Positions 1 through 64,000 of a stretch of 64,000 nt of DNA are shown one piece after another. The first letter of the stretch is position 1, and every line of letters begins with the position of its first letter. Position numbers and translations under genes: made by a program. Where the stretch lies: the IMG/VR virus record IMGVR_UViG_3300045971_000577, positions 248,001 through 312,000 of that record. One strand, given 5' to 3'. The notes below the pieces were generated by a model. The model was not told the origin of the DNA and ran no database searches. It worked only from the letters and a program-made list of their open reading frames with translations.

Positions 1-232
1 TGCTGCCATCACACTCGCCCGCCAAAATCTTTGCACTCAATACCCGGGTTAGTACCGAAGTGACTTCTAACAATACAACTGTGCCTTTCTGTAGCTTACT
101 AAACTCTATGCCTTCTGTGCGAGGATATAGATTGTAAACATTTCCATTCTGTACTTTTGCAAGTGCGATGTTTCCGTTTGGATGAACATCCACAACTTTA
201 CCTTCTACAAAGAATGGTATTTCACGTGCCAT
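1..232 (-). CDS. Hypothetical protein, truncated by window edge (MAREIPFFVEGKVVDVHPNG...)
   Basis: Open frame from ATG at 232 to the window start, read manually. Confidence 0.6.
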   Translation of the reverse strand, partial: MAREIPFFVEGKVVDVHPNGNIALAKVQNGNVYNLYPRTEGIEFSKLQKGTVVLLEVTSVLTRVLSAKILAGECDGS

Positions 233-532
233 CCTTTATTTATCTTATGGTGCCCTTTGTCAGAATTGAACTGACCTTTCATCTATACCAAAGATGCGTG
301 TTCGCCAATGTCACTAAAAGGGCTAAAGAGAATAGACATATAGAATTATTTTTATAATTCTATAATAAGGTCCAGGGGATATATCATTATTTATAATATA
401 ATTGCCTGCGACATATTCTATGAAAAATGTCGGTAAAAATAGTTAACAATTAAAAACTATTAAAGGTTTGCTGTCAATATAGTAATAGACACGGCGCTTT
501 CGCCATAACAAACATACCAACAAAAACGGTAC

Positions 533-748
533 TTAGTCCGGTGCTACAGCGCCTCTTGGTTTGCCCTTGGCGGAACTGTCGTGGTCTTTCGACTTCAGTG
601 CTGCACGGCGCGCCGATTCTTCACACAACTGAGCATCAATCATCCCGCGCAGCCATGCACCTCGTTCGTGTGCATCCTTGAATTTGGTCAAGGTCAGCAT
701 GGTTTTAAGTTGCGGCTTCATACGGAAATTCTTATCAGGTGTCATCAT
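533..748 (-). CDS. Hypothetical protein
   Basis: ORF track; ATGA overlap with upstream gene. Confidence 0.6.
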   Translation of the reverse strand: MMTPDKNFRMKPQLKTMLTLTKFKDAHERGAWLRGMIDAQLCEESARRAALKSKDHDSSAKGKPRGAVAPD

Positions 749-1101
749 TGTGATTCTTTCTTTTCTGCTTGAATGCGTTGATTTATATGTTTTCTAACCG
801 AACCTACTTGCTCTGTCAATGCACGGGTTTTCTTCTCCGATGCATCTTGCCTCTTATTGAGTGCAACTATAGCATTGTTTACCGCGTTTAGTCTACCGGT
901 ATTATTTTCTGAAACGTTGACTGATCTTACAACATTTTCTTTGTAGTGAACTGTAATGGTTTCTGCCACAACGTCCCACACTACATCGTTTACCTTGAAG
1001 TATTCGTCGTCAAACATTAAAGAATCGCCAACACGTGGAATGTGGTTAGCAGTTCCTGCATTGTATATATTACCGTAATCGTCTTCGTATATTAGTTTCA
1101 T
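745..1101 (-). CDS. Hypothetical protein with C-terminal coiled coil
   Basis: ORF track; follows tRNA-Asn. Confidence 0.7.
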   Translation of the reverse strand: MKLIYEDDYGNIYNAGTANHIPRVGDSLMFDDEYFKVNDVVWDVVAETITVHYKENVVRSVNVSENNTGRLNAVNNAIVALNKRQDASEKKTRALTEQVGSVRKHINQRIQAEKKESQ

Positions 1102-1108
1102 TTTATAT

Positions 1109-1183
1109 TGGCTCCCCAGGATGGGATCGAACCACCGACCACTCGATTAACAGTCGAGGGCTCTGCCGCTGAGCTACTAGGGA
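1109..1183 (-). tRNA. tRNA-Asn(GTT)
   Basis: Cloverleaf; loop CTGTTAA; encoded CCA. Confidence 0.95.
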
Positions 1184-1190
1184 ATATTCT

Positions 1191-1589
1191 TTATCTATTT
1201 ATGCTTCTACTGCCTCGACCATTTCCTTTATTCTTAGCAGTAAATGTATCAGTCTGGCTATGGCAGTTTGGACAAAGTAATCTAACATTATCCGGTTTAT
1301 CATTACTTGCATCTCCGTCGATGTGGTCTAACTGTAACATCAATGGTTTCCCATTATGCTCGCCTTTATTCCCACAATCAACGCAAATATTTCCGTAAAG
1401 ATATTTCAATACCCGTTTCAGGGTTGGTCTCTCTTTTATTTCACCCTTAAGAAATCTCGGTATAGTTACTTCTTTTAGTTTATATTCCGACTGGCATTCT
1501 CTACTACAATATTTGTTAGGATTGGTAGTGGTGGTAGAATGCAAGATAGGACGAGAGTTACCGCAGTTTATACAAACTATACATTTCAT
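1191..1589 (-). CDS. HNH homing endonuclease with Zn-binding Cys pairs
   Basis: LQLDHIDGDASNDKPDNVRLLCPNCH HNH motif; start moved to MKCIVC (1589) because the ORF-track start lies inside tRNA-Ala. Confidence 0.9.
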   Translation of the reverse strand: MKCIVCINCGNSRPILHSTTTTNPNKYCSRECQSEYKLKEVTIPRFLKGEIKERPTLKRVLKYLYGNICVDCGNKGEHNGKPLMLQLDHIDGDASNDKPDNVRLLCPNCHSQTDTFTAKNKGNGRGSRSINR

Positions 1590-1594
1590 GTTAT

Positions 1595-1668
1595 TGGTGG
1601 ACCTGGGGAGAATCGAACTCCCATAAATAGCTTGCAAAGCTACCGTAATCCCATTATACTACAGGCCC
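1595..1668 (-). tRNA. tRNA-Ala(TGC)
   Basis: Loop TTTGCAA; G3:U70; CCA. Confidence 0.93.
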
Positions 1669-1718
1669 AATATTCTTACTGTTCTCACAGTGTACTTATT
1701 TATCTCTCGTAAGTCAAG

Positions 1719-2423
1719 TCACAATATCTCTTCGGTTTTGAGATTGAAGTGTTCCATTTTGGACAGTGCAATCCAATGATGTGCTTCTTCCCAGTTGGAC
1801 ATATCCACTGCACTACGAACACTCATCTTATTGGGGATTTCCCAATAACCAAACTTCTCAGTAATCTCAAGTTCTTTAAATGGCACACGTTTCAAATCGA
1901 TGTAGCGAAGTTTCATTGAAGAATCATCTCCCCAAACACAACCACCGAGGAATCCAAAGTTACAATACTGTGTCCCTTTGCAACCTACAGAAAGTCCTTC
2001 GGCTGTGAACTCGTCAACAGATACTTCATTATCCACCAACGAGTACTCGTATTCGTGAATAGTATCGCCAACTCCGACAGAATCGGTCATTGTATGATAA
2101 CGTGGCACATAGATTTCCATAGGACAAAATCCATGTGCAACAGGTTCTTCACCACACCAATCTTCGATATGATCTGTATTCAATCGCATTACACGAAGTG
2201 CGGTATATGACACACTATATAATGCATACCATTGATCTTCGAGCTGAAAAGGATAGAATGTACCTACGCCATTTCCATAATTACGAAGATATTCACCGAC
2301 CAAAATATTATCACGGTAGATTGAGACTTTTTCAGAATCCCATATACCTGGTTGATTTTGGATTGTTTCGGCAACAATGTTGAATGGTGTGCCGATAAAT
2401 GATTTACCTTGTGATATTTTCAT
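1719..2423 (-). CDS. Hypothetical protein (234 aa)
   Basis: ORF track. Confidence 0.75.
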   Translation of the reverse strand: MKISQGKSFIGTPFNIVAETIQNQPGIWDSEKVSIYRDNILVGEYLRNYGNGVGTFYPFQLEDQWYALYSVSYTALRVMRLNTDHIEDWCGEEPVAHGFCPMEIYVPRYHTMTDSVGVGDTIHEYEYSLVDNEVSVDEFTAEGLSVGCKGTQYCNFGFLGGCVWGDDSSMKLRYIDLKRVPFKELEITEKFGYWEIPNKMSVRSAVDMSNWEEAHHWIALSKMEHFNLKTEEIL

Positions 2424-2429
2424 GATTTC

Positions 2430-2885
2430 TCTATAAAATAGGTGAATGTTTTGCTAATCGATCATCGAGCTATCATCGGACTTCCAGCGGATTACCAATC
2501 CTAAGTCTCAGTATTTGCGCATTTTCCCAACATCCAGCAGGAGATATAGTAAGACAGGAAAGCGGCTCTCGCAGTTTATCTATCTGTTGCAGCATATCCA
2601 CCGGTATATCTCTTTCTTCGCAGGCCTTTACCCGTAAAAAGTGCTATAGGTGGTAAACCCATTCTGACTAACGCATTTACGTGGCGTACACCACAACCTT
2701 GGCTTGATATCAGCTTTCGGGATCTAAGTCATATACGGTATCTAAAGCGAGATACGATGTACATTGTATGGCACATCCATTTCACCACGTACAGCCGGTG
2801 TACACCAACAGTTACCCACTGTCGAAGGATTGAAGTACCTTTACGGTATACCATCTTCAAGTCTTGGTCGGAACAATGTTCCAAA
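2430..2885 (-). ncRNA. Candidate large structured ncRNA (~455 nt) directly downstream of tRNA-Pro
   Basis: No convincing ORF; serial hairpins (TTGAAG/CTTCAA, GACAGT/ACTGTT, GTATCT/AGATAC, GAGATATA/TATATCTC). Confidence 0.55.
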
Positions 2886-2887
2886 AA

Positions 2888-2966
2888 TGGTCTCGGTGGT
2901 GGGATTTGAACTCACATTATTCTTCGCCCCAAACGAAGCGCCATGACCAGATTAGGCGACACCGAG
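2888..2966 (-). tRNA. tRNA-Pro(TGG)
   Basis: Loop TTTGGGG; CCA. Confidence 0.92.
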
Positions 2967-3539
2967 TTTATTCTGAAATTCTATTATATAGTTATTTATC
3001 TTTTCTTCTATCTTTGTAAATAATCCTCTGTGGCAATATGCGTGATGCGTAGGACACAATGGAATCAAGTTTGTAATCGAGTTATTATCTCTGTTGCAAT
3101 CTAAATGATGGACATCTACTGCATCTGTTTCGCCACAAACTACACACTTCTTTTCGTGGTGACTATAGCATATTGTCGAATACTGTGTATATCTTTCTGG
3201 CTTATTTCTTAATTCTCTAAAAAATTTATTCGAGCAACTATGCGAACATGTACCCTTGCTGTGCTTATAATCTTTTATTACATTTTCGCATACAACACAG
3301 TTCTTTGTGTTTGCTGGATTTAGATAACATGCATCCTGATGCTTGGTTCTATTCGGTTCCGATATATTCTTATTGCAAAATATGCAATTTATCTTTTTCT
3401 TATTTACTAAAATCCAGTTGCTCGGTTTGTCAGTTTTCTTATAGCTCAAATGAGCACGAAAGGCCTTTTCACTCTTGTAAACTTTACCATTATTTGGACT
3501 TGTGTATGTCCCATCGATGTTGCGATATTCTTGCATCAA
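2952..3539 (-). CDS. HNH homing endonuclease
   Basis: CVVCGETDAVDVHHLDCNRDNNSITNLIPLCPTHH; CATAAATA late promoter just upstream; 3' end overlaps tRNA-Pro. Confidence 0.9.
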   Translation of the reverse strand: MMQEYRNIDGTYTSPNNGKVYKSEKAFRAHLSYKKTDKPSNWILVNKKKINCIFCNKNISEPNRTKHQDACYLNPANTKNCVVCENVIKDYKHSKGTCSHSCSNKFFRELRNKPERYTQYSTICYSHHEKKCVVCGETDAVDVHHLDCNRDNNSITNLIPLCPTHHAYCHRGLFTKIEEKINNYIIEFQNKLGVA

Positions 3540-3559
3540 CTATTTATGCTCGGAGCATA

Positions 3560-4078
3560 AGTTTTGCACAAATCGCGAACATCGACCATGAATTATTGCT
3601 TGTGTGGGTCTTTCCAAATACACCCTGGTCACTAACGATTCGGCCCCCGGTATGTTTGACGCATCCATGGATGCAAAGTGTTACTACTCACTCGGGCTGT
3701 TTACCGTAAACCCCACAAAACCGCCCAACTCTCGTGTGGCCATGTTGGCGAGACCCCTCTAAAATACGTCGCAAGGATTGACGGGTACACTTTTACATGC
3801 GGTACCGTACATGTGGAATTTGTGTTTCGCTCAGTGTTTTCGACGCACCTTGCTAACGTTTCAACTCACGTGGCAGTTGACTATACCAAAAGTTCGAGCA
3901 TAGTTAAGTATATCTCAAGTAACCCGACGCAGCAGGTTACAACTATTACCCAGTTTAGGAGCTTGGCAACTATTCTCCGCTACGATTTTACACCGCGTGC
4001 CTGGTGCGACTGGACTGGCCAAGGTTTTCACTCCTCGTTTTACCCGGCTTTCCGATCTCTCGGTGCCGCGCCATATTC
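3560..4078 (-). ncRNA. Candidate large ornate ncRNA (~520 nt; GOLLD/ROOL-class by size and context, family not confirmed)
   Basis: GC-richer non-coding stretch with many hairpins (CCGA-GAGA-TCGG, GTAACC/GGTTAC, GCAAGG/CCTTGC, GTTTAC/GTAAAC, GCATC/GATGC) among tRNA genes. Confidence 0.6.
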
Positions 4079-4079
4079 T

Positions 4080-4253
4080 TTACTTCAACAGACCCCAACT
4101 TGCGCCAATCGGCTCAGTATCGTATCCACATTCCCTGAGTTGAGTAGCAACCCACGCTGCTATCTCTTCTCTACTCTTGTTATGCATATATTCTGCACTT
4201 ACAAGAGCAACTTGGAACATAATATCGATTAGGTCTTGTTCTTTGCTTCTCAT
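4080..4253 (-). CDS. Hypothetical protein (MRSKEQDLIDIMFQ...GASWGLLK)
   Basis: ORF track, trimmed to the ATG after tRNA-Val. Confidence 0.6.
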   Translation of the reverse strand: MRSKEQDLIDIMFQVALVSAEYMHNKSREEIAAWVATQLRECGYDTEPIGASWGLLK

Positions 4254-4259
4254 AATATT

Positions 4260-4334
4260 TGGTGGGCGGTGAGGGTTTCGAACCCCCGACAACCTGAATG
4301 TAAATCAGGGACTCTACCACTGAGCTAACCGCCC
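4260..4334 (-). tRNA. tRNA-Val(TAC)
   Basis: Loop TTTACAT; CCA. Confidence 0.93.
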
Positions 4335-4342
4335 AAATATCT

Positions 4343-4621
4343 CTAACTTGACTCTATTTTACCGCCTAGCAATGCTACTGTCAATGACTCCGAATCTGGT
4401 TGTGTACCGTTTTTCAGTGTGATTGATGTCACCCATTCGTTGAATTCATCCATTAGCCAAACACAACCGGACCACTCAAATGTTCCTTCTGCGCCGTCTA
4501 AAAATCCTCGAGAGTGGGCGACCCATTTTACCAATCCACTATCGCATGCTCGTTTTATGAGCGGCAACAGTGCCTTATCAAATCCTGTACAACTAACATA
4601 TTCAAGTTCTGGCCAGGCCAT
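4343..4621 (-). CDS. Hypothetical protein
   Basis: ORF track. Confidence 0.7.
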   Translation of the reverse strand: MAWPELEYVSCTGFDKALLPLIKRACDSGLVKWVAHSRGFLDGAEGTFEWSGCVWLMDEFNEWVTSITLKNGTQPDSESLTVALLGGKIESS

Positions 4622-4637
4622 ATTATTCTTTTAAAGT

Positions 4638-4759
4638 GTTGTAGCTATCGAAATACATGGGCCCGGTTATCGCTTCGATCACGTCGCAGGACTTTCACCT
4701 ACCCCGATATACCACCTAAATGGTAGTGACCATTACTCCCAACATACATAAACTACAAC
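4638..4759 (-). ncRNA. Candidate ~120-nt structured RNA
   Basis: Closing stem GTTGTAGTT/AGCTACAAC; internal TACCA/TGGTA and GTAGG-TGAAAGT-CCTGC hairpins. Confidence 0.45.
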
Positions 4760-4772
4760 GGTATATTTAGTC

Positions 4773-4828
4773 AGAATGCGTTTTTTCAATTTTACGATTT
4801 GATTATTTTGAATTGCTGAATGCATTCT
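4773..4828 (-). ncRNA. Anticodon-stem-loop-like element, copy 1 (TCGTAAA, Tyr-like loop)
   Basis: TTTCTAA, then stem AGAATGC, ATTCAGCAA motif, inner stem-loop, GCATTCT. Confidence 0.5.
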
Positions 4829-4879
4829 TTAGAAATTTAGACTTCGTAACTGCGTTGTCTATGCAGCTACTATAACACC

Positions 4880-5101
4880 TTACCGGGCTGCTGTCAAATA
4901 GTTCGCCCACATTCTTTTCTTGGCCCAGGGCAGTTCACCGTCCACAGCAAGCCAGGCCGGCTTACCGTCAATAGTGCGATTATCTCTTCCAGTTGTACTA
5001 TAGCAACCATCGAAGCAGTGAGTGGGCGAACCATTCACCTTTTCCCAATTGTGGGTCAACTTACCACAGCATACACATCGTTTACGCATAGTTTCTTTCA
5101 T
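4880..5101 (-). CDS. Hypothetical Cys-rich protein
   Basis: ORF track; CVCC...CFDGC. Confidence 0.6.
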   Translation of the reverse strand: MKETMRKRCVCCGKLTHNWEKVNGSPTHCFDGCYSTTGRDNRTIDGKPAWLAVDGELPWAKKRMWANYLTAAR

Positions 5102-5366
5102 ATTGAATAGAATAGCTAAAGCCGCTTTTTCACCACAAATCCAATACCATAGTACCTACAGAATAAAGATGTATGCTTTATCCCTGCCTATAGTCGAAGG
5201 GCCAATTATTCCCTTACTTTAGCCCTCTGGCCCCCAAATACAGTGGTGACCAATTACGCTAATCGCTGTCTAAACTCCACCTCGGTCGATAACCGAAACT
5301 TGTTCGGGTGTTTCGAGTTCAGTTCAACGTGCTGGTATCGGCGTCGCCGTAGACGCTATTCTAACT

Positions 5367-5471
5367 TGGTGCCATGAGGATGGATTCGAACCATCACATT
5401 CGCTAGCCCGCACCGTTCCTCGAGACTGTTGCGGGCAAAATCACGTCCTCTACCGATTGGGATACTCTGGC
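5367..5471 (-). ncRNA. Atypical tRNA-like RNA with a long hairpin replacing the anticodon loop
   Basis: D-arm TCCCAATCGGTAGAGGA, T-arm GATGG-TTCGAAT-CCATC, ACCA end; inserted GCCCGCA/TGCGGGC stem. Confidence 0.6.
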
Positions 5472-5691
5472 TTATTCAAAATATAGAGGCTCCGGCGCCA
5501 CCGCATTCGCGACACTATTGCGCTTTTTTGGGGTGAAGTAACTTCACCAATACCGGTTTTATGCATATCACTGTATGGAAGGATTTTCACCTACAACACT
5601 GCACCTACTCAATATATCTAATACCATCCGTGGATCGTAGTGTAACATATTTTTTCAATGTCGTTCTGATAATTGAACTACATACATTATT

Positions 5692-5777
5692 TGGTGCCCC
5701 CTGGGAGACTCGAACTCCCAATGCCTTGCGGCGCCAGAACCTAAATCTGGTGCGTCTACCAATTTCGCCAAAGGGGC
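5692..5777 (-). tRNA. tRNA-Leu(TAG), long variable arm
   Basis: Loop TTTAGGT; GCC-GCAA-GGC variable arm; CCA. Confidence 0.95.
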
Positions 5778-5790
5778 AAATACTTGTCAC

Positions 5791-5819
5791 ATTATAGTAT
5801 GCTATTTATGAAAGATCAA
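5791..5819 (-). promoter_or_regulatory. Sigma70-type promoter with an embedded late-promoter motif
   Basis: TTGATC-N17-TATAAT with CATAAATA in the spacer. Confidence 0.6.
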
Positions 5820-5820
5820 T

Positions 5821-6006
5821 CTAACCGTTGTTGGTTTCTCTCTTTTTTGCACTGTGATTTATGATAATTATCGATCTGTCTTCAATCTCAAAGTCAATCT
5901 CATCACCCTCGAGCCAACCGTACTTCTTGATTAGCTCGGGCGGGAATGGGAGAATTACATCTCCGTTTTCATCTTCTTCGATTGTTACTGTCCAGGAGTT
6001 TTGCAT
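5821..6006 (-). CDS. AbrB/MazE/SpoVT-like DNA-binding protein
   Basis: GDVILPFPPELIKKYGWLEGDEIDFEIE pattern. Confidence 0.7.
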   Translation of the reverse strand: MQNSWTVTIEEDENGDVILPFPPELIKKYGWLEGDEIDFEIEDRSIIIINHSAKKRETNNG

Positions 6007-6158
6007 GGTAGTTCTAATCCTTCGTTTGGCTCAATACCAAAGTGTTCTTTGATTTGTAACACAAGGAGTGAATCGTACGGATTGCTACCTTGCATATGTG
6101 CATTTATCATTTTGCAACATTCTCTTACGGCATTCTTGATGACTTGATCTTCTTCCAT
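5985..6158 (-). CDS. Hypothetical protein (57 aa, MEEDQVIKNAVRECC...)
   Basis: Read manually; start coupled to upstream stop. Confidence 0.55.
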   Translation of the reverse strand: MEEDQVIKNAVRECCKMINAHMQGSNPYDSLLVLQIKEHFGIEPNEGLELPCKTPGQ

Positions 6159-6550
6159 TATCTTTCCAGCACCGTAATTGGCCTACTGATTTTTCTTGCA
6201 TAACGAATTGCTGCCCAGGTTCCACTACGCAAGATCTCATAATCCTGCAGCGGTGAACCAAACATGTATTCTACATCATCGACAATTTCATGATCTCGCA
6301 CAAGGTACGGAAGCGGGTCAAGATAGTGATCACACTTCTTCCATGCCCTGTTACTGCTTGCTTTAGGCGGATGACAAAATATTTCTACATCGGGGAAAAA
6401 TTCTCGTACGATGTCATGTGCCTCGGCATCGGCGCCAATGCAATCGCCATGATGAAATTCAGTAGGATTTAGTTCGTACAATTTCAGTGCGAATTGTTCT
6501 TTCTGATGTTGCGACATTCCCTTACGTGTTCCTGTAAATCCTACTTTCAC
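6158..6550 (-). CDS. SLOG/DprA-like Rossmann-fold protein
   Basis: VGFTGTR, HHGDCIGAD, SGTWAAIRYA motifs. Confidence 0.7.
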   Translation of the reverse strand: MKVGFTGTRKGMSQHQKEQFALKLYELNPTEFHHGDCIGADAEAHDIVREFFPDVEIFCHPPKASSNRAWKKCDHYLDPLPYLVRDHEIVDDVEYMFGSPLQDYEILRSGTWAAIRYARKISRPITVLER

Positions 6551-6849
6551 TTAAATGAATCTCCCCACATCAAAATCAACATGGTCGCATCGCTTTCCTT
6601 CTTGAAGAAGATTTCAGCGAAGTACATGGGGTTGTCAAGGTATTCGCGAATATAGAATTCGCCCTTGAAAGTTGTTTGCAACCACTTTGTAATCTCTACC
6701 CAATTCTCTGGTTGCTGAATAGCAGTGAATTTGATTGCGTAGGGAGACTTCACCGGCAACTTGGACAAGTCGGTAATCCAATATTTGGCAGGAGGAGAAT
6801 CATCCTTGCCTGCAACGGGATCAGACAGATTGTGCAATATGGAGGTCAT
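6547..6849 (-). CDS. Hypothetical protein
   Basis: ORF track, trimmed to ATG 6849. Confidence 0.6.
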   Translation of the reverse strand: MTSILHNLSDPVAGKDDSPPAKYWITDLSKLPVKSPYAIKFTAIQQPENWVEITKWLQTTFKGEFYIREYLDNPMYFAEIFFKKESDATMLILMWGDSFK

Positions 6850-7297
6850 ATAGTGCCTTAAAATAGTCAGGTGAAGTTGTTTTACCGTAATACTTATACC
6901 ATTCAGGTTTCTCACCCAGTCTCAGCATGATACGTTCAACATTTATTGTAATGTCGTCAGCAGTGGGTTGCCAATCGGTTATAATAAATTCGGTCGGAAT
7001 TCCGTAATAAAAGATTTTATTCGCATAGTGATGTTGAAGACTATAGTGTCGATTTTCGACCAGTTCTTGTGTGAGTGCTACATATCTGTTGTGCAGGAAT
7101 CGCATCTTATTATAGAAGAAACACACATGTCCTGCATTCAATGTGTAACGATCTGGAACACTGTCCAGCACATCGTCTAACATCTTTGTCTTCAGTGATC
7201 TACGAAGTGCTGCGGGAACCATCTTGAGTTCACGCCACTCAGCAAAAAGATGCTGATCGGCAAGGTCTTCCGGCCTTACCAAATTTACTCGTGTCAT
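6821..7297 (-). CDS. denV: Pyrimidine-dimer DNA glycosylase / endonuclease V
   Basis: MTRVNLV..LADQHLFAEWREL and YTLNAGHVCFFYNK resemble T4 DenV. Confidence 0.9.
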   Translation of the reverse strand: MTRVNLVRPEDLADQHLFAEWRELKMVPAALRRSLKTKMLDDVLDSVPDRYTLNAGHVCFFYNKMRFLHNRYVALTQELVENRHYSLQHHYANKIFYYGIPTEFIITDWQPTADDITINVERIMLRLGEKPEWYKYYGKTTSPDYFKALYDLHIAQSV

Positions 7298-7470
7298 TGA
7301 CAAAGATCCGTAATGCGGCGAATGGTACGAGCCTGCATATGAACGTCACCCTGATATGTGAAATAGATTTCAGTCAATGCGCGGACACGCTCAGCCAATG
7401 TCCTTGCTGTATCATCAGCAATCTCGTTATTCTGTGCAATTCGCTCAAGAAAAATATCACGTCTATTCAT
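7294..7470 (-). CDS. Hypothetical protein (58 aa)
   Basis: The longer ORF-track call runs through a tRNA; ATG 7470 preferred. Confidence 0.55.
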   Translation of the reverse strand: MNRRDIFLERIAQNNEIADDTARTLAERVRALTEIYFTYQGDVHMQARTIRRITDLCQ

Positions 7471-7569
7471 ATATGCTTTCTGTGTTATGTTGTTTGTGGT
7501 AGGGAACGATCCTACATTATTTCCACCGCACCATGAAGCAGAGGGTCGGGCCGCCTGGACAAACAAAAC

Positions 7570-7644
7570 TGGTGCGTCTGGAGGGAATCGAACCCTCGTC
7601 ATAGGATTTAGAATCCCGTACTCTAACCGCTGAGCTACAAACGC
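7570..7644 (-). tRNA. Amber suppressor tRNA (anticodon CTA)
   Basis: GCGTTTG/CAGACGC acceptor, ACCA; anticodon arm CGGGA-TTCTAAA-TCCTA; anticodon at 7609-7611. Confidence 0.85.
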
Positions 7645-7653
7645 GAATTTAAT

Positions 7654-7761
7654 GATGTGATCGAAGACGCTACTCTCCGACCTTGCCGCTGCCAACCTTA
7701 TAAATAGATGGCCTCGGATGCTCTTTCGAGCAGTGAATGTGCGCTTTACACTAATCACATC
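7654..7761 (-). ncRNA. Candidate ~108-nt structured RNA upstream of the suppressor tRNA
   Basis: Closing stem GATGTGAT/ATCACATC; TGCTC-GAAA-GAGCA; TCCGA/TCGGA. Confidence 0.5.
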
Positions 7762-7769
7762 GTATGTAC

Positions 7770-7797
7770 ATTATACAGTCATACTACTGCACGTCAA
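7770..7797 (-). promoter_or_regulatory. Sigma70-type promoter driving the small RNA and suppressor tRNA
   Basis: TTGACG-N16-TATAAT. Confidence 0.6.
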
Positions 7798-8111
7798 TCG
7801 GCGTGATTGTACAATTTCCACTTCTTGAAGAAGTTGCGATCTCGATTCTCAGTAATAGGCTGGGTGCAGATAGCACTATATCTCATTCCGTTATCAGGTT
7901 CATAGAACATGTAATATTGGATTCCACGTTCTTCCAGCTTCTCAGCAATGGATGCCAGATCATTCTCATCTTTGGCAGACAACAGGATCAAACTCGAAAT
8001 CCCCTAATTGTCCTGGAACTTCTTGCCTGCTTCATAACAGGCGTGCCCGATTTGAACGATCCTTTGAGCATGAGAAATATCCTCACGAATGAATGTGTAG
8101 ATGTAGCTCAT
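7794..8111 (-). CDS. Pth2-like peptidyl-tRNA hydrolase interrupted by an in-frame TAG (8004-8006)
   Basis: MSYIYTFIREDISHAQRIVQIGHACYEAG...N*GISSLILLSAKDE...FYEPD...SAICTQP; one frame on both sides of the TAG; ATGA-coupled start. Confidence 0.75.
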
Positions 8112-8470
8112 TTGAATGCTTCCTTACGAAGTTCTTGTGCAATCTTCCAGACAGCATCTTGCTCCGACGGAGTAAGCCAACTGTATAACACCGATCCGCG
8201 AACAGACCAGAGTGCGCTATTCAGCGAACCGAATGGTGCTGCACCGTTATCGAGCTTGACTTTGTTAGTGATGGGGAAGAATGACTTACGCAGACGTGAC
8301 TCAGCACCTTCGAGACCTTCGCCCCTCATAACGGAACGATAGATGCACAAAGCGGCAATATCAGCACTGGTAATGTTACGGAGAGCAGCTCGTGCTTTCC
8401 ATTTTGCCCGAGTGTCCGTGAAAACGGGTTGGGACTTTTCTTCGGTAACTTGATTTGTAAAACTAAACAT
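8108..8470 (-). CDS. Hypothetical protein
   Basis: ORF track; AAGGA RBS. Confidence 0.75.
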   Translation of the reverse strand: MFSFTNQVTEEKSQPVFTDTRAKWKARAALRNITSADIAALCIYRSVMRGEGLEGAESRLRKSFFPITNKVKLDNGAAPFGSLNSALWSVRGSVLYSWLTPSEQDAVWKIAQELRKEAFK

Positions 8471-8590
8471 GATTTATTCCTTAAAAATTGGTTTGAATGA
8501 AAACAAAATTGCAATGTGAACTTCAAACGTTCTTAAGAAGAATCAAAATAAACCTACATCATGGTAGTATCTCCGGTTGTTGTAACTGTA

Positions 8591-8796
8591 TTTATGAATT
8601 GTGCAGATCCTCCCAGTTACATGCTGGGCGTGCCACTGTCCAAAGGTGCAACACCAATGGCAAACACTGTTATACACAATTCATAAACACAGATTATCAC
8701 TATAAATGATAATACTAACCCTGTCCGGTATCGCGCTTGCCGGCCTCCTAGCTAAAGAACCAGGTGTACACTTATACTACAGGATATGTGTTTATG
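8591..8796 (-). ncRNA. Candidate structured RNA with two overlapping long helices
   Basis: 10-bp CATAAACACA/TGTGTTTATG and 13-bp TTTATGAATTGTG/CACAATTCATAAA share 6 nt. Confidence 0.45.
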
Positions 8797-8811
8797 ACTT
8801 TGATACAGCAA

Positions 8812-8878
8812 GAAAGGCAGTTGGGTTCGAACCAACAACATTCGCGCAGGACGCCTCTTCCCGTTGGGCTACACCTAT
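8812..8878 (-). pseudogene. Degenerate tRNA (D- and T-arms intact, anticodon arm lost, no CCA)
   Basis: GCC-CAACGGGAAGA-GGC and GTTGG-TTCGAAC-CCAAC. Confidence 0.55.
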
Positions 8879-8992
8879 TGCTATATCAGAGCGTTACTTC
8901 GATACATTGACCCACAGCACCTCTGGCTGATTCTTCCTTCTGGAAAAGAAGGCGTGCTCTATGAACACTACGGTATGTATCTCAGTAACTAA

Positions 8993-9919
8993 CTATAGCA
9001 GAGTCAAAGCTGTTCCGCAAGCTGAACAAAATTTGGCTGTTGCCTTATTTGTGTGGCTGCAGGTCGAGCACTTTTGGGTCGTTTTGACCGTAACTGGTGC
9101 AGCAACTTCAATTGCACCAACAACACCTGCCATACGAAGGATGATTACTTCGGACTTGGCTTCGGAGTTGAATCCGTAAACTGCTTGGAACGATTGCTCA
9201 ACCTTGGATCCCGGAACAGTGATACCTGCTTCGTTCACTTCGGGTGCAACATAGCTATCCATGGTAGGAGTAGATGCAGCAACGCTGTTGGAGAAAACTG
9301 CGTTCGAAGATTGCAAAGTTGCGCTGGTGGATGTTGCGTTGGCAGACATACCGCGCATGACACCCTTTGTCGCTGTGGCAGAAGACAAACTTCCGCCACC
9401 TGCTTCGCTGCTGTTGTAGGTAGCAGACTGTGTTGCATTAGTGGAACCATAGAACGGACCGTCACTGTAGGTATACTGGTCAAAGATTGACTTGCGATAC
9501 GGATGACGATAGCCATACCAGTATTCGTGATGATGAACAGTAGTTGTGATGGTTGGCTTTTCTTGTTCGAACCAATATTCGACACGAACAACACCGTCGT
9601 CAACCTTGATACCACGCGGGCCATCTTCGATTGCTGCGGTACGCTCGATGAACTTGAATGCGTTACCTTCTGTCATGTTGCCGTTGCGAATGAAACGCTT
9701 TAGCTCGACTTCGGAGTTTGCATTTACGATGATTTCTGTGCCGTCAAGGACGTCAGTACCATCGATGTGGAGTGTGAACTTTGCTCTGCGTGAATTTAGA
9801 TTTTTCACGAGGACGGTAAACTCACTACCAAACGGTAGGAGGACCAGGTCTTTTTGTTCACGAAGGATTTTGCCGTTGTGTTTGATTGCCACGGCCAGCT
9901 TATTTTTCATCATATTCAT
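8993..9919 (-). CDS. Phage hypothetical protein with C-terminal zinc ribbon
   Basis: CSTC...FCSACG at the C-terminus; Ser/Thr-rich linker. Confidence 0.8.
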   Translation of the reverse strand: MNMMKNKLAVAIKHNGKILREQKDLVLLPFGSEFTVLVKNLNSRRAKFTLHIDGTDVLDGTEIIVNANSEVELKRFIRNGNMTEGNAFKFIERTAAIEDGPRGIKVDDGVVRVEYWFEQEKPTITTTVHHHEYWYGYRHPYRKSIFDQYTYSDGPFYGSTNATQSATYNSSEAGGGSLSSATATKGVMRGMSANATSTSATLQSSNAVFSNSVAASTPTMDSYVAPEVNEAGITVPGSKVEQSFQAVYGFNSEAKSEVIILRMAGVVGAIEVAAPVTVKTTQKCSTCSHTNKATAKFCSACGTALTLL

Positions 9920-9969
9920 ATTTTCCTTTAAAACAGCACACAGAACAAGTGCTCAAAGTTTCAGTTCTG

Positions 9970-10554
9970 TTAGGTGCTACCCTGTGTAGCATTACTATTT
10001 ATATTTTTACAAAATCGTTCATGCCTTTTTATGTTACAAAATATTATGTTCTTCTTACCGCACCTAACGCATTCTATATATTTGGTGGGGCGAGATCTAT
10101 TAGAACATGCCTTAGAACAATAATATTCGTTGTATTGTCTTTTATCTCCTTTTGTAAAAATCTTAGAGAATGATACGCCGCAATAGCAGGTATACCTATT
10201 TGTTACTCTTTCTATTCGGCGCCCTAACAAAGATCTCTTAGCGATATGCGCTGCGGATTGTTTATACCCCGAAGTTCCTTCGCCACCGTCTGTTTTATTT
10301 CGGAGAATACCTGTACCAATATCTATTCGACCATACCACTGAATCATTCTGCGTTCAATCGCGAATGCACCTAACTCGGTGAGATTATTTTCTAATATCA
10401 ATATTAATGATTTATCCGGCGGTTGTATATGCTCGGTGCGGCTCTTTAGGTAAGCCCTGTTTCCCGAACCTTTACCGATATAATACGGTGTTCCGGCCTT
10501 TGCCGTTCGTGAATCTACTTTTCGTAAATACGCATAAACATAAAATGTTGTCAT
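9970..10554 (-). CDS. GIY-YIG-like homing endonuclease
   Basis: FYVYAYLR...TPYYIGKG; NKTDGGEG. Confidence 0.85.
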
Positions 10555-10670
10555 TATTGCTCCTTATTAAGAAACAATAACACTTTCAAACGGTACACTG
10601 ACTAAGTACCCATTGATTAAAGTCAGTTGGCGTTATCGCTCAATATTTATCTCAATGTCGAGACATACAT

Positions 10671-10699
10671 AATATAAACGATCACAAACCGATTGTCAA
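10671..10699 (-). promoter_or_regulatory. Sigma70-type promoter
   Basis: TTGACA-N17-TATATT. Confidence 0.55.
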
Positions 10700-11706
10700 C
10701 CGTTTCTAATAGGAACAAGATTATCTCTAAATATTGCCCAACATTCTTCCCATGTCCATTTACTAGATGATGCCTTTACTACGTCTCGGTTTAGTTTCGA
10801 TGCGGCTAATATTGCGGTGTCTAAATCTTCCGACATGACTCCGTTCACTCCTTGATCGATAATATCTATCGGCCCGGGTACCGGATAACCTGCGACAGGA
10901 GTACCAATGCTCAGTGCCTCAATGATAACAATGCCAAAGGTATCCGTCTTACTCGGAAATGCAAATACATCTGCCCTAGCATAGCTATTTGCAAGCTCTG
11001 TCCCGGATTGATATCCAAGGAACTTGACATTCTTATATTTCGACTTTAATTCTTCAAGGTGTGGTCCGCCACCTACTATTTCGACATTGTATTTGTCCTG
11101 TAACACGCAAAGTGCTTCTAAGTTTTTTTCCTTCGAAACACGACCTACATATAATACAATAGGTGTCAATCCAATGTATGCAGATCGATGAGTAATAGTC
11201 GGTGCAAGAGTAGTTCTATCCACACCACGTGTCCAGGAATATATTTCACCTACAAACCCGTGTTCCTTTAGTTCTTTTACCATTGTCTCGGTTGTTGTAA
11301 GCACTTTTCCACTGTGTCTATGAAACCATCTCACATACATGTATGTGAGATTTTCCGGAATACCATACATAGTTTTTAGAAATTCAGGAAACTTTGTGTG
11401 GTACGAGGTATTATATCTTAGATTATGCCAACCACAATATAATTGTGCTGCCAGGCCTAGTGGACCCTCGGTAGCAATATGTATATGATCTGGATTTTCT
11501 TTCTTGATATATTTTGCAATGAATGGCCAGGATATCTTTACTTCAGGATACCCCGGACAAGAAAAATGTGGTAGCAAAGACGGATTAATACATGCTATAT
11601 CATATCCTTCTCGCTTGGCTAGAATCTCAATATTAGTAAAGGTAGTTACGACACCATTTACTTGATTTGGCAAGTTATCTGTTATTATCAATATCTTTTT
11701 TGTCAT
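10696..11706 (-). CDS. GT4-family glycosyltransferase (Agt-like candidate)
   Basis: PNQVNGVVTT, HIATEGPLG, YVGRVSKEKN, DTFGIVIIEA motifs. Confidence 0.9.
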   Translation of the reverse strand: MTKKILIITDNLPNQVNGVVTTFTNIEILAKREGYDIACINPSLLPHFSCPGYPEVKISWPFIAKYIKKENPDHIHIATEGPLGLAAQLYCGWHNLRYNTSYHTKFPEFLKTMYGIPENLTYMYVRWFHRHSGKVLTTTETMVKELKEHGFVGEIYSWTRGVDRTTLAPTITHRSAYIGLTPIVLYVGRVSKEKNLEALCVLQDKYNVEIVGGGPHLEELKSKYKNVKFLGYQSGTELANSYARADVFAFPSKTDTFGIVIIEALSIGTPVAGYPVPGPIDIIDQGVNGVMSEDLDTAILAASKLNRDVVKASSSKWTWEECWAIFRDNLVPIRNG

Positions 11707-12457
11707 ATATGTTACTTTCTTTCCAATGTATTAGTTCCCAGGAACCGTCGTGATGTTCGACCAATGCTGTTAGTGATTCTACCCAGTCTCCGTCATTCAT
11801 ATATATTATTCCATCTATGTCTTTTATTTCAGCATGATGAATATGGCCACATATAACTCCGTCAAATCCTCTTTTCTTGCAATAGTCTGCAATAGTCTTT
11901 TCAAATTTGAATATAAAATCTACGGACTTCTTAACTTTTATTTTCAGATATTTAGAGAGCGACCAATATCCAAATCCGAATTTATGTCTAATCCAGTTAA
12001 ATTTTGTATTCAATGACAGGATTAGATCGTATGCTCTATCACCTAAGAGGCTTAGCCACGGGGCAAGTCGAGTTATACCATCGAATAGATCTCCGTGGAC
12101 CACTAAGTAGTGTTTTCCGTCTAGCCCGATGTGTTCGGTTTGATTTTGAAATTCGATAGACCCGATGCTTATATGATAATTTAGCAAAGGGCGAATAAAC
12201 TCATCATGATTTCCAATTACATAAATTACTCTTGTCCCATGTTTTGCACATTTCAGCACTCGCCTAACAACATCGGAATGGCTTTGTTTCCATTTTAGTC
12301 TATTTTGTTGAATTTTCCAACCATCAATAATATCACCTACGAGATACAATGTCTCTGCTGTATTTGCCTTTAGAAAATTAGTCAGTTGCGATGCCTTACA
12401 TTCCTTAGATCCGAGATGAACATCGGAAATAAAAATAGATCGGTATTTCTTGATCAT
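11675..12457 (-). CDS. Metallophosphoesterase of the LpxH/YbbF (PlcP-like) family
   Basis: FISDVHLG, GDIIDGW, GNHDE, HGD, CGHIHH, NDGDWVES. Confidence 0.88.
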   Translation of the reverse strand: MIKKYRSIFISDVHLGSKECKASQLTNFLKANTAETLYLVGDIIDGWKIQQNRLKWKQSHSDVVRRVLKCAKHGTRVIYVIGNHDEFIRPLLNYHISIGSIEFQNQTEHIGLDGKHYLVVHGDLFDGITRLAPWLSLLGDRAYDLILSLNTKFNWIRHKFGFGYWSLSKYLKIKVKKSVDFIFKFEKTIADYCKKRGFDGVICGHIHHAEIKDIDGIIYMNDGDWVESLTALVEHHDGSWELIHWKESNIYDKKDIDNNR

Positions 12458-12556
12458 ATATTCCTTTAAGTGTCAGCATATTTATCGCAAGTATAAATGA
12501 TCATTATTGCAGCATTATTACACTCTCTACGTATTTCGATAAATATATGAAAAGGG

Positions 12557-12952
12557 ATGTGTATGAAGAAACTATGGCTTATCTTAGTTATATTTGCCGC
12601 GGGATGCGCTTCGTTACCTGCGGATTTCGATAACAACGAATATGCAATAGCAAATCGAATCTTTACGTTGGCCGAAGTTTACAAGGTCGGTTGTTCCGAT
12701 CCCGAAAAGACAAAGTTGAATTTCACTGAGCTGTCAACACTATCGCTCGAGTTGGTAAACTACAGTGCAGATATTCCTAACAATCAGGATACAGTGAAGC
12801 TAATTGCACCAATGCACAAGATGATTTCCGATGCGAGCGTAAAGTTCAACACAGAAACCCATACCGCAACATATTGCAAACTGAAGTTAGACAATATTGA
12901 ACTTGCGGCAGGTATTATCAAACATGCTATCGCTCAGAGGAGAATGAAATGA
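12557..12952 (+). CDS. Putative lipoprotein
   Basis: Hydrophobic leader ending in lipobox-like FAAGC; GATAAATA upstream. Confidence 0.7.
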   Translation: MCMKKLWLILVIFAAGCASLPADFDNNEYAIANRIFTLAEVYKVGCSDPEKTKLNFTELSTLSLELVNYSADIPNNQDTVKLIAPMHKMISDASVKFNTETHTATYCKLKLDNIELAAGIIKHAIAQRRMK

Positions 12953-13203
12953 GTTTTCAAACTAACCTAAACGAACTGTTTGCATCCGGTAACCCATATG
13001 CGGTGGCAATAGCAGAGAAGATAAAGAATATCGACGATGCGTATGCTAATAAACTCATCACTGCGGATGAAGCTAAAGACCTTCTCAACGATATGAAAAC
13101 GGAAGAAGCATTAGTTGATCTTGCCAACAATTTGCAAATAAAACTCTATGTTCAGCAAACAATCGATAAGTTGATATTTCTTGTCGAGAATGTGATTTTT
13201 TAG
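12949..13203 (+). CDS. Hypothetical protein coupled to the lipoprotein
   Basis: ATGA overlap. Confidence 0.7.
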   Translation: MSFQTNLNELFASGNPYAVAIAEKIKNIDDAYANKLITADEAKDLLNDMKTEEALVDLANNLQIKLYVQQTIDKLIFLVENVIF

Positions 13204-13208
13204 TCATA

Positions 13209-13234
13209 AGAATAGGAACCGAAGTTCCTATTCT
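13209..13234. terminator. Hairpin terminator between convergent units
   Basis: Perfect 11-bp stem with a UUCG loop on the minus strand. Confidence 0.75.
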
Positions 13235-13500
13235 GGATTTTCTGTTGCCAGGCATTCCTGCCCCGTGGTTTACCGCTTTTTAGGCAGCAAGAGCCTCAGT
13301 GTAAAACGAATCATTTGCGTTTACTTTTTGTTTTCTTCGATTTACGGTCGTTGCTCACCGAGCGATAAGAAGCCTACTCAATACCCAGGCGATTCCGGAT
13401 CGGGCCCATAACTAAAACTTCACAAAAGGCTTAGTGGTGGACCCGGGGGGATTCGAACCCCCTTGTTGAATGTCTTTCTGTTTCCTACTTTACGCTGTTA
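13235..13500 (-). ncRNA. ssrA: Circularly permuted (two-piece) tmRNA
   Basis: Acceptor piece (T-arm, CGGGTCC-ACCA ending 13435) lies upstream of the 5' end GGGCCCG (13407); tag ANDSFYTEALAA* at 13280-13318; G3:U70; outer ends approximate. Confidence 0.85.
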
Positions 13501-13620
13501 TTTTCCTTAATTCTGATTCATAATAGTGTAGCAGACCTACAATAGTCATACGATCAAATCTGTTACCGTATCCTAAATGCCGTCTGTAGTAATCAATCTG
13601 TGATTCAATAAATGATTTAC

Positions 13621-14046
13621 TCATGATAGCTTCTGACTCTTTACGATACGTCTAAGTTCGAGTTCTGTGTCTCGCTTCTTTTCCGTAGCTCGTTTGTCGT
13701 ACTCTTTCTTACCCTTTGCAAGTCCAATCGAGAGTTTGTATTTACCTCTCGTTGAATAAATCTTCAACGGCACAAGAGTTAGTCCACGTTCCTTTGTCTT
13801 ACCGATGAGACGTTGGATTTCTTTCTTATGCAAAAGCAACTTACGCGAACGGGTCATATCGTGCTCGGAGCCACCGATGTTAGCGCCCACAAGCATGATG
13901 TTACCATCCATAACTACGCAGTGAGTTCCGGCGATTGAACAGCTCTTAGCCGCAATCGCCTTTACTTCCCAGCCTTCCAGCTTCATTCCACACTCGTATT
14001 GCTCGAGTATTTCATAATCAAAGAAGGCCTTCTGATTTGAAATCAT
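13621..14046 (-). CDS. smpB: SsrA-binding protein
   Basis: [52 protein letters not shown]. Confidence 0.95.
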
Positions 14047-14810
14047 AATTTCTCTTTACAGTTATCAAAATGCCATCTATTCATCGATTCTTTACAGTTA
14101 TCAAAATGCCATCTATTCATCGATCCTTCACCGCCCGACCGTTGGCAGTGCGGGCACTCAACAGTATTTCTTTTTTTACCAAGCCTTGACAATCCGATGT
14201 TAATATTATGTTCTGCCGAATTAGGTTTACCTTTTGCTGCTAAACTCATTTTTTCACGAGTCTCTTGGCTTACTACCTTATTTCGCATTTTCTGTTTTGT
14301 TTCTTCGGACATATTTTGTTTGGCTATGCTCATCTTATATCTCGCATCATCTGACATTGTTTTGCCGATGTTAGCCTCGCGCATTTTCTGTTTTGTTTCT
14401 TCTGTCCGAATTTTACCTGTATTTTTATCACTTATTCTTTGACGAACTTCTTTGGGCATAGATTTACTAGCTAATCCGATAATTTTCCGGGTTGCTGCAG
14501 AATGACTATGACCGGATGCTCCTTCGCCGCCATCGGTTCTGTTTTCTAAAATCCCTGTGCCTAAATCTTTTCGACCATACCACCGAATCATTCTGCGTTC
14601 GATTGCAAATGCACCGAGCTCAGTTAGATTACATTCTAAAATTACAATACGTGATATATCTACAGGAGTGTGTACTCCTGTATTATTCTTTTTATTCCTA
14701 TGATCAACATAAGCTCGATCTCCTGTGCCTTTTCCGATATAGTACGGTGTGCCAACATTAGCGGTTGCCGAGTTACGTGATCTTAAATAGGCATATACAT
14801 AATAATTCAT
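14043..14810 (-). CDS. GIY-YIG-like homing endonuclease with NUMOD3 repeats
   Basis: YYVYAYLR...PYYIGKG; repeated S.ET(K/R).KM. Confidence 0.88.
14053..14124. repeat. Exact 36-bp tandem duplication
   Basis: [12 protein letters not shown] encoded twice. Confidence 0.9.
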
Positions 14811-14876
14811 ATATGTATTTATACAAATTTTTGTATTAAGCCTTTTTATTTTCTATCATAGCGTATTATAACTTAC

Positions 14877-15545
14877 TTACCACATAAGGTCAAAGAAACC
14901 GCGTAACACCTTGTTAACGCTTCCTGTCTTTCCGCTGTTGTGATCCTTTACAACATCGTCTTGAAAACGGTATGTTTGTATCTTATCCCCGCGCATGCCA
15001 GAACCAACCTGTTCTTTGCGGCTTGAATCTAGCGCGAACTTGTGCTCTCTATGTGCGTGTGCGTTTAGTGCCTCTAGCAGGGCTTGCTTCGCCTGATCTT
15101 GGCTATTTTGCCTGGATCGACACTGTGCCGTGGCAGTTTGGCCTGTAGGCAAATACGTTATACGACACGAATTTTGATGTTTGTTGCGGTGTTGGCCGCC
15201 TGCGCCAGTACCGCTGTACCATTCTATTCTAAAATCCGAGTCTTTGAATTCGATATTACGCAATTCGGGATCAGTGATCGCAACTGTTACGGTGCTGGTA
15301 TGAACTCTGCCCTTGCGCTCGGTTGGTGGAATACGCTGTATGCGGTGCCCACCTGCTTCTTTCTCTAACTGTGATAAGTCTGCACCCTCAACTTCTATGA
15401 AAAGTTCTCCGGGGAGATTCCTTATCACGCGATTGATTCAGCCAACTCTGTCAAAGTGGCGTTGGTATGCTGCTGCAAGATCTACAGTGAATAGCTTGCT
15501 GTCTTCTCCGCCCTCAGCTGCGCGTATTTCAATAATTCTTTTCAC
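14877..15545 (-). CDS. prfA: RF1-type class I release factor interrupted by an in-frame TGA (15438-15440)
   Basis: GGAGA RBS + GTG; IIEIRAAEGGEDSKLF, HRIQRIPPTERKGRVHTS (PxT), GAGGQH (GGQ), IQTYRF. Confidence 0.85.
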
Positions 15546-15731
15546 ATTTATCTCCAAATTTTACTAAAAAAGCCAAATAGTCCGATTCTTCGGAAAATTT
15601 GTATACAGAATCTCCCTCAGACGTCCATCGTATCCATTTACCATCTTCCCAGGACCCGATAGTAACATAGCACCACTCGAATGCATCATTAGATGCAATT
15701 CTATGTTTGTTTGATATAAAAGCTTTGTATT

Positions 15732-15941
15732 TTATAGTTTCTCTCTCAAATCAAACTGTAACTTCAAAAATAGATATTCTTCTTCTGTTATATCTACTCT
15801 ATATTTATAATATTTAATAACAACCATACCAGCAGCCTCGAAAGACATTCTGAAAAATGGCTCACATTCGAATGTATGATGCTCACAGATAAATTCAATA
15901 AATCTATCCTTATCTATCATCTTGATCAAAAACTCTTTCAC
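15732..15941 (-). CDS. Hypothetical protein
   Basis: ORF track; coupled. Confidence 0.6.
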   Translation of the reverse strand: MKEFLIKMIDKDRFIEFICEHHTFECEPFFRMSFEAAGMVVIKYYKYRVDITEEEYLFLKLQFDLREKL

Positions 15942-16186
15942 TTTGTGCCTAACGGAGTACCCCTAAGGATATTTTCATCCCAGTTATATTCTCTAATGAA
16001 TGCATCCCTACTATAAATCTTACAAGCGAACGATAGACTGATGAATAGGCATGTTTCTTCGTCCATGTTTGCACAATACTGTGTCCATGGTGCCGCCACA
16101 CTAAATATAGTGTGTCGAATGCCACGTGACTCCAAGTACGCCACGAGGGCATTCTTTTCTGTGTTTGCTACGCGGATTACATACAT
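15938..16186 (-). CDS. Hypothetical protein
   Basis: ORF track. Confidence 0.6.
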   Translation of the reverse strand: MYVIRVANTEKNALVAYLESRGIRHTIFSVAAPWTQYCANMDEETCLFISLSFACKIYSRDAFIREYNWDENILRGTPLGTK

Positions 16187-16192
16187 AAGGTT

Positions 16193-16414
16193 TGATTACT
16201 CTATAGTCAGGGTTCTGTGCTCTTACGAGTGACAATCCCTGCTCTATTCAGCCCTGAGCTTCCTCTACCATTATAGCAGCGATTGTCCAAGTAATCAAAA
16301 TTTGGTTGAGTTGCTACCAGATGGTGATCAAACCATCCTAGCTTCATTCATTCTCTAAATGCAGTTAAAGAGCCCGACTAGCTTACTAACGTCATTGTTG
16401 ATCAATAGCAACTC
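16193..16414 (-). ncRNA. Candidate two-domain structured RNA
   Basis: GAGTTGCTA/TAGCAACTC and GATTACT/AGTAATC closing stems; TCAGGG/CCCTGA. Confidence 0.45.
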
Positions 16415-16455
16415 AGATTTGTAGTATAACTGACCCTGTGGTCACTTGCAAACGG

Positions 16456-16788
16456 TTAGGACGACTTCAATAGTGCTGTGGCCGCTTCGACGGATATATT
16501 CAGTTTATACTTTGTTGATATGTATACTGCAAACATCTCGGTACGGTCATCATCGTACCATCTGAGTTGTTCTTTATATGCTTCTACCTCTGCATTAAGT
16601 CGATATTTCTTGCTCAGTAAATAAAATGCCCAAAATAAACCATAGGTCGATAGAAACTGTCTAAGGTGTACTTCCTCGTGCTTACGCAGACCGATGTCAT
16701 CCTTATATTGCGGCTTAATAAAAACAAAAGGCCATATAGTGATCGCCGCAAATCTATCCGGAACAAAAAAATTAGTGTATACTATCAT
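16456..16788 (-). CDS. Hypothetical protein with HExxH metallopeptidase-like motif
   Basis: HEEVH. Confidence 0.6.
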   Translation of the reverse strand: MIVYTNFFVPDRFAAITIWPFVFIKPQYKDDIGLRKHEEVHLRQFLSTYGLFWAFYLLSKKYRLNAEVEAYKEQLRWYDDDRTEMFAVYISTKYKLNISVEAATALLKSS

Positions 16789-16810
16789 ATAATCCTACAG
16801 GTCGTTTATC

Positions 16811-17119
16811 TCATTTACAAGACTTCAGTGCAGTTAACAATTCAGCCGAGTAGGCCTTATGTAGTTCCCTGTCTGCTAATAATACCTTATTTTTCTCAAA
16901 GATATCTTTGTCAATTGTCAAAGAATCAAAATTGAAGACGGGAGATTGTGGAATCTCTGCCTTGCATGGTACAGAAATAGGTATCTCAACCTTTTGGACC
17001 ACGGTTTGGATCACAGGCTTATCAAAGGCACATGCAGAAACTGACAATGCCACCACAATCATAAGGATTCTACTTAGCACGTTGAATCTCCTGGTTGATA
17101 AGTTGGTTAGCCGCATCAC
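16811..17119 (-). CDS. o-spanin-like lipoprotein
   Basis: Lipobox LSVSAC; VEIPISVPC; overlaps the end of the i-spanin gene. Confidence 0.7.
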   Translation of the reverse strand: MMRLTNLSTRRFNVLSRILMIVVALSVSACAFDKPVIQTVVQKVEIPISVPCKAEIPQSPVFNFDSLTIDKDIFEKNKVLLADRELHKAYSAELLTALKSCK

Positions 17120-17471
17120 ATTTTGAGATATTTTGCGGAGCCATTGCTGCCATTAGTTCGTCTGCCTTCTTCTTTGCAGAGATTGTAGTTGCCTTTGCTG
17201 TGGCGATTGCACCTGCGTGGGATCTTTCACGAGCGTCAGCCTGTATCTGCATGTTATCAATTGCATCGTTCTGATCATTGATAGCAATTTGTAGGCTCTT
17301 TACTGAAGATTGAGATACGTCAAGCTTAGCCTGAATAACCTGCTTTTCAGCATTCAGCGTGGAGATATTGCTATTTAGAAACTTGATATACATACCCATT
17401 CCTGCAATAGTAGCAAGAAGGAGAGCAGCAACGATTAGTTTCCAGTTTCTGAGTACGAGTTCGATAAACAT
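17070..17471 (-). CDS. i-spanin-like protein
   Basis: N-terminal TM helix followed by coiled coil; GATAAATA upstream. Confidence 0.7.
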   Translation of the reverse strand: MFIELVLRNWKLIVAALLLATIAGMGMYIKFLNSNISTLNAEKQVIQAKLDVSQSSVKSLQIAINDQNDAIDNMQIQADARERSHAGAIATAKATTISAKKKADELMAAMAPQNISKCDAANQLINQEIQRAK

Positions 17472-17509
17472 AGTGTATTATTTATCATTTGCGGACGCAT
17501 AAACGACGA

Positions 17510-17539
17510 AAGCCCTATACCGTTTCCAGTATAGGGCTT
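17510..17539 (-). terminator. Intrinsic terminator
   Basis: AAGCCCTATAC/GTATAGGGCTT stem. Confidence 0.7.
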
Positions 17540-17546
17540 ATAAGGG

Positions 17547-17617
17547 CAGAGGTGCTAGGATTCGAACCTAGGATAGTTGAGTCAAAGTCAACTGTGTTAC
17601 CATTACACTACACCCCA
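17547..17617 (-). tRNA. tRNA-Gln(TTG), CCA not encoded
   Basis: Loop CTTTGAC. Confidence 0.88.
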
Positions 17618-17631
17618 ACAGTGATAGAAAA

Positions 17632-17760
17632 TTGATTAGGTTATTCTTCGTTATATCCTCCTAACAGGGACGTATAACAGGGCCTGCTCACCTTTGACGA
17701 AATATGTCGATCCGCTAATCGGCGCCAATAACTAACCTTCAACCCTTACGGGCTAATCAA
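17632..17760 (-). ncRNA. Candidate ~130-nt structured RNA right after tRNA-Leu
   Basis: TTGATTAG/CTAATCAA closing stem; CCC-GTAA-GGG; GTTATA/TATAAC. Confidence 0.5.
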
Positions 17761-17764
17761 AATT

Positions 17765-17840
17765 TGGTACCCCACGCGGGATTCGAACCCGCACACTCGG
17801 AGTTTAAGACCGATACGACTGCCAATTACGTCAGCGGGGC
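17765..17840 (-). tRNA. tRNA-Leu(TAA), short variable loop
   Basis: Loop CTTAAAC; CCA. Confidence 0.88.
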
Positions 17841-17848
17841 ATAAAAAA

Positions 17849-18016
17849 TGGTACATGGTTGATCTTTCTTACGTGGGAGCGACAGTGCTCTTATCCACCT
17901 GAAGGGTCCAATGGATTCAGCAGGATGTCCCCCGCTGAAAGCATTTATCAACTAACCTCAAACAAGTTTGCTCCATCACACCCCTACCGGAATGTGCTCT
18001 TGGCTCGCATGTACCA
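17849..18016 (-). ncRNA. Candidate ~168-nt structured RNA
   Basis: 9-bp closing stem TGGTACATG/CATGTACCA; GTTGAT/ATCAAC; TTCAGC/GCTGAA. Confidence 0.5.
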
Positions 18017-18023
18017 ACACAAA

Positions 18024-18437
18024 TTATTTCGGCAAGCGTGCTGTTGGTAAACCTGTAAGGTCTACACCTAGTTCCTCTGCCAACTTGGAAAGCATCTTTT
18101 CCTTTGATGCCTTGTCCTTTAATTCCTTCTTGAACTTACGCGCAAGAGCTGCGTCTTCGCGCTCCTTCTTTTCCTTTGCTGCCTTGGCTTCTTCTGCCTT
18201 GGCGATAGCCTTATAGTCAGCAATGGTCTTCGCAATGTATGCAGGTGCGTCAACTGGACGTTCGATGATCTTGAATCCTACACGATAAGATGCTCGTTGA
18301 AGCAATAGGAACTCATCGTGTGTAACTTCATCCCAGTCAGTAATGCTGTTAGCAATCATAAGGGAGGTGTCATATCCGTCATAATCACTCACATTTATTT
18401 CACGTGTAGTGATAATAGCAATCTTGTGTGTTGTCAT
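18024..18437 (-). CDS. Hypothetical protein, Lys/Glu-rich coiled coil
   Basis: ORF track; GGAGA RBS. Confidence 0.75.
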   Translation of the reverse strand: MTTHKIAIITTREINVSDYDGYDTSLMIANSITDWDEVTHDEFLLLQRASYRVGFKIIERPVDAPAYIAKTIADYKAIAKAEEAKAAKEKKEREDAALARKFKKELKDKASKEKMLSKLAEELGVDLTGLPTARLPK

Positions 18438-18439
18438 AA

Positions 18440-18619
18440 TTATTCTCCTGCCAGCTCTTTCATTCTTTTTAGAATATCGTTCAACTTTGCACCATCCATT
18501 GCTCTGCAGGATGTAATGTTGGTTGGACGAAACGGTCTCCCCTCATCTGTTTCTTCAACGATGTCAAGGATACGAAAGAAATCTCTTACGAGCTGTTTTA
18601 GTTCTTCTTCGTTTGTCAT
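18440..18619 (-). CDS. Hypothetical protein (59 aa, MTNEEELKQLVRDFF...)
   Basis: Read manually. Confidence 0.65.
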   Translation of the reverse strand: MTNEEELKQLVRDFFRILDIVEETDEGRPFRPTNITSCRAMDGAKLNDILKRMKELAGE

Positions 18620-18622
18620 ATC

Positions 18623-18684
18623 AGTATGTGCTTTTTATTTTCAGAATGAATGAAATTTTTATTTAGGTTTGCTGAATACATACT
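18623..18684 (-). ncRNA. Anticodon-stem-loop-like element, copy 2 (CAT loop)
   Basis: AGTATGT/ACATACT stem, ATTCAGCAA motif, TTTCA-TTCATTC-TGAAA. Confidence 0.55.
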
Positions 18685-18693
18685 TTAGAAACT

Positions 18694-18767
18694 TGGTAGG
18701 GCTGCAGGGAATCAAACCCTGGTTGACCGGTTAAAAGCCGGATATTCTATCATTGAATTACAACCCC
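18694..18767 (-). tRNA. tRNA-Lys(TTT)
   Basis: Loop CTTTTAA; CCA. Confidence 0.9.
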
Positions 18768-18934
18768 ATTAATCTATTTGGTTCTTTCTTTAGCTTATCA
18801 ACAACTGCTTGTCGTTGACATGCTTTCGTCTTACAGTAATAATCCTTTGCAAGACCTTTGTAATCATTCGGCTGTAACGAAAACAAATACTTTCTGCATG
18901 CTTCACAGCTAATATCGATTGTCCTACTTGTCAT
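18758..18934 (-). CDS. Small Cys-rich hypothetical protein
   Basis: CEAC...CKTKAC. Confidence 0.55.
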   Translation of the reverse strand: MTSRTIDISCEACRKYLFSLQPNDYKGLAKDYYCKTKACQRQAVVDKLKKEPNRLMGL

Positions 18935-19257
18935 CAATGCTCCAATGTCCATTTAATCGCTGCCGAAGATGGAAATTGGTCACCCTTCTTAAACTTTTTA
19001 TCATTTAAGATAAATGGTTTGTTAACCATATCGCCATTCCACCAACCTCGCTCGATGATAATGTATCCTTCCTGCCCAAGTTGTTCTCTTAACTTTGCGA
19101 ATTCAGGATGATCTTCTGAATGTGTCGACGAATACATAGTATCTGAGTGTTTTAACGCGTCAACTAAGCCTTCTTCTGTATTTTCAAACTTTCGTTTCCA
19201 TTCGTTATGAACGGTTACAGAAGTGCAGTAAGCTATGTCAATAGTAAATGTTTTCAT
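18934..19257 (-). CDS. Hypothetical protein
   Basis: ORF track, trimmed to MKTFTIDI after tRNA-Ser. Confidence 0.7.
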   Translation of the reverse strand: MKTFTIDIAYCTSVTVHNEWKRKFENTEEGLVDALKHSDTMYSSTHSEDHPEFAKLREQLGQEGYIIIERGWWNGDMVNKPFILNDKKFKKGDQFPSSAAIKWTLEH

Positions 19258-19262
19258 ATTAT

Positions 19263-19353
19263 TGGCGGATGACCGGGGAGTCGAACCCCGAAGGCTGAGA
19301 TCATCAACCCGACAGATTAGCAATCTGCTCTGATACCATTACAGGAGTCATCC
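19263..19353 (-). tRNA. tRNA-Ser(GCT)
   Basis: Loop TTGCTAA; long variable arm; GCCA. Confidence 0.92.
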
Positions 19354-19360
19354 AAAAACG

Positions 19361-19411
19361 TAGTATACAACAAAAACGGCGCAGAGTCAAGTAGACCGTG
19401 CGCCGTTTTGA
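19361..19411 (-). terminator. Terminator after the cytochrome gene, overlapping a sigma70 promoter
   Basis: AAAACGGCGCA/TGCGCCGTTTT stem; TTGACT-N17-TATACT. Confidence 0.65.
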
Positions 19412-19426
19412 TAAAATTAGGTATTC

Positions 19427-20131
19427 TTACGCAAATACGGTCATCAAGGTTACCCCGGCCTTACGGATATATATCTGCGCATAGTTGATTAGCTTATCAA
19501 CTGCTGATGCACACTTGAAACTATTATCAATACTATGGCATGTTTCGCATGCATCCGATGTAGTTGGATGCGATGCGTAGCTTGATTTACCTTTTGCATA
19601 GTTACCATCGTGGCATGTTACGCAACCTGTGGTAACACCTGCGTGGATAGCTGAGTGGCTTACATCCCAATTGTTTGTATTGTGGCAAGCCAAGCAATCA
19701 GCAGTTGTAGGAATGTGTTCTGAAGGTTTCTTTCTTGCGCCCTGACCGTTATATGTTGCATTATGGCAAGCGTCACATCTCATTGAGGCAACTGAGGTAT
19801 GGCTCATATGCGGACTCACGAATGTTGTTGTGGTGTGGCACGAAGAACATTCAACAATAGTGGTCGGAATATGTCCAGTCGAAAAACCCATCGCCATGTA
19901 TGGTGTAGTACCTGTGTGGCAAATGGTGCATTGGCGCGGAGTACCAACGAATATACCAGCCTTGTGGCAAGATGCGCATGTGCTACATTTGCCTGTCGAT
20001 AGGTGTGCGCCGGTTAGAGGCCACATTGGGTGAGATTGTTCGTACATGGTGCATTCAGCAGCTGATGCCGATACCGGTGATAGTAGTGTTATAAAGGCTA
20101 CTACGATAGCAGCAAGAAAGCGTGAAATCAT
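19427..20131 (-). CDS. Exported multihaem c-type cytochrome (7 CxxCH)
   Basis: CASCH, CTICH, CSSCH, CDACH, CLACH, CVTCH, CETCH; HIPTT repeats; Sec-type signal ending SASA; GGAG RBS before ATG 20131. Confidence 0.9.
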   Translation of the reverse strand: MISRFLAAIVVAFITLLSPVSASAAECTMYEQSHPMWPLTGAHLSTGKCSTCASCHKAGIFVGTPRQCTICHTGTTPYMAMGFSTGHIPTTIVECSSCHTTTTFVSPHMSHTSVASMRCDACHNATYNGQGARKKPSEHIPTTADCLACHNTNNWDVSHSAIHAGVTTGCVTCHDGNYAKGKSSYASHPTTSDACETCHSIDNSFKCASAVDKLINYAQIYIRKAGVTLMTVFA

Positions 20132-20172
20132 GACTTCTCCAAAAATATAGAAGTATTTATCAAAGGATGCAC

Positions 20173-21825
20173 TCAAAATTCCTTTCTGGCACCAATAAAA
20201 TACGAAACTGATGTCTTCTTAGAATTGAGTAATGCCAATCTATCTATCGCATGCATATTTGAGATAGATGCCTGACCTTCGATTGATATATCATCGTTTA
20301 TTTTTTTGCTTGCCTTGACTGAGATAGTGGATGAACTTGAGGAAATATTTGCTGTTGAATGATGTTCGAATCTCAAAACACCCTCGGTTCGTATCTCACC
20401 AAACGTCTCGTTCAACACAAATGCACCGTACACGGACTTAGTGTTCGATGACGAAGAGATACTTGTCATAAAGATTCCAGTAGAATCTGCAGACATTATT
20501 TTCGACACAAATAAGTGAGCGTCGAGTGTTATTCTTGCATCACCGGGCTGATTATTTACAGAAGACATGCTAGAAAATTGAGTTCCTAAATATCCTATAA
20601 GATTAGGGGCCAGTGTTGTACTGCTACCAATAACAAATGTGGATACAATAGGAGTATGGTCCCTGACATAATTCACAATGTCGTTATCACTAAAACTTTG
20701 CCGTATTTCGCGAATATTCGAAAACTGTCTTAGCAGTTGAGTATCTAATCCCATGTTCAAAGCCTTATCGGCTGTCAATATCGGGGATCGTCTAATATCA
20801 GCTAGGGTATATATGGTCGTATTTCCTAACGGAAACGAATATTGCACCAAAATAAAATTCAGCCGGCTGTATATCGTGTCGAACTCAGATATCGATGTTA
20901 AAATTCTACCGGCCTTGAATGATCTATATTCAAACCCTATAGCATCTCGTTCTGTAAATCCATCTACAGTCTGTCTATTCACATACATGTCGATATAGCT
21001 ACTATCATCAATCTTTTTTTCAAGGGATGCACCAAAAAATCTCTTTCGCATGAAGGAACTTTCAGGTGTACCTGCAGACAGGGAACCGGTAAGATCTTCT
21101 TGTAATCTATACTTCACCAATACTCCGTCAAACTGACCGGTTGATGCATTTATAGATGATTGTCGTCCAATCTTTATGCTGTATCTGTCAAGCGTATCTT
21201 CGTATTCAGCTGAAAATATTCTGACATTATGCTGATTATTTGTTAAGTTATGAAAGTTTTCTCTATCTGTTGCCCTAAAAACTATTGTAAGTTGGCGATT
21301 GTCTTCGCGGAAGAATCCGCGTGCCCTAATATTTGTTGTCAGCCTAACAATAGAGTCTGATGAGGTTAGGTATGTAGAAACAGACCCATCTACTTTTCTT
21401 TCAGACCCAGTCTTTGATACGTTAGGCTTAGTCCTATCTACTGGCGGGGCGGCTGGCGCTGCTATTTCAAGCGCGATAAGTTTATACTTTATTCTCTGAG
21501 CTGCTTGTGAATTCGGATATAAAGATAGATAAAGTTGACTTTCGATCTTTGCTTTTTTGAATTGTTTTGTCAATTCGTATGCTTCGATAATCAATTCGTG
21601 CGCTTCTTGTTGAAACTCTGTAGGTACCAGCAGTATCTCGTTCAATATTTCTATTGCGGCTGCTGCGTTATTACCTGCCTTTACTAATGAGCGCGCCTCT
21701 TCCATCATAACCGACGGTGCCCGCGATGTTATTATCGTTTCTTCAGCATGTGACACCGATACTGTGTGTAAAAATACAACAATAGACAGAATGCGAAGTA
21801 CACATAGAAGATTATTAGATTTCAT
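20173..21825 (-). CDS. Outer-membrane beta-barrel (porin-like) protein with N-terminal TPR-like helices
   Basis: Signal peptide ending SHA; helical repeat region; alternating beta-strand pattern; C-terminal YFIGARKEF beta-signal. Confidence 0.7.
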   Translation of the reverse strand: MKSNNLLCVLRILSIVVFLHTVSVSHAEETIITSRAPSVMMEEARSLVKAGNNAAAAIEILNEILLVPTEFQQEAHELIIEAYELTKQFKKAKIESQLYLSLYPNSQAAQRIKYKLIALEIAAPAAPPVDRTKPNVSKTGSERKVDGSVSTYLTSSDSIVRLTTNIRARGFFREDNRQLTIVFRATDRENFHNLTNNQHNVRIFSAEYEDTLDRYSIKIGRQSSINASTGQFDGVLVKYRLQEDLTGSLSAGTPESSFMRKRFFGASLEKKIDDSSYIDMYVNRQTVDGFTERDAIGFEYRSFKAGRILTSISEFDTIYSRLNFILVQYSFPLGNTTIYTLADIRRSPILTADKALNMGLDTQLLRQFSNIREIRQSFSDNDIVNYVRDHTPIVSTFVIGSSTTLAPNLIGYLGTQFSSMSSVNNQPGDARITLDAHLFVSKIMSADSTGIFMTSISSSSNTKSVYGAFVLNETFGEIRTEGVLRFEHHSTANISSSSSTISVKASKKINDDISIEGQASISNMHAIDRLALLNSKKTSVSYFIGARKEF

Positions 21826-21839
21826 TTTATACAAATGAA

Positions 21840-21847
21840 TATTTATC
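21840..21847 (-). promoter_or_regulatory. T4-type late promoter motif in front of the porin-cytochrome pair
   Basis: GATAAATA ~15 nt before the ATG; the same motif precedes structural genes. Confidence 0.55.
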
Positions 21848-21852
21848 AGGCT

Positions 21853-21947
21853 GTCGAGCCAGGAATCGAACCTGGGATACCACTCTCTACGGAATCGAAC
21901 CGTCTCTTCGGGGTGCGCGCATTTCCCGGGGAACCAACCCTCACGAC
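21853..21947 (-). ncRNA. tRNA-like RNA with two T-loop hairpins
   Basis: ACGG-TTCGATT-CCGT and CCAGG-TTCGATT-CCTGG inside a GTCG/CGAC closing stem. Confidence 0.45.
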
Positions 21948-21952
21948 AATAT

Positions 21953-22029
21953 TGGCAAGGCAGGTGGGACTCGAACCCACGCAGTCATGGCTCAGAACCA
22001 CGCCACTCTTCCCCTTAAGCTACTGCCCA
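21953..22029 (-). tRNA. tRNA-Gln(CTG)
   Basis: Loop TTCTGAG; GCCA. Confidence 0.88.
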
Positions 22030-22036
22030 ACTGATT

Positions 22037-22111
22037 TGGCGTCCCTATGGGGAATCGAACCCCACTTACCGACGTGAAAGGCCGGCGTCCTAACCGATAG
22101 ACGATAGAGAC
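22037..22111 (-). tRNA. tRNA-Glu(TTC)
   Basis: Loop CTTTCAC. Confidence 0.93.
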
Positions 22112-22119
22112 ATTGTATT

Positions 22120-22196
22120 TGGCAAGCCGAGTCGGACTCGAACCGACGTATTCCTCGTTCAAAGCGAGGTCACTCTTCCCCTTAAGCTACCGGCCA
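22120..22196 (-). tRNA. tRNA-Gln(TTG)
   Basis: Loop CTTTGAA. Confidence 0.88.
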
Positions 22197-22248
22197 ATTG
22201 TTTCAAGTAGGAAGTTTTTTCATGCTTACCTACAAGCGCATGTTCTTC

Positions 22249-22324
22249 TGGAACCCGCATCGGGAGTTGAACCCGAGTTTACATCTTGAGAGGATGTCGT
22301 CCTATACCGTTAGACGATGCGGAT
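22249..22324 (-). tRNA. tRNA-Glu(CTC)
   Basis: Loop CTCTCAA. Confidence 0.88.
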
Positions 22325-22329
22325 ATAAA

Positions 22330-22407
22330 TGGTGCACCTGGCAGGACTCGAACCTGCAACGCACAACTTTTCAGGCTGCCGCTCTACGCGATTGGAGCTA
22401 CAAGTGC
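22330..22407 (-). tRNA. tRNA-Phe(GAA)
   Basis: Loop CTGAAAA. Confidence 0.9.
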
Positions 22408-22411
22408 ATAA

Positions 22412-22483
22412 TGGACCCACCGGAAGGATTCGAACCTTCGTAACTAACGTTCGTAGCGTCAGCACCTGTCCTCAGGCGGTGAG
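22412..22483 (-). tRNA. tRNA-Arg(ACG) with a minimal D-arm
   Basis: Loop CTACGAA; D-arm CCTG-AGGA-CAGG. Confidence 0.7.
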
Positions 22484-22484
22484 A

Positions 22485-22649
22485 TTAGAAGTATCTACCT
22501 TGAGTCTTACGACGCCAGAACTCTCGTTCTATGCGTTCTATTTCTTCCGGGGTAGACGGATTTCTCGATTTGATATATTGTTCAAGTTCTTGAGTGACAT
22601 GCGCCCCAGAGAAGAAATCCTTGAACCAAGCTATGACAGCAACTATCAT
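22485..22649 (-). CDS. Small protein, DUF3563-like (tentative), paralogue 1
   Basis: ELEQYIKSRNPSTPEEIERIEREF; read manually. Confidence 0.6.
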   Translation of the reverse strand: MIVAVIAWFKDFFSGAHVTQELEQYIKSRNPSTPEEIERIEREFWRRKTQGRYF

Positions 22650-22822
22650 TCGTGAAAATATGTAAAGATGTTATTTCTACGTCGTTCGTAAAACTGATGC
22701 TCTAGCCGATCGACATCTTCTGCCGATTGCGGGTTAGCCGAGGCGATGAAAACTTCGAGATTATCAAAATTCTGTCGGGACTTGAAAATGTCCTGAATGT
22801 ATTGAAATAATGTGCTTAACAT
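22646..22822 (-). CDS. Small protein, DUF3563-like (tentative), paralogue 2
   Basis: NLEVFIASANPQSAEDVDRLEHQF; ATGA coupled. Confidence 0.6.
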   Translation of the reverse strand: MLSTLFQYIQDIFKSRQNFDNLEVFIASANPQSAEDVDRLEHQFYERRRNNIFTYFHE

Positions 22823-22923
22823 AATGTTTCCTTAGTGTTTGTACTTATGTATTTATGACAATGCGTGCTGCATTGCAACAAAACATAGTGTAATCGCTAA
22901 GAACCTGCATGTCAATAAACCGA

Positions 22924-22997
22924 TGGTGGTCAGTACAAGAATCGAACTTGTGAAGATAGCTTATGAAACTACCGGTATACCACTTACCTAACTGACC
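22924..22997 (-). tRNA. tRNA-Met or Ile2 (CAT)
   Basis: Loop TTCATAA. Confidence 0.85.
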
Positions 22998-23003
22998 AAA
23001 TGG

Positions 23004-23079
23004 TGGTGCCAAGGACCGGATTCGAACCAGTGACGCGCAACTTTTCAGGCTGCCGCTCTACCAACTGAGCTACCGAGGC
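23004..23079 (-). tRNA. tRNA-Phe(GAA), two acceptor mismatches
   Basis: Loop CTGAAAA. Confidence 0.8.
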
Positions 23080-23087
23080 ATAAAATA

Positions 23088-23161
23088 TGGTGCGGGCTAG
23101 GGGAATCGAACCCCTGCGGTAAAGTTGGCAACCTTACATTCTACCATTAAATTAAGCACGC
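23088..23161 (-). tRNA. tRNA-Gly(GCC)
   Basis: Loop TTGCCAA. Confidence 0.88.
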
Positions 23162-23260
23162 ATTGTAACATTGAGATAGTTGAAGTAGTGTATGTGGAGT
23201 CGAACCAACCTTTAGTTCCCGGGTACACGATGCCCGCTTCAATCAGGCCTATCTCAAATA

Positions 23261-23352
23261 TGGCGGAAGTGGGCGGATTCGAACCCCCTAACCCTTGTTC
23301 AGGATCAAACAGTTTTCAAGACTGGGCTGCTCTCCAAGACAGTAGCACTTCC
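23261..23352 (-). tRNA. tRNA-Ser(TGA)
   Basis: Loop CTTGAAA; long variable arm; GCCA. Confidence 0.85.
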
Positions 23353-23970
23353 ATATAACTTTATAAAATCTTTCCCATATTTATCTATAACATATCTAAA
23401 TATAGGTTGCATATCTTTTTCATATAAAACTGTTACAGATGGATTGGCAGCTAGTTTAGCCTCCCACTGTTCAGATTTATATCCTTTTATTTCAATAAAA
23501 TTTCCATTAACTATAAAATCAGGAATGTAATTTCTATTCCTGTCATTCCATACATATGGCAATTTTGTGTTATTCTTCTGTATATTCGTTCCGTGATCTA
23601 AAGAATATATTACATAAGCCAATTCCCAACTACTGTCACAGAATATGCCTTTATACCAACCTTTCTTACCTCTACCCGATCCGTGTCTGTAACCACCAGT
23701 AGTTAATTTAGCCTTCTTACTGATTCTTTCTTTTCTTAGTTCTTCTAATTCGGGGGTAGATGCCCTGCCAGAGGTTGATCCTTTTATGCCTTTGTTCCAC
23801 GCTGTCTGCAACCCAGTCTTACCTGCATTCCAGGGAATAAATCCTTCATAAAAGCCGGATTTCCAATCTTTTATCTTGATTTTATGATTAGGATTTTCCT
23901 TGCAGTAAAGCTGATGTATTGAACATCCATTTACATTGGCTAAAATCCTCGAACAATAAATGCATTGCAT
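23305..23970 (-). CDS. PD-(D/E)xK (TnsA-like) homing endonuclease
   Basis: CDSSWELAY...YIPDFIV...IEIKGY; C-terminus encoded inside tRNA-Ser. Confidence 0.8.
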   Translation of the reverse strand: MQCIYCSRILANVNGCSIHQLYCKENPNHKIKIKDWKSGFYEGFIPWNAGKTGLQTAWNKGIKGSTSGRASTPELEELRKERISKKAKLTTGGYRHGSGRGKKGWYKGIFCDSSWELAYVIYSLDHGTNIQKNNTKLPYVWNDRNRNYIPDFIVNGNFIEIKGYKSEQWEAKLAANPSVTVLYEKDMQPIFRYVIDKYGKDFIKLYGSATVLESSPVLKTV

Positions 23971-23984
23971 CTATTATTTATCAG

Positions 23985-24024
23985 TCAAGACTGCTGCCGC
24001 TATGCCGATTCGGCTAACGTGTCC
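23985..24024 (-). pseudogene. Orphan 5' half of a tRNA-Ser(TGA)-like gene, cut at the anticodon
   Basis: GGACACGTTAGCCGAATCGGCATAGCGGCAGCAGTCTTGA followed by GATAAATA and the nuclease gene. Confidence 0.6.
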
Positions 24025-24094
24025 AAATAGTTCTCCATGCCCGAAAGCTAACAGTATGCCAAGGAGGTGGCGCAATTCTAATGTATTTATCTTC

Positions 24095-24172
24095 TGGTAC
24101 CCGGATAGAGAATCGAACTCTACATTTTTCCACTTGTAAGGAGGATGGCTTCACCAGCTGCACTCTCCGGGC
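24095..24172 (-). tRNA. tRNA-Val(TAC)
   Basis: Loop CTTACAA. Confidence 0.82.
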
Positions 24173-24413
24173 AAATCTTTCTCAACATAATGCGCCTAGG
24201 GCCGAGTAGGACACGGATCCCATGTTTGATTGTTGTATTCTAGCTTTTGCCAGGTTATTGTACTAGAACATCACGACGCTACATTAGGTAGGGGATTAGC
24301 CCTTTCTGCAACCTTGCACCTAACTCCGCTGCTCGATACCACATCTTGGTTTACATGAATAGAAACAGTTGCGTTATATATTCACAACACCAAGTCGTCC
24401 GGACAACAAATTT

Positions 24414-24489
24414 TGGTACCCCATATGGGATTCGAACCCATACACTCAGTGTTTGAGACTGATACGACTGCCAATTACGTCAACGGGGC
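24414..24489 (-). tRNA. tRNA-Leu(CAA), short variable loop
   Basis: Loop CTCAAAC. Confidence 0.88.
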
Positions 24490-24494
24490 AAATA

Positions 24495-24642
24495 AGCACA
24501 CTCTACGATTAGCTCCTATCCAGGCCTTCCCAGTTCAGCCAGGGCGTCAAGGGTCTCGTCCCCTACGGGATTAGATAGTCGGATATGGTTCCCCGACCAA
24601 GACGGACTGCTAATGCCTCCACACGGTTTGATATATTGTGCT
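24495..24642 (-). ncRNA. Candidate ~150-nt structured RNA
   Basis: AGCACA/TGTGCT, ATTAGC/GCTAAT, GTCGG/CCGAC, TCCC-GTAG-GGGA. Confidence 0.45.
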
Positions 24643-24673
24643 CCCCACAATCCGGCGTAGAGTGAATCAAAAA

Positions 24674-24749
24674 TGGAGTCCAGGTAGGGAATCAAACCCT
24701 AGTGCTTTAGTTTTGCAGACTAAGACAATTATCATTCTGTCACCTGGAC
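24674..24749 (-). tRNA. tRNA-Cys(GCA)
   Basis: Loop CTGCAAA; U73. Confidence 0.9.
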
Positions 24750-24755
24750 ATTATT

Positions 24756-24856
24756 TGGTCGGTGTAGTTGAACTCGCATCAACAAGCCGGGTCATGTCTT
24801 TTGTACATTATGCACAAGACCCGCTGAGGCTTCCTCAGTACCTAGGATATACACCA
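24756..24856 (-). ncRNA. Atypical tRNA-like RNA with CCA and an elongated central arm
   Basis: TGGTGTA/TACACCG-ACCA; GGGTC/GACCC; GTTGA/TCAAC arm. Confidence 0.55.
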
Positions 24857-24865
24857 GTATGAAAA

Positions 24866-24940
24866 TGGGCAGACGGTTAGGAGTTGAACCTAATATATCT
24901 CTTTCACAGAGAGATGTGTTGCCGTTACACTACACGCTGC
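24866..24940 (-). tRNA. tRNA-His(GTG), irregular acceptor stem
   Basis: Loop CTGTGAA; C73 and G-1. Confidence 0.75.
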
Positions 24941-25059
24941 ATTGAATAAATCGGGATGTTTGGCTAGGACCGGGAATCGAACCCTATTGCCGTGCCCCCA
25001 TCGGGCCAGTCCGCAGAGTTTTGGTTGCGAATTTAGATTGCTGAAGCCATCCTTTGAAA

Positions 25060-25215
25060 CTATCTAACGATAACCCACTTTGTGTCAAATGGTTTATCCT
25101 TTTCTTTTCTTTTGAAAATCTTCTTCATCTGTTTACGAAAAAGATCTTTCTCTCGTCCTACATCATGCTCGATGCAGGCTTTGTACATTTCACTAATGAG
25201 TTTACGTTCTTTCAT
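25060..25215 (-). CDS. Small basic hypothetical protein (MKERKLISEMY...)
   Basis: GGAGG RBS; ORF track trimmed. Confidence 0.55.
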   Translation of the reverse strand: MKERKLISEMYKACIEHDVGREKDLFRKQMKKIFKRKEKDKPFDTKWVIVR

Positions 25216-25244
25216 AATACCTCCAGGAGATATTTTATTTATGA

Positions 25245-25320
25245 TGGTACCCCAGATGGGATTCGAACCCACACACCTACGGTCTAAACGTAGTACGACT
25301 GCCAATTACGTCACCGGGGC
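25245..25320 (-). tRNA. tRNA-Leu(TAG), short variable loop
   Basis: Loop TTTAGAC. Confidence 0.88.
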
Positions 25321-25413
25321 AAAGAAAAATTCGGAATAGAAACAGTGTATTCCCCCTTGGAAATCTGTATATTCCTGTTGGTCTGTTGTGTGGCCACACA
25401 ACATTCCACGTTT

Positions 25414-25490
25414 TGGTGACCCTGCACGGGATTGAACCGCGTCTATTCTGGTTTTGGAGACCAGCGCACCACCATTTATGCGTCAGAGCC
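25414..25490 (-). tRNA. tRNA-Trp(CCA) with A8/C9
   Basis: Loop CTCCAAA; CCA. Confidence 0.88.
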
Positions 25491-25514
25491 ATATTTTATT
25501 TTATTATCATTGTT

Positions 25515-25601
25515 TGGCTCCAAAGGTAGGGATCGAACCTACGAAGGCTTGCGCCATATCCCGTTAACAGCGGGGACCGTTACCACTCCGGCCACTTTGG
25601 A
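25515..25601 (-). tRNA. tRNA-Asn(GTT) with a long variable arm
   Basis: Loop CTGTTAA; GGC-GCAA-GCC arm; U1-A72, G73. Confidence 0.85.
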
Positions 25602-25624
25602 ATTGTTCATATAATTTGCATGTC

Positions 25625-25820
25625 TTTTAATTCTTTATGCATTAGAATTGTTAATTTTTTATCTGCAGGAAATTGATTCCATTTAGCAGTATCTTTTTCT
25701 GTTTTATATCCTTTGATCTCAATAAACTCATCTGTCCCTGGCAGATAGAAATCCGGAGTGATCTCGTGCAAATCCTTGATATACTTTTTTCATGGGTACC
25801 TTTCTGTGTTAGTGGACATT
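25625..25820 (-). pseudogene. Remnant of a PD-(D/E)xK endonuclease with an in-frame TGA
   Basis: RYP*KKY...TPDFYL...FIEIKGYKTE resembles 23305-23970; ends approximate. Confidence 0.6.
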
Positions 25821-25851
25821 GCTATTGTATATGTTTGCACGTCTTTGTCAA

Positions 25852-25972
25852 TGGCGTCGCCCCAGGGAATCGAACCCCGACTGCTCCTTTATGAGTGGAT
25901 TGAATTTTGTTGCTGAACGTATCCTTTACAGGATCACTTTCGTTTAGCATGCTACCGTTACATTAAAGCGAC
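25852..25972 (-). ncRNA. tRNA(CAT)-like RNA with a ~50-nt insert containing the TTCAGCAA motif
   Basis: GTCGCTT/GGGCGAC-GCCA acceptor; D- and T-arms; CTCATAA loop after the insert. Confidence 0.6.
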
Positions 25973-25976
25973 ATGA

Positions 25977-26135
25977 TGGAGTCATCCTTCTACTATATAC
26001 GGCTATAAGACCAGTTAGAGATAATAGGAGACGACATTGATTGGTGGACCCTTAAGGTGTATAGTGTAGTGACTTCTTAATGCCCATTGATTGGCGGTCT
26101 AGAGGAAATATATCTTAGGGATCTCTATCCGGACC
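25977..26135 (-). ncRNA. Array of three CCA-terminated acceptor-stem minihelices
   Basis: 26092-26135, 26042-26085 and 25977-26035, each preceded by an ATCAAT spacer. Confidence 0.65.
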
Positions 26136-26142
26136 ATTGATT

Positions 26143-26218
26143 TGGTGGGAGTACTGGGATTCGAACCCAGACCAGTCGGATTAAGAGTCCGCTATGCAAC
26201 CTGTAACACCTCACTCCC
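26143..26218 (-). tRNA. tRNA-Lys(CTT)
   Basis: Loop CTCTTAA. Confidence 0.92.
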
Positions 26219-26468
26219 GAATATTTTGTGGTCGATACTTATAGCGACCAATAATTGCAAGACATCCGATGTTGACTGCATAATTTAGCAGCAACGGATA
26301 GTCTTTCTTAGGGATAATATAGACTGCGGTAAGAACTTCTCCAGCAAACCATAACCCTAACATCCAGGACGAAATGCCCCGGGAATGCTTTTGTTTATAG
26401 GATTGTATTGCTTGTGGTACTGCACACAAGGCAAGCATCATACTTCCTATCCAGCCAATAATTTCCAT
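26211..26468 (-). CDS. PQ-loop / SemiSWEET-like membrane protein
   Basis: IIGWIG..LALCAVPQ, SRGISS; three hydrophobic helices. Confidence 0.8.
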   Translation of the reverse strand: MEIIGWIGSMMLALCAVPQAIQSYKQKHSRGISSWMLGLWFAGEVLTAVYIIPKKDYPLLLNYAVNIGCLAIIGRYKYRPQNIRE

Positions 26469-26481
26469 AGATACCTTTCGT

Positions 26482-26556
26482 TGGCATCCTGTACGAGAGT
26501 CGAACTCGTCTCCTCTGCTTGAAGGGCAGGTCACCTCACCCGAAGTGGAACAGGAC
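26482..26556 (-). tRNA. tRNA-Glu(TTC) with C33 (a shifted register would give TCA)
   Basis: CCTGC-CCTTCAA-GCAGA. Confidence 0.65.
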
Positions 26557-26669
26557 ATAAAATACTATCTGCAGGGGAGTCGAACGCGCCACCCACTGTA
26601 CCATAGATTGGTACGATACACCAGATACCGACCAAGCGACCAATCTCGCTTATGCACGGTTGCAGAACT

Positions 26670-26747
26670 CGGTGCCTCCGAAAGGAATCGAACCTTACGT
26701 CTGCCGATTATCAGTCGGATGCTCTAAAACCATTGAGCTACAGAGGC
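26670..26747 (-). tRNA. tRNA-Ile(GAT)
   Basis: Loop CTGATAA; ends ACCG. Confidence 0.9.
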
Positions 26748-26766
26748 AATATATCAAAACTTTGTG

Positions 26767-26842
26767 TCTGGGATGCAGGATTCGAACCTGCGACCTCTCA
26801 CTTCCAAGGCGAGCCGTCTGACCTGACTGACAATAATCCCAG
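26767..26842 (-). tRNA. tRNA-Pro(TGG), CCA not encoded
   Basis: Loop CTTGGAA. Confidence 0.85.
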
Positions 26843-26912
26843 ACACAAAATTCGTCAACACTGTTCATCTCCAAAGGTGGGATGATACCATTTCATTATA
26901 CCCAGAATGTTA

Positions 26913-26986
26913 TGGTGCCCCAAGACAGAATCGAACTGCCGTTTTCTCCTTACAAGAGAGTTGTCCTACCACTAAACGATAAGGGC
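26913..26986 (-). tRNA. tRNA-Thr(TGT)
   Basis: Loop CTTGTAA by standard numbering. Confidence 0.75.
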
Positions 26987-27044
26987 AATAATAAATCAGT
27001 GTTCTTATTTTTCAATTAACAGTTGCAGAATAGATAAATATGTA

Positions 27045-27566
27045 ATGTTTAAACCTACCTGGCTATATGTAAAACAACACTCAAATACAAAATTATTGTA
27101 TTTTGGTAAAACCGTATCTAATCCTAACAAATATACCGGATCCGGTAAGGTATGGAAAAGACATTTAAAAATACATGGTAAAGAATATGTCCAAACTATA
27201 TGGTCAAAATTATTTACATCTAAAGATGAACTAAGTAATTTTGCAATAGCATTTTCCGAAATATTCGATATAGTTGAATCACCTATGTGGGCAAATCTTA
27301 TACCAGAGAATGGCATAGATGGCGGTGCACCAGGCAGAATTCAATCAATAGAAACAAAAAATAAAATAAGAAATTCTATCAACAATAGACCCAATTTTAA
27401 TCATCTAAAAGGTATTCCAAAATCGGATTCATTTAAAACAAATCACTCATTGTTAATGAAAAATAGGCCACAACTGCGATGCTGTTGTATATTATGCAGA
27501 CATGATATTTGCATAAACAAATTAGATGCACACCAAAACGGTAAACATTGTCTTACAAAAAATTAA
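27045..27566 (+). CDS. GIY-YIG-like homing endonuclease, antisense to the tRNA array
   Basis: PTWLYVKQH...LYFGKT...YTGSGKVW; GATAAATA upstream. Confidence 0.85.
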   Translation: MFKPTWLYVKQHSNTKLLYFGKTVSNPNKYTGSGKVWKRHLKIHGKEYVQTIWSKLFTSKDELSNFAIAFSEIFDIVESPMWANLIPENGIDGGAPGRIQSIETKNKIRNSINNRPNFNHLKGIPKSDSFKTNHSLLMKNRPQLRCCCILCRHDICINKLDAHQNGKHCLTKN

Positions 27567-27568
27567 AC

Positions 27569-27622
27569 AGGTTGCTTATTTTTACATTAACAGTGTAATT
27601 TTTAATTTGCAGAACGCAACCT
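27569..27622 (-). ncRNA. Anticodon-stem-loop-like element, copy 3 (GTT loop)
   Basis: AGGTTGC/GCAACCT stem, GTTCTGCAA motif, TTACA-CTGTTAA-TGTAA. Confidence 0.6.
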
Positions 27623-27631
27623 TTAGAAACT

Positions 27632-27707
27632 TGGCGACGCAGACGGGACTCAAACCCGTGTCGACCTCCTAGACAGGGAGGTGCATAATTCGCTATGCTA
27701 CTGCGCC
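27632..27707 (-). tRNA. tRNA-Asp(GTC)
   Basis: Loop CTGTCTA; GCCA. Confidence 0.9.
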
Positions 27708-27773
27708 ATAATTGAATGATAATGTATTCCGCTGCTTGAACTACCAATGCAACATCGCAACACTATCAAAACT

Positions 27774-27847
27774 TGGTGGACCCACGGAGAATCGAACTCC
27801 GATCAACGACGTGCAAGGCCGCTGTAATCCCATTATACTATGGGCCC
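27774..27847 (-). tRNA. tRNA-Ala(TGC)
   Basis: Loop CTTGCAC; G3:U70. Confidence 0.92.
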
Positions 27848-28003
27848 AATAATTGGTGTCGACCTCAGGAATTCTAGTCGACGTGTGCAGCATTACTAAA
27901 ATAGCCACTATCCAAGAACTCCGTGAAAGGGAGGAGGTAGTATCTGCATGATGTAGTTGGAGAACTTCCATCTCCGCCCTCCTGCTTCCGCGGGGGCTTA
28001 TTC

Positions 28004-28321
28004 TTACAAAGAATCGTGCTTATCTATTAAACTATTTCTTATAAACAAAAGTTTATCTAAATATGTACGAGTCTCTTCATCATCGTTACTCATATTATTA
28101 CAAAAATTATAGAAACTATCTATTTCATCAAGTTCAATACATATTATCGACACTAACGATTTGCGACTTCCTATGCCTGTTTTTATAAAATTATCTATCA
28201 TTTCTGTTGTCTCGGCATATGATTTTTCTATATCGCTTAATCGTGTTTCGACCGAGCGATTATGTTTATCTTTCATGATATGAGAGTTCCTATCTTCATT
28301 ATCGAACTCAGATAGTCTCAT
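28004..28321 (-). CDS. Hypothetical protein
   Basis: ORF track. Confidence 0.65.
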   Translation of the reverse strand: MRLSEFDNEDRNSHIMKDKHNRSVETRLSDIEKSYAETTEMIDNFIKTGIGSRKSLVSIICIELDEIDSFYNFCNNMSNDDEETRTYLDKLLFIRNSLIDKHDSL

Positions 28322-28560
28322 AATATAACTCCAGTGGATTTATATAACTCTAATTTTATCTCATATATTTTCGAAATAGCTGATAATACTTCTTTTTTTT
28401 GATGAAATTCTATAAGCTTTTTTGTAAATTCATTAGTTTCATCCCTGTGATTTCCGAGTATATCGTCAATTTCTTTAGAATATTCTCTCATTAACTTCTG
28501 TTCATTGTAGAACGGTAACGCTGAATTGAGCGGTCTATCAGGTAATGGTGGATAAATCAT
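28318..28560 (-). CDS. Hypothetical protein
   Basis: ORF track; GGAG RBS. Confidence 0.65.
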   Translation of the reverse strand: MIYPPLPDRPLNSALPFYNEQKLMREYSKEIDDILGNHRDETNEFTKKLIEFHQKKEVLSAISKIYEIKLELYKSTGVIL

Positions 28561-28725
28561 AAAATACTCCTAGCATAATAGCAGTATTTATCTAATAAAT
28601 TCGAGACTACCGTACGATAGTTGCGTCTCGAAAGAGCAAGTCTTACACCATACTTCACGGCAATCTAAGGCTGGTTCACCAGCATCCGCTACTTGGGACT
28701 CTAACCCTTCGTCTATCCCGAAACT

Positions 28726-28808
28726 TGGTGGATCATTGCGGACTTGAACCGCAACATGAAGAGGCTCGCCGGGCGATAACGTTCATGCCATGCCGATCAA
28801 CATGACCC
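28726..28808 (-). ncRNA. Ala-identity tRNA-like RNA lacking an anticodon loop
   Basis: GGGTCAT/ATGATCC-ACCA (G3:U70); T-arm TGCGG-TTCAAGT-CCGCA; CATGAA/TTCATG arm. Confidence 0.65.
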
Positions 28809-28815
28809 ATATTTT

Positions 28816-28889
28816 TGGTGCACGGAGGTGGGTTCGCTCACCCTTTCGCCGGGTTTTAGCCGGTACCATCACTAATCTGGCTCTCGTGC
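28816..28889 (-). tRNA. Atypical tRNA with AAA anticodon (Phe-like)
   Basis: CCGG-CTAAAAC-CCGG; degenerate T-loop; ACCA. Confidence 0.55.
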
Positions 28890-28896
28890 GTTGATT

Positions 28897-28970
28897 TGGT
28901 GGACCGCCGGGGAATCGAACCCCGATCTGTGACGTGCAAGGCCAATATAATCCCATTATACTAGCGGCCC
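28897..28970 (-). tRNA. tRNA-Ala(TGC)
   Basis: Loop CTTGCAC; G3:U70. Confidence 0.9.
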
Positions 28971-28975
28971 ATATT

Positions 28976-29062
28976 TGGTGATGACTATAGGATTCGAACC
29001 TATTCAGGCATAAGCCAACAGGGTTACAGCCTGTCACCGCTCTCCAACTCGATCGCGTCACC
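28976..29062 (-). tRNA. tRNA-Tyr(GTA)
   Basis: Loop CTGTAAC; long variable arm. Confidence 0.92.
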
Positions 29063-29071
29063 AAAAATTCT

Positions 29072-29348
29072 TGTAAGCACTGTCTGCGGCGTTTCAGCCC
29101 ATCTCAGATCAATGCTTATAGTAAAATACACAAGAATATTCACTGTAGGGCGAATAATGACCGCCGTGCCCTACACCTACGCGAACTTGTATACTTTACT
29201 ATCCGGTTTTTACCACTCGCGTTATCGCCACGAGCTTCTCATCCCCGAACACGCCCTCTTTCTCCACATGTTTTTATACAGTGCGCGGACCGGGCTGCGT
29301 TCCCGGAATACTTCACACTGCCCGTAATACGCCGAAGCTTAACACGGG
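29072..29348 (-). ncRNA. Candidate ~280-nt structured ncRNA, first product after the attenuator
   Basis: CCCGT/ACGGG, CAGTG/CACTG, CCGGG/CCCGG, GTAGGGC/GCCCTAC, TAAGCA/TGCTTA stems. Confidence 0.55.
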
Positions 29349-29351
29349 AAT

Positions 29352-29443
29352 AAAAAAAGCCGCCTAGTTTCCTGGGCGGCTTCCTTTTATAAATTTTCTG
29401 GATACTTTTTAGTTGTGTCCAGACTCCTTATAAAAGGAAGCCG
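29352..29443 (-). promoter_or_regulatory. Transcription attenuator (terminator/antiterminator)
   Basis: Terminator AAGCCGCCCAG-GAAA-CTAGGCGGCTT plus U-tract; its 5' arm is sequestered by a perfect 16-bp helix (29428-29443 with 29377-29392). Confidence 0.85.
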
Positions 29444-29585
29444 TCTTAATCGGATCTTGTTCACGGATACTATTTGTGGGTGTTGTAAACCCGACCAATG
29501 CCCAATAACCCTTACCGGCGCAGAGGCGCTCGGAGGCTAAAGCCACCTTATGCATCGCGTTCAGTTTTAGTGAGTTAGTAAACAT
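29409..29585 (-). CDS. Attenuator leader peptide (58 aa)
   Basis: ORF ends within the antiterminator loop; contains all 20 amino acids. Confidence 0.7.
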   Translation of the reverse strand: MFTNSLKLNAMHKVALASERLCAGKGYWALVGFTTPTNSIREQDPIKTASFYKESGHN

Positions 29586-29701
29586 TTGTAATTCCAAAAT
29601 CCTAAGTTAGATCAGTTCGTGTGCTGGCATCACCTGCACAAAGTTATTTATCATCTGCGTAAAAAACCCTGGTTATATAGGTTCTTTACTACCTTGCCAT
29701 A

Positions 29702-29730
29702 AGTGTATGCGTTTATAGTGAATCTGTCAA
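29702..29730 (-). promoter_or_regulatory. Sigma70-type promoter for the leader and tRNA array
   Basis: TTGACA-N17-TACACT; a late motif GATAAATA also lies near 29645. Confidence 0.65.
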
Positions 29731-29819
29731 GTCATTCAAGTTATCTTCTAAAGACAGATATATGTACTTATTTGCAATATATTTATCATCAACAAGTGTA
29801 ACAGTATACTAAATAGGTG

Positions 29820-30473
29820 TCAATCTAAACCTAAACCTTTATTCCAGGGAGTTCTACCCTTCATCGCAACTCTTATCTTTTCTTTAGTTTCAGCAGACAT
29901 CGGCTGTCTTTTACGAGCCTTTGCTGCTTCACTTATTTTTCTGCAATGCTCATTTGCTAGTTTTCTGCCTGTATTGGCTTCACTTATCTTTTTACGAGTT
30001 TCTTCAGACGAACTGCGATTATTCGCTCTCATTCTTATCTTTGTGTCTTCCGACACAATCCTGCCGGTAAGTTTTGCACTTTTCTTTTGTTTTTCTTCTT
30101 CTGAAACAAATCGACCTGTGTTGGCTAAACTTATTTTCTTTCGAGATTCTGCCGAAAAAGCATGTCCTGGGCGCCCCTTGTCACTACCACCATCTATCCC
30201 ATTCTCAACTATCAGATTTGCCCATCTATCAGATTTTACAATATCAAACAAACTCGAAAACAACTCTGCAAATTCTATCAAATCATCACGATCGGTAAAT
30301 AACTCGCACCAAATAGTGTCTATATATGTTCCGTGCATTGCTAAATGGCTTTTCCAATACTTACCCGAACCATTATACCCGTCCAGGTTTGTCAACATCG
30401 ATTTACCAAAATATAACAAGCCGGTAACGCGATGCTTCTTTACATATAGCCAAGTTGGTCTAAACTCTCTCAT
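29820..30473 (-). CDS. GIY-YIG-like homing endonuclease with NUMOD3 repeats
   Basis: PTWLYVKKH...LYFGKS...YNGSGKYW; paralogue of 27045-27566. Confidence 0.88.
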   Translation of the reverse strand: MREFRPTWLYVKKHRVTGLLYFGKSMLTNLDGYNGSGKYWKSHLAMHGTYIDTIWCELFTDRDDLIEFAELFSSLFDIVKSDRWANLIVENGIDGGSDKGRPGHAFSAESRKKISLANTGRFVSEEEKQKKSAKLTGRIVSEDTKIRMRANNRSSSEETRKKISEANTGRKLANEHCRKISEAAKARKRQPMSAETKEKIRVAMKGRTPWNKGLGLD

Positions 30474-30614
30474 GTCACTAATGTAGCATCTTGCTTAGTG
30501 TGTGTCAACCTTCAAAATGCTGTAGTGATCGGTCAGTGACACTGACCTCTCCTATATATAGCTATGCAAGTCACGTGCATCAGCAGTAAATGTAACATCG
30601 TTTTAGTTAGGTGT

Positions 30615-30830
30615 CAACCCTCGGATAACGGGAAGCTTTCTAAGGGGTTCGCGTCCTACTACCCATCACCATAAAACAAGAGGTTCATCACCACATGCGC
30701 CGGGTGGCGGCTCTCAGAGGACGGTAACCATCTGGTTACACCTTGCTATCCATGAGATGTCCGGGGAGTGTTATAGAAAGGGACCTACTCTGTGCAAAAT
30801 TTATGCCAGTTGCAGTCCATATAACACTGT
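30615..30830 (-). ncRNA. Candidate structured RNA behind a sigma70 promoter (30843-30870)
   Basis: AGTGTTATA/TATAACACT, GTAACC/GGTTAC, CGTCCT/AGGACG; TTGACA-N16-TAAAAT upstream. Confidence 0.4.
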
Positions 30831-30893
30831 GATCTTGCCGCTATTTTATATTAGCGGCATTGTTTGTCAACCTATCGGTGCCGAATGAAATCC

Positions 30894-33566
30894 TTAGGTG
30901 ATCAAATACATGAACGAGAAGTACACGTTCGCATTCCCGGTGGCGCTAGATTCGCCCATGAACCTTGCTCGGCCGTTCGTACCGTCAACGCCAATCGCAA
31001 AAGCCGTGGTAATGTACCCTGCCGTGGCAGTTCCACCAACGGCCCCGGTATTCGAAGCCGTGGATGCGATCGGATATGACATCGTGAAGTCCGTAGTCGC
31101 ACCTGCACCAAGTGACACGAATACGTATCCACTGACTGTCACTATGTTACCGACGCGCATCCAGTTACATGGCACGGCTGCCGATGAGTTTACATTCGCG
31201 CCATTGACGATTGTTGGAGTATACGTGCCAGAAGCGATGTACTGGTTTGTTGCTCCGGTGGCGCCGGCTGAGTTATTGTGCAGCGCGGTTCCGTACAACT
31301 GTCCGGTGCCGGTGACACGAAGCTTCTCAGATGAGCCAGCACCGCCCGTTGTGTTCGTACGGACAACGAACTGCGCTGGGATCGAGCCGTGGTAGCAGTC
31401 GAGTGTTGTGATGCCGGTTGAGAGGGCGCCGAGCGTAGTGATTCCGTCGCCGTTCGTTGGTTGAATTCCTAAGCCCGCGTCGCCGGTGATCTGTAACTTA
31501 CGCTGTGGAGAGTTAGTTCCGATGCCAACATTGCCAGTGCTGTCGATGCGCATGCGCTCCGGCAGCCCTGATCCAGAATAAAACCGCAGGCCAACGCTGT
31601 CATCAAATCCAGTCTCTGAGTAACCAGCCAACAGCGAACCACCGGGGTACGCACCAGTTTTGTAGCCGATGTTCATCACCTGACGTGCTGCGGTGTTTGC
31701 AGAAGTTTGGGAAAAGGTGATGGTTTCACTAACAGTAGTACCACCAATATCTAGTTTTGACCCAGGTGTAGTTGTGCCAATGCCAACATCACCCGCAGCA
31801 GTGATGCGCATCCGCTCAGTTGGGTTCGCGAATGAACCGCTTACCAACTGTGTACCAAATATCAAGTCACCGCCATATCCCGAATACCGAGATGACCAAA
31901 TTGCAGCATTTGGGTTTGAACCTGAAAATGTCAGTGCCGGGGATACCGACCCAGTATTAACAGCACCACCTTCAAGGAGGATGCCAACACGGTACGTCGA
32001 ACTGTCGGTGCCGGTCGTCACTGTAAGGCTGCCGGTCATCGTGTCACCGGTCTTCAACACATTGAGCGAAGACGCTCCGGTTACGTTTCCAGTTAGCGGG
32101 CCAGAGAATGTACCAGCAGTCATCGTACCAGCGATCGTGATTGCCGATGGTAACGAAACGGTTACGCCACCTGTTGAGGCCGAGACCGTTACTTGGTTTG
32201 CTGTACCGGTTAGTGATGTCACGCCAGTGTTCGCAAATGTATTTCCAGTCAATGAGATCCCAGTGCCGGCAGTGTATGTCCCAGATCCAGAGAACTGAAC
32301 GTACACGACGTTATCGGTGCCGAGCGTTGTTACTACAGCAGTTTCAGTCCAGCCAGTATCAGCTAGTGTTGTACCTTGAAGTACAAAGACTGCCGATCCG
32401 TCGACTTCAGCAGCCGTGTCAGCATCTGTACTGCGAGTCCATGCACCTGCAGCGACTACATATACGCCATTCTGCGAAACTGTTGTTTGGTTTTTCACCA
32501 GCACGCGATCTCCAACAGACAAGATAACATTATCAATTACTTGTGTACCGGACAGCGTGATATTCGTAGTCGTTGCAGCCTTCACCGATGTCTTCCAGTT
32601 TAGTCCGGCAATAGCGGCATCAACATAGTTTTTAGTTGTCAGATCGGTTCCGACAGTCGGCGCAGCCGCATTCGCAACCGAGAACCCACCCATGTTCAAG
32701 CTCTGCTGTTGAGTGCCAAGTGAAGTCAACGACGATGCTGTAACAGTGCTGTTCAGCGTTGATCCTGTTAGTGTGCCGGCGGCAGCAGCAACGGTAATAT
32801 CAGTAGATCCGTTAAACGAGACACCATTGATGTTCCGTGCGGTAGCCAGTGTTGTTGCAGTAGAAGCGTTACCAGTTAGTGGACCAGAAAATGCACCGGC
32901 AGTCACAGTACCTGTGACACCAAGCGAACCAAGCGTGCCTACAGAAGTTAGTGATGACGAAACTACATTCGATGCGAGCGTAGTGCCAGTTAGTGTGCCG
33001 GCAGTCGATGTGATTGCCGAGCCGTTGACTGTCGGGGCTGCTTTGAAATCAACTACGCCTGTAGAGCGTGCTACAGTGAACACCTGATTTTGCGTTGCTC
33101 CGTTATCGGCAACGCGAACAAACTCAAAGTTTGTACCGGCATCACCGCCGCCCTCGGCGGTACTGTTTGCCTGTAGCAACCAACGATCACTACCAGCTGT
33201 TTGTAGTTTTAACGAACGTATTGTTGACGCTGCATCAGAAACCAATATACCACGATTTGTTAGTGTACTGGTAGATGTGATTGCACCGGTTGTCTTGTTA
33301 ATTGACAGAAAAGATCCACCACCGAAAGTACCTGCATCATTGTATTGGATCTGGGTATCGGCACCACCAGGTGATCCGCCGGCGGCGGCTGACCACGAAA
33401 CATTAGTTCCGTCACTGGACAAAACTTTACCGGACTGGCCGATCTGTGTAGGAAGTAATGCATTGATTGCTGTTGGGGAAGTGGTCTGTCCTGTGCCACC
33501 TGCCGAGATCGGCAGAGGCCCGCCATTTGATTGAATTAAAATATTACCTGCAAATTGCACACCCAT
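30894..33566 (-). CDS. Tail-fibre-like structural protein
   Basis: Thr/Gly-rich; ERMRI..GNVGIGT repeats; N-terminus shared with 39063-40832. Confidence 0.75.
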   Translation of the reverse strand: MGVQFAGNILIQSNGGPLPISAGGTGQTTSPTAINALLPTQIGQSGKVLSSDGTNVSWSAAAGGSPGGADTQIQYNDAGTFGGGSFLSINKTTGAITSTSTLTNRGILVSDAASTIRSLKLQTAGSDRWLLQANSTAEGGGDAGTNFEFVRVADNGATQNQVFTVARSTGVVDFKAAPTVNGSAITSTAGTLTGTTLASNVVSSSLTSVGTLGSLGVTGTVTAGAFSGPLTGNASTATTLATARNINGVSFNGSTDITVAAAAGTLTGSTLNSTVTASSLTSLGTQQQSLNMGGFSVANAAAPTVGTDLTTKNYVDAAIAGLNWKTSVKAATTTNITLSGTQVIDNVILSVGDRVLVKNQTTVSQNGVYVVAAGAWTRSTDADTAAEVDGSAVFVLQGTTLADTGWTETAVVTTLGTDNVVYVQFSGSGTYTAGTGISLTGNTFANTGVTSLTGTANQVTVSASTGGVTVSLPSAITIAGTMTAGTFSGPLTGNVTGASSLNVLKTGDTMTGSLTVTTGTDSSTYRVGILLEGGAVNTGSVSPALTFSGSNPNAAIWSSRYSGYGGDLIFGTQLVSGSFANPTERMRITAAGDVGIGTTTPGSKLDIGGTTVSETITFSQTSANTAARQVMNIGYKTGAYPGGSLLAGYSETGFDDSVGLRFYSGSGLPERMRIDSTGNVGIGTNSPQRKLQITGDAGLGIQPTNGDGITTLGALSTGITTLDCYHGSIPAQFVVRTNTTGGAGSSEKLRVTGTGQLYGTALHNNSAGATGATNQYIASGTYTPTIVNGANVNSSAAVPCNWMRVGNIVTVSGYVFVSLGAGATTDFTMSYPIASTASNTGAVGGTATAGYITTAFAIGVDGTNGRARFMGESSATGNANVYFSFMYLIT

Positions 33567-33660
33567 ATAAACCCCCAATGTTTTTTATTTGTATATTTGT
33601 TAATACTTCTTTACGATGTACGAAGTATGTATATCTAGCTAGTATATTTATCATTTTACA
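32945..33660. repeat. ~700-bp segment homologous to 40211-40925
   Basis: Near-identical coding 5' ends and upstream DNA; ends approximate. Confidence 0.8.
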
Positions 33661-33760
33661 AAGATTGATAAACTTGATAGGCATAGGCAAGCATTCTCGA
33701 ATTGCCGGTGATGTCTTCAGCGGTAAAACAATGCACACAGTCATAGATGGCATACATGCA

Positions 33761-36700
33761 TTAGAGCACCTGATAAGTGAATGTGTAAAACAGATTATTT
33801 GTACCGGCATTTATAGTAGTGCCGGTGAATGTGACACGACTATTAGTCGTGTCACCCATAATTGCTCCAAATCCGGTACCGTTGTTGGTCGCAGCGGTGC
33901 CGGCGGCCTGCGTAGCTGATGAGAATGTAGATGCAACAGGAATGCTGATACCGAGCTGTGTAGAGGCATTTTGTGTCGAGCACGACATGAATACATATCC
34001 GCTAACAGTTACCACATTCCCGACACGCATCCACTGCGCCGCTGCAGAACTGGCGGCGGTAACATTGGCGCCCGCTGTTGCTGTCGGAGTATATGTGCCC
34101 GAAGCGATGTACTGGTTTGTTGTACCGGCGGCCCCGGCTGAGTTGTTGTGAATCGCGGTGCCGTAGATCTGACCGGTAGACGTAATACGCATACGTTCAA
34201 TTGAACCAGATCCGGACGGTGTAGTATTGAAGGCAAGTGCCTGCCCAGGTCCAGAGTATGCTGAAATTGTTGTGACACCAGTTGTTGCAGAAAACTGGCC
34301 AAGATACGATTCTGAACTGTCCATCACCGCAATAGTGCCCTTAGCGGTAATAATGCCCTGAACACCAGTTGCGCCACCGACTACCAGGCTACCCGTCGAA
34401 GTAATACGCATGCGCTCCGTCGTAGCAACTGTGTTCGTTGATTTCGAGTCCATCATGAATACTAGAGAGCCTGCATTTGCTGCGTCCATTCCGATTCGAG
34501 TCGCCCAATGTTGTGTGGCCGAGCCGTCCCACCGACGGAGGTCGAGTCCCGGAACATCAGTACCGTTCCCGACAGAATCACCACTAATTCGAGCACTGAT
34601 TTGTTGAGTTGGACCGGGGAACGAGGTTGATGTCGATAATACACCGAGGCCACCGTGTGCATGAAGCTTTGCTGCTGGTGTTGTTATACCGATGCCAAGG
34701 TTACCACTTGTGTCGATACGCATACGCTCAGCCGCACATGAGAATACCATCGGGCGATTGATGGACGAACCAATATAGTTAGTCCAGGCCGGAGCTTGAT
34801 ATGCATTTGTAGAAGCAGTATCATTGCAGCCAATAGCCATATTGGTCACGCCATTGACGTTGGCCGCAATGACTGCGTCACCGCTAGCGGCTACCACGTT
34901 TGCAATAGTACCTGCCACTTCTAGCATTGACCCCGAGCTGGTACGACCGATACCGACGTTACCAGAAGCATCGATACGCACTCGCGCTGCACTACCCGTT
35001 GCGAACACCAAAGGGAACCCATTGCCATTAGCAACATAGGCGCAGCCGGTAGGAACTCCGGAAACGTTTGTCGATCCGGAGTTATTCGTCCCAATATATG
35101 TATTCGATACCCCCGAATTGGTAACGTCAATGCACGAATCTGACGTTGCGGGGCCTTCAAATTGAGCTGTATTTCCAACCGTAGTCGACTTAACGTGCAA
35201 ACGATTCGATGGTGATGCGGTTCCAATGCCAAGGTTACCACTTGTGTCGATCCGCATGCGCTCCGCATTTACAGTTGAAAATACCAATGGTGTTGATGTG
35301 TTTGCATTCAACCATGTCGTATTGCTGCGCGATGTATGATTTGAGCCATATGCAGATAGGCGTAGTGTTGCATCATTGCCTACCACAGCTATTTCTGAGA
35401 ACTCAGTGCTCGTTGTTGCAGTAGACTTAACCAATGCGCTTGCAGTGGTTGCTGACTCGACGTGAAGATTTGCTGTCGGTACGAACGTGCCGATACCGAC
35501 CTTGCCGGTGCTGTCGATACGCATCGCTTCTGATTGTGCATTGGCGGACTGCGAGTAGAAAACTAGGGCCGACTGACGTTCGCCAGCTGCCGCATTCGTC
35601 CAAGCACTTGCGATTCGGTTCGAGTTGATTAGCGAACCGGCGGCATCTTGCAGAACGAACTGCATACCAACACCGAAGTTGTTCGCTGCGGTGCCAGATG
35701 TCGTATGCGTGAGTGCTATGCTGTTCGGAATGTTCGTGGTGCCTGCATCGGAGACAATCGAGTCAAGCCGAGCAGTTGCAGTTGCACCACCGACGCTGAC
35801 GTTCCCAGAGCCATCGATCCGGATACCCTTTGCGGATGCGGACCACGGGCCAATCACGATACCGGTGGTTCCGTCAGCAGCACCGCCGGACTGAGCAATG
35901 ATCGATGCGTCGTTCGCTTGAACGAGCGTGTTCCAGCCGCCGACTGTGCTCTTCGAGATGAACAGGAACCCGTTCCCAGCACCGTTGATTACTGACAGAC
36001 CGTGCGTGGTCGATGCGGTGCCACCACCAACGTTCACGTCCAACGTGCCAGTCATAGTGTCGCCAGACTTCAGGACGTTCAGCGATGAGGCACCGGTTAG
36101 GGCACCCACGAATGTAGTTGATGTTACCGACGAAAGCCCGGTAATAGTCGAAGGTAAGCTTAGTGTTACCGCACCGGATGATGCCGAAGATGTAATCTGA
36201 TTTGCAGTACCTGCTATGGAAATAACCCCTGTATTAGAAACAGTTACGTTACCTGTTGCACCCGAGACAGATATGCCTGTGCCTGCAATATTACTAAGAA
36301 CACCTGTGTTAGATATTACATTTGTAGAAATATTAACCCCGGATCCTTGCACATAGGTACCGGCGCCCGCAAACTGTGTCCACACGATAGGATTGGTACC
36401 GACAATAATATAGTCGTTCGGTGAACCGGTACCTATGCTCGAAACAATCCATTGTGTGCCGCCGAGCGTTCCTTCTTGCACATACGACATATCGCCGGCC
36501 TGGACTTCGGAGGTCGGCGATCCATCGAGATCGGTGGAACGAGTAAGTATCCACGGAGAGACACCCGCAGAGCCAAGGCTAGTCACAGTGTAGATACCGT
36601 TCTGTACTGTCGAAACCTGGTCTTTTACCAGCAATCGCGAGCCAACTACAAGACCTGCATATCCACCAATAGTTCCAAGAACTATGTTGGTGTTACAGGT

Positions 36701-38122
36701 AAGAGTTGCGCCGACACCGGCTGTACCATTGTTATATGTACAGGTAGCTAGGGCGGATGTCGTAACGGTTTCACACGATGCATGAATTTGTACGCCAGCA
36801 GCTATACCATCAGCATATTGCTTTGTAACGGCACCTAGTAAATTGGTAGGATCGGCGTTTAGTATCAATGGACCGGACATTGTATCGCCAGCAAGATTTA
36901 CCGGAGTATATGTCAACACGGATGTAATGTCCGTAGCCGTTACAGCAGATGTAGCGGTAATAAGTCCTTTGCCATTGACCGTTACCTTGCGGAACGTGTC
37001 GGTCTGTGGTGAGCTATTGACTGTTGCAAGCGTTAGTGCCGATGTTGTATTAGCACTACCATCGAAGCTTACAGTCCACGTTGCATCACCGCTTGCCGAA
37101 ATGTTTCTTGCTGTAGCGAGCGTCGTTGCTGTGTCGGCGTTTCCTTGAAGTGCCCCGATAAAGGTGGTGGCTGTTACTGCATTTAGGAAAGTGGCTGCGC
37201 CGGATGATGTTACACTTAATGGAACAATAGTCGTAGGGCCGCTGGTGTCAATATGAACCAATCTAAATTGGCCAGTTGTTCTGTCAGCTAACAGTTCCCA
37301 ATTTAGTCCATCTAGATTATTAAATGTTATATTGGCATCATAATTCTCTAGGAGAAGATTTCCGCCGACATGTAATTGTTGTAATGGAGATTGTACTCCA
37401 ATACCAACATACCCGGTGGTGCCACCGACTAAATCCTCGCCGGCAATAACAATATTATCGGCGCCGCCTGATGTGATCTTGACTCTTAATAGATTATCAC
37501 GAGATCCAATATATACTGCATCACCGGTGCTAATTCCTAGTATGCGGTCGATTGTCGTGCCGTCAGTGTGTTTTGCACGAATATATTTCCCGTTATCCAA
37601 TACAATATCGGCAGACATATTTAGATTGCCGGTCATAGTATCACCGACAAGATTTACCGGGGTATACCCCAATGTAGAAATAATATCAGATGATGATGCC
37701 GCAGATAATGCCGTGCCATTCCCTTTTACCACACCAGTGACGGTAGTGCTCAGTGTGATAGCTGGAGTTGTTGTGGAGGTAGCAACTGTACCAGCAAGAC
37801 CGTTGGCACTAACAACAGACACATCAGTTACAGTACCGGTGCCTGCGGCAGAAAAAGATAGATTGCCCGAGCCGTCAGAAACTAATGTCTGTCCGTTGCT
37901 GCCGGTCCCCGAAGGGAAGGTAAGTTGATTTAGTTTCGGTGCTGCCCATGTTCCTCCAATTCTGGCCTTCATACTACCGGATGTACTATCAAACCAATAG
38001 TCGCCGTTGGCTACAGAATACGACCCGGTGGGATCTGAGAAACCTTGGAAAAGTGTAATACCACTTTTTCCAATCTTGAAGAAAGGTACGCTCGTACCTT
38101 TAGCGTTAATAGTTACTGACAT
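33761..38122 (-). CDS. Long tail-fibre-like protein (1453 aa)
   Basis: Multiple ERMRIDTSGNLGIGT...L.V repeats; C-terminal domain shared with 30894-33566. Confidence 0.78.
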   Translation of the reverse strand: MSVTINAKGTSVPFFKIGKSGITLFQGFSDPTGSYSVANGDYWFDSTSGSMKARIGGTWAAPKLNQLTFPSGTGSNGQTLVSDGSGNLSFSAAGTGTVTDVSVVSANGLAGTVATSTTTPAITLSTTVTGVVKGNGTALSAASSSDIISTLGYTPVNLVGDTMTGNLNMSADIVLDNGKYIRAKHTDGTTIDRILGISTGDAVYIGSRDNLLRVKITSGGADNIVIAGEDLVGGTTGYVGIGVQSPLQQLHVGGNLLLENYDANITFNNLDGLNWELLADRTTGQFRLVHIDTSGPTTIVPLSVTSSGAATFLNAVTATTFIGALQGNADTATTLATARNISASGDATWTVSFDGSANTTSALTLATVNSSPQTDTFRKVTVNGKGLITATSAVTATDITSVLTYTPVNLAGDTMSGPLILNADPTNLLGAVTKQYADGIAAGVQIHASCETVTTSALATCTYNNGTAGVGATLTCNTNIVLGTIGGYAGLVVGSRLLVKDQVSTVQNGIYTVTSLGSAGVSPWILTRSTDLDGSPTSEVQAGDMSYVQEGTLGGTQWIVSSIGTGSPNDYIIVGTNPIVWTQFAGAGTYVQGSGVNISTNVISNTGVLSNIAGTGISVSGATGNVTVSNTGVISIAGTANQITSSASSGAVTLSLPSTITGLSSVTSTTFVGALTGASSLNVLKSGDTMTGTLDVNVGGGTASTTHGLSVINGAGNGFLFISKSTVGGWNTLVQANDASIIAQSGGAADGTTGIVIGPWSASAKGIRIDGSGNVSVGGATATARLDSIVSDAGTTNIPNSIALTHTTSGTAANNFGVGMQFVLQDAAGSLINSNRIASAWTNAAAGERQSALVFYSQSANAQSEAMRIDSTGKVGIGTFVPTANLHVESATTASALVKSTATTSTEFSEIAVVGNDATLRLSAYGSNHTSRSNTTWLNANTSTPLVFSTVNAERMRIDTSGNLGIGTASPSNRLHVKSTTVGNTAQFEGPATSDSCIDVTNSGVSNTYIGTNNSGSTNVSGVPTGCAYVANGNGFPLVFATGSAARVRIDASGNVGIGRTSSGSMLEVAGTIANVVAASGDAVIAANVNGVTNMAIGCNDTASTNAYQAPAWTNYIGSSINRPMVFSCAAERMRIDTSGNLGIGITTPAAKLHAHGGLGVLSTSTSFPGPTQQISARISGDSVGNGTDVPGLDLRRWDGSATQHWATRIGMDAANAGSLVFMMDSKSTNTVATTERMRITSTGSLVVGGATGVQGIITAKGTIAVMDSSESYLGQFSATTGVTTISAYSGPGQALAFNTTPSGSGSIERMRITSTGQIYGTAIHNNSAGAAGTTNQYIASGTYTPTATAGANVTAASSAAAQWMRVGNVVTVSGYVFMSCSTQNASTQLGISIPVASTFSSATQAAGTAATNNGTGFGAIMGDTTNSRVTFTGTTINAGTNNLFYTFTYQVL

Positions 38123-38327
38123 AAGCTCTCCTGTTCAGGTATAAACCTGTCTAATACTGGTGTATTAGTCTTTACTTTTGCTTATTTATCTCTGAACAGA
38201 GGGACCGCACATTAGTTAGGCACGAAGTGTGTTGCCCGTTGGCGCACTATATGAAATATTTAGTTTTGGTATCTATGTATCACCAATAGTCATGATGACT
38301 GGCATCATGACTATGTAGGTTGATGAT

Positions 38328-39053
38328 TTATCCGGCGTCTGCGACAGTATATGGTGTTGTGGTAGGTGTAAATCCGGTGGCATAATTGTAGAGCGCCACG
38401 CCTTGCACAATACGCAATTCATCTATGTACCCGGACATATAGGCCACATTGTTACCATCAGCATACCAACAGCCGACGCGCAGATCCTTGTTGCCGGCCG
38501 CAAACGGTATGCAGCCGGGACCGGAGAATGATGAAAATGTACCATCGGGCACGCCGTTATAAAAGTATTGAATTGTCGAACCCGATCGTTGGCATGTTAT
38601 ATGCACCCATGTGTTCACTGGAATCAGAGTGCTACCATTTGTTGGCATATTAACACCAGTGGAGGCGGGGCCGCCGTGCATACCGTAGAGTCCGTATGTT
38701 TCCTGCACACCAATATTCCACCCGCCATTATATCCTGCCTGCCACTGAAAGGTTCCACAGAACCCGTATAAACCTGCAGCGGCGCGGCGCACCCAGCACT
38801 CGATTGTGAAGTCACCTACGATATCAAAACGGCCGTCATTCGTGATATTCAACCGAGATGCGCCGTTAAAAAACCCTGTAGATGAGCCAACCTTTGTCTG
38901 CACTGTGCTTGTTGTCACAGAAGTGTTAGTGACAGAAAGCCCAGTAGCATCGGTGATGGTTGTACCACCGTTGCTGCCCTCAAAGTGCAGCAGCAGTTTT
39001 GTCCTGAAAGACGTTGCTGCCTTCTTCGCGTTTATTGCCATGCGTGCAAACAT
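38328..39053 (-). CDS. LamG/concanavalin-A-like structural protein
   Basis: KLLLHFEG, DFTIECW, GYIDELRI. Confidence 0.8.
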   Translation of the reverse strand: MFARMAINAKKAATSFRTKLLLHFEGSNGGTTITDATGLSVTNTSVTTSTVQTKVGSSTGFFNGASRLNITNDGRFDIVGDFTIECWVRRAAAGLYGFCGTFQWQAGYNGGWNIGVQETYGLYGMHGGPASTGVNMPTNGSTLIPVNTWVHITCQRSGSTIQYFYNGVPDGTFSSFSGPGCIPFAAGNKDLRVGCWYADGNNVAYMSGYIDELRIVQGVALYNYATGFTPTTTPYTVADAG

Positions 39054-39062
39054 AGTGTTTCC

Positions 39063-40832
39063 TTAGAAGTTTTGGCCGGCTATAAACCCGAGCCAGTTGT
39101 TGCCGCCATCATAAGTGACCATAGATACCACGTCGATCTTGCTAGCTGTCGCAGTGATCGTTGGTGCGGTTCCACCGGCCCACTTAATGGTCTTGCTGAC
39201 ACCAGCAACTGACACGCTATTGAGCGCCATCGTTCGGCTACCTGTACCGTCCTGTGTAATGTACAGCGTGCATGAATAACTGCGGCCTGCTGCAGGAACG
39301 TTTGTGAAGTTGATTGATGTGATTGCTGTGGCACTAAGAGCAACTGTGAAGTTATTACCTAGTGAGCAGTCGATTGGGAATGCGGCAGCCAGCGTCGGTG
39401 TCGTCTGAGTTTCGACGTACGACTTGCCGAAAATAAGCTGGCCACCCATAGTTGTCGTCATGTCACTCCGTGTGATGGAGATAGCATTACCGATGGCAGC
39501 GCCGGTGTCATTCAGCGAGGTAAGGAAGAAATCAGAACCGGCGTTTGACCCAGACTCAGCAGTTGCCGACTTACCAAAAACCCAACGATTCGAGCTAGCA
39601 GTTGCCAGGTAGATGCTCGTGCTCTGGCCCGAGGCCGCTGCATTCATCTGGATAACTGGATTTGCATACGCAATTGTCAGGAAACCGGTCATTGTGTCAC
39701 CTGTCTTCAGCATGCTGCCTGCGGGAGGTGTAGGTGTTGTCCAGGTAGGTGCCGATGATACGCCACTTGACGTTAATACTTGCCCAGAGGTCCCGCCATT
39801 TCCGCTTGATGTTGTGTTCAGGTTCCACGCACCATTGCTGTCGATGTACAAACGTGTCGAGGCGCCAGCGCGAAGAAAGATACCTGCACTACCAGCAGAA
39901 GACAGCACCAGGCCGCCGGCTGTAGTGCCGAAGCCAGATGACGTGCTAGTGTAACCAATATAGGCGTCACTTGAGTTAGCCAGAGACGCGGTTAGATAGC
40001 CGATACGCAGTGCAGCGTTTGCACCAGATGACGTTATACCAGTTGCTCCGCCCGGGGTGCCAATTGCGATACCTGCAGAGCCAAGGCCTGCATAGTTGGT
40101 TAGGAATAGTTGTGCATGATCCGATCCACCCGAATTACCAATTTCGACGCTACCGGAAGAGTTAGTGAAGACTGGACCATTCACGGTCAGAGACGTCAGT
40201 GTGCCAACAGAAGTCAGTGATGACGAAACTACATTCGATGCGAGTGTAGTTCCAGTTAATGTGCTCGCAGCTGATGTAATCAATGAGCCGTTGATTGTCG
40301 GGGCTGCTTTGAAATCAACTACATGAGTTGCTCTCGAAATACTGTATGCAATGTTCTGTGTCGCTCCATTATCTGCCACGGCGACGCATTCGAAATCCGA
40401 ACCAACTGAGGAGCCGGTTTCGGCGGTACTATTTGCCTGTAGCAGCCAACGATCACTGCCGGCTGTTTGAAACTTCAATGTGCGCATTGTTGCTTCTGGC
40501 CACGTGATAGTAACACCGGTATTTGTTAGTGTACTGGTTGATGTGATTGCGCCGGTTGACTTATTCACCACTAAGAATGCGTTGCCACCGAAAGTACCTG
40601 CATCATTGTATTGGATCTGGGTGTTGGCACCACCAGGTGATCCGCCTGCAGCGGCTGACCACGAAACATTAGTTCCGTCACTGGACAAAACTTTACCGGA
40701 CTGGCCTGCTTGAGTTGGAAGCAATGCATTGATTGCTGTCGGGGAAGTGGTCTGTCCTGTGCCACCTGCCGATATCGGCAGAGGACCGCCGTTTGACTGA
40801 ACTAAAATATTACCTGCGAACTGCACACCCAT
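39063..40832 (-). CDS. Tail-fibre-like structural protein
   Basis: Shared N-terminus; C-terminal IKWAGGTAPTIT...DVVSM motif. Confidence 0.75.
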   Translation of the reverse strand: MGVQFAGNILVQSNGGPLPISAGGTGQTTSPTAINALLPTQAGQSGKVLSSDGTNVSWSAAAGGSPGGANTQIQYNDAGTFGGNAFLVVNKSTGAITSTSTLTNTGVTITWPEATMRTLKFQTAGSDRWLLQANSTAETGSSVGSDFECVAVADNGATQNIAYSISRATHVVDFKAAPTINGSLITSAASTLTGTTLASNVVSSSLTSVGTLTSLTVNGPVFTNSSGSVEIGNSGGSDHAQLFLTNYAGLGSAGIAIGTPGGATGITSSGANAALRIGYLTASLANSSDAYIGYTSTSSGFGTTAGGLVLSSAGSAGIFLRAGASTRLYIDSNGAWNLNTTSSGNGGTSGQVLTSSGVSSAPTWTTPTPPAGSMLKTGDTMTGFLTIAYANPVIQMNAAASGQSTSIYLATASSNRWVFGKSATAESGSNAGSDFFLTSLNDTGAAIGNAISITRSDMTTTMGGQLIFGKSYVETQTTPTLAAAFPIDCSLGNNFTVALSATAITSINFTNVPAAGRSYSCTLYITQDGTGSRTMALNSVSVAGVSKTIKWAGGTAPTITATASKIDVVSMVTYDGGNNWLGFIAGQNF

Positions 40833-40937
40833 ATAAACCTCCAATGTTCTTTATTTGTATATTTATCAATACTTCACGATATACGAAGTATGTAGCTGGT
40901 TTATTTATCACTTTACTAACTTTGATAAATAATAGAA

Positions 40938-41555
40938 ATGGGGTACAAAGTGTCACTAAGATTCTATGTTTATGCTTATATAAGGTCAGAAGATTCAGTA
41001 ACTGCAAAAGCAGGGACACCGTATTACATCGGTAAAGGAACCGGTAACAGGGCATTTTCGAAACATACATTTACTATACCCGATAAATCAAGAATCATAT
41101 TTATGGAACAGGGACTCACAGAGCTTGGCGCACTGGCACTAGAACGAAGATATATCAAGTGGTGGGGAAGAAAAGATCTCGGCACAGGTGTATTACTAAA
41201 CCGCACCGATGGCGGCGATAGTCCGAAGATGGACGAATATAGAAAATTGCATCTATCAAAAATTAACACAGGAAAAGTGCTGAAAGAGGAAACCTGTATA
41301 AAGATGAGTAAAACAAGAACTGGAAAAAAGAGACCGGAATTAAGTAATAGATCCCGCACGCCTGCTGAATTGAGCAATCTTGCTGGCATGACTCAGAAAG
41401 TTAAATTGATAGTTGAGATTCAAGGAATTACATATGACTCAATAACGGCTGCATCTATGGTCACCGGAATTCATCATGAAACTCTGCGATATAGGTGCCG
41501 CGCTACAGGATTTCCTGATTATAAGATATTAGGGAGATCGACATGCCCCGCATAA
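40938..41555 (+). CDS. GIY-YIG-like homing endonuclease
   Basis: FYVYAYIR...TPYYIGKG; NRTDGG; C-terminal HTH. Confidence 0.85.
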
Positions 41556-42781
41556 GCCTATGGAATCCCCAAAAAGGTGCCGATTTCAACTTTACAGATA
41601 GGACTATCGGCGAGAATTTTCGCATATCCGGTGACGGCATTCTTGTACACCTATACGAGGGGCCGACTACTGATGCTAACGGAAATACCGACACATCAAT
41701 TACAACGATTCAGGATGTGTTGTTCCTTACCAATAACAACAGAAAGTATAATCCTAATGTGATTGAACTTAGAGGGCACCACGTGCCACAGGATGTAAAC
41801 TATGATTTATCTCAGTTCGGTATTTTCCTTAGTTCTGATGTTATTCGTATACAATTTCACTACAACGATATGCTCGATTCGCTTGGGCGAAAGCTTATTG
41901 CAGGGGACGTCCTTGAATTTCCGAGCATGCGAGACGTTCCAATTTTCGACAATGCGGTGGGTATAAACCGATATTATGTTGTGCAGGATGCATTGTATGC
42001 GGCCGGCGGATACGGGCAAAAATGGTTTCCACACATATGGTTGGTAAGAGCTAAACTCATTACCGCTGCTCCAGAATTTTCGCAGATTATTGAACAAGCA
42101 GGAACAGGACAGACGGCAGGTGGTGCTGGGCAGGGTATCGGCATTATGCCACCAGGCTTTGCCGAAACCACAGATGCAGATGGTAACCCAGGTACAGGAT
42201 GCGATCCAGATATTTCTAATTCGCTAAATCTATTCTGTAAGATTATTGGGCTGTCGGACGCGGTAGTTGCTGAAGCTGAAAAGAATGCTTTCTTTGATCC
42301 AAAGTTTTTCGAAAGTGCAAACTTGTATATCTATCTCGACGAAAAGGGATACCCTGTTGTCGGTGCTAACTATTACGGCGGCGACGGTGCTCCACCCGAT
42401 CAGTCTACTTCATTGACTCCGAGTGGACCATTGGTTGGTGCTGGCATTGCATTCCCTCCAGGTATGCAAGATGGACAATACTACCTACGTATCGACTATT
42501 ATCCTGAAAGACTTTTCCAGAAACAAGGTAGTTGCTATAAACTCATAGAGGTAAATGTTTTGAAGAATTGGACTGCATACAATAGAGTATTGGACACGTT
42601 TATTGATAACAATAATGATACAGTGCTTCCAGACGGAACAGTTATTCCAGAAAAACAAGCAGTTTCGCAGGTAGTGAAACAGAAGGTCGATTTGTATGCT
42701 GATAGAAAGGTAAGTACAACCGCAGCAGAAGCAACTCGTTCCGCTATAGCAGAAGAACGTGCTAAAAAGAAACCTAACTAA
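41543..42781 (+). CDS. Neck / head-completion protein (T4 gp14-like)
   Basis: IQDVLFL.NNNRKY...FGIFL...AGDVLEFP; position next to a gp15-like gene. Confidence 0.65.
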
Positions 42782-42785
42782 AACT

Positions 42786-43232
42786 ATGAAAGAATACGAA
42801 TTCAACTCACATAGCATAGGGGATTCTTTATTGTTCGAAATGCATAAAGAATTAGAACTACGAGGCCTATTAGAAAATCAGCAAAATGTGCAAGATTATA
42901 CTACCTTTATGGCTAATGAAAAGACACAAACTGTCGATATATCTAATCTAGTAAAAGGACATGTATACTTCCCGATAGGATTGCAAGCAGTACCCGTAGG
43001 CGAAATTATACTACTGAAATATGCAGAATATCCGTCCGAATATATTGATAATAAAAATGGCAAATTTTATTTCAAGTCAAATAATAATATAATCGATTTT
43101 CCTCTATCGCGGGATATAGGTGACGGCTTTCTTGAAACACTCATATACACCTCGCAAAGTGATCAGAAACATTTTATATCAATGATAGGTCTAAAATTTT
43201 CAACATGGTCCATAAGACCTAAAAAGGTATAA
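42786..43232 (+). CDS. Hypothetical protein
   Basis: ORF track; ATG after the gp14-like stop (start approximate). Confidence 0.6.
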   Translation: MKEYEFNSHSIGDSLLFEMHKELELRGLLENQQNVQDYTTFMANEKTQTVDISNLVKGHVYFPIGLQAVPVGEIILLKYAEYPSEYIDNKNGKFYFKSNNNIIDFPLSRDIGDGFLETLIYTSQSDQKHFISMIGLKFSTWSIRPKKV

Positions 43233-43235
43233 AAT

Positions 43236-43766
43236 ATGATAGTCTATAAACATACCTGTCTTGTTAACGGAAAACCTTATATAGGTTTAACTGTAAAATC
43301 TATGGAAGCAAGATGGCAAGAACATTGTTCTGATGCTAATCGAAATAAGAAAAGAAAATTCTTTGCCGCGTTAAATAAGTATGGCATAGAAAATTGGTCA
43401 CATGAAATTTTATTTGAATCTAATGTAGAGCAAGAAATTTTAGATAAAGAAGTAGAATTTATAGATCTGTTTGATTCTGTTAAAAATGGATATAATACGT
43501 CAAAAGAAAGATTTAGGACAGGTATAACTCATAGAGAAGATTCTATAGAAAAAATGCGAGAGTCACAGAAAGCAGCACATGCCCGACGTAGGCAAGAAAA
43601 TAACGGAATAGAAAAAACAAAGCCACACAAAAAACATGTTTGGGGCACCTCTCACCCAAGAAAAGGTAAGAGTAATCCAAATTGTGGCCCAACAACAGGA
43701 AAAATGGGATGGAAAAAAATAAATGGTGTTCGTACTTGGTTTCTAAAACAGGAGGCGACAGTTTAA
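43236..43766 (+). CDS. GIY-YIG homing endonuclease
   Basis: IVYKHTCLVNGKPYIGLT...RWQEH...KYG. Confidence 0.88.
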   Translation: MIVYKHTCLVNGKPYIGLTVKSMEARWQEHCSDANRNKKRKFFAALNKYGIENWSHEILFESNVEQEILDKEVEFIDLFDSVKNGYNTSKERFRTGITHREDSIEKMRESQKAAHARRRQENNGIEKTKPHKKHVWGTSHPRKGKSNPNCGPTTGKMGWKKINGVRTWFLKQEATV

Positions 43767-43778
43767 CGCTGTCGGACT

Positions 43779-45221
43779 ATCTCGGACTTCTTCTATGATG
43801 CTCAGGTAAGACGCTATCTTGTTCAGTTCATGCGTATATTCTCTGATATAAAAGTCAGGAATGGCCCGGATGCGAACGGACTATATTCTATTCAACGTGT
43901 GCCTATCATGTACGGTGATCCATCGTGGGTGGTTGCGCAGATTATCAAGGGCGGTAGTGAAAATACATTGCTACCTACACCTATGTTTAGTGCATGGATT
44001 GAGACTATAAAACTGGATCCAAAGCGTAGACAAGATACTCAGTTCGTAGGTAAGGTGTCTACAGTAGAACGTGAATTTGATCCGCTGACTCAGACGTACG
44101 GAAGCGGTCCAGGAGTAAGGCAAGACGTTGAACGATACATGCCTGTTCCATACGAACTAACACTGAAGCTCGATGTATGGACATCAAACATCACTACCAA
44201 GTTACAGTTATTTGAGCAGATTGGCATTATTTTCAATCCATCTATTCAACTTCAACAAAACAGTAATCTATTAGACTGGACTAGCATCTTTGAGGTATGG
44301 ATTGAAGATTATACATTCACAAGTAGATCTATTCCGCAGGGCGGAAACGAAGATAGAGATGTTATGAGTTTCAAGTTCAAGGTACCTATCTGGATCAACC
44401 CTCCAGCTAAGTTGAAGAGGAGCGGGCTCGTTGCAGAGATTGTCGCCAACGTGTTTGAGGGCAGAGTCGACGGGCTAGAAGGTGAAGAGTTTGATCCGTT
44501 CCGCACATGCATTGATGCTAAACCTATTCAGATTATTACTACAGAAGGCGATTACAAAATACAAGTGTCGCGTGGAACAGGCGGTGATATCATCACGTTG
44601 CTCAACGAATACGGTGCTGTAGATCCGGTGTTGAACTGGGAAAGCCTCATACAAAAATACGGACAGATCAACCCCGAAATCACCAAAATTCGGCTAAAGC
44701 TAGACCCTAACATCGAGTCTAGTGCTAACGACATAATCGGCAATATCGCGCTAGATTCTCTGCATAAAACCCAGCTTTTGTTCACTCCCGATCTCGATAC
44801 GTTGCCCGGAAATACATTGTCACCTATAGTGACAATTATAGATCCTGCCGAAGTATATCCCGGTCACGGATTGCCTGCGGCTGGACCTGGCCAACGATAT
44901 TTGATTACTTCGTCAGACAGTCATGGCGAGGAACCTGCAATCCCAATCGGAATACCTACATCGCCGTGGGGCACCATGCTTGTTGCATATCCAAACGATA
45001 TCATCGAGTATAACGGATCTGCCTGGAGTGTAGTATTTGATTCACGAAATGCTGTCGGTAAAAGTTATGTAGTCAATCAGAATAATGCTACACAATACAC
45101 ATTCGATGCTATTATTGGCGAGTGGACTTATACCTACTACGGGGTATATAATCAAGGTCACTGGCGTATCGACAATATAATACAGTCCCCTAATGGGACA
45201 ACTATAAGTATTTACGAATAA
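43779..45221 (+). CDS. Tail terminator / sheath stabiliser (T4 gp15-like); conserved N-terminus lacks an ATG
   Basis: DFFYDAQVRRYLVQFMRIFS lies in frame upstream of ATG 43830; VPIMYG, MPVPY, QLFEQI motifs. Confidence 0.7.
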   Translation: MSDFFYDAQVRRYLVQFMRIFSDIKVRNGPDANGLYSIQRVPIMYGDPSWVVAQIIKGGSENTLLPTPMFSAWIETIKLDPKRRQDTQFVGKVSTVEREFDPLTQTYGSGPGVRQDVERYMPVPYELTLKLDVWTSNITTKLQLFEQIGIIFNPSIQLQQNSNLLDWTSIFEVWIEDYTFTSRSIPQGGNEDRDVMSFKFKVPIWINPPAKLKRSGLVAEIVANVFEGRVDGLEGEEFDPFRTCIDAKPIQIITTEGDYKIQVSRGTGGDIITLLNEYGAVDPVLNWESLIQKYGQINPEITKIRLKLDPNIESSANDIIGNIALDSLHKTQLLFTPDLDTLPGNTLSPIVTIIDPAEVYPGHGLPAAGPGQRYLITSSDSHGEEPAIPIGIPTSPWGTMLVAYPNDIIEYNGSAWSVVFDSRNAVGKSYVVNQNNATQYTFDAIIGEWTYTYYGVYNQGHWRIDNIIQSPNGTTISIYE

Positions 45222-45955
45222 TTCTTACAATTATCGAAATGCCATCGAGGCATTACAATTCTATTTCCAGACTTACCACAGTGCGGGCAAATAATTACTG
45301 GCATAGCAATGCCTCGCTTCGATTCATACACAGTCGCCATTGTCGAAACAATTTTTCGTTTTGTCTCTTCAGATCTCGGAATACCTTTGTTAGTCGGCGC
45401 TCTACCAATATTTGCCTTGCATAAAGCTTCTCGTGTTTTATCGGGCATGGGTGGACGCGATTGACCTATCTGTGATCTTGATATTTTATTTCTGGTTTCG
45501 TCGGAGTGCTGTTTACCGGTGTGTGATATTGACATCTTTAGTTTTGTCTCGATCGAGTGCGGTGCCCTTGTCATGGCATGCCTCTTTTTTAGCCATCCAT
45601 ATAATTTATTATTACATTGTCTACCTACTTTACGCCCACTCATAATTACTACAGCCGATACCAATTTATAATTGTCGGGATACATTTTTACTAATAACTG
45701 ATGTGCTACAAAATGCTCTTCCGGAGTAAGCTCTACAATATTAGATAGATCATCATTCCCACCAATGCATCGTGGAATAATATGGTGCGATTCGGTATAG
45801 GAATCTAAAATCCTTTCTCGTGCTCTCTCAATCAATAGATCATAATGCTTTTTATAGTTCATAGTAATATTTATTATAAATAGTTTTATGACCAACAACG
45901 ACCAAATAATATCCCTGAATAAGACCGGCTGCGGAACAATATTTGTTTCGACCAA
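45212..45955 (-). CDS. HNH homing endonuclease with NUMOD3 repeats
   Basis: ESHHIIPRCIGGNDDLSNIVELTPEEHFVAH. Confidence 0.9.
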   Translation of the reverse strand: MVETNIVPQPVLFRDIIWSLLVIKLFIINITMNYKKHYDLLIERARERILDSYTESHHIIPRCIGGNDDLSNIVELTPEEHFVAHQLLVKMYPDNYKLVSAVVIMSGRKVGRQCNNKLYGWLKKRHAMTRAPHSIETKLKMSISHTGKQHSDETRNKISRSQIGQSRPPMPDKTREALCKANIGRAPTNKGIPRSEETKRKIVSTMATVYESKRGIAMPVIICPHCGKSGNRIVMPRWHFDNCKNYS

Positions 45956-46346
45956 AACTTACCGAGTTCTCCTAAACCTCAGAGCACCACATAAGACACA
46001 TTCAATGTGTTGGTCACTGTGGGGTGGAATGATTGAGGACGGGGAACAACCCAAGGATGCTCTACTTAGAGAGCTGTCTGAAGAGATGGGGTTTGTGCCG
46101 GATATTGAAAAGATCTATCCGTTTGATGTTTATCAAAGTAAAGATAAACACTTCAAATACTATTCGTTCGTGAGCATAGTTGCAGACGAATTCGTACCTG
46201 TACTAAATGCAGAGAGTTGTGGGTATTGTTGGATAGATTTGGGCTGCTGGCCGAAGCCAATGCATCAGGGTGCAAGAGTGAGCTTTTGCAATGAAAGAGC
46301 GATAGATAAAATCAGAATCATGTTATCACAGCATCCGACAGAATAG
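45888..46346 (+). CDS. Nudix hydrolase
   Basis: WGGMIEDGEQPKDALLRELSEEMG Nudix box. Confidence 0.88.
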   Translation: MTNNDQIISLNKTGCGTIFVSTKTYRVLLNLRAPHKTHSMCWSLWGGMIEDGEQPKDALLRELSEEMGFVPDIEKIYPFDVYQSKDKHFKYYSFVSIVADEFVPVLNAESCGYCWIDLGCWPKPMHQGARVSFCNERAIDKIRIMLSQHPTE

Positions 46347-47049
46347 CTTTTTCTTTATACCGGGTCTTTACCGATTCGCTAATCTTTCTTTTGGTTTCTT
46401 CTGATCGTGGTTTACCTTTTGACGGCTGCGATTTTCCCTTTTTCGCATCACTTATTTTCTTTTTTGTTTCATCACTTAGTTTTCTTCCAAGTGCGCTGGG
46501 CGGAGCGGTACCGAGTTCCCGGTGAGTTTTACCTATTTTATCTTTTTGTTCTTGTGACAACGGAATACCCTTATGCGGTGCACCCATCCGTTGTCGCTGT
46601 TCGACAGTAGGTGGATTAGCCTCTCTGTAGATTCTTACATTTTCGTTGTGAGACTCTGACCGCTGTCTACCTTTTATAGCGTCTGATATCTTCTGCCTAA
46701 CTTCCGGTCGCTTTGATGGATTATTATCTCCGACATTTCGTCCTTGCCGAACTTCTCTATTCTTTCTTTTTATCCACCCATACACTTTATTCAGTGATCT
46801 ATGTAGATGTTGATTCGATACTGTCATCAACATGCAAGCATATATTAGTTTTGGTTCGCCTGGATATATTTTCACCAAAAGTTGGTGAGCAACAAAATGT
46901 TCTTCTGGAGTCAAATCTACAAGATTGGATTTTAGATTCGAGCCTCCGATGCATTTAGGAATAATATGATGTGACTCAACATACTCTTCCGTAAGAGTTC
47001 GCTGTTGTGCCTTTTCTATTAGTCTGTTATAATGTTTTTGATAATCCAC
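46318..47049 (-). CDS. HNH homing endonuclease with NUMOD3 repeats
   Basis: ESHHIIPKCIGGSNLKSNLVDLTPEEHFVAH; paralogue of 45212-45955. Confidence 0.9.
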   Translation of the reverse strand: MDYQKHYNRLIEKAQQRTLTEEYVESHHIIPKCIGGSNLKSNLVDLTPEEHFVAHQLLVKIYPGEPKLIYACMLMTVSNQHLHRSLNKVYGWIKRKNREVRQGRNVGDNNPSKRPEVRQKISDAIKGRQRSESHNENVRIYREANPPTVEQRQRMGAPHKGIPLSQEQKDKIGKTHRELGTAPPSALGRKLSDETKKKISDAKKGKSQPSKGKPRSEETKRKISESVKTRYKEKAILSDAVIT

Positions 47050-47097
47050 GAAACATTATAACAGTGTTAGTAATCAAAATCAAGTGAAGTCAACATT

Positions 47098-47751
47098 CTA
47101 TCGACGTCTAATCTGGCAAACAACTTCAAAGTCTTCACACTGATAAAACATTTCAGGTGTGAGGTTCTTTCTCTTTGCAATCATTGCTTCAAAATGTGCA
47201 AAGTTAGTTGCATAGTCGGGATCAGCTTGTAGAGCATCTCTAACTAATTCAACACAACTCATTGCGTTGTCGTTTTTCAAATCAAAAAGATTGTCGTAAG
47301 GTTTACCTTCATTTCTTTTTGCCTCGTCAAGAATAGCAGTCCATTTCTCGATTGTTAGATTCTTTGGCTTCAACAAAACAACACTGTTTACATCGAATAC
47401 ATTGTCAAAATGTGTTTCGTGAACTCCTGTACCAACGGCTTCAACGAAAATAAAATCATCATCTGTCTTTACTTCATCTTCGAGGTTCATAAAAGCATGA
47501 CCCCAATAACTAAATTTACCAGTTAGAACAAAGTTAGCAAAAGAAATCATATATGTCGAAAAATGATTATTACGACGAGTTAGAATAACATAGTAATCGA
47601 AAACAAGTAGTTCTCGTATGCGTTGTTTTTCAGAGTCGATAATCAAGTTCTTTGGAGACCAATGCATTTTACCTAATGTTACAACAACACTAACCCAGGC
47701 TCTCTGAAAAATGTTCATGATACTACTCTCCGTATATTTTAGGCCATCCAC
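47098..47751 (-). CDS. Permuted papain-like amidase (YiiX/YebB, NlpC/P60 superfamily)
   Basis: WGHAFM...GKPYDNLF...MSCVELV. Confidence 0.7.
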   Translation of the reverse strand: MDGLKYTESSIMNIFQRAWVSVVVTLGKMHWSPKNLIIDSEKQRIRELLVFDYYVILTRRNNHFSTYMISFANFVLTGKFSYWGHAFMNLEDEVKTDDDFIFVEAVGTGVHETHFDNVFDVNSVVLLKPKNLTIEKWTAILDEAKRNEGKPYDNLFDLKNDNAMSCVELVRDALQADPDYATNFAHFEAMIAKRKNLTPEMFYQCEDFEVVCQIRRR

Positions 47752-48235
47752 TTAGATAGTCATAGTTTAGCAGATCATTGCCCGACAATTGAAGCATTGC
47801 TGCCTTCTTTGCTTCTGCCGTAGCAAAGATTGTCATATCCGAAACCATTGCTGACTGGAAAATTTGCATAGCAAGTGTCGGGGTCATTTGTACGAAGTCT
47901 CCCGACATTGTTTTCCACATCACATTATTAGGCATGTTCGCACCTAACATTACAAGACCAATTTGCTGAATACGCGACGTATCGTCGGAGTGATACCAGT
48001 TTCCACCTGCTTTATATCCGCCGGCGGTTTTTCTACGATCGCGTTCGGCTTTTATTTTGGTCCATCCACATTCTTTAATCTTTGCTGCAATCCATGCGTC
48101 AAGGACTTCCTTTGGAGGAATTGCATCACCTTGATCATAGATGATATTTTCATATACCGTACCATCATCGAAACAATGACATTGAGTGTTGGGGAATCCT
48201 TCCCCGATAGCAGCTATATATGTATAGACAGTCAT
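47723..48235 (-). CDS. Tail-fibre-associated protein (DUF4376-like)
   Basis: IKAERDRR...WYHSDDTSRIQ...WKTMSG pattern. Confidence 0.65.
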   Translation of the reverse strand: MTVYTYIAAIGEGFPNTQCHCFDDGTVYENIIYDQGDAIPPKEVLDAWIAAKIKECGWTKIKAERDRRKTAGGYKAGGNWYHSDDTSRIQQIGLVMLGANMPNNVMWKTMSGDFVQMTPTLAMQIFQSAMVSDMTIFATAEAKKAAMLQLSGNDLLNYDYLSGWPKIYGE

Positions 48236-48245
48236 TCTTATTTCC

Positions 48246-48998
48246 TTATAGTATTTCAGTAATAATGTAGTCGGTGACTAGGGCGCCGCCGAACAATGCC
48301 GTAGCATGTGAGTTGATATAACAAGTGGATGTCGCCATTGGCCCGCATCTTGCCGAAATAGTTATTGCAGCAGTCGAACCTGGAGCCCAACTTACGCGAT
48401 TTGATAGGCTATAAAGCACACCAGTTGTGCCAGTTGAAGTTGCACATCTCGTTACACAGCCACTCATATTTGTTGTTCCAGCGAACACAAAGGTAGCCAC
48501 TGTAATGTTGTTAGTGGAGCATCCGACGCTAATGCTGTACGAAACTACAATTCGCGATGATGCAGATAGTGGGGTAAACGATGTGGTAAAAATCTGTACA
48601 CCTTCTGTACTGGTAGGAATAGTGTTGTCCAACGGAATGACAGCAGTCGTGCTCACCGCGCTGACTGTTCCTGTAACCATCTGCAATACGCGGCCGGGTG
48701 GCAACCATGTTGCACCAGCATAATATTCTGGATAGCCAGTTGTGGTGTTAAATCGAATATCTCCATTTCCACCTGTTGGTCTATCAGCAGTTGCGCCGGA
48801 CGGTATTCTCATTCTTTGCAATCCAGGAATGATCGGATCATTTGCAAGAGATGCAGTATAGGATGGCAATGTGCCAGTAATATCTATTTGATTTGCCGTG
48901 CCCGAAACTGATGTCACCGCATCATTGACTGTAAGAACTAGAACCCCGTTTACATCAGGAGTATCAAGGAATGATAGACCACCAAGAACATTAGACAT
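48246..48998 (-). CDS. Virion structural protein
   Basis: RP....GDIRFNTT motif shared with neighbours. Confidence 0.65.
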   Translation of the reverse strand: MSNVLGGLSFLDTPDVNGVLVLTVNDAVTSVSGTANQIDITGTLPSYTASLANDPIIPGLQRMRIPSGATADRPTGGNGDIRFNTTTGYPEYYAGATWLPPGRVLQMVTGTVSAVSTTAVIPLDNTIPTSTEGVQIFTTSFTPLSASSRIVVSYSISVGCSTNNITVATFVFAGTTNMSGCVTRCATSTGTTGVLYSLSNRVSWAPGSTAAITISARCGPMATSTCYINSHATALFGGALVTDYIITEIL

Positions 48999-49714
48999 TA
49001 TGACTGAACCACCCGTAAGTTGGAATCTGCAAACGATCCCACATAGTTGTAGGTCATTGCAGTTCCGTTACCATTATTTACCAGATTATTGCCATTCCCG
49101 GACATATCCACTACAGATGTTACTGTTGCTCCTTGGCCGAGTTCGTCAAACTCGTATCGAGCTAACAAGCCCTGTGTTACTCCATGCCTGAAACCGGCGG
49201 CACCATACATACATGTTATCTCGCCAGGCGAAAGTTGTCTATTGTAATAGCAGTATGAGTCAACTTGAAATGCTGCTGTTTCCGATGTTGCATCTCCCGG
49301 TGGGTATCCGTTAATGTAAACCTGCGTAAATGTACCTGCTATCTGTGCTGCTACTGCGGTGTTCAGTAAGGTATCATTTCTGTAGACGGAGTGCGTTGTT
49401 CCATCATAGGTATAAGTCATCATAACCCAAGTATTATTGTACGGAGTCATAACACCGTTGGCGCTAGCGACCATTATTCCGCCGCCATAGGTCCAGCATG
49501 TCACTTCGCCCGCGCCATTACCTGTACCAATTTGTAAACCTGTTGTAGTTCCAGAAGTAATAGTGCCATCGTACATGCCCACGAAGCTAAGACGTGTGCC
49601 ACCGTTCCATACTACATTTATCCATACGCTAATAGAAAATGGTGCAGTTGATGCAGTAAAATTGGTGCTGGTGCTATAAAGATGTCTATTTACAGCAGCG
49701 GTTTGAATTGACAT
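48998..49714 (-). CDS. LamG-like structural protein
   Basis: FSISVWIN...YNRQLSPGEI. Confidence 0.7.
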   Translation of the reverse strand: MSIQTAAVNRHLYSTSTNFTASTAPFSISVWINVVWNGGTRLSFVGMYDGTITSGTTTGLQIGTGNGAGEVTCWTYGGGIMVASANGVMTPYNNTWVMMTYTYDGTTHSVYRNDTLLNTAVAAQIAGTFTQVYINGYPPGDATSETAAFQVDSYCYYNRQLSPGEITCMYGAAGFRHGVTQGLLARYEFDELGQGATVTSVVDMSGNGNNLVNNGNGTAMTYNYVGSFADSNLRVVQS

Positions 49715-50883
49715 TATACGAACTCCAGTGTCAACTCCGCCATATAGAAAAACGAAGCTAAATTAGTACCAGTGACACCAGTAACACGACGAGTAACTTC
49801 GAGTTGATACATATTACCCGCAGTCAATCCCAACGTTGCTAATGTAACTGTCTGCGACGAATATTGGAAGTTTGCGTTCGTAGGAATTGCGATGTTAGCT
49901 AGTTCCTGTGCTGCCGACCAAGTGCTTACTGCTGCGTTGTTAGGTAGATTGCGATAATATAATCTTGGCTGAACTACTGATGCTGCACCAGGTGCAGTCT
50001 GCGCTCTTCCTTTGATCTTTATGGTTACAGATGTGGCGCCTGTAGGTATTGACACAACACATGCCACACCGGTTTCAGTTGTATTACTGAATGATCTGAT
50101 ATTCAACGAAGTATAGGTAGGATCTGTTGCAACAGGAGCCAATGCGTTGATTGCGAAGTCAGCATTACTCGGTGTATCAAGGGAGTTGGCAAAATATGTA
50201 AAACGCTGAAGAACTGTAGAACCAATTGCTATATTCGACTGTCCTCCACCAGCATCGGTAACTGTTACAGATCCGGTAAAGTTTAGAACAGACACACCGG
50301 AAGTAACAGTCGTTCCGTTTAGTTTTGTATCTACTGCGCCATTTGCGATTGCAGCGGCATTTGCCATTGCAACCATTTTTAGTGTTTTGGTATTACCTGT
50401 GACAGTAATACGAAGAGTGGTTGTACTTGTGGTTACGACACTCTGTGGAATAACAATAGAATTGTCAGCAGTATCCCATACCGTAACTGTTAGATTTGTT
50501 GTACCAATGTTGTGAACAAAGTCAGCATAGTATCTGTTACCGGAGATAAGTGTCCACGATGTACCACCACCAGTCGGTGTTACGCCAATATTACCAGATG
50601 CATTAGCACCAAGAATGCTTGTGTTTACCCAATTTGTGCCATTGTACGAAACAACCTGATTTGTTACAGGAGATGTAACAACAACTGGTAGAAAGTTTAC
50701 CCAAGAAGATCCAACGTAAAACTCGATTATCGAATCGGTTGTGTTATATCTTAGAAGTCCGGTAGTAGGAGTTGGCCGTTGGGCAGTTGTACCCACAGGT
50801 ACAAGAACACCGCCCGTACCACCTATTGTGAGGTATGGCAAAAGAAGCGGCGTTATAGTATCAGAGCTGATGTCAAAATCCAT
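49714..50883 (-). CDS. Virion structural protein (MDFD- family)
   Basis: Shared N-terminus with the next two genes. Confidence 0.7.
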   Translation of the reverse strand: MDFDISSDTITPLLLPYLTIGGTGGVLVPVGTTAQRPTPTTGLLRYNTTDSIIEFYVGSSWVNFLPVVVTSPVTNQVVSYNGTNWVNTSILGANASGNIGVTPTGGGTSWTLISGNRYYADFVHNIGTTNLTVTVWDTADNSIVIPQSVVTTSTTTLRITVTGNTKTLKMVAMANAAAIANGAVDTKLNGTTVTSGVSVLNFTGSVTVTDAGGGQSNIAIGSTVLQRFTYFANSLDTPSNADFAINALAPVATDPTYTSLNIRSFSNTTETGVACVVSIPTGATSVTIKIKGRAQTAPGAASVVQPRLYYRNLPNNAAVSTWSAAQELANIAIPTNANFQYSSQTVTLATLGLTAGNMYQLEVTRRVTGVTGTNLASFFYMAELTLEFV

Positions 50884-50953
50884 TGAAGTTCCTTGTATAA
50901 CCCACTATTTATCATCGAAATAGCCAGCCTGTAGACTGGCTATTTACTAGACT

Positions 50954-53536
50954 TTAGTTAGTTACTTGAGTCAACTCAACAGTGGCAACCCAACGGATTG
51001 TTTTGGCTGCCTGACCTGTTACTGTGATGTTCAACGAGCCGTTTGTTGTATCAGCCGCAACGGTAGCATTCCATGCAGCGTCAGACTTGAACACTGTTGT
51101 TCTCGACGATGCTGGCAAAACTGTCGATGCTGCGTTGGCGTCACGAACAATAGCGCCGTTGAATGTATACATTGCATATCCACCTGTAGCATCTGTTCTG
51201 CGGCCAACAAGCTGGATATTGAATGTCCAGGCTGAATTGTTTGGAAGAGCAAGACGCTGTGTAGCACCGTCAATAAAGAGCTGAGTTGCTGTTGCGGTTG
51301 TTGTGCTGTTTCTAAGGACTACACGAACTTGTTGAGCATCACCAGCTGTTGCAAAACTTCCGTTTGCTGTAGCAATAATACTTGCTGCGTTGGCAGAAGA
51401 TCCTGCACCAATAGCAATAGCGTTTGCTGCTGTCGACGATGCACCAGAACCAATCGCAACAGAGTTGTTACCAGACGCAACAAGTGCTACCGGGCTCGAT
51501 GGATTTTCCTTGAACAATACGATTGGGAGATCAGCATAAGCAAGTGTACGGAACGATGGTGCACCAGCAGAACCGTTAGGTGCTGCGAATACAGTATTCG
51601 CTGTCTGGCTTGCCAATGTTGCTGTCAATGTACCAGTTGTTGTTACTGGAGAACCTGTAACAGTGAACATAGCTGGTAGCGACAAACCAACGCTTGTAAC
51701 ACCGGTGTTGTTCAATGTAATCGAACCTGCGGCGTTTGTAATGCTCATTCCTGTACCAGCAGTCAATGTTGCTGCTACTGGTGCTGCGCCAGTCGAACCA
51801 ATTAGGATCTGACCGTTTGTTGGTGCTGCGGTAGTTGTTAGAAGACCAGCTGTACCAGAATACAAGAAACTGTTTGCTGTCAATCCAGAAACTGTCAAGC
51901 TTGTTCCGATTGTAACTGCTGCTGGAAGACCTAGTGTGACTGCGCCAGTTGCTGCCGAAACAGTAACTTGGTTTGCAGTACCTGCAAGCGATGTAACACC
52001 AGTGTTGGCGATTGTAACTGTACCGACACCTTGTGTAACAGAAATTGCTGTACCTGCTGTAACTGTCTTATATTCAAGTCCAGTTGCGCCTGCGTTTACA
52101 CCAAGAATCTGGTTAGCTGTACCAAGTGCCGAAAGGTTTGTACCACCGTTTGCAACTGGAAGAATGCCAGTTACGTGAGTTGTCAATCCAACCTTGCCCC
52201 AGCTTGGTGCTGTATTTACGCCACCGGAAATCAATACGTTGCCAGTTGCAACGTCTGCTAGCTTCGAAAGAGCAGATGTCGAACTTGCGTAAAGAATATC
52301 ACCAATTGCGTAAGTTGTCTGACCAGTGCCACCTAGTGTTGCTGCAACAGGAGATGTTAGCGAGAAAGAGTTACCTGTAAGTGTTAGACCTGTACCGGCA
52401 GTATATGATCCAGAACCGGAGAACTGAGCCCAAACAATATTTGATGACCCGATTGTGATTGGTGCTGCTGTTGTTTGTGTCCAACCCGAATCTGCTTGTG
52501 TGGAACCTTGGTCAACGTAAACTGTTGCACCAACTAGCTCTGTACCAACGTCTGCGTCTGTTGCGCGAGTTGGTGTACCTGCTGTAACGATATAGATACC
52601 GTTTTCAGTTTGTGCTGCTTGGTTCTTGATAAGGATACGATCACCAGTTGTAAGTGTGATACCGTCAACTGAAGAGCCGTTTGTGAACGATGTTGCAAGA
52701 GTACCAGCTACTGTGGTTGCTACGCGAACTGCTTGCTTCCACGATAGACCTGCAACAGAAGCGTCAACGTAGTTCTTGTTGGCTGCATCTGTACCTGCTG
52801 TAGGAAGTGGAAGACCAGTAACTGTGAAACCACCAGTCATTGTCAAGTTGCCTGACATTGAATCGCCAGCCTTGTTTACAGGCGTGTAACCAAGTGCGGT
52901 AGTGATATCAGACGTTGTAACTGCTGATGTAGCTGTTACCAAACCCTTACCGTTTACTGTAATCTTACGGAATGTGTCAGACTGCGGCGAAGCGTTAACT
53001 GTTGCCAAAGTAAGTGCAATACCTGCGCCAGACGATGTACCTGTTGCGTCACCGGTGGCTGCCAAGTTTGTTGCCGCGGTGACAAGACCTTTGGCATTCA
53101 CTGTCTGAACTGCAAATTGTCCAACGTTCGAGTTAACTGTTGCAAGAGTGGTTGCAGCACCAGACGATGTAATGTCGCCTGTTAGGTTACCTGCTGCTGT
53201 TACCAATCCCTTGCCGTTTACAGTCACGGAAGCAAATGTGCCAACGTTTGAGTTAACGGTTGCAAGTGTTGTTCCGATTGTGCCTGCGCCAGAGCCAGTA
53301 ACGTCACCGGTTAGGGTGATTGTTGTTGTGCCTGTTGCAATAGTTGTCCATGCACCTGCGATATAACCTTCGACATTGCTGATGTCGGTGTTGTAACGTA
53401 GAGCACCGTTTGAAAGACCAGTCACTGGTCTTTCAAGTGTTGTACCTAGTGGTAGCTCGAATCCGCCTGACCCACCAACTGTCAATAAGTTGGTAAGCTC
53501 CGGCGTGATCGTCTCGGTGGAATAGTCAAAATCCAT
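50954..53536 (-). CDS. Fibre-like structural protein (860 aa)
   Basis: ATVNS..VTVNGKGLVT repeats; C-terminal IRWVA..E..EVTN domain. Confidence 0.75.
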   Translation of the reverse strand: MDFDYSTETITPELTNLLTVGGSGGFELPLGTTLERPVTGLSNGALRYNTDISNVEGYIAGAWTTIATGTTTITLTGDVTGSGAGTIGTTLATVNSNVGTFASVTVNGKGLVTAAGNLTGDITSSGAATTLATVNSNVGQFAVQTVNAKGLVTAATNLAATGDATGTSSGAGIALTLATVNASPQSDTFRKITVNGKGLVTATSAVTTSDITTALGYTPVNKAGDSMSGNLTMTGGFTVTGLPLPTAGTDAANKNYVDASVAGLSWKQAVRVATTVAGTLATSFTNGSSVDGITLTTGDRILIKNQAAQTENGIYIVTAGTPTRATDADVGTELVGATVYVDQGSTQADSGWTQTTAAPITIGSSNIVWAQFSGSGSYTAGTGLTLTGNSFSLTSPVAATLGGTGQTTYAIGDILYASSTSALSKLADVATGNVLISGGVNTAPSWGKVGLTTHVTGILPVANGGTNLSALGTANQILGVNAGATGLEYKTVTAGTAISVTQGVGTVTIANTGVTSLAGTANQVTVSAATGAVTLGLPAAVTIGTSLTVSGLTANSFLYSGTAGLLTTTAAPTNGQILIGSTGAAPVAATLTAGTGMSITNAAGSITLNNTGVTSVGLSLPAMFTVTGSPVTTTGTLTATLASQTANTVFAAPNGSAGAPSFRTLAYADLPIVLFKENPSSPVALVASGNNSVAIGSGASSTAANAIAIGAGSSANAASIIATANGSFATAGDAQQVRVVLRNSTTTATATQLFIDGATQRLALPNNSAWTFNIQLVGRRTDATGGYAMYTFNGAIVRDANAASTVLPASSRTTVFKSDAAWNATVAADTTNGSLNITVTGQAAKTIRWVATVELTQVTN

Positions 53537-53550
53537 TTTTATGGTTCCCT

Positions 53551-56286
53551 TTAGTTAGTTACTTCTGTTGTTTGCACTGTTGCAACCCAACGAATTGTTT
53601 TAGCAGTTTCGCCTGTGACACGAACTCTCAACGAACCAGCAGTTGTATCAACAGTTACAGCGGCATCCCATGCATTGTTTGTTTCGCCGATGATTGTCTT
53701 CGATGGTGTGCCAACGAATGTGATCGACCCAGCGGTAGCGTCTTTCTTTGCTACGCCAACAAATCTATATCCAGCGCCACCACCTGTTGCATCTGTTCTA
53801 CGACCTGCAACCAAGATGTCGAATGTAAACAACGAGTTGTCAGGAAGAACTAGACGCTCAGATGCTCCGTCAAGGAATAGTTCTGTAACACCGTTTGTTG
53901 TGGTGATGTTACGAAGAACATACATGCCTCTTTGTGCGTCGCCTGCTGTAGCGAAGCTGCCGTTTGCAAAGGCTTTTTGCCCATAAAGTGTTGCATTTGC
54001 GCCGGTTCCTACAGCAAGAGAATCAACTGCTGTTGCTGCTGATCCGCTACCTAGAGCGACTGCATTTGTACCTGTTGCTACTGGAGTAACTGGTGTTGAT
54101 GGATTTTCTCTGTATAGCTTCAATGCGCCTGTTAGGTCAGCGAATACAAGTCCGCGGAATGCAGGCTGGCCTGATGCTGCGTCTGGTGCTGCAAATACTG
54201 AATTAGCAGATTGGCTGTTTAGAGTCAATGTCAATGTACCGGTGCTTGTTACTGGAGAACCTGTAACTGCGTAGATTGGTGTTGTAGATGCATCTGCAAG
54301 CGCGACCGAAGTAACACCTGTGTTTGCTACAGTGATAACACCTGCAGAGTTTGTAACGCTAATACCTGTGCCTGCTGTTACAGTCTTGTACTCAGATGAT
54401 GTTCCTGCAGCATTTACGCCAAGGACTTGGTTAGCTGTTCCAAGTGCTGTCAATCCAGATCCACCGTTAGCTGGGTTCAATGTACCTGCCATTGTGATGA
54501 CGCCGGATGTTGTTACTGGGCCACCGCTGAATGTCAAGCCAGTTGTGCCACCGCTAACATCGATAGAAGTAACAGTACCACCTGTTGAGCTAATTGTGAT
54601 TGCACCCGCTGCGTTGCCGATGCTGATACCAGTTCCTGCTGTTAGTGTTGCTAGGGTATATCCGCTACCGTTGCCGATTAGAAGTTCACCGTTGCCAACT
54701 GGACCTGCTACACCTGTGCCGCCATATGCTGCGCCAATGACACCTGCATTCCATGTGCCTGTTGTTACTGTACCAAGTGTCGTGATGGATGATTGACCAA
54801 CGTAACCAGAAGCGATATCAACAGTGTATGTTGGGCCTGCTGCCAATGCTGTTGTGATACGGTTAGCCGTACCTTGAATCATCAATGTGCCACCTAGGGA
54901 AATAGTTTCTGTACCAACGTTATCAGCGTCAAGTGTAATCGAAGAGTTCTGAAGCATTGCGTTTGTTACGCCAGCTGCATTTACCTTCAATCCTGATGAC
55001 GATTGTGTCAAGCTCGAACCTTCAAGAACCAATGTTAGTTGGCCGGAAGTCAATACAGAAGTAAGTTGAACTGCCTGGTTTGCAACAATGTCAAGACCAA
55101 TTTCTTGTGTTGGTAAGTTAGTAATACCAGCACCAAGATCGGCACTAATAACGTTACCGGCAACAGTAATACCTGTACCGCCGGTGTATGCGCCTGCGCC
55201 TGAGAATTGTGTCCATGTTTGACCAGCGAAGCTGCTCAATGTTGCTGTTTGTACCCAACCGGAGTCAGCGTAGGTTGTTCCTTCATTAACAAATACTGCC
55301 GCACCATTTAGGTCAGTGTAAGGCGTTGCATCCGAAGCACGAGCCATAGTGTATGTTGCACCAGTTACTGTTACGACATAGATACCGTTATCGGCTCCAG
55401 ATGTTTCTGCAGTTAGCAAAACTCTGTCTTGGTCGAGAATAGTATAACCGTCGATAACCAATGGTGTAGAACCAGCTAGTGGTACGTTCACATCAGCAAA
55501 TGCTGCAACGGCTTGCTTCCAGCTTAGGCCAGATACCAAGTTGTCGACATAATTCTTATTTGCTGCATCTGTTGCGTTAGTTGGATCTGGAAGGCCAGTA
55601 ACTGTTGCTCCACCAATAAACGATAGGTTGCCGGACATGGAATCGCCGGTGATGTTTACATATGTACCATCTACAAGTGCGGTAATATCACCTGTTGTTA
55701 CAGCGGTGTTACCAGTTACGCGGCCCTTAGTGTCAAGTGTAACCTTAACAAAGTTACCTGTCGAAGCCTGTGTAACTGTAGCAAGATCGATAGTTGGAGA
55801 CGAAGCTTGGCCGTCACCGTTTGTTACGTCGATATTGCCGGCTGTACCGGTAATGCTACGATCAACAAATCCACCTGCGGTTTGAACTACAAATCCTGTT
55901 CCGGTCAATGCTGAAAGATCTTGCAAATTCTGCGACAATGCCAACGCAAATGTACCGCTGTTGGTAATAGTTTGTGTTGCGCCTGCGCTAACACTCAAAC
56001 CAGTACCAGTTGTTACGGTTACAGATGTTACTGTACCACCGCCCGTGGACAATGCTACCCATGTTGTTCCGTCGTGAAATTCGAGGTCGTTTGCATCGTC
56101 GTTAAAACGCAACATAGCCGCAGTAGGCGATGCTGGACGCTCTGCAAGAGTTCCTGATGGTAGTGTTAGTGCGCCTGTGCCGATAATTGTAAGTACACCA
56201 GCTTGACCGCCTAGTGGTGGTAGTTCTGTTACGTCAAGCGTTTGAAGTCCACCGTAAATCGCGCCTGTATCAAAGTTGAAATCCAT
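53551..56286 (-). CDS. Fibre-like structural protein (911 aa)
   Basis: Paralogue of the preceding gene; same C-terminal domain. Confidence 0.75.
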   Translation of the reverse strand: MDFNFDTGAIYGGLQTLDVTELPPLGGQAGVLTIIGTGALTLPSGTLAERPASPTAAMLRFNDDANDLEFHDGTTWVALSTGGGTVTSVTVTTGTGLSVSAGATQTITNSGTFALALSQNLQDLSALTGTGFVVQTAGGFVDRSITGTAGNIDVTNGDGQASSPTIDLATVTQASTGNFVKVTLDTKGRVTGNTAVTTGDITALVDGTYVNITGDSMSGNLSFIGGATVTGLPDPTNATDAANKNYVDNLVSGLSWKQAVAAFADVNVPLAGSTPLVIDGYTILDQDRVLLTAETSGADNGIYVVTVTGATYTMARASDATPYTDLNGAAVFVNEGTTYADSGWVQTATLSSFAGQTWTQFSGAGAYTGGTGITVAGNVISADLGAGITNLPTQEIGLDIVANQAVQLTSVLTSGQLTLVLEGSSLTQSSSGLKVNAAGVTNAMLQNSSITLDADNVGTETISLGGTLMIQGTANRITTALAAGPTYTVDIASGYVGQSSITTLGTVTTGTWNAGVIGAAYGGTGVAGPVGNGELLIGNGSGYTLATLTAGTGISIGNAAGAITISSTGGTVTSIDVSGGTTGLTFSGGPVTTSGVITMAGTLNPANGGSGLTALGTANQVLGVNAAGTSSEYKTVTAGTGISVTNSAGVITVANTGVTSVALADASTTPIYAVTGSPVTSTGTLTLTLNSQSANSVFAAPDAASGQPAFRGLVFADLTGALKLYRENPSTPVTPVATGTNAVALGSGSAATAVDSLAVGTGANATLYGQKAFANGSFATAGDAQRGMYVLRNITTTNGVTELFLDGASERLVLPDNSLFTFDILVAGRRTDATGGGAGYRFVGVAKKDATAGSITFVGTPSKTIIGETNNAWDAAVTVDTTAGSLRVRVTGETAKTIRWVATVQTTEVTN

Positions 56287-56299
56287 TTTGTTATTTTCC

Positions 56300-57481
56300 T
56301 TAGTTTGTAATCTCGACTGTTTCGACTAAAGCGACCCATCGTATTGTTTTTGATGCTTCTCCCGTGACTGAAATTTTCAGTGATCCGTTAATTGCATCCG
56401 CAGTTATATTTATATCCCATACTGGATTAGACTCCGCTAACACAGTCTTTTGTACTGATCCTTGAATAGCCGTTGACGCTACTCCCGCATTTCTATATAT
56501 TACCCCGGCGGCAGTGTAACCTGCATGGCCATTTCCTATATCTGTTCTATGTGCTGTAACTGTTACCTTAAACGTCCAGGTGGAATCATCCGGTAATACT
56601 ATACGTTGATTTCCACCTGTACCATCAACAAATAGTTCCTGTGCCGCTGGACTAATAGTAGTCCCACGAACAATGTATCTACCTACTTGTGCATCACCGG
56701 GATTTGTAAATCTTCCTGCAGACTGAACAAATCCGCCCGGAATTCTTGAGTATGATTGTTTACCAATAGCCAATGAGTTTGTGCCGGATGGTGCTGTTTC
56801 TGCACCAGAACCGATTGCAACAGAATCCAATGCTTGTGCAACTGGTGCTGTAAATCCATTTACTTTTTCGTTGTAAAGACGCGGACTCTTGGCAATGACA
56901 TCCCATGTAGCCCCGTTAAATCGGTAAATTGCATTACCGTCAGTAACTGCCTGATCAATATAGATTGCACCAATTGCATCTGTCCCGGTAGGAGGACCTA
57001 CATCCTCTCGTACACTCGGTGCGCCGCCGCCATTGATAACTTGTAGTTGATTTACAACATTGTTTAGTCCGGCTTGCGACGGAGTAATAATTATCGGTGC
57101 ATTTGTTGCAGCGGTAATTCTACCTTTAGAGTTTACTGTAAAAATACCAACTGTTGAAGTTGTACCATAAATACCGGCATTCACTCCAGTGTCTGATAGA
57201 GTGGTCGTTACAGGAGAAATTCCCGATCCAGTAATATCACCGACAAGAGTAATAGGACCGTCTACAGGATCTTGCCAGGTTGTGGTACCAACACCGTCGG
57301 TTGTTAGGACTTGTCCTGGATTACCAGCGATTAGTGGATAACTATTTCCGGTAATTATTACCGGATTGCCGCCGTTAACAATCGGAAAGTTATTTGTTGT
57401 AAGTGGACCGCCGAGAGTCGGTGACGTATCAACTACAACATCGGTATTGGCTTTTAACAGTGTGCTGACTTTGATTACCAT
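56300..57481 (-). CDS. Fibre-like structural protein (393 aa)
   Basis: Same C-terminal IRWVALVETVEITN domain. Confidence 0.72.
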   Translation of the reverse strand: MVIKVSTLLKANTDVVVDTSPTLGGPLTTNNFPIVNGGNPVIITGNSYPLIAGNPGQVLTTDGVGTTTWQDPVDGPITLVGDITGSGISPVTTTLSDTGVNAGIYGTTSTVGIFTVNSKGRITAATNAPIIITPSQAGLNNVVNQLQVINGGGAPSVREDVGPPTGTDAIGAIYIDQAVTDGNAIYRFNGATWDVIAKSPRLYNEKVNGFTAPVAQALDSVAIGSGAETAPSGTNSLAIGKQSYSRIPGGFVQSAGRFTNPGDAQVGRYIVRGTTISPAAQELFVDGTGGNQRIVLPDDSTWTFKVTVTAHRTDIGNGHAGYTAAGVIYRNAGVASTAIQGSVQKTVLAESNPVWDINITADAINGSLKISVTGEASKTIRWVALVETVEITN

Positions 57482-57601
57482 GCGTTCCGATTCCTAATAG
57501 GCTTTTTCATATTTATCACAAATGTGAAAAATTTACACCCGTTTATTGTATGTCGGGTGAATCGAGTCGCTATATACCGGCGGGCATACCCTGCCACACT
57601 A

Positions 57602-58174
57602 TTATCCTATAACTATTCTGCCCGACATTTGAACTCCGTTCAATATGGATCGGCCCGGGGATGAAGATCCGATACCAGAAAATCCGGCAGCACTGTCAAC
57701 ATCGACTTCTACACTAAATGTTCCAGGACCGGAATAAGTATGTGTAGGATTTTGCAAGGTACTTGTGCCTCCGTCGCCAAATCTCCAAGCCCATTGTGTT
57801 ATGCCACCACCCGAGGGACCGCTGAATGCCCATGTCTGTGTAGTCGATGGAACGTATACAGAAGAGGTTATTGTTGTACTGGCGGTCGGGTCAACTGTAA
57901 TAGTAAAACTTGATGTTACCGGGGTTATGATATTAACATCAGTGTTATATGTCATCACAGGATAATATATACCAGCTAACGAATATATATGGGCGGTAGT
58001 GAACTGTGTTGTACCAATTCCTCCGCTCTGGGTATAATCGGTAGATCCATCGCCGAAGACAATCCGAATGTTATAGATATAGCTGGCTGCAAAACTAGCC
58101 TGGCCATGATATGTTACGTCGAGTGGCACGGCGCCACTCGACGGTGTTGCTGTATTGAGTATTGCTACTGGCAT
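57602..58174 (-). CDS. PKD-domain protein
   Basis: WAWRFGDGGTSTLQNPTHTY. Confidence 0.8.
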   Translation of the reverse strand: MPVAILNTATPSSGAVPLDVTYHGQASFAASYIYNIRIVFGDGSTDYTQSGGIGTTQFTTAHIYSLAGIYYPVMTYNTDVNIITPVTSSFTITVDPTASTTITSSVYVPSTTQTWAFSGPSGGGITQWAWRFGDGGTSTLQNPTHTYSGPGTFSVEVDVDSAAGFSGIGSSSPGRSILNGVQMSGRIVIG

Positions 58175-58175
58175 G

Positions 58176-58577
58176 TCAATCCTTTATTATTATGTCATAG
58201 CAAATTCTAAAAACTTGTCTATAATCGGCTGTTATTTCTTCATCTATATGTATATCTCTAATAGCGATTAATAAATAATCGCCAGTAGCGTAAATATATG
58301 CGTTAGCGTCCAATGAATGATTTAGATACCGACCGGCCTGTGTTGTATAATTATCAATAGTAGCAGATTCTATAATACTACCCATTTCAATAAAGTTCTT
58401 TGCAAAAAGTCCTAATCCCTCAATATTACTATTTCTAACTTCGGTATTCAATAACCTGCATTCTTTATAAAACGTTGGATTTTTTAGTTTGTCTTCGGCG
58501 ATGTCCTTAGATAGGCTGAGCGATTCTATTATGCGAATATAGTCTTGATGATTTACATCAAGCATGTCATGCTGCAT
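58176..58577 (-). CDS. SET-domain protein (lysine methyltransferase-like)
   Basis: GLGLFA, RYLNHS, EEITADY. Confidence 0.8.
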   Translation of the reverse strand: MQHDMLDVNHQDYIRIIESLSLSKDIAEDKLKNPTFYKECRLLNTEVRNSNIEGLGLFAKNFIEMGSIIESATIDNYTTQAGRYLNHSLDANAYIYATGDYLLIAIRDIHIDEEITADYRQVFRICYDIIIKD

Positions 58578-59433
58578 TATTAGGAAACGATCTACCAGAA
58601 CCCCATATTACTCTGACGGCGCCGTGAGCACCGTTGCCGCCAGTATATGTAGGTTGTAAACGAGTTCCTCCTGCGCCAACCACAACAGTGTAGTCACTAC
58701 CGGGTGTTACAGAAATATTATTATACCATCCTAGTCCGCCGCCACCACCACCGTAACCGACCGCGAAGCCGCCTGAACCGCCGCCGCCGTAGAGTCCGCC
58801 GTCGCCGGTGTGACGACCTGCAGAGTTTCCCGAATCAGCAGCAGAACCCGTTGCGCCGGCAGAACCGCCTTCGCCCGGTGAGCCAAAACTGCCGGATCCT
58901 GCAGCGCCGCCGGCGCCGTTAGTTCCCTGCCCATACAATCCTACACCACCACCACCACCGCCCCATCCGGTGGTGGTGGTGGCTGGACCGCAACCCGCAC
59001 CACCACCACCACCACCGGATCCTGATTGCCCTGCAGAGTTATATGTTGTACCATTGCCACCATTGCCGATATATCCGCCGGCACCAGCACCGGTTACAGG
59101 ACCACCATGGCCCCCATTACCGCCGCCCTGCCCGGTATATGATCCACCTGCGCCGCCGCTGGGTGAAACACCTTTAAGGCCGCCGGTGCCGGAAACTATA
59201 GCCGAATCCCAAAAATATGATATACTGCCATCACTACCGCCGGTGGTGCCGGTGGCACCACCTCCCCAGCCGCCGCCACCGATACAGACAGCACATACTG
59301 ATGTTACCCCCGCTGGTACAGTAAACGTATATGTACCCGGTGTTGTGAATAATTGTTCAGATGATAGTGGTGCAGATTCTGCTGATAATACAACTCTGCC
59401 CGATGTGAAGATGCTATTTAGATTTACCGACAT
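58567..59433 (-). CDS. Glycine-rich structural protein
   Basis: FTTPGTYTFTVPAGV followed by poly-Gly repeats. Confidence 0.75.
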   Translation of the reverse strand: MSVNLNSIFTSGRVVLSAESAPLSSEQLFTTPGTYTFTVPAGVTSVCAVCIGGGGWGGGATGTTGGSDGSISYFWDSAIVSGTGGLKGVSPSGGAGGSYTGQGGGNGGHGGPVTGAGAGGYIGNGGNGTTYNSAGQSGSGGGGGGAGCGPATTTTGWGGGGGGVGLYGQGTNGAGGAAGSGSFGSPGEGGSAGATGSAADSGNSAGRHTGDGGLYGGGGSGGFAVGYGGGGGGLGWYNNISVTPGSDYTVVVGAGGTRLQPTYTGGNGAHGAVRVIWGSGRSFPNNAA

Positions 59434-59545
59434 ATATGTCCTTTAAGAGTCTGTATATTTATCGCGCAAAGGTAAAAAGAAGTACCGTGGACAGAAGAAA
59501 GAAAAGCTGCTCGAAGAAAATTACTAGCAGAAAAATTTAGCCAAG

Positions 59546-59572
59546 AAAAAAGCCCCGATTAAGGGGCTTTTT
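59546..59572 (-). terminator. Intrinsic terminator after the capsid gene
   Basis: AAAAAGCCCC/GGGGCTTTTT. Confidence 0.8.
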
Positions 59573-59611
59573 GTTTCTATTACACTTTCCGTAATATCAA
59601 TCCAATGCAGA

Positions 59612-60784
59612 TTAATAAAACTTCAATGTCGAGCTGTCAATACCAACCTTCGACAAATAGTCAGCTGCGTTACCGAAGCTGTTTGCTGTGTTAGTAAGTT
59701 CTAGGTAGCCGTAACGTGTCATGAACGATACAACTGGTTCGAACGTTTGTGGATCCATAACTGGACCGACGCTCATCAATGGAATGTATGGGCAGTAGTA
59801 AGCTGCGGCGTCAGTTTCTGTAGGACCCTTGTAACCCATAAGGATTGGGTCGCCATCGCTAGCGTACTGGTTGACATACACGCGCATTGTGCTGTTCAAT
59901 GTACCAACAAACTTTGTGTTTGTAGGTGCTTCGAATGTACCTTCTGTGGTACGAGCAAACGACGATGTTGTTGCAGACTGAAGAATTGTCAACGCTGTTG
60001 GCGAAACAACTGCCCAGTTAGCAGCACCACGACGTGTGCGTGCAGCAATCAAGTTGGCCTGCTGGTTGATCATAACTGCTAGCGCAGCCATTTCATCACC
60101 AACGTATGTAGCTGTACCAGATACAGCGGCTTGGTTGAATGTTGTTGGAGCGACAGGAACTAGAGCGCCTAGCTTGTAGAGCATTTCCTGGTCGATTTCA
60201 ACTGTGATTTCTTGTGCAAGAGCTTGCATGATTTCAGCTTCGATGTCGATACCGTGAATAGCATTAGCATCTTGAGCGGCTTCGAATGTCCAACGAGCAG
60301 ATAGTCTGCGTGTCTTAGCTTCGACAGTCTCTTTCAAGATCTGAATGCTCATCTTGTTACCTGGTACACCTTCCATACGTGCTGTAGAAGCAGCAGCAGG
60401 GTCAGCTTGAACTTCGTTACCCGAATATGCCTTAGCAATTTCGAATGGACCAAGAGCTTCTGTACCAGCTGTTACACCAGCGGCTGTGTTTGCATAGCGA
60501 ACACGAAGAGTGTGGATCTGACCGACGGGGCCTGTCATTGGCTGAACGCCCATGATTTCGTTAGCGATAACGGTAGGCATAACACGACGGATTAGGGGTA
60601 GCATCACCTTGTTTAGTACAGCGATGTTACCAGCTTGTGTAGCACCTGCGGTTGCCGATTCAGCCAAGTAACGACGAGTGTTTTCAAACACGACGTCCAT
60701 GGACTGTCTACGGGTACCCGAAAGGCCTTCTAGAAGGGCTTCTTTTGTTGCGCCCCAGTTTGATTCAAATAGCTTTGTTGCCAT
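59612..60784 (-). CDS. Major capsid protein (T4 gp23-like)
   Basis: GVQPMTGPVGQI, VEAKTRRLSARWT, EIDQE, YYCPYIPL, MTRYG. Confidence 0.95.
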   Translation of the reverse strand: MATKLFESNWGATKEALLEGLSGTRRQSMDVVFENTRRYLAESATAGATQAGNIAVLNKVMLPLIRRVMPTVIANEIMGVQPMTGPVGQIHTLRVRYANTAAGVTAGTEALGPFEIAKAYSGNEVQADPAAASTARMEGVPGNKMSIQILKETVEAKTRRLSARWTFEAAQDANAIHGIDIEAEIMQALAQEITVEIDQEMLYKLGALVPVAPTTFNQAAVSGTATYVGDEMAALAVMINQQANLIAARTRRGAANWAVVSPTALTILQSATTSSFARTTEGTFEAPTNTKFVGTLNSTMRVYVNQYASDGDPILMGYKGPTETDAAAYYCPYIPLMSVGPVMDPQTFEPVVSFMTRYGYLELTNTANSFGNAADYLSKVGIDSSTLKFY

Positions 60785-60800
60785 TGTAAAATTCTCCTAT

Positions 60801-61922
60801 TTACTTTCTGATTCCGGCTAAGGATAAAATCTTCTTTAGATCCGAAGAGTCCGATTCGGCATCTTCGACTTGAGCGACCTCCGCTCTATTACCTGTCTTT
60901 GCAGACAATGTTGCTTCGTTCAACTGTGGCTTTGCAGCTACAGGTTTACGTTCTACAGCTTCATTTAGAACGCTTGGTAGGTATTTGTTGTACTGACCTT
61001 GCAAATTCTTTGTCTGAACTGATTCAAGCAATTCCTTCATTACAGCCTTCTTGTCTTTCGACAATGGGGCCAGTAACTCGCTCATAACTTTTTGTCTTTC
61101 AACTAGGTCCTGAGTTGCCTTCAACTTGGTGTCCATGCCTTCCATTACTGTCTTTGTCTTCTTTACCGACTCTTTTAGGGTCGACAATTCAGCAGTCTTG
61201 GACTCTAGAACCTTCTGCATCTTGCGTAGTTCAGTGCCTTCGTTTAGATACGAAGTCATGAATTCAGCTGCGAAGCTTTCAAACATCTTGCGACCGAACT
61301 CGTTTTCGCGGGCGACACGAATGTCATCCTTAAATTGACCGATTTCAGAACGCAGAGTCTTTTCAATGTTAGACTCGACGATTGTTGCTGCACGCTTGAT
61401 AAACTGTGCCTTTGTTTCTTGTAGCTTCTTGTTACCTTCGGCAACCATCTTGACTTTCTGTTCCACTAGGGACTTCTTGTCAGCACGGAACTCGCGAATT
61501 TCTTCTGCAAGTTGCTTCAATAGGAAGTTCTCAAGCTTCTTGAAGTTTTCCTTCATTGCTGACTTCTCAGCGTGAAACTCTTTCATTTCCTTAGCTACGG
61601 CTTCTGTAACGAACTTGTTTAGCATTCCTGTGTGTTCGACGAGTTTGCTCTTGTAAGCAACACGTTCTTCGACAAGTTTTCTCTTGTCACTGGCGAATTC
61701 TTCGAGTTCAACGCGGACCTTGTCTGTCAAGAAACGATCCATTGACTCAACCAAAACTCCCTTGTCATGTTCAAACTTGCGTGCAAATTCCTCGCGGAGT
61801 GTTGCAGCAACTTCTTCACGTGCTTCGGTGATCTTTGATTCCCACAATCCAACGATCTGATTGCGGATGTCTTCGGATAGCCCAACGCTTTCGCTCAAGA
61901 TCTCATCTATTTTTTTTGCCAT
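60801..61922 (-). CDS. Prohead scaffolding/core protein (gp22-like)
   Basis: Coiled-coil, E/K-rich; lies between protease and capsid genes. Confidence 0.8.
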   Translation of the reverse strand: MAKKIDEILSESVGLSEDIRNQIVGLWESKITEAREEVAATLREEFARKFEHDKGVLVESMDRFLTDKVRVELEEFASDKRKLVEERVAYKSKLVEHTGMLNKFVTEAVAKEMKEFHAEKSAMKENFKKLENFLLKQLAEEIREFRADKKSLVEQKVKMVAEGNKKLQETKAQFIKRAATIVESNIEKTLRSEIGQFKDDIRVARENEFGRKMFESFAAEFMTSYLNEGTELRKMQKVLESKTAELSTLKESVKKTKTVMEGMDTKLKATQDLVERQKVMSELLAPLSKDKKAVMKELLESVQTKNLQGQYNKYLPSVLNEAVERKPVAAKPQLNEATLSAKTGNRAEVAQVEDAESDSSDLKKILSLAGIRK

Positions 61923-61933
61923 CTTGAGTTCTC

Positions 61934-62569
61934 CTATTGTATCTTTAACTCTTGAATAAATCGATGAAGGTCCTTAACAAGCTGTTTTTGTGCGGTGGCT
62001 TCTGTAAGTGCTTCCCTTGCGGTTGTCACAATACGCGAACCACCCTTCATGTTAAAAAGACTTTCGTATATCGTTCTTGGAAATGCATTTGGTGCACTTG
62101 GTTGTGCCACGATGTCAACAGTTACAATTTCAAAATCTGAAACTGCACCATCGTCACCAACATTACCAGAACCACGGGATGAAACCCCCAACTTTGCACC
62201 CGAAAGTAACAATGTCTTAACTATGTTACCCATCGGAGTTGGAACAATCTTCAACTTACCGTATCCATCAGCACCTTCAATCCACATTTCTGTGATAAGG
62301 TGTGCGACGCGGTCAAGGTTAATAGAGAGCTCTTCCGGATGGTCGAGTTCTCCCATTACTGTATGACCGGTACTTAACTTTTCTGTGATAGAGTTTACAG
62401 CGCGGGCAATCTCTCGGGCTGGATAAACACGCTGGTTTTGGTTTCTTACGTCACCCTGGATAAAGATCCCTTTCATGCAGAGATCCTTACCACCAGCTTT
62501 GTTATCTTCTTCAAGAAGTTGAACGTGTGCCTTGTCGAAAGACAGGAACTCGTACAGTTTATTTGCCAT
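61934..62569 (-). CDS. Prohead protease (T4 gp21-like)
   Basis: NQRVYP, GELDHP, LGVSSRGSG, DIVAQPSAPNA. Confidence 0.93.
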   Translation of the reverse strand: MANKLYEFLSFDKAHVQLLEEDNKAGGKDLCMKGIFIQGDVRNQNQRVYPAREIARAVNSITEKLSTGHTVMGELDHPEELSINLDRVAHLITEMWIEGADGYGKLKIVPTPMGNIVKTLLLSGAKLGVSSRGSGNVGDDGAVSDFEIVTVDIVAQPSAPNAFPRTIYESLFNMKGGSRIVTTAREALTEATAQKQLVKDLHRFIQELKIQ

Positions 62570-62583
62570 TTCTGTTTTCTACC

Positions 62584-63639
62584 TTACGCTGGCTTCTTCG
62601 AAAGAGGAGACTTTGTAAATCCTGGACCTGCAGCCTTACCACCAGTAAACTTAGCAGTTGTGTCAGCCTTTACGCCATTCTTCTTTGGCTCTAGACCCAC
62701 GTTGTCAGTGATTGTTTCGTCCTTAGCAGAGTCACCATGGTACTTGCCGTATTCGCCGCCAGTTCCGCCGTTGCCGCCGATCTTGGTTGGGCTTCCGCCG
62801 TAGTCCTTACGAGCAGGAATGCTTGTGTAAGGTGACTTACCTTGTTCGGCACCAAGAGTCATACCCTTGCCTGTACCTACTAGCTTTGCGGTGCCGCGTT
62901 GGCCGGTATCAGCAACCTTGTTCAGGAACTTGGTTTCTTCGTCGACCTTCTTTTCGCCCTTCTTCTTTAGCTCGCCCTTCTTTACTTCGGGGGCCTTCTT
63001 TAGTTCAGGCTTCTTTTTCTTTTCGAACATTGTGGCAACTACTTCGCCGACAACTTTTTCTTCGCCGCCCATTCCGCCCATGCCTGGTGCGTCGCCCATT
63101 TCGTCCCCGCCGAAATCATCAGCTGGTTCTACTTCGTCTTCTCCGCCAAACTCGTCATCCATGCCCATATCGGCGTGGTTAGGTTCTTGCATTTCTTCGC
63201 CCATTAGTGCGTCGAATTCTGCACGAAGATCAGCAAGTTGAGACTCTAGGTCTTCAATGCGATCTTCTGTGGAACCTTCGCTTTCCTCGCCGCCGAATGG
63301 GTCATCACCCTCGTCATCGCTTTCTTCGTCGCTTTCTTCGTCGTCGAATTCGCTGTCGTCGCCACCGGCTTCGCCAGCGTTCTGTTCGTCTGCGTCGATT
63401 TCTTCTTTGTCTGATCCGATTTCGTCTGTGAAATCTTTATTTGGTTCGCCACCGACTTCATCTGCTTCATCAAGCTTTTCATCTTCATCTTCGACTTCTT
63501 CTTCGTCGACAATGCTTTCATAGATGACACGAGCTTTTTCTACAATGATCTGATGGAGAATTTCAGCGGCTTGTTCTGAGTCTTCCGATAGTAGAAGATC
63601 CAAAACCTGTTCAAGCTTTTGTTGTTGTGACATGCCCAA
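62584..63639 (-). CDS. Acidic prohead core-like protein
   Basis: Very D/E-rich; head morphogenesis operon. Confidence 0.7.
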   Translation of the reverse strand: MGMSQQQKLEQVLDLLLSEDSEQAAEILHQIIVEKARVIYESIVDEEEVEDEDEKLDEADEVGGEPNKDFTDEIGSDKEEIDADEQNAGEAGGDDSEFDDEESDEESDDEGDDPFGGEESEGSTEDRIEDLESQLADLRAEFDALMGEEMQEPNHADMGMDDEFGGEDEVEPADDFGGDEMGDAPGMGGMGGEEKVVGEVVATMFEKKKKPELKKAPEVKKGELKKKGEKKVDEETKFLNKVADTGQRGTAKLVGTGKGMTLGAEQGKSPYTSIPARKDYGGSPTKIGGNGGTGGEYGKYHGDSAKDETITDNVGLEPKKNGVKADTTAKFTGGKAAGPGFTKSPLSKKPA

Positions 63640-63743
63640 TCTCTCCTTGGTTGTTAGTTCAAAGTACCACTTCTGTGGTATTCTAGGTATTTAACCCGGA
63701 GAGAGGGATTGGGTGGTGATATAGCCGAAAAAGAGGCTGAAAT

Positions 63744-64000
63744 TTAGATATAGAAGAATTTGTCGGGATATTTATTAACCCAACTACTAATTGTCTTAGG
63801 ACTAATTTTATAAAATTCGGCTGCCGATTTTCTGCTATCAAACTTTCCAACAGGTGTAGAAATATACTTACTGTTCTTACCTATGGAATTTTTACTCATT
63901 AAGTCTCGAGTCATTGCAGATTTAGTCTTACCTAAATCTCTCCCTTTACTTAATTTACTAAGAAATTGTTTAGTATCATCACTATGTCTGAATGTTTTCA
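63744..64000 (-). CDS. C-terminal part of a homing endonuclease (NUMOD3 + HTH), truncated by window edge
   Basis: RHSDDTKQFLS...STPVGKFDSRKSAAEFYKIS; read manually. Confidence 0.65.
   Translation of the reverse strand, partial: KTFRHSDDTKQFLSKLSKGRDLGKTKSAMTRDLMSKNSIGKNSKYISTPVGKFDSRKSAAEFYKISPKTISSWVNKYPDKFFYI

Follow-up and report, generated by a model that had tools for sequence, protein, structure and literature searches.

The window analysed here, a stretch of 64,000 nucleotides, covers bases 248001-312000 of a virus record that is 369,145 bp long and carries direct terminal repeats. The genome encodes a Gp23-type major capsid protein, a gp15-like tail protein and a late sigma factor (G000:C1:326034-326900; phrog_12791, E 3.9e-78), to which T4 gp55 gives a weak tblastn match, and it carries 47 tRNAs and one tmRNA. 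Taken together, these genes identify the source as a giant T4-like phage. In window positions 1-29000, the minus strand holds every gene and tRNA. The tmRNA (13189-13535, minus strand) matches both the permuted (two-piece) and the betaproteobacterial tmRNA models, and its tag peptide is ANDSFYTEALAA. A tRNA with a CUA anticodon, of the amber-suppressor type and labelled Pyl by ARAGORN, is located at 7570-7644 on the minus strand; despite its presence, the ORFs read normally in the standard code (table 11). Two more tRNA matches on the minus strand, at 18697-18767 and 24876-24933, were found by Rfam and are absent from the ARAGORN calls; one is full length at 61 bits and the other is partial (model positions 7-64).

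Along the minus strand, the region of interest consists of tRNA-Leu(UAG), block D, a 73-aa ORF, block C, a 92-aa ORF, tRNA-Val, a 57-aa ORF, block B, an HNH-like ORF, tRNA-Pro and block A, which is followed by a 234-aa ORF (2423-1719) and tRNA-Ala. Block A, the subject of this work, comprises 464 nt on the minus strand (2887-2424); the preceding tRNA-Pro has a genomically encoded CCA (2890-2888) and is syntenic in at least 17 relatives, and the next gene starts at 2423. The first-pass annotation had placed only the HNH-like ORF and tRNA-Pro between blocks A and B, and the coordinates bear this out. The features are as follows.

5102-5691, minus strand: block D, conserved non-coding, starting 1 nt after tRNA-Leu(UAG)
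4622-4879, minus strand: block C, conserved non-coding, ending at the start codon of the 92-aa ORF
3540-4079, minus strand: block B, a separate mosaic of conserved RNA pieces
~4076-3985, ~3890-3810 and ~3740-3585, minus strand: the block B pieces B1, B2 and B3, respectively
2952-3539, minus strand: HNH-like ORF, a variable insertion (context), with Pfam HNH_3/HNH_2 matches below the cut-offs
2993-3000, minus strand: GATAAATA, a T4-type late-promoter-like motif within the 3' end of the HNH ORF, 27 nt upstream of tRNA-Pro
2966-2888, minus strand: tRNA-Pro (UGG), called by ARAGORN; Rfam tRNA 48.5 bits
2862-2887, minus strand: 26-nt spacer specific to this phage, with U5 and a small hairpin GGAACA-UU-GUUCC, as read from the sequence
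2636-2861, minus strand: A5' domain, ~226 nt, nine conserved helices (alignment A3, 18 distinct sequences)
2859-2855 with 2835-2831, minus strand: A5' helix P1
~2828-2807, minus strand: candidate H-type pseudoknot in A5'
2755-2750 with 2743-2737, minus strand: A5' helix P5
2695-2690 with 2685-2680, minus strand: A5' helix P7
2660-2657 with 2651-2648, minus strand: A5' helix P8
2440-2635, minus strand: A3' domain, the universal core, ~196 nt (alignments A4 and A7)
2633-2630 with 2443-2440, minus strand: A3' closing helix S1, AGGU/ACCU
2612-2606 with 2547-2541, minus strand: A3' helix S3
2535-2516 with 2464-2444, minus strand: A3' long-range helix S6
2424-2439, minus strand: A/U-rich tail from the A3' closing helix to the next start codon
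1719-2423, minus strand: 234-aa gene 3' of A3' (context, outside the RNA)

Blocks B, C and D are likewise conserved in relatives and match no Rfam family. Inside block D, a tRNA-like match of 102 nt (5370-5471, minus strand) scores 26.6 bits in Rfam against a threshold of 29 and has no ARAGORN call; it may represent a decayed or interrupted tRNA. In a wastewater relative (run X3) that is ~88-90% identical, 44 other letters take the place of the 73-aa ORF (window 4880-5101), another sign that small genes come and go among the RNA modules.

Comparative structure of block A

The relatives were collected stepwise. A search with the 234-aa protein brought up two viral contigs in synteny, in which the non-coding blocks are recognisably conserved at the DNA level. 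An invariant 20-nt motif of block A then retrieved more members from viral and metagenome collections, and a second motif added six more divergent viral contigs. Members were found with nhmmer profiles in place of a covariance model. Once duplicates and chance hits of the motifs had been removed, the set comprised at least 26 distinct A3' and ~22 A5' sequences, all from metagenomic phage sequences. A blastn search of GenBank phages in distant mode gave no block A match, and GTDB genomes gave only chance 20-mer matches. As far as these searches reach, the family is confined, within the collections searched, to one clade of giant T4-like phages whose sequences come from pond, sediment and wastewater samples. 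Since all of the relatives are syntenic orthologues from this one clade, independent origins are not countable. The element is present in one copy in its own genome.

Block A does not encode a protein. TAA, TAG and TGA all occur in each of the six frames, and the stretch is therefore non-coding under any code. An alternative-code ORF, considered on account of the CUA-anticodon tRNA, was ruled out by these stops. The first-pass annotation had read the region as ~455 nt of consecutive hairpins beginning near the tRNA-Pro CCA. The minimum free energy of the minus strand is -120.4 kcal/mol, as compared to a shuffle mean of -119.7 (z -0.14), and the plus strand gives z -0.11; for block B, the two strands give z +0.51 and -0.33. 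With z close to zero on both strands of both blocks, thermodynamic stability is unusable as evidence. Thus, the hairpins seen in the single sequence are at the chance level, although the underlying proposal of a non-coding RNA held up, as its covariation reveals. On the evidence of sequence alignments, the structure of block A is evident only from the comparison with relatives, among which ~17 helices are kept through compensatory changes, and not from single-sequence folding.

Profile searches split block A at a single point, 2636/2635, into the domains A5' and A3'. A5' begins 0-1 nt past the tRNA-Pro CCA in 12 of 17 lineages, and the 26-nt spacer is absent from the 12 relatives in which A5' directly follows the CCA. 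In the present phage, the conserved structure starts from ~2861, 26 nt past the CCA; a start within a few nucleotides, as initially described, is thus correct for most relatives but not for this phage. The A5' alignment of 18 sequences was made with MAFFT on sequence alone. As a control, the 3' partners of each helix were slid by 1-3 columns, which preserves the relatedness of the sequences. The proportion of paired cells is 90.8%, as compared to 34.5-39.8% in the slid controls, and 35 of 45 pairs have changed on both sides (7-14 when slid); the observed pairing values were reached in none of 500 shuffles. Within the candidate pseudoknot, helix b is well supported. Helix a, by inspection alone, is seen in five complementary versions, and its register shifts between lineages, so that only 77.8% of its cells are paired in fixed columns.

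The A3' domain is more strongly conserved. Its mean pairwise nucleotide identity is 75%, as compared to 64% for the neighbouring coding sequence and 59% for A5'. In alignment A4 (23 sequences), 96.6% of the cells are paired (34.5-46.8% when slid), and 18 of 46 pairs are double changes (1-6 when slid); in alignment A7, which includes the divergent members (26 sequences), double changes account for 23 of 44 pairs. The GAGAUAU/AUAUCUC helix switches from U-A to C-G in nine sequences. The long-range helix pairs GGRUGUYGGG... with ...CAARACAYYC, and one S6 pair in A7 occurs as U-A (20 sequences), U-G (2) and C-G (4), with U-G as the intermediate. A further helix, S2, also lies inside the domain. 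Several near-invariant stretches of A3' are unpaired. The domain also contains the invariant stretches GCGAAGAAAG (2621-2612), UGUUGGGAAAAUGCGCAAA (2532-2514) and UUAGCAAAACA (from 2457). Two peripheral hairpins that are common to most relatives are both missing from this phage. In all of the relatives, the domain ends 7-16 nt ahead of a start codon, and the intervening tail is almost purely A/U.

At the paired positions, G-U cells greatly outnumber A-C cells (75 versus 17, and 80 versus 16), which assigns the structured RNA to the minus strand. This strand is also that of the tRNAs, and together with the covariation above the slid controls, the asymmetry upholds the original proposal of a structured RNA. 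The comparative sequence data indicate that block A is a real structured RNA family, absent from Rfam and previously uncatalogued. A reading without any RNA function would treat the stretch as decayed genes, neutral spacer or a DNA-level site, in line with the folding energies at z ~0 and with the lack of any match to the stretch in runs recorded as RNA. We consider this reading scarcely credible, given that the compensatory changes are far above the controls, G-U pairing is strand-asymmetric, A3' is better conserved than the adjacent coding sequence, and the element is kept in otherwise reduced loci.

Autonomy of A5', A3' and the upstream blocks

The boundary between A5' and A3' is a site at which genes are accommodated. 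Nine lineages have one same-strand protein gene exactly between the two domains, and these inserts belong to four unrelated families (QueC-like of 201 aa, 207 aa, 94 aa and 135-167 aa). The QueC-like PP-loop gene, with an SGGFDS motif and 201-202 aa, occupies the junction in the relatives L020, L047, L025, L046 and L072. Moreover, A3' can exist alone: in L077 and L012, A3' is present without A5', and another sequence stands in the place of A5'. A sequence shared by these two relatives (AAATGTGTCC...) replaces A5' at ~790-850 in L012 and at 699-1060 in L077. In L012, the AAATGTGTCC sequence comes after a leftover 3' half of the tRNA-Pro gene. It may be an alternative module.

The gene on the 3' side of A3' also differs by lineage: it encodes 234 aa in most relatives, 114 aa in the L020 group, 119 aa in L004 and 121 aa in L076 and L078. 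The 234-aa protein shows ~50% identity across 25 loci (tblastn) and matches no Pfam or PHROG family. Its predicted model is all-beta and propeller-like (pLDDT 84.9), and a comparison of this model with the PDB gave no match at E <= 0.001. The 234-aa gene is missing in L004, L076 and L078, yet A3' is present there. The loci of L076 and L078 are the most reduced: A5'-A3' directly follows the stop of a 60-aa ORF and directly precedes the start of the 121-aa ORF, and both ORFs are homologous to window genes that lie outside the whole segment. These two relatives lack tRNA-Leu, tRNA-Val, tRNA-Pro, blocks B, C and D, and the 234-aa gene. Because it is kept even in these loci, A3', usually accompanied by A5', is the most persistent element of the region.

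The order of A5' and A3' is constant, and they remain together even in the minimal loci. This constancy and co-retention leave room for the two to act as one two-domain molecule rather than as two RNAs. A scan for helices between the modules yielded candidates that, at best, were no better supported than noise. One complementarity between A5' and A3', CACCGG/CCGGUG, was dropped, as it is absent in L004 and the L024 group.

Upstream of tRNA-Pro, the arrangement is far less constant. The HNH-like ORF, with its sub-threshold Pfam matches (HNH_3, E 2e-4; HNH_2, E 1e-3), overlaps the first 15 nt of tRNA-Pro. A homologue in the same place (48% identity) is found only in the L019 group; the ORF is absent at this position in L002, L003, L004, L054, L045, L046 and others, and L002 has a 96-aa membrane-like ORF instead. 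Given that its position varies among relatives, the HNH ORF is a mobile insertion, and in this respect the first-pass annotation, which saw it as an invader, was right. In L024 and L002, HNH homologues precede other tRNAs, as expected for homing endonucleases that target tRNAs, like T4 SegB. A second HNH-type ORF in the window, at 1191-1637 on the minus strand, also directly adjoins a tRNA gene. At the HNH gene, the DNA contigs over the first 6000 bases yielded no joint that could be used.

Block B is a mosaic, and its pieces B1, B2 and B3 are present or absent in varying combinations beside an intact block A. B1 lies directly 3' of tRNA-Val in L020 and L059. Block B is reduced to B2 in L003 and to B3 in L045; the L019 and L054 groups lack B2 and have B1 joined to B3, and B2-like pieces are repeated in L004. 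B3 contains a conserved core with some covariation (6 of 16 pairs compensated in nine sequences). In L072, tRNA-Leu is followed by the 3' part of block D, and tRNA-Pro comes next, ahead of A5', the QueC-like gene and A3', which leaves no space for block B; L070 and L077 show no match to block B.

These arrangements bear on the proposal, made in the first-pass annotation along with the remark that GOLLD RNAs can contain embedded tRNAs, that the two blocks may be a single RNA of ~1 kb split by the HNH gene and tRNA-Pro. In a GOLLD-like molecule of this kind, block B would be the variable 5' domain, tRNA-Pro and the HNH gene the linker, and positions 2424-2887 the conserved 3' domain. The layout, with a variable upstream block, a conserved downstream block and an inserted HNH gene, is indeed reminiscent of GOLLD. 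However, block A lacks an upstream block in L072, L076 and L078, the upstream pieces assort independently, a late-promoter-like motif lies between both blocks, and neither GOLLD nor ROOL was matched in a search of 1.7 kb at a threshold as lax as E <= 10. In L003 and L004, which lack the HNH gene, block B touches tRNA-Pro. The mosaic nature of block B and the occurrence of block A alone thus do not support one ~1-kb RNA, which we regard as very unlikely. The blocks occur separately in other genomes, where A5'-A3' persists without block B, and the alternative that had been offered, two independent non-coding RNAs, comes nearer to the truth, although the flagged block itself consists of two separable modules. 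Block A very probably consists of two structured RNA domains on the minus strand, each autonomous and with its own boundaries, and both independent of block B.

Proposed transcription and possible roles

The motif GATAAATA occurs 24 times in the window, as compared to 3.4 expected (a seven-fold excess), and 21 of the 24 are on the gene strand, typically 15-35 nt ahead of start codons or tRNAs (e.g., 244-237, 1704-1697, 3000-2993, 21847-21840 and 38190-38183). It matches the T4 late consensus. In T4, this consensus, TATAAATA, lies at -13 to -6, and its first T is poorly conserved (PMC1524935). The enrichment of the NATAAATA motif, together with the late sigma factor gene, was counted as support for a promoter. 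Six relatives have a copy of GATAAATA whose end is 6-7 nt from tRNA-Pro, a distance that would place the transcription start ~1 nt ahead of the mature tRNA. The interval from tRNA-Pro to the 234-aa gene contains no late-promoter motif, and this gene is therefore probably co-transcribed. Sigma-70-like sites that agree at 11 of 12 positions are found ahead of tRNA-Val (site at 4384-4356) and of the beginning of block C (site at 4897-4869). No intrinsic terminator was found on the minus strand. As judged from these motifs, a transcription unit likely comprises the late promoter, tRNA-Pro, A5', A3' and the next gene, apart from the unit of tRNA-Val and block B.

We somewhat favour the reading that A5' and A3' are stable trans-acting phage RNAs of the kind of the T4 species 1/2, GOLLD and ROOL RNAs, with A3' as the essential core and A5' as a facultative companion. 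Transcription would run from the T4-type late promoter by tRNA-Pro, through A5' and A3', into the next gene. The maturation of the tRNA 3' end would create the 5' end of A5', as for the T4 species 2 and species 1 RNAs, and the invariant unpaired stretches of A3' may serve as contact surfaces for a conserved partner. Candidate partners are the ribosome, an enzyme that processes or modifies RNA, and further copies of the RNA itself.

A trans-acting function is a weak preference, and a cis-acting one, while less probable, competes with it seriously. A3' could be a structured 5' leader that gates or enhances translation or stabilises the mRNA, and A5' its protective 5' cap. The position of A3' throughout the lineages, 7-16 nt short of a start codon and followed by an unpaired A/U tail, fits a leader, as do the probable co-transcription of the 234-aa gene without an intervening late-promoter motif and the lack of Shine-Dalgarno sequences upstream of the phage gene starts that were read; the first helix of A5', within a few nucleotides of the processed 5' end, would suit a cap. 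However, tight packing is the default in phage genomes, and adjacency alone says little. With four downstream gene families, a riboswitch that serves a single ligand and pathway is disfavoured, the known leader and riboswitch models give no match, and ~200 nt of near-invariant sequence, conserved beyond a coding gene, exceeds the needs of a stabiliser. The insertion of ORFs at one fixed internal site, with HNH genes close by, might also recall a self-splicing intron or a known ribozyme whose peripheral loop receives the ORFs. This explanation is highly improbable: there are no exons to join, since the element is flanked by an intact tRNA with CCA and an intact ORF, or by two ORFs (L076, L078), intron and ribozyme models remain unmatched at E <= 10, and the inserted ORFs are metabolic or of no assigned function (QueC-like among them) and not endonucleases.

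A bolder version of the trans-acting reading, which we rate as unlikely, sees in A3', alone or together with A5', a new class of large phage RNA that has its own biochemical role, as an RNA-only assembly comparable to the cages of GOLLD and ROOL or as a decoy or scaffold. The decoy or scaffold option would involve the ribosome or a tRNA-directed host defence and be engaged late in infection, and the whole tRNA island would be an array of RNA modules (A5', A3', B1-B3, C and D) that are shuffled like genes.

Large RNAs in phage tRNA islands are already known, namely the long-known T4 species 1/2 RNAs, GOLLD and ROOL. The present locus adds an RNA family for which the comparative evidence is unusually clean and the module boundaries are well defined. 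The natural 'deletion mutants', with A3' only, A5'-A3' only, or genes between the domains, point to the core piece. At least one phage clade thus handles structured RNA domains as independent units that are reshuffled among tRNAs, homing endonucleases and small genes. Should the RNAs prove stable and act in trans, as we weakly prefer, the family would offer a tractable handle on the roles of tRNA-island RNAs.

Relation to known phage RNAs

Scans of Rfam with cmscan detected only tRNAs and the tmRNA, whether at the gathering score, at E <= 10 on 8 kb, or at E <= 10 on 1.7 kb with laxer filters. The same outcome was obtained in eight relatives at E <= 1, again with no GOLLD or ROOL match. Group I and II introns and small self-cleaving ribozymes were rejected for want of a model match and of flanking exons. 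The known riboswitch and leader classes were rejected likewise, with no Rfam model match and a downstream gene class that is not constant (four families).

The tRNA-island RNAs GOLLD and ROOL share the general setting. In GOLLD, the 5' region is less conserved, the 3' region is universal, linker tRNAs are sometimes present, and the RNAs occur near phage tRNA islands (bioRxiv 10.1101/2024.12.08.627333). The present locus resembles it as a large, ornate multi-domain phage RNA in a tRNA island, with a conserved 3' and a variable 5' part and with tolerance for inserts between the domains. Unlike GOLLD, block A gives no covariance-model match, and its domains can occur apart. Membership in GOLLD was rejected on the model searches, and it was also considered through the co-occurrence of the 5' and 3' domains; block A stands alone in L072, L076 and L078. 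ROOL is a phage and prophage RNA of ~580 nt, often near tRNA islands, with pseudoknots and few invariant nucleotides (PMC5737381). In contrast, A3' has many invariant nucleotides and is found in a single phage clade, and it has no covariance-model match to ROOL.

The closest analogue, judged by gene arrangement, is the order of homing endonuclease, tRNA, species 2 RNA and species 1 RNA in T4. The T4 annotation gives segB, tRNA-Arg, rnaD 1 nt after the tRNA and rnaC 6 nt after rnaD, and the RNAs of the T4 tRNA cluster are processed from one primary transcript of ~1.75 kb (PMC2330249). Block A shares with rnaC/rnaD the placement directly 3' of a tRNA, with an endonuclease gene adjacent and in a T4-like cluster. 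In both cases, a T4-like phage has an endonuclease gene, a tRNA, an RNA at 0-1 nt, and a second RNA directly after it. On the other hand, the T4 RNAs are 119 and 139 nt long, as compared to ~226 nt for A5' and 196-270 nt for A3', rnaC ends in a tRNA-like T-arm that A5' and A3' lack, and the endonuclease is GIY-YIG (SegB) in T4 and HNH-like here. A search of the T4 region with the A5' and A3' profiles (nhmmer --max, E <= 100) gave no match. In the absence of sequence similarity to rnaC/rnaD, the relation is one of grammar, not of membership: the two phages share an order in which an endonuclease gene and a tRNA are followed directly by two RNAs.

What the first reader, a model, noticed from the sequence alone, without database searches (positions are those of the whole stretch)
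3560..4078. ~520-nt ornate ncRNA candidate between tRNA genes
Seen in sequence: a dense series of helices with GNRA-capped and palindromic stems, and no credible ORF on the transcribed strand. Established: giant phage-associated RNAs (GOLLD, ROOL) are of this size and sit near tRNA genes. I cannot assign a family from memory, so it could be a known or a new class.
Basis: partly seen in the sequence, partly recalled or inferred. Interest (0 to 1): 0.65.

Follow-up and report, generated by a model that had tools for sequence, protein, structure and literature searches.

The report
New ornate RNA in huge-phage tRNA island
The stretch encodes a real, heavily folded non-coding RNA of about 480 bases that sits among the tRNA genes of a 369-kb phage, is conserved in related uncultured phages, matches no catalogued RNA family, and carries a sequence signature suggesting that copies of the RNA pair with each other.

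Summary
The RNA lies on the minus strand at window 3596-4072; 3540-3595 is the leader of the downstream HNH gene.

The transcribed strand has no ORF, and the 184-aa plus-strand ORF is not conserved.

I found 13 distinct homologues in uncultured phage-like contigs, all between tRNA-Val(UAC) and tRNA-Pro(UGG).
- Short forms are 286-325 nt.
- Long forms are 477-547 nt; the window holds a long form.
- One copy is about 900 nt and has an ORF inside the expansion site.

Covariation is strong.
- 3' domain: 49 pairs are 90% paired, against 32-48% when the partner is slid. 34 pairs show changes on both sides, and 0 of 500 shuffles reach this.
- One of these helices is a pseudoknot stem that was not in the alignment model.
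- 5' domain: 91% paired, on an alignment not fitted to structure.

No Rfam 15 family matches, including GOLLD, ROOL, HEARO, RNase P, tmRNA and introns.

One hairpin loop is a self-complementary tetranucleotide (CAUG, CUAG or CGCG). Its middle pair switches AU/UA/GC, which is the signature used to support symmetric kissing loops in GOLLD and OLE.

Best reading: a new class of tRNA-island phage RNA, co-transcribed with the tRNAs and probably self-associating. Its function is unknown, and no RNA-seq data were available.

The parts
3596..4072 (-). The whole RNA, in its long form (477 nt, from the 5' GGCGCG to the 3' AAGCAA)
   Evidence: Boundaries come from alignment with 12 other homologues. Model R1 hits only this locus in the 369-kb genome.
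4012..4072 (-). 5' domain. It holds the invariant GGCGCG; hairpin P2 (4046-4067, GAGA tetraloop); and P3 (GGGU at the 5' end of 4037-4045, paired with 4012-4016), which encloses hairpin P4 (4020-4037, 8-nt loop AGUGAAAA)
   Evidence: On MAFFT alignment A8, 16 pairs are 91% paired against 20-51% when slid. 8 pairs change on both sides, and 0 of 500 shuffles reach this.
3819..4011 (-). Expansion domain, present only in long forms. It contains a pseudoknot-like hairpin followed by UAAAA (3990-4007); a second pseudoknot (stem GGAG/CUCC at 3958-3978, whose loop GUUGCC pairs with GGUAAU at 3945-3950); a hairpin at 3919-3940; and a hairpin at 3856-3871 with loop GAGUUGAA followed by UAG, which resembles the core motif at 3636-3655
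   Evidence: Short forms lack it. Its helices covary by eye among window, L013, L028 and L078. A peat-metagenome variant changes C to U at 3965 and G to A at 3950, which are the two sides of one predicted pair.
3780..3814 (-). Core H-type pseudoknot. Stem S1 is ACAUG/CAUGU; stem S2 is GGUAC (in the S1 loop) paired with GUACC downstream. The invariant UUCCA precedes it at 3814-3818
   Evidence: S1 is 92% paired, with 5 of 5 pairs changed on both sides. S2, which was not part of the model, is 73-84% paired, with 4 of 5 pairs changed on both sides.
3694..3776 (-). Three variable hairpins: H6 (3756-3776), H7 (3730-3753) and H8 (3694-3714)
   Evidence: They are 83-96% paired. Nearly every pair shows compensatory changes (helices 3-6).
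3676..3693 (-). H9, a conserved hairpin with the 8-nt loop AGUAGUAA (family consensus AGUAGNAA)
   Evidence: It is 94-98% paired, with two covarying pairs; the loop is nearly invariant.
3661..3674 (-). H10, a hairpin with the self-complementary loop CAUG (stem GCAUC, loop CAUG, stem GAUGC): the candidate intermolecular kissing loop
   Evidence: The stem covaries at 4 of 4 pairs. Loop positions 2 and 3 read AU in 5 sequences, UA in 5 and GC in 2, so they are complementary in 12 of 12 sequences with letters (one of these, L013, is a doubtful alignment). Positions 1 and 4 read C-G in 12 of 13. The covariation score is reached by 0 of 500 shuffles.
3598..3655 (-). Near-invariant 3' domain. It holds ACAUACCGGGGGCCGAAUCG, whose GCCG is predicted to pair with the 5'-terminal UGGC at 4070-4073. 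It also holds H11 (3598-3636), whose inner stem GGGU/ACCC carries a loop with UUGGAAA that is complementary to the UUCCA at 3814-3818
   Evidence: This block was the search pattern that recovered the family. The inner stem covaries (UA 6, AU 3, GC 3, CG 1). The outer stem, the 5'-3' closing helix and the UUCCA/UGGAA pairing never vary, so they are untested.
3540..3595 (-). Not part of the RNA. This is the leader of the HNH gene, with a hairpin at 3545-3561
   Evidence: It aligns with L013:2948-2997, directly upstream of that phage's HNH ORF and 670 nt away from its copy of the RNA. The same flank follows the RNA in L067, L078, L096 and L097.
2952..3539 (-). Free-standing HNH endonuclease ORF (195 aa). 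Its 3' end overlaps tRNA-Pro(UGG) at 2888-2966
   Evidence: Weak Pfam HNH_3 and HNH_2 matches, below the gathering thresholds, plus PHROG HNH families, best 4e-8. More than 300 relatives of the same length. It is not consistently next to the RNA.
4080..4256 (-). Small conserved ORF (58 aa from the internal ATG) between tRNA-Val and the RNA
   Evidence: Relatives at 54-60% identity in three other huge phages end at the same residue, so this is not a gene split by an intron.
4260..4334 (-). tRNA-Val(UAC), the conserved upstream neighbour. A promoter-like site (TTGACA, 17 nt, TAAAAT) lies at 4356-4384
   Evidence: In L013, L028, L064 and L078 the RNA begins 4-10 nt after this tRNA's CCA end.

Best explanation
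This is a member of a previously uncatalogued family of large, multi-pseudoknotted non-coding RNAs. They are encoded in the tRNA islands of a clade of huge, uncultured freshwater and sediment phages.

Shown:
- The family is conserved in sequence and secondary structure.
- It always lies on the tRNA strand between tRNA-Val(UAC) and tRNA-Pro(UGG).
- It has a core of about 290 nt: a 5' three-helix domain, an H-type pseudoknot, three variable hairpins, two hairpins with 8-nt AGU..AA loops, a hairpin with a palindromic loop, and a near-invariant 3' domain.
- It has one expansion site that holds nothing, a 170-260-nt structured insert (183 nt in the window), or about 620 nt including an ORF.

Inferred:
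- The RNA is transcribed as part of the polycistronic tRNA precursor and released by the enzymes that trim the neighbouring tRNAs. In several phages it starts a few bases after the CCA end of tRNA-Val and ends less than 40 nt before the next tRNA.
- It folds into a compact particle.
- It pairs with a second copy through the self-complementary H10 loop, giving at least a symmetric dimer and possibly a larger RNA-only assembly of the kind solved for GOLLD, ROOL and OLE.

Its cellular role is unknown. Given where it is encoded, a role during takeover of host translation is most plausible.
For: Homologues and synteny:
- 13 distinct homologues were found: through the neighbouring HNH gene, through an IMG/VR pattern scan, and through a metagenome pattern scan.
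- Synteny Leu(UAG)-Val(UAC)-RNA-Pro(UGG)-Ala-Asn is conserved.

Covariation:
- 3' domain on A9: 89.8% of cells paired against 32-48% when slid. 34 of 49 pairs change on both sides, 106 compensatory cells against 32.5 in shuffles, and 0 of 500 shuffles reach this (10-sequence version).
- Pseudoknot stem S2 was not in the covariance model, and 4 of its 5 pairs still covary.
- 5' domain on a MAFFT alignment not fitted to structure: 91.1% against 20-51%.

Strand and coding:
- G-U pairs are common, for example UG in 12 of 13 sequences at one H11 pair and GU in 6 at one H9 pair. On the other strand these would be A-C mismatches, which points to an RNA read from the minus strand.
- There is no ORF and codon scores are very negative. 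Antisense ORFs are not conserved.

Novelty and copy number:
- No Rfam 15 match, and no match in 50,697 deposited phage records.
- One copy per genome.

Self-association:
- The H10 loop is CAUG, CUAG or CGCG in 11 of 13 sequences. The central dinucleotide covaries AU/UA/GC.
- Adjacent nucleotides cannot pair within one chain. Kretsch et al. used this same argument for OLE L9.3 and GOLLD L21a (PMC12286853).

Population variants:
- One clean compensatory pair in the insert pseudoknot; the changes in the 3' domain fall in loops or repeat bases that other homologues carry. In the insert, C139>A breaks a predicted pair of the 3919-3940 hairpin and A197>U breaks a tentative pairing.
Against: - No transcript data: all runs holding the sequence are DNA. 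Expression, ends and processing are therefore inferred.
- The folding energy of the single sequence is no better than shuffles.
- The alignments used for the 3' domain were fitted to the nested part of the structure, which inflates pairing percentages.
- The 13 sequences are related, and three are near-identical.
- The closing helix (UGGC/GCCG), outer H11 and the UUCCA/UGGAA pairing never vary, so they are unsupported.
- The H10 palindrome is absent in L013 (loop GAUA) and L064. It could instead reflect a DNA-level palindrome, or a site bound by a dimeric protein.
- One relative (L079/L080) keeps only the 5' 90 nt, so the RNA is dispensable in at least one lineage.
Confidence: 0.6

Rival explanations
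1. A tRNA-directed RNA. The two conserved hairpins with 8-nt loops (AGUGUAAA and AGUAGGAA types, each with a U...A spaced as in a T-loop) would form a tRNA-elbow-binding platform, like those of RNase P, T-box stem I and the L1 stalk. The RNA would then bind, chaperone, protect or process the phage's own tRNAs.
For: It always lies inside the tRNA array and directly follows a tRNA. The two loops are among the most conserved elements. A second structured RNA in the same array also starts right after a tRNA-like element.
Against: The T-loop reading is from memory and from sequence pattern only; there is no structural test. No Rfam RNase P, T-box or tmRNA model matches, even at E<=10. The architecture lacks the P1 and P4 arrangement of RNase P RNA.
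Confidence: 0.15
2. A protein-binding scaffold or decoy RNP. The near-invariant single-stranded blocks (ACAUACCGGGGGCCGAACCGUUAGUGACC, UUGGAAA, CACACAAGCAA) would be recognition sites for a phage or host protein, for example a ribosomal protein, a nuclease or a defence factor. The H10 palindrome would be bound by a dimeric protein.
For: Blocks of 20-35 nt are identical across sequences whose helices have diverged freely, which is typical of ligand or protein contact surfaces. OLE RNA works as an RNP although it also dimerises (PMC12286853).
Against: No conserved protein gene accompanies the RNA. The neighbours are a small ORF, an HNH gene, a DUF3850 ORF or nothing, depending on the phage. Invariant blocks are equally expected for tertiary or quaternary RNA contacts.
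Confidence: 0.17
3. A mobile element: a group I or group II intron, or an HNH-associated guide RNA (HEARO/omega-RNA type) that travels with the downstream HNH endonuclease.
For: An HNH ORF starts 57 nt after the RNA in the window, and also follows it in L067, L078, L096 and L097.
Against: - The HNH gene and its leader occur without the RNA (L014, L016, L076), and the RNA occurs without the HNH gene (L028, L073, L071).
- In L013 the two are 670 nt apart.
- The HNH gene is tied to tRNA-Pro, not to the RNA.
- The upstream ORF ends where its relatives end, so no gene is split.
- No Rfam intron or HEARO hit.
- The protein is 195 aa and has no RuvC domain.
Confidence: 0.03
4. No RNA product with a function of its own. 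Instead it would be a structured spacer that merely directs processing or stability of the tRNA precursor, or a DNA-level element, or the plus-strand 184-aa ORF would be the real gene.
For: It is co-oriented and probably co-transcribed with the tRNAs. The plus-strand ORF at 3678-4232 is open in the window.
Against: - A core of about 290 nt with at least 12 helices, a pseudoknot and long invariant blocks is far more than a spacer needs.
- G-U pairs fit only the minus-strand RNA.
- The plus-strand ORF has no family hit and overlaps the conserved minus-strand 58-aa gene.
- That ORF is interrupted in every homologue: the longest antisense frames are 36-104 aa and lie in different frames.
Confidence: 0.05

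Closest known systems
GOLLD RNA (Rfam RF01998)
   Same: - Large, ornate and phage-encoded; lies in or beside tRNA islands; no ORF; multiple pseudoknots.
- A well conserved 3' region with a more variable 5' part.
- A variable linker that can hold foreign genes: tRNAs in GOLLD, an ORF in L078 here.
- A loop whose palindromic sequence covaries, as in GOLLD L21a (PMC12286853).
   Different: - No sequence or structure match to the Rfam model at E<=10.
- The core is about 290 nt against more than 800 nt.
- Different hosts and habitats: huge phages of ponds, sediments and peat.
- Quaternary structure has not been tested here.
ROOL RNA (Rfam RF03087)
   Same: Similar size to the window's long form (about 480-580 nt). 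Phage or prophage encoded, often near tRNAs, with pseudoknots, a poorly conserved internal linker, and no known protein partner (PMC12286853).
   Different: No match to the Rfam model. The helices and conserved blocks are unrelated. Short forms of only 286 nt exist.
Stable RNAs of the phage T4 tRNA gene cluster (species 1 and 2, rnaC/rnaD; from memory, not checked here)
   Same: Non-tRNA stable RNAs encoded inside a phage tRNA cluster, co-transcribed with the tRNAs and cut out of the same precursor. Their function is still unknown.
   Different: The T4 RNAs are about 120-140 nt and structurally simple. No homology was tested or is expected.
HEARO / omega-RNA of IsrB-IscB
   Same: A structured RNA of a few hundred nt lying next to an HNH-type nuclease gene in some copies.
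   Different: The HNH gene here is a 195-aa free-standing homing-type enzyme without a RuvC domain. It associates with tRNA-Pro rather than with the RNA. No Rfam HEARO hit.

Membership tests
GOLLD (RF01998) | Match to the Rfam covariance model (conserved 3' domain with its pseudoknots) | tested here: not met
   cmscan against Rfam 15 gives no GOLLD hit at the gathering score, at E<=10 on window 3300-4400, or at E<=1 on five homologue loci.
ROOL (RF03087) | Match to the Rfam covariance model | tested here: not met
   The same searches give no hit.
Large ornate phage tRNA-island RNAs (descriptive kind that holds GOLLD and ROOL) | Phage-encoded and adjacent to tRNA genes on the same strand | tested here: met
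   The source is a 369-kb IMG/VR phage record with terminal repeats. All 13 copies lie between tRNA-Val and tRNA-Pro.
Large ornate phage tRNA-island RNAs (descriptive kind that holds GOLLD and ROOL) | Several hundred nt, non-coding, with an extensive covariation-supported structure that includes pseudoknots | tested here: met
   Searches show no ORF. Searches show about 65 pairs, 42 of them with compensatory changes, and a pseudoknot stem that covaries.
RNA-only homo-oligomers (GOLLD, ROOL, OLE as solved by cryo-EM) | Symmetric intermolecular contacts, seen in sequence as covarying palindromic loops | tested here: inconclusive
   The H10 loop is CAUG, CUAG or CGCG, with the central pair AU in 5, UA in 5 and GC in 2 sequences. 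Two members lack the palindrome. No physical test is possible with these tools.
RNA-only homo-oligomers (GOLLD, ROOL, OLE as solved by cryo-EM) | Assembly of the purified RNA into a defined multimer | not testable with these tools
   This needs in-vitro transcription followed by native PAGE, SEC-MALS or cryo-EM.
Group I / group II introns | Interrupts a host gene whose exons join to give an intact product; matches the catalytic-core models | tested here: not met
   The upstream ORF ends as in its relatives. The RNA lies between genes. No Rfam intron hit.
HEARO / omega-RNA | Obligate adjacency to IsrB or IscB (RuvC with or without HNH), and a match to RF02033 | tested here: not met
   The neighbouring protein has an HNH domain only. 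The RNA and the HNH gene occur independently. No Rfam hit.
RNase P RNA / tmRNA | Match to the Rfam models; a P1 and P4 architecture, or a tRNA-like domain formed by the two ends | tested here: not met
   No hit at E<=10. The phage's tmRNA is elsewhere, at 13189-13535. The 5' end pairs internally and not with the 3' end.

The most novel reading that the evidence does not exclude
The RNA is a third, independent class of phage tRNA-island RNA that self-assembles without protein into a symmetric multimer, either a dimer or a cage. The H10 kissing loop would form one bridge, and the variable expansion site would be a tolerated or encapsulated linker. The same huge-phage tRNA arrays carry at least one more unrelated structured RNA (window 5105-5365). 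Together this would mean that RNA-only assemblies are a recurrent invention of phages with large tRNA sets.
Probability: 0.3. Interest if true: 0.85.

Novelty: new variant of a known kind. Interest (0 to 1): 0.72.

Why it matters
GOLLD and ROOL are the only large phage RNAs of this kind described so far, and their function is still unknown even though their cage structures have been solved. This RNA is an unrelated class with three shared traits:
- the same genomic habit: it sits inside tRNA islands and is probably cut from the tRNA precursor;
- the same modular build: a conserved core plus a free linker;
- the same sequence signature of symmetric self-pairing.

That would show the phenomenon is general rather than a curiosity of two families. 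It would also extend it to huge phages, which carry near-complete tRNA sets, tmRNA and suppressor tRNAs.

The short 286-nt forms are a much smaller and more tractable object for structure and function work than the 600-800-nt RNAs. The natural series of short, long and ORF-bearing forms is a ready-made deletion analysis.

Tried and rejected
- **Thermodynamic test:** the minimum free energy against dinucleotide shuffles is not significant on either strand, so it is uninformative.
- **Direct DNA similarity:** no match in deposited phage records. No paralogue in the phage's own genome. Nothing in three distantly related huge phages.
- **Relatives through proteins:** the 92-aa ORF and the 1453-aa ORF found no relatives in IMG/VR. 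The 58-aa ORF found three huge phages that lack the RNA and the tRNA context.
- **Split gene or intron:** rejected, because the upstream ORF is complete.
- **TAG recoding:** reading TAG as Q opens no minus-strand frame across the RNA; it only adds 47 codons (46 residues and the TAG) in front of the HNH ORF's TTG start. Whole-genome ORF statistics under altered stop codons were not decisive, so I kept table 11.
- **Pattern scans:** the IMG/VR scans returned mostly chance hits and only one true homologue. All 13 hits of the prokaryote-genome scan were chance, with no model match. No prophage copy or host clue was found.
- **HNH look-ups:** several gave arrays without the RNA (L014, L016, L076, L100) or no DNA at all (P0007).
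- **Alignment limits:** MAFFT alone misaligns the variable hairpins. Glocal model alignment of the split long forms gives garbage in the missing half. I therefore counted the two domains separately.
- **RNase P idea:** the window reads GGAAAGCCGGG, like the P4 strand of RNase P RNA. That segment is the variable 3' strand of P2 in the homologues, so the resemblance is coincidental.
- **Sequencing runs:** there are no RNA libraries. Laying DNA contigs gave only a few population variants.
- **Literature:** four searches found no description of such an RNA.
Full report
**Setting.** The window is bases 248001-312000 of a 369,145-bp IMG/VR phage record with direct terminal repeats, judged complete. 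Near-identical DNA occurs only in pond metagenome runs. The first 29 kb carry 34 tRNA genes and a permuted tmRNA, all on the minus strand. The minus strand is therefore the transcribed strand at the finding.

**Local gene order.** Reading along the minus strand:

| Feature | Window coordinates |
|---|---|
| Promoter-like site (TTGACA, 17 nt, TAAAAT) | 4384-4356 |
| tRNA-Val(UAC) | 4334-4260 |
| 58-aa ORF | 4256-4080 |
| ORF-free stretch | 4079-3540 |
| 195-aa HNH endonuclease ORF | 3539-2952 |
| tRNA-Pro(UGG), overlapped by the end of the HNH ORF | 2966-2888 |

- There is no ORF of note on the minus strand under table 11 or with TAG read through.
- Codon log-odds trained on the phage's long ORFs are -0.37 to -0.49 for the three minus-strand frames. 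The median for ORFs of at least 150 aa is +0.06.
- G+C rises to 0.46-0.51 here, against 0.32-0.37 in the HNH gene next door.
- The folding energy of the single sequence is not better than shuffles on either strand. The sequence alone would not prove anything.

**Homologues.**
- Direct DNA searches in deposited phages and in the phage's own genome found nothing.
- The HNH protein has more than 300 relatives of the same length. The contig encoding one of them (L013) holds a 70-77% identical copy of the ORF-free stretch (nhmmer E = 5e-16).
- The most conserved block then served as an exact pattern. It gave one IMG/VR contig (L028) and nine further true metagenome contigs (eleven with the two copies of L028).
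- More HNH look-ups added L078, L096, L097 and L099.
- In all there are 13 distinct sequences, plus a truncated remnant in L079/L080.
- Every copy lies on the tRNA strand between tRNA-Val(UAC) and tRNA-Pro(UGG). The wider order Leu(UAG)-Val-RNA-Pro-Ala-Asn is conserved.
- None of the 13 pattern hits in 185,579 prokaryote genomes is a true match.

**Boundaries and forms.**
- Alignment places the RNA from an invariant GGCGCG (window 4072) to AAGCAA (window about 3596).
- The last 50 nt before the HNH start, including the hairpin at 3545-3561, align instead with the sequence just upstream of the HNH gene in L013. That is 670 nt away from L013's copy of the RNA. This stretch is the leader of the HNH cassette.
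- Six sequences are short forms of 286-325 nt. Their 5' 65 nt and 3' 220-260 nt are contiguous (L096, found later, is a seventh, about 299 nt).
- The window, L013, L028 and L097 carry a 170-260-nt insert at one fixed site, between CCAGU and UUCCAC.
- L078 carries about 620 nt there, including an 80-aa DUF3850 ORF.

**Structure.** I derived helices from RNAalifold on the short forms and from inspection of the alignment.

| Element | Window coordinates | Notes |
|---|---|---|
| Closing helix | 4070-4073 with the GCCG of the invariant block | 4 bp, never varies |
| P2 | 4046-4067 | GAGA loop |
| P3 enclosing P4 | 4012-4045 | 8-nt loop of the type AGUGUAAA |
| H-type pseudoknot S1/S2 | 3780-3814 | both stems covary |
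| H6, H7, H8 | 3694-3776 | variable hairpins |
| H9 | 3676-3693 | loop AGUAGNAA |
| H10 | 3661-3674 | palindromic loop |
| Invariant block ACAUACCGGGGGCCGAAYCG | 3636-3655 | used as the search pattern |
| H11 | 3598-3636 | loop contains UUGGAAA |

A covariance model built from four short forms (R1) recovers all members and nothing else in the loci and the genome.

**Covariation in the 3' domain.** This uses the model-derived alignment of 13 sequences.
- The 49 pairs, including the pseudoknot stem S2 that was not in the model, are 89.8% paired. With the partner slid by 1-3 columns the figure is 32-48%.
- 34 pairs show a change on both sides.
- There are 106 compensatory cells, against 32.5 in shuffles. 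None of 500 shuffles reaches the observed values.
- The 10-sequence version gives the same picture.

**Covariation in the 5' domain.** This uses a plain MAFFT alignment, so it is not fitted to the structure.
- The domain is 91.1% paired, against 20-51% when slid.
- 8 of 16 pairs are compensatory, and 0 of 500 shuffles reach this.

**Caveats.**
- The sequences are related and three are near-identical.
- The 3' alignment leans towards the nested structure.
- The closing helix, outer H11 and the UUCCA/UGGAA pairing never vary, so they are untested.

**Strand.** G-U pairs are frequent: UG in 12 of 13 sequences at one H11 pair, and GU in 6 at one H9 pair. They fit only an RNA read from the minus strand.

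**The insert in the window (3819-4011).**
- It is itself built of similar modules: a hairpin followed by UAAAA like the core pseudoknot; a second pseudoknot whose stems covary among window, L028 and L078; and a hairpin with loop GAGUUGAA followed by UAG, which resembles the invariant core block.
- A peat-metagenome contig 93% identical to this part changes C to U at 3965 and G to A at 3950. These are the two sides of one predicted pseudoknot pair.
- A freshwater variant of the 3' domain changes only loop positions or bases that other homologues also carry.

**What it is not.**
- Rfam 15, with 4,227 models, gives no hit. This holds at the gathering scores for the whole window, at E<=10 for 3300-4400, and at E<=1 for five homologue loci. 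GOLLD, ROOL, HEARO, RNase P RNA, tmRNA, the intron models and riboswitches are all excluded as families.
- It is not an intron. The upstream 58-aa ORF ends at the same residue as its relatives in three other huge phages, and nothing is split.
- It is not an HNH-associated guide RNA. The HNH gene occurs without the RNA (L014, L016, L076, L100), and the RNA occurs without the HNH gene (L028, L073, L071). What the HNH gene always accompanies is tRNA-Pro.
- It is not a leader for a fixed downstream gene, because the downstream gene differs between phages.
- The plus-strand 184-aa ORF has no family hit. It overlaps the conserved minus-strand ORF and is interrupted in every homologue.

**How it probably works.**

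*Processing (inferred).*
- In L013, L028, L064 and L078 the RNA begins 4-10 nt after the encoded CCA of tRNA-Val.
- In L073 and L071 it ends 35-40 nt before the next tRNA.
- No terminator-like site lies on the minus strand between the flanking tRNAs.
- I infer that it is made as part of the tRNA precursor and released by the tRNA-end-processing nucleases.

*Self-association (inferred).*
- The H10 loop is CAUG in 5 sequences, CUAG in 4 and CGCG in 2, always between a C-G closing pair.
- The two central nucleotides are AU, UA or GC in 12 of 12 sequences with letters; one of these, L013, is a doubtful alignment.
- Neighbouring nucleotides cannot pair within one chain. Maintained self-complementarity through double changes therefore points to pairing between two copies.
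- This is the argument Kretsch et al. used, and verified by cryo-EM, for OLE L9.3 and GOLLD L21a (PMC12286853).
- I therefore propose at least a symmetric dimer.

*Function.* The biological role remains unknown. The location suggests a link with the phage's translation-takeover module.

**Comparison and novelty.**
- In genomic habit, size, modular build and possible self-pairing, this RNA behaves like GOLLD and ROOL. By the only available membership test, their covariance models, it belongs to neither.
- I found no description of it in four literature searches. It is absent from 50,697 deposited phage genomes.
- I class it as a new variant of a known kind: a new family of large tRNA-island phage RNAs. 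It is notable for its small 286-nt core and its occurrence in huge phages.

**Also seen.** The same array holds a second, unrelated, conserved structured RNA of about 260 nt at 5105-5365. It starts right after a tRNA-like element. 32 of its 61 predicted pairs are compensatory across six phages, and it has no Rfam match.

Noticed in passing
window 5105-5365 (minus strand), with a tRNA-like element at 5370-5471: This is a second conserved, ORF-free structured RNA of about 260 nt. It begins directly after a 102-nt tRNA-like sequence that ends in CCA (Rfam tRNA 26.6 bits, below the threshold; not called by ARAGORN). Homologues occur in L097, L100, L013, L078 and L028. RNAalifold predicts 61 pairs, 32 of them with compensatory changes. 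It has no Rfam family and looks like another new RNA class in the same tRNA array.
   Followed up: partly
window 2952-3539 with 2888-2966; also L013, L014, L016, L076, L078, L079, L096, L097, L099, L100: The 195-aa HNH endonuclease belongs to a family of more than 300 same-length relatives. In every context read, its last codons overlap the 5' end of a tRNA-Pro(UGG) gene. A conserved leader of about 50 nt with a hairpin (window 3545-3561) travels with it. This suggests a homing endonuclease that targets the site just upstream of tRNA-Pro.
   Followed up: partly
window 7570-7644 (minus strand): A tRNA with anticodon CUA scores 66.9 bits against the Rfam tRNA model; ARAGORN labels it 'Pyl'. It is an amber-suppressor tRNA. 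Long ORFs are open under table 11, so I did not assume recoding, but late-gene TAG readthrough was not examined.
   Followed up: no
window 13189-13535 (minus strand): The phage encodes a permuted (two-piece type) tmRNA with tag peptide ANDSFYTEALAA.
   Followed up: no
L078:1602-2215: In this relative the RNA's expansion site holds about 620 nt, including an 80-aa ORF with a DUF3850 hit and a 40-aa ORF. A protein gene therefore sits inside the RNA gene, much as tRNAs sit in the GOLLD linker.
   Followed up: partly
L079:2370-2434 and L080:1579-1667: Only the 5' 90 nt of the RNA survive here, and the HNH gene follows directly. The RNA appears to have been destroyed by the HNH cassette, or by a deletion, in this lineage.
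   Followed up: partly
L097:1880-1930 and L099:1704-1990: L097 has an extra copy of the module 'GUUGAAACGUUAG ... GCGAAACAC' upstream of GGCGCG. L099 lacks the GGCGCG 5' domain and has a different structured 5' region of about 280 nt. The family is therefore more modular than the model captures.
   Followed up: no
window 18697-18767 and 24876-24933 (minus strand): Rfam finds a full tRNA (61 bits) and a partial tRNA (41 bits, model positions 7-64) that ARAGORN did not list.
   Followed up: no
L016:5505-5897 and L016:1-135; L076:797-991: Related huge-phage contigs encode a ribosomal protein L7/L12-like gene and an RNA polymerase omega (Rpb6)-like gene beside their tRNA arrays.
   Followed up: no

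What the first reader, a model, noticed from the sequence alone, without database searches (positions are those of the whole stretch)
4773..27622. Dispersed family of anticodon-stem-loop mimics with a conserved TTC(A/T)GCAA motif
Seen in sequence: three elements (4773-4828, 18623-18684, 27569-27622) share one layout. It runs TTTCTAA, a 7-bp stem, (A/G)TTC(A/T)GCAA, an A-rich linker, a stem with a 7-nt anticodon-like loop, an A-rich linker and the closing strand. The outer stem covaries: AGAATGC/GCATTCT, AGTATGT/ACATACT, AGGTTGC/GCAACCT. The loops differ like anticodons (GTA, CAT, GTT). Two copies start just after a tRNA CCA. A shortened GTT copy lies near 27000-27030. Inference: free-standing anticodon decoys that soak up anticodon nucleases, or an unnamed small-RNA class.
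Basis: partly seen in the sequence, partly recalled or inferred. Interest (0 to 1): 0.75.

Follow-up and report, generated by a model that had tools for sequence, protein, structure and literature searches.

The report
Phage Y-RNA-like small RNA family
The three elements are real members of a widespread, unnamed family of about 60-nt phage RNAs that most likely partner the phage's Ro60-like protein, and they look strikingly like the orphan 'Class I' RNAs of Dictyostelium.

Summary
Three minus-strand elements share the layout UUUCUAA, a covarying 7-bp stem, RUUCWGCAA, an A-rich inner region, the closing strand, then GA/GU. In 22 copies from related jumbo phages the stem pairs in 100% of cells, and 5 of 7 pairs show compensatory changes.

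The elements are the short form of a larger family. Long forms carry the same stem and motif around a tRNA-like domain. Four long forms sit in tandem directly upstream of a DUF2828/vWA gene in this genome. That protein's predicted structure matches Ro60 over its full length. The RNA-protein link recurs in loci fetched by the protein alone, including Felix O1, a T4-like Citrobacter phage and a mycobacteriophage.

The most likely function is a Y-RNA-like partner of this Ro60-like protein, made from tRNA transcripts. Binding and expression are inferred, not shown.

The inner loops are statistically anticodon-loop-like (7 nt, C-U-N-N-N-A-A). The decoy idea is not excluded and not supported.

The Rfam model for Dictyostelium Class I RNA picks out these same elements. 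The scores are below its threshold, but the matches are specific. Published Class I features match: AAG start, short covarying stem, an adjacent ...ACAGCAA-type motif, CUGU end and about 60 nt.

The parts
4765..4835 (-). E1, short form. 5' flank TTTCTAA, stem AGAATGC/GCATTCT (4822-4828 / 4773-4779), motif ATTCAGCAA, A-rich interior, 3' flank GACTAAAT.
   Evidence: Model R1 72.4 bits. Rfam RF01414 gives a full-length sub-threshold hit at 4772-4827, 32.5 bits, E 6e-5 to 2e-4.
4869..4897 (-). Sigma-70-like promoter about 34 nt upstream of E1 (TTGACA, 17 nt, TATAGT, with TG). E1 is not next to a tRNA and may be transcribed on its own.
   Evidence: Consensus scan, 11 of 12 matches. This is a pattern match only.
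18615..18691 (-). E2, short form. Stem AGTATGT/ACATACT, motif ATTCAGCAA, inner hairpin UUUCA-UUCAUUC-UGAAA. An ORF start codon lies 3 nt after the stem (ORF 18440-18619).
   Evidence: R1 56.8 bits; sequence; ORF.
18697..18767 (-). tRNA with anticodon loop CTTTTAA (Lys-UUU type). Its CCA ends 2 nt before E2's flank.
   Evidence: Rfam tRNA 61 bits. ARAGORN missed it.
27561..27629 (-). E3, short form. Stem AGGTTGC/GCAACCT, motif GTTCTGCAA, inner hairpin UUACA-CUGUUAA-UGUAA. It starts 2 nt after tRNA-Asp CCA.
   Evidence: R1 71 bits; RF01414 29.4 bits, E 2.7e-4; fold.
26988..27030 (-). 5'-truncated copy: motif, CTGTTAA loop, 3' stem strand GAACACT, GATTTATTAT. It abuts tRNA-Tyr. A GIY-YIG-like ORF on the opposite strand (27045-27566) separates it from E3.
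   Evidence: Sequence; Pfam GIY-YIG, weak, E 0.0046.
24945..25060 (-). Long form. Flank GTTTCAA, stem AGGATGG, motif CTTCAGCAA, an insert of about 77 nt with a T-loop-like GGTTCGATTCC, imperfect closing strand ACATCCC (5 of 7 pairs), then GATTTATT.
   Evidence: Sequence. The ortholog in L021 (G004) has a 6/7 stem and compensatory changes in an inner helix.
25852..25972 (-). tRNA-shaped member. It has an open acceptor stem with encoded CCA, a D arm and a T arm. Between the D arm and an anticodon-arm-like hairpin lies the module, closed by a GNNA loop: GTGATCCT-GTAA-AGGATAC, then GTTCAGCAA.
   Evidence: Fold. Three orthologs show covarying acceptor and D stems, tetraloops GTAA/GCCA/GTCA/GCAA and variable 7-nt loops. 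Neither ARAGORN nor Rfam calls it.

Best explanation
The elements are genes for short, Y-RNA-like noncoding RNAs.

What is shown:
- There is a conserved module: a 7-bp terminal stem that begins A-G and ends C-U, followed on the 5' side by single-stranded R/Y-U-W-C-N-G-C-A-A.
- This module defines a family that comes in several forms. The short form is about 55-65 nt, with a weak AU hairpin that usually has a 7-nt anticodon-like loop. Long forms hold a circularly permuted tRNA-like domain (T arm, closed acceptor-like hairpin, D arm), as in bacterial YrlA. There are also tRNA-shaped forms.
- Long forms lie in tandem directly upstream of, or just after, a DUF2828+vWA gene whose predicted fold is that of Ro60.

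What is inferred:
- The RNAs are transcribed with the tRNA genes. E1 may use its own promoter.
- They are freed by tRNA-end processing.
- The stem-plus-motif module is the binding site of the Ro60-like protein.
- The variable module (anticodon-arm mimic or whole tRNA-like domain) recruits or occupies tRNA-recognising factors.
- The resulting RNP serves tRNA/RNA quality control or counter-defence during infection.
For: Covarying, strand-specific stem.

The family is present at 5-9 copies, all on one strand, in each of five related jumbo-phage records.

Four tandem long copies lie at genome 236,536-237,564(-), ending 9 nt before the RBS region of the gene at 235,106-236,527.

That gene matches Pfam DUF2828+DUF7788 and PHROG 850 'RNA-binding protein'. 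Its AF2 model has pLDDT 79.5. The top 13 PDB matches are all Ro60/TROVE over the full length, E 2e-9 to 8e-5, TM 0.48-0.60. The top Swiss-Prot matches are Ro60 orthologs.

The tRNA-like inserts get sub-threshold Rfam YrlA hits: 27.8, 40.1 and 43.5 bits.

In 72 distinct loci fetched by the protein alone, there are 55 motif sites on the gene strand against 3 on the other. Of the 55, 44 have a 7/7 partner, and all 44 are followed by G.

The same module sits beside the homologous gene in Felix O1a (4 copies), Citrobacter phage Ci1 and mycobacteriophage Rumpelstiltskin, whose gp54 is annotated 'Ro-like RNA binding protein'.

19 of 33 short copies abut a tRNA within 1-4 nt.

The phage also encodes RtcB and two RNA-ligase-family proteins, one about 2 kb from the Ro-like locus.

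Published work: phage Ro60 binds Y-like RNAs encoded upstream of its gene (PMC12135203). The Felix O1-like Bas63 Ro60-like gp130 counters the Ppl defence, and its authors guessed that nearby 'tRNA genes' are Y RNAs (10.1101/2024.10.10.617714).
Against: There is no expression data. No RNA run was listed.

There is no binding data. The complex prediction was not folded.

The three window copies lie 15-40 kb from the Ro-like gene, not beside it.

The motif differs from the Ro-binding motifs of known Y RNAs (GGUCCGA, GNCGAAN0-1G).

About half of the protein-fetched loci show no module within 2.5 kb upstream.

The inner hairpins are thermodynamically marginal.
Confidence: 0.65

Rival explanations
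1. Free-standing anticodon-stem-loop decoys. The 7-nt C-U-N-N-N-A-A loop mimics an anticodon loop and titrates host anticodon nucleases. This could act with or without the Ro-like protein.
For: 7-nt loops are strongly enriched, with U at position 2 in 25 of 27 and A at position 6 in 24 of 27, while the central triplet varies: UUU, GUA, UGU, UUC, GAA, GUU. The loop CUUUUAA is kept while its stem covaries: UUCAA/UUGAA, UUUCA/UGAAA, UUUGA/UCAAA. The hairpin takes the anticodon-arm position in tRNA-shaped relatives. The phage carries RNA-repair genes. From general knowledge, Lys-UUU, Tyr-GUA and Asn-GUU tRNAs are known nuclease targets.
Against: No nuclease or cleavage evidence exists. The most conserved parts (stem and motif) are unrelated to an anticodon arm. 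E1, the AUUGG and 9-nt-loop subfamilies, and the Felix O1 and mycobacteriophage short forms lack such loops. The stems are only 4-5 AU pairs. Triplets change between orthologous slots of close relatives, which also fits absence of constraint.
Confidence: 0.12
2. Cis-acting spacer structures of tRNA operons. They would guide or insulate RNase P/Z/E processing of neighbouring tRNAs, with no life as separate RNAs.
For: The spacing to flanking tRNAs is tight and fixed: about 9 nt on the 5' side and 10-11 nt on the 3' side. The AU-rich flanks are conserved.
Against: E1 and many copies have no adjacent tRNA. Arrays of up to eight stand upstream of the Ro-like gene without intervening tRNAs. A conserved 9-nt single-stranded motif is not needed for a spacer.
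Confidence: 0.1
3. A DNA-level element: a promoter, a homing-endonuclease target or a recombination site.
For: The 3' half of some copies resembles TTGAAA, 16 nt, TATTAT. A GIY-YIG-like gene lies between E3 and a truncated copy.
Against: Compensatory stem changes with strand-specific G.U pairs. Strand bias of 55 to 3. The promoter-like reading would start transcription inside the next tRNA. The three full window copies are not called as promoters.
Confidence: 0.03

Closest known systems
Bacterial and phage Y RNAs: YrlA/YrlB (Rfam RF02553), Deinococcus Yrn1, Thermus phage phiLo Yrl1/2
   Same: The 5' and 3' ends form a stem, with a conserved single-stranded motif next to its 5' strand. A second module is a circularly permuted tRNA-like domain (T arm, closed acceptor-like hairpin, D arm). 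Short partners without that domain exist, like YrlB. The genes lie in tandem beside a Ro60-fold gene on the same strand. [quoted passage not shown]
   Different: The motif is YUWCNGCAA, not GNCGAAN0-1G, CGAA or GGUCCGA. The protein is the DUF2828 branch, which Pfam does not call TROVE, so the 2014 survey did not cover it. Rfam YrlA scores are far below gathering (27.8-43.5 against 69 bits). Many copies are dispersed among tRNA genes far from the protein gene.
Dictyostelium Class I RNAs (Rfam RF01414)
   Same: Length is about 60 nt and the sequence is AT-rich. A short terminal stem keeps its structure but not its sequence. A conserved motif lies directly 3' of the 5' stem strand: the Rfam consensus is CUUACAGCAA, while here it is AUUCAGCAA, UUACAGCAA or CUACAGCAA. 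There is an invariant AAG at the start and CUG(U) at the end, and an A-rich run before the 3' strand (PMC7919456). The dictyostelid-built model's top hits in six phage genomes are the very elements found here.
   Different: All scores are below the gathering score (up to 36 against 41.5 bits). Position 5 of the motif is often U here. The hosts are phages, with no DUSE promoter. The Class I partner known so far is the RRM protein Rnp1A. Whether dictyostelids have a DUF2828 protein could not be tested here.
tRNAs and tRNA-like pseudo-genes in phage tRNA clusters
   Same: The location and strand are the same, and the elements abut tRNAs. Some members have true T, D and acceptor arms. One such RNA is annotated 'tRNA-Pseudo-AAC' in Citrobacter phage Ci1.
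   Different: The short forms lack D and T arms and a CCA. ARAGORN and the Rfam tRNA model do not call them.

Membership tests
Y RNA / YrlA-like (Ro60 partner RNAs) | Bound by a Ro60 protein | not testable with these tools
No experimental data exist.
Y RNA / YrlA-like (Ro60 partner RNAs) | Encoded within a few kb of the Ro60 gene on the same strand | tested here: inconclusive
   Met for the long forms in this genome and in many protein-fetched loci. Not met for the three window copies, which lie 15-40 kb away in the tRNA region.
Y RNA / YrlA-like (Ro60 partner RNAs) | Neighbouring protein has the Ro60 (TROVE HEAT-ring plus vWA) fold | tested here: met
   Foldseek top 13 PDB hits are all Ro60/TROVE over the full length. 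Swiss-Prot top hits are Ro60. The match is structural; Pfam names DUF2828/DUF7788.
Y RNA / YrlA-like (Ro60 partner RNAs) | Terminal stem formed by the 5' and 3' ends | tested here: met
   7-bp stem, 100% paired, 5 of 7 pairs compensatory; 44 of 55 in the unbiased set.
Y RNA / YrlA-like (Ro60 partner RNAs) | Ro-binding sequence GGUCCGA or GNCGAAN0-1G near the 5' end | tested here: not met
   The invariant motif is U-x-C-x-G-C-A-A. So this is not a member by sequence. It is an analogous motif at the analogous place.
Y RNA / YrlA-like (Ro60 partner RNAs) | tRNA-like domain (YrlA) scoring with RF02553 | tested here: inconclusive
   Long forms score 27.8, 40.1 and 43.5 bits against a gathering score of 69. 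The fold shows T arm, hairpin and D arm. The short window copies have no such domain.
Dictyostelium Class I RNA (RF01414) | Score at or above the Rfam gathering threshold (41.5 bits) | tested here: not met
   E1 32.5, E3 29.4, E2 no hit. Best relative 36 bits.
Dictyostelium Class I RNA (RF01414) | Short covarying stem joining the ends, about 60 nt, AAG start, CUGU end | tested here: met
   Invariant AAAG before and within the stem start and CTG after it. E3 ends CUGU; most others end CUGA. Lengths stem to stem are 54-62 nt. The feature list comes from PMC7919456. True RNA ends are unknown here.
Dictyostelium Class I RNA (RF01414) | 11-nt motif next to the 5' stem strand, with near-invariant T3, C6, C9, A10, A11 | tested here: met
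   C6, C9, A10 and A11 are invariant here, as are U4 and G8. Position 3 is R or Y. UUACAGCAA is exact in genome copy B and in Felix O1.
Dictyostelium Class I RNA (RF01414) | DUSE promoter about 60 nt upstream; dictyostelid host | tested here: not met
   These are phage genomes. The elements follow tRNAs or a sigma-70-like promoter.
tRNA | Cloverleaf with D and T arms, recognised by ARAGORN or RF00005 | tested here: not met
   There are no calls on E1-E3. Only the outer stem and one hairpin exist.

The most novel reading that the evidence does not exclude
These phage RNAs and the Class I RNAs of dictyostelid amoebae may be one RNA family: the cognate ligands of DUF2828-type Ro60-like proteins. 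In that case Class I RNAs are not unique to Dictyostelia. Their conserved stem and 11-nt motif would be a Ro-like protein binding site. The phage short forms would present an anticodon-arm mimic on that scaffold.
Probability: 0.3. Interest if true: 0.85.

Novelty: new variant of a known kind. Interest (0 to 1): 0.75.

Why it matters
Ro60-like DUF2828 proteins occur in at least 710 deposited phage genomes. One of them has been reported to counter a bacterial defence system, and its RNA partners were only guessed at.

A defined RNA module (stem plus YUWCAGCAA) would do three things:
- It supplies those candidate partners in model phages (Felix O1, Bas63-type, cluster L mycobacteriophages) where binding and knock-outs are easy.
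- It explains some 'pseudo-tRNA' annotations.
- It shows that phage tRNA clusters carry a second class of structured RNAs.

The unexpected match to Dictyostelium Class I RNAs concerns an abundant, developmentally important class reported as unique to dictyostelids (PMC7919456). It gives a concrete, testable hypothesis for their function.

Tried and rejected
Rfam at gathering thresholds finds nothing at the elements, so there is no known ribozyme or riboswitch there.

A sigma-70 promoter reading of the 3' half was rejected. The start would fall inside the next tRNA, and the full window copies are not called.

A terminator reading was rejected because there is no GC stem with a T-run.

My first idea for the T-arm-containing copies was tRNA introns or split or permuted tRNA genes. 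I dropped it when the outer stems and the YrlA-like order of arms became clear.

Complex prediction (protein plus E3 RNA) was not folded and gives no evidence.

Two searches for sequencing runs listed only DNA runs (pond and wastewater metagenomes) and no RNA run.

blastn against deposited phages found no close relative of the window.

AlphaFold DB cluster output had organism names masked, and the Avesson 2011 and Aspegren 2004 papers are not held. I therefore could not check whether dictyostelids encode a DUF2828 protein or which proteins co-purified with Class I RNA.

RF01414 gave no hit at E 0.05 or better on the Felix O1, Ci1 and five other loci.

The region 4638-4759 after E1 folds no better than shuffles.


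Full report
CONTEXT

The window is positions 248,001-312,000 of a 369,145-bp virus record. The record has direct terminal repeats, is rated complete and has 45% G+C. DNA runs that hold it are pond metagenomes. The first 30 kb of the window carry 33 tRNA genes called by ARAGORN and a permuted tmRNA, all on the minus strand. No close relative is among deposited phages.

THE OBSERVATION

Read on the minus strand, the three elements share one layout:
- UUUCUAA
- a 7-nt stem strand beginning AG
- R-UUCWGCAA
- an A-rich interior with a weak hairpin
- the closing strand ending CU
- then GA or GU

TTTCTAAAG and TTCWGCAA are both over-represented in the window. E3 begins 2 nt after the CCA of tRNA-Asp. 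E2 begins 2 nt after the CCA of a tRNA seen only by Rfam. E1 follows no tRNA. It has a sigma-70-like promoter match about 34 nt upstream.

Folding energies alone are unremarkable. The case for structure rests on comparison with homologues.

HOMOLOGUES AND COVARIATION

An exact-pattern scan of viral contigs returned 39 stretches. Twelve were obvious homologues, and further copies lay in the same loci.

In an alignment of 22 copies:
- The outer stem pairs in every cell.
- Five of seven pairs show changes on both sides.
- The three G.U pairs fit only the tRNA-sense strand.
- Slid registers pair in 27-58% of cells.
- RNAalifold predicts the same helix independently.

A covariance model, R1, finds exactly the three window copies plus one long copy in this genome. 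It finds 5-9 copies, all on one strand, in each of five related records. Two of those records are complete genomes of 364 and 385 kb.

In 19 of 33 short copies the model match abuts a tRNA within 1-4 nt on one or both sides. The elements are therefore almost certainly co-transcribed with tRNAs.

THE WIDER FAMILY

Relaxing the pattern in the whole genome exposed other copies of the same stem-plus-motif module.

Four lie in tandem at genome 236,536-237,564(-), 10-11 kb outside the window. Two more lie inside the window. These are long forms with inserts of about 85-210 nt.

In the copy nearest the downstream gene, the insert folds into a T arm, a closed acceptor-like hairpin with a GNRA loop, and a D arm. 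This is the circularly permuted tRNA-like domain that defines bacterial YrlA (PMC4201824). Rfam's YrlA model gives sub-threshold hits on it and on two distant homologues.

The window copy at 25852-25972 is the converse arrangement:
- It has a normal open acceptor stem with encoded CCA, a D arm and a T arm.
- The module is closed by a GNNA tetraloop and inserted ahead of an anticodon-arm-like hairpin.
- Three orthologues show covarying acceptor and D stems and different 7-nt loops.

In a distant contig one member has the module stem in place of the acceptor stem of an otherwise complete tRNA-like RNA.

THE ASSOCIATED PROTEIN

The gene that starts 9 nt after the tandem array matches Pfam DUF2828 and DUF7788 (vWA) and PHROG 850 'RNA-binding protein'. 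An AlphaFold model built on 31 homologues has pLDDT 79.5. Its 13 best PDB matches are all Ro60/TROVE proteins aligned over the full length. They include Thermus phage phiLo Ro60, Xenopus Ro with Y RNA, and Deinococcus Rsr. Ro60 orthologues also head the Swiss-Prot list.

Orthologues in four related records have weaker R1 hits immediately upstream in three of them.

For an independent test I fetched 80 loci by the protein alone, at 46-84% identity. In the 72 distinct upstream regions:
- The motif preceded by TAA and a 7-mer occurs 55 times on the gene strand and 3 times on the other.
- 44 of the 55 have a perfect partner within 300 nt, against 12-16 for shuffled or reversed stems.
- All 44 are followed by G.

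Arrays reach eight members. About half of the loci show nothing, so the RNA genes are not always adjacent.

The protein is in 710 deposited phage records. The module flanks it in:
- Felix O1a, with three short forms and one long form inside the tRNA cluster
- Citrobacter phage Ci1, where one member is annotated as a pseudo-tRNA
- mycobacteriophage Rumpelstiltskin, whose gene is annotated 'Ro-like RNA binding protein'

THE LOOPS

The inner hairpins are marginal in energy. Even so:
- A 7-nt loop gives the longest stem in 18 of 33 copies, against 3.7 in shuffles.
- 27 of 33 copies have at least 4 bp around a 7-nt loop, against a shuffled mean of 8 and a maximum of 15.
- The loop consensus is C (20/27), U (25/27), N, N, N, A (24/27), A (20/27), in a region that is only 14% C.

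The loop CUUUUAA persists while its stem covaries, even in a phage whose Ro-like protein is only 50% identical. So the anticodon-loop resemblance is real in this clade.

It is not universal. E1, a 5-nt and a 9-nt loop subfamily, and the Felix O1 and mycobacteriophage short forms lack it. The central triplet changes between orthologous slots of close relatives. That fits either absence of constraint or diversification.

THE DICTYOSTELIUM LINK

A permissive Rfam search unexpectedly matched E1, end to end, to RF01414, the Class I RNA of Dictyostelium (32.5 bits).

I then searched whole genomes. This model was built from dictyostelid sequences only. In this genome its top two hits are E1 and E3. 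In five related records its 16 best hits all coincide with R1 hits, with E-values of 1e-6 to 4e-3 per genome. All scores are below the gathering score of 41.5 bits.

The alignment to the consensus shows a 6-bp stem, then CUUACAGCAA, a variable A/U-rich region, an A run, the closing strand and UG.

The published description matches point for point:
- length of 42-65 nt
- a short terminal stem kept by compensatory changes
- an 11-nt motif next to the 5' strand with near-invariant T3, C6, C9, A10 and A11
- conserved AAG start and CUGU end

Class I RNAs are reported as unique to Dictyostelia (PMC7919456).

DUF2828 proteins do occur in eukaryotes. I could not determine whether dictyostelids have one. 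Shared ancestry, or shared recognition by homologous proteins, therefore remains a hypothesis.

MECHANISM

Shown: the family, its module, its strand, its several forms, its neighbourhood with tRNAs and with a Ro60-fold gene, and the phage's RNA-repair genes (RtcB and two RNA-ligase-family genes).

Inferred by analogy with Ro60/Y RNA systems (PMC4201824, PMC12135203):
- The module binds the Ro60-like protein.
- The tRNA-like or anticodon-arm-like module engages tRNA-recognising factors.
- The RNP acts in RNA quality control or counter-defence.

The last point is in line with the report that Bas63 gp130, a Ro60-like protein next to a tRNA cluster, counters the Ppl defence system (10.1101/2024.10.10.617714).

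No expression or binding data could be obtained.

VERDICT

Its centre of gravity is a Y-RNA-like partnership with a divergent Ro60 protein, not a free decoy.

The family is a new variant of a known kind. The possible cross-kingdom link to Class I RNAs raises its interest.

Noticed in passing
window 13189-13535 (-): Permuted (two-piece) tmRNA gene, tag ANDSFYTEALAA. Rfam tmRNA_permuted scores 89.6 bits.
   Followed up: no
window 7570-7644 (-): tRNA with anticodon CTA (amber suppressor type; ARAGORN labels it Pyl). This raises the question of TAG read-through or recoding in this phage.
   Followed up: no
window 18697-18767 (-): A good tRNA (Rfam 61 bits, loop CTTTTAA, Lys-UUU type) that ARAGORN missed.
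   Followed up: partly
window 24876-24945 (-): His-type tRNA-like gene (loop CTGTGAA) whose acceptor stem pairs poorly. Rfam aligns only model positions 7-64.
   Followed up: partly
window 27045-27566 (+): GIY-YIG-like ORF (weak Pfam hit) on the opposite strand, lying between E3 and a 5'-truncated copy of the element. This looks like an insertion that split or displaced a copy.
   Followed up: partly
G000 genome 78235-79362, 143668-144114, 239676-240197: RtcB and two RNA_ligase-family genes. The last lies about 2 kb from the Ro-like gene and its RNA array, recalling rsr-yrl-rtc RNA-repair loci.
   Followed up: partly
L064 5744-5957 (+): Sub-threshold match to archaeal-type RNase P RNA (46.6 bits, E 3.4e-10) in a phage contig, next to tRNAs and a DUF2828 gene.
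   Followed up: no
L141 5012-5125 (Citrobacter phage Ci1, OR515478.1 77205-77318): A feature annotated 'tRNA-Pseudo-AAC' is a tRNA-shaped RNA. It carries the module hairpin CAAACT-GATA-AGTTTG followed by ATTCAGCAT.
   Followed up: partly
L071 1843-1950 (+): A member in which the module stem replaces the acceptor stem of an otherwise complete tRNA-like RNA. ARAGORN calls it tRNA-Asn(att) and Rfam tRNA scores 47.5 bits.
   Followed up: partly
L051 / G005 79667-79713 (-), and G002 51256-51288 (+): A miniature copy (stem, motif, about 10-nt loop) lies directly before the ribosome-binding site of the Ro-like gene. It could be an autoregulatory binding site.
   Followed up: no
window 4638-4759 (-): A 120-nt stretch between E1 and the next ORF is closed by GTTGTAG/CTACAAC. 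It folds no better than shuffles (z -1.3).
   Followed up: yes
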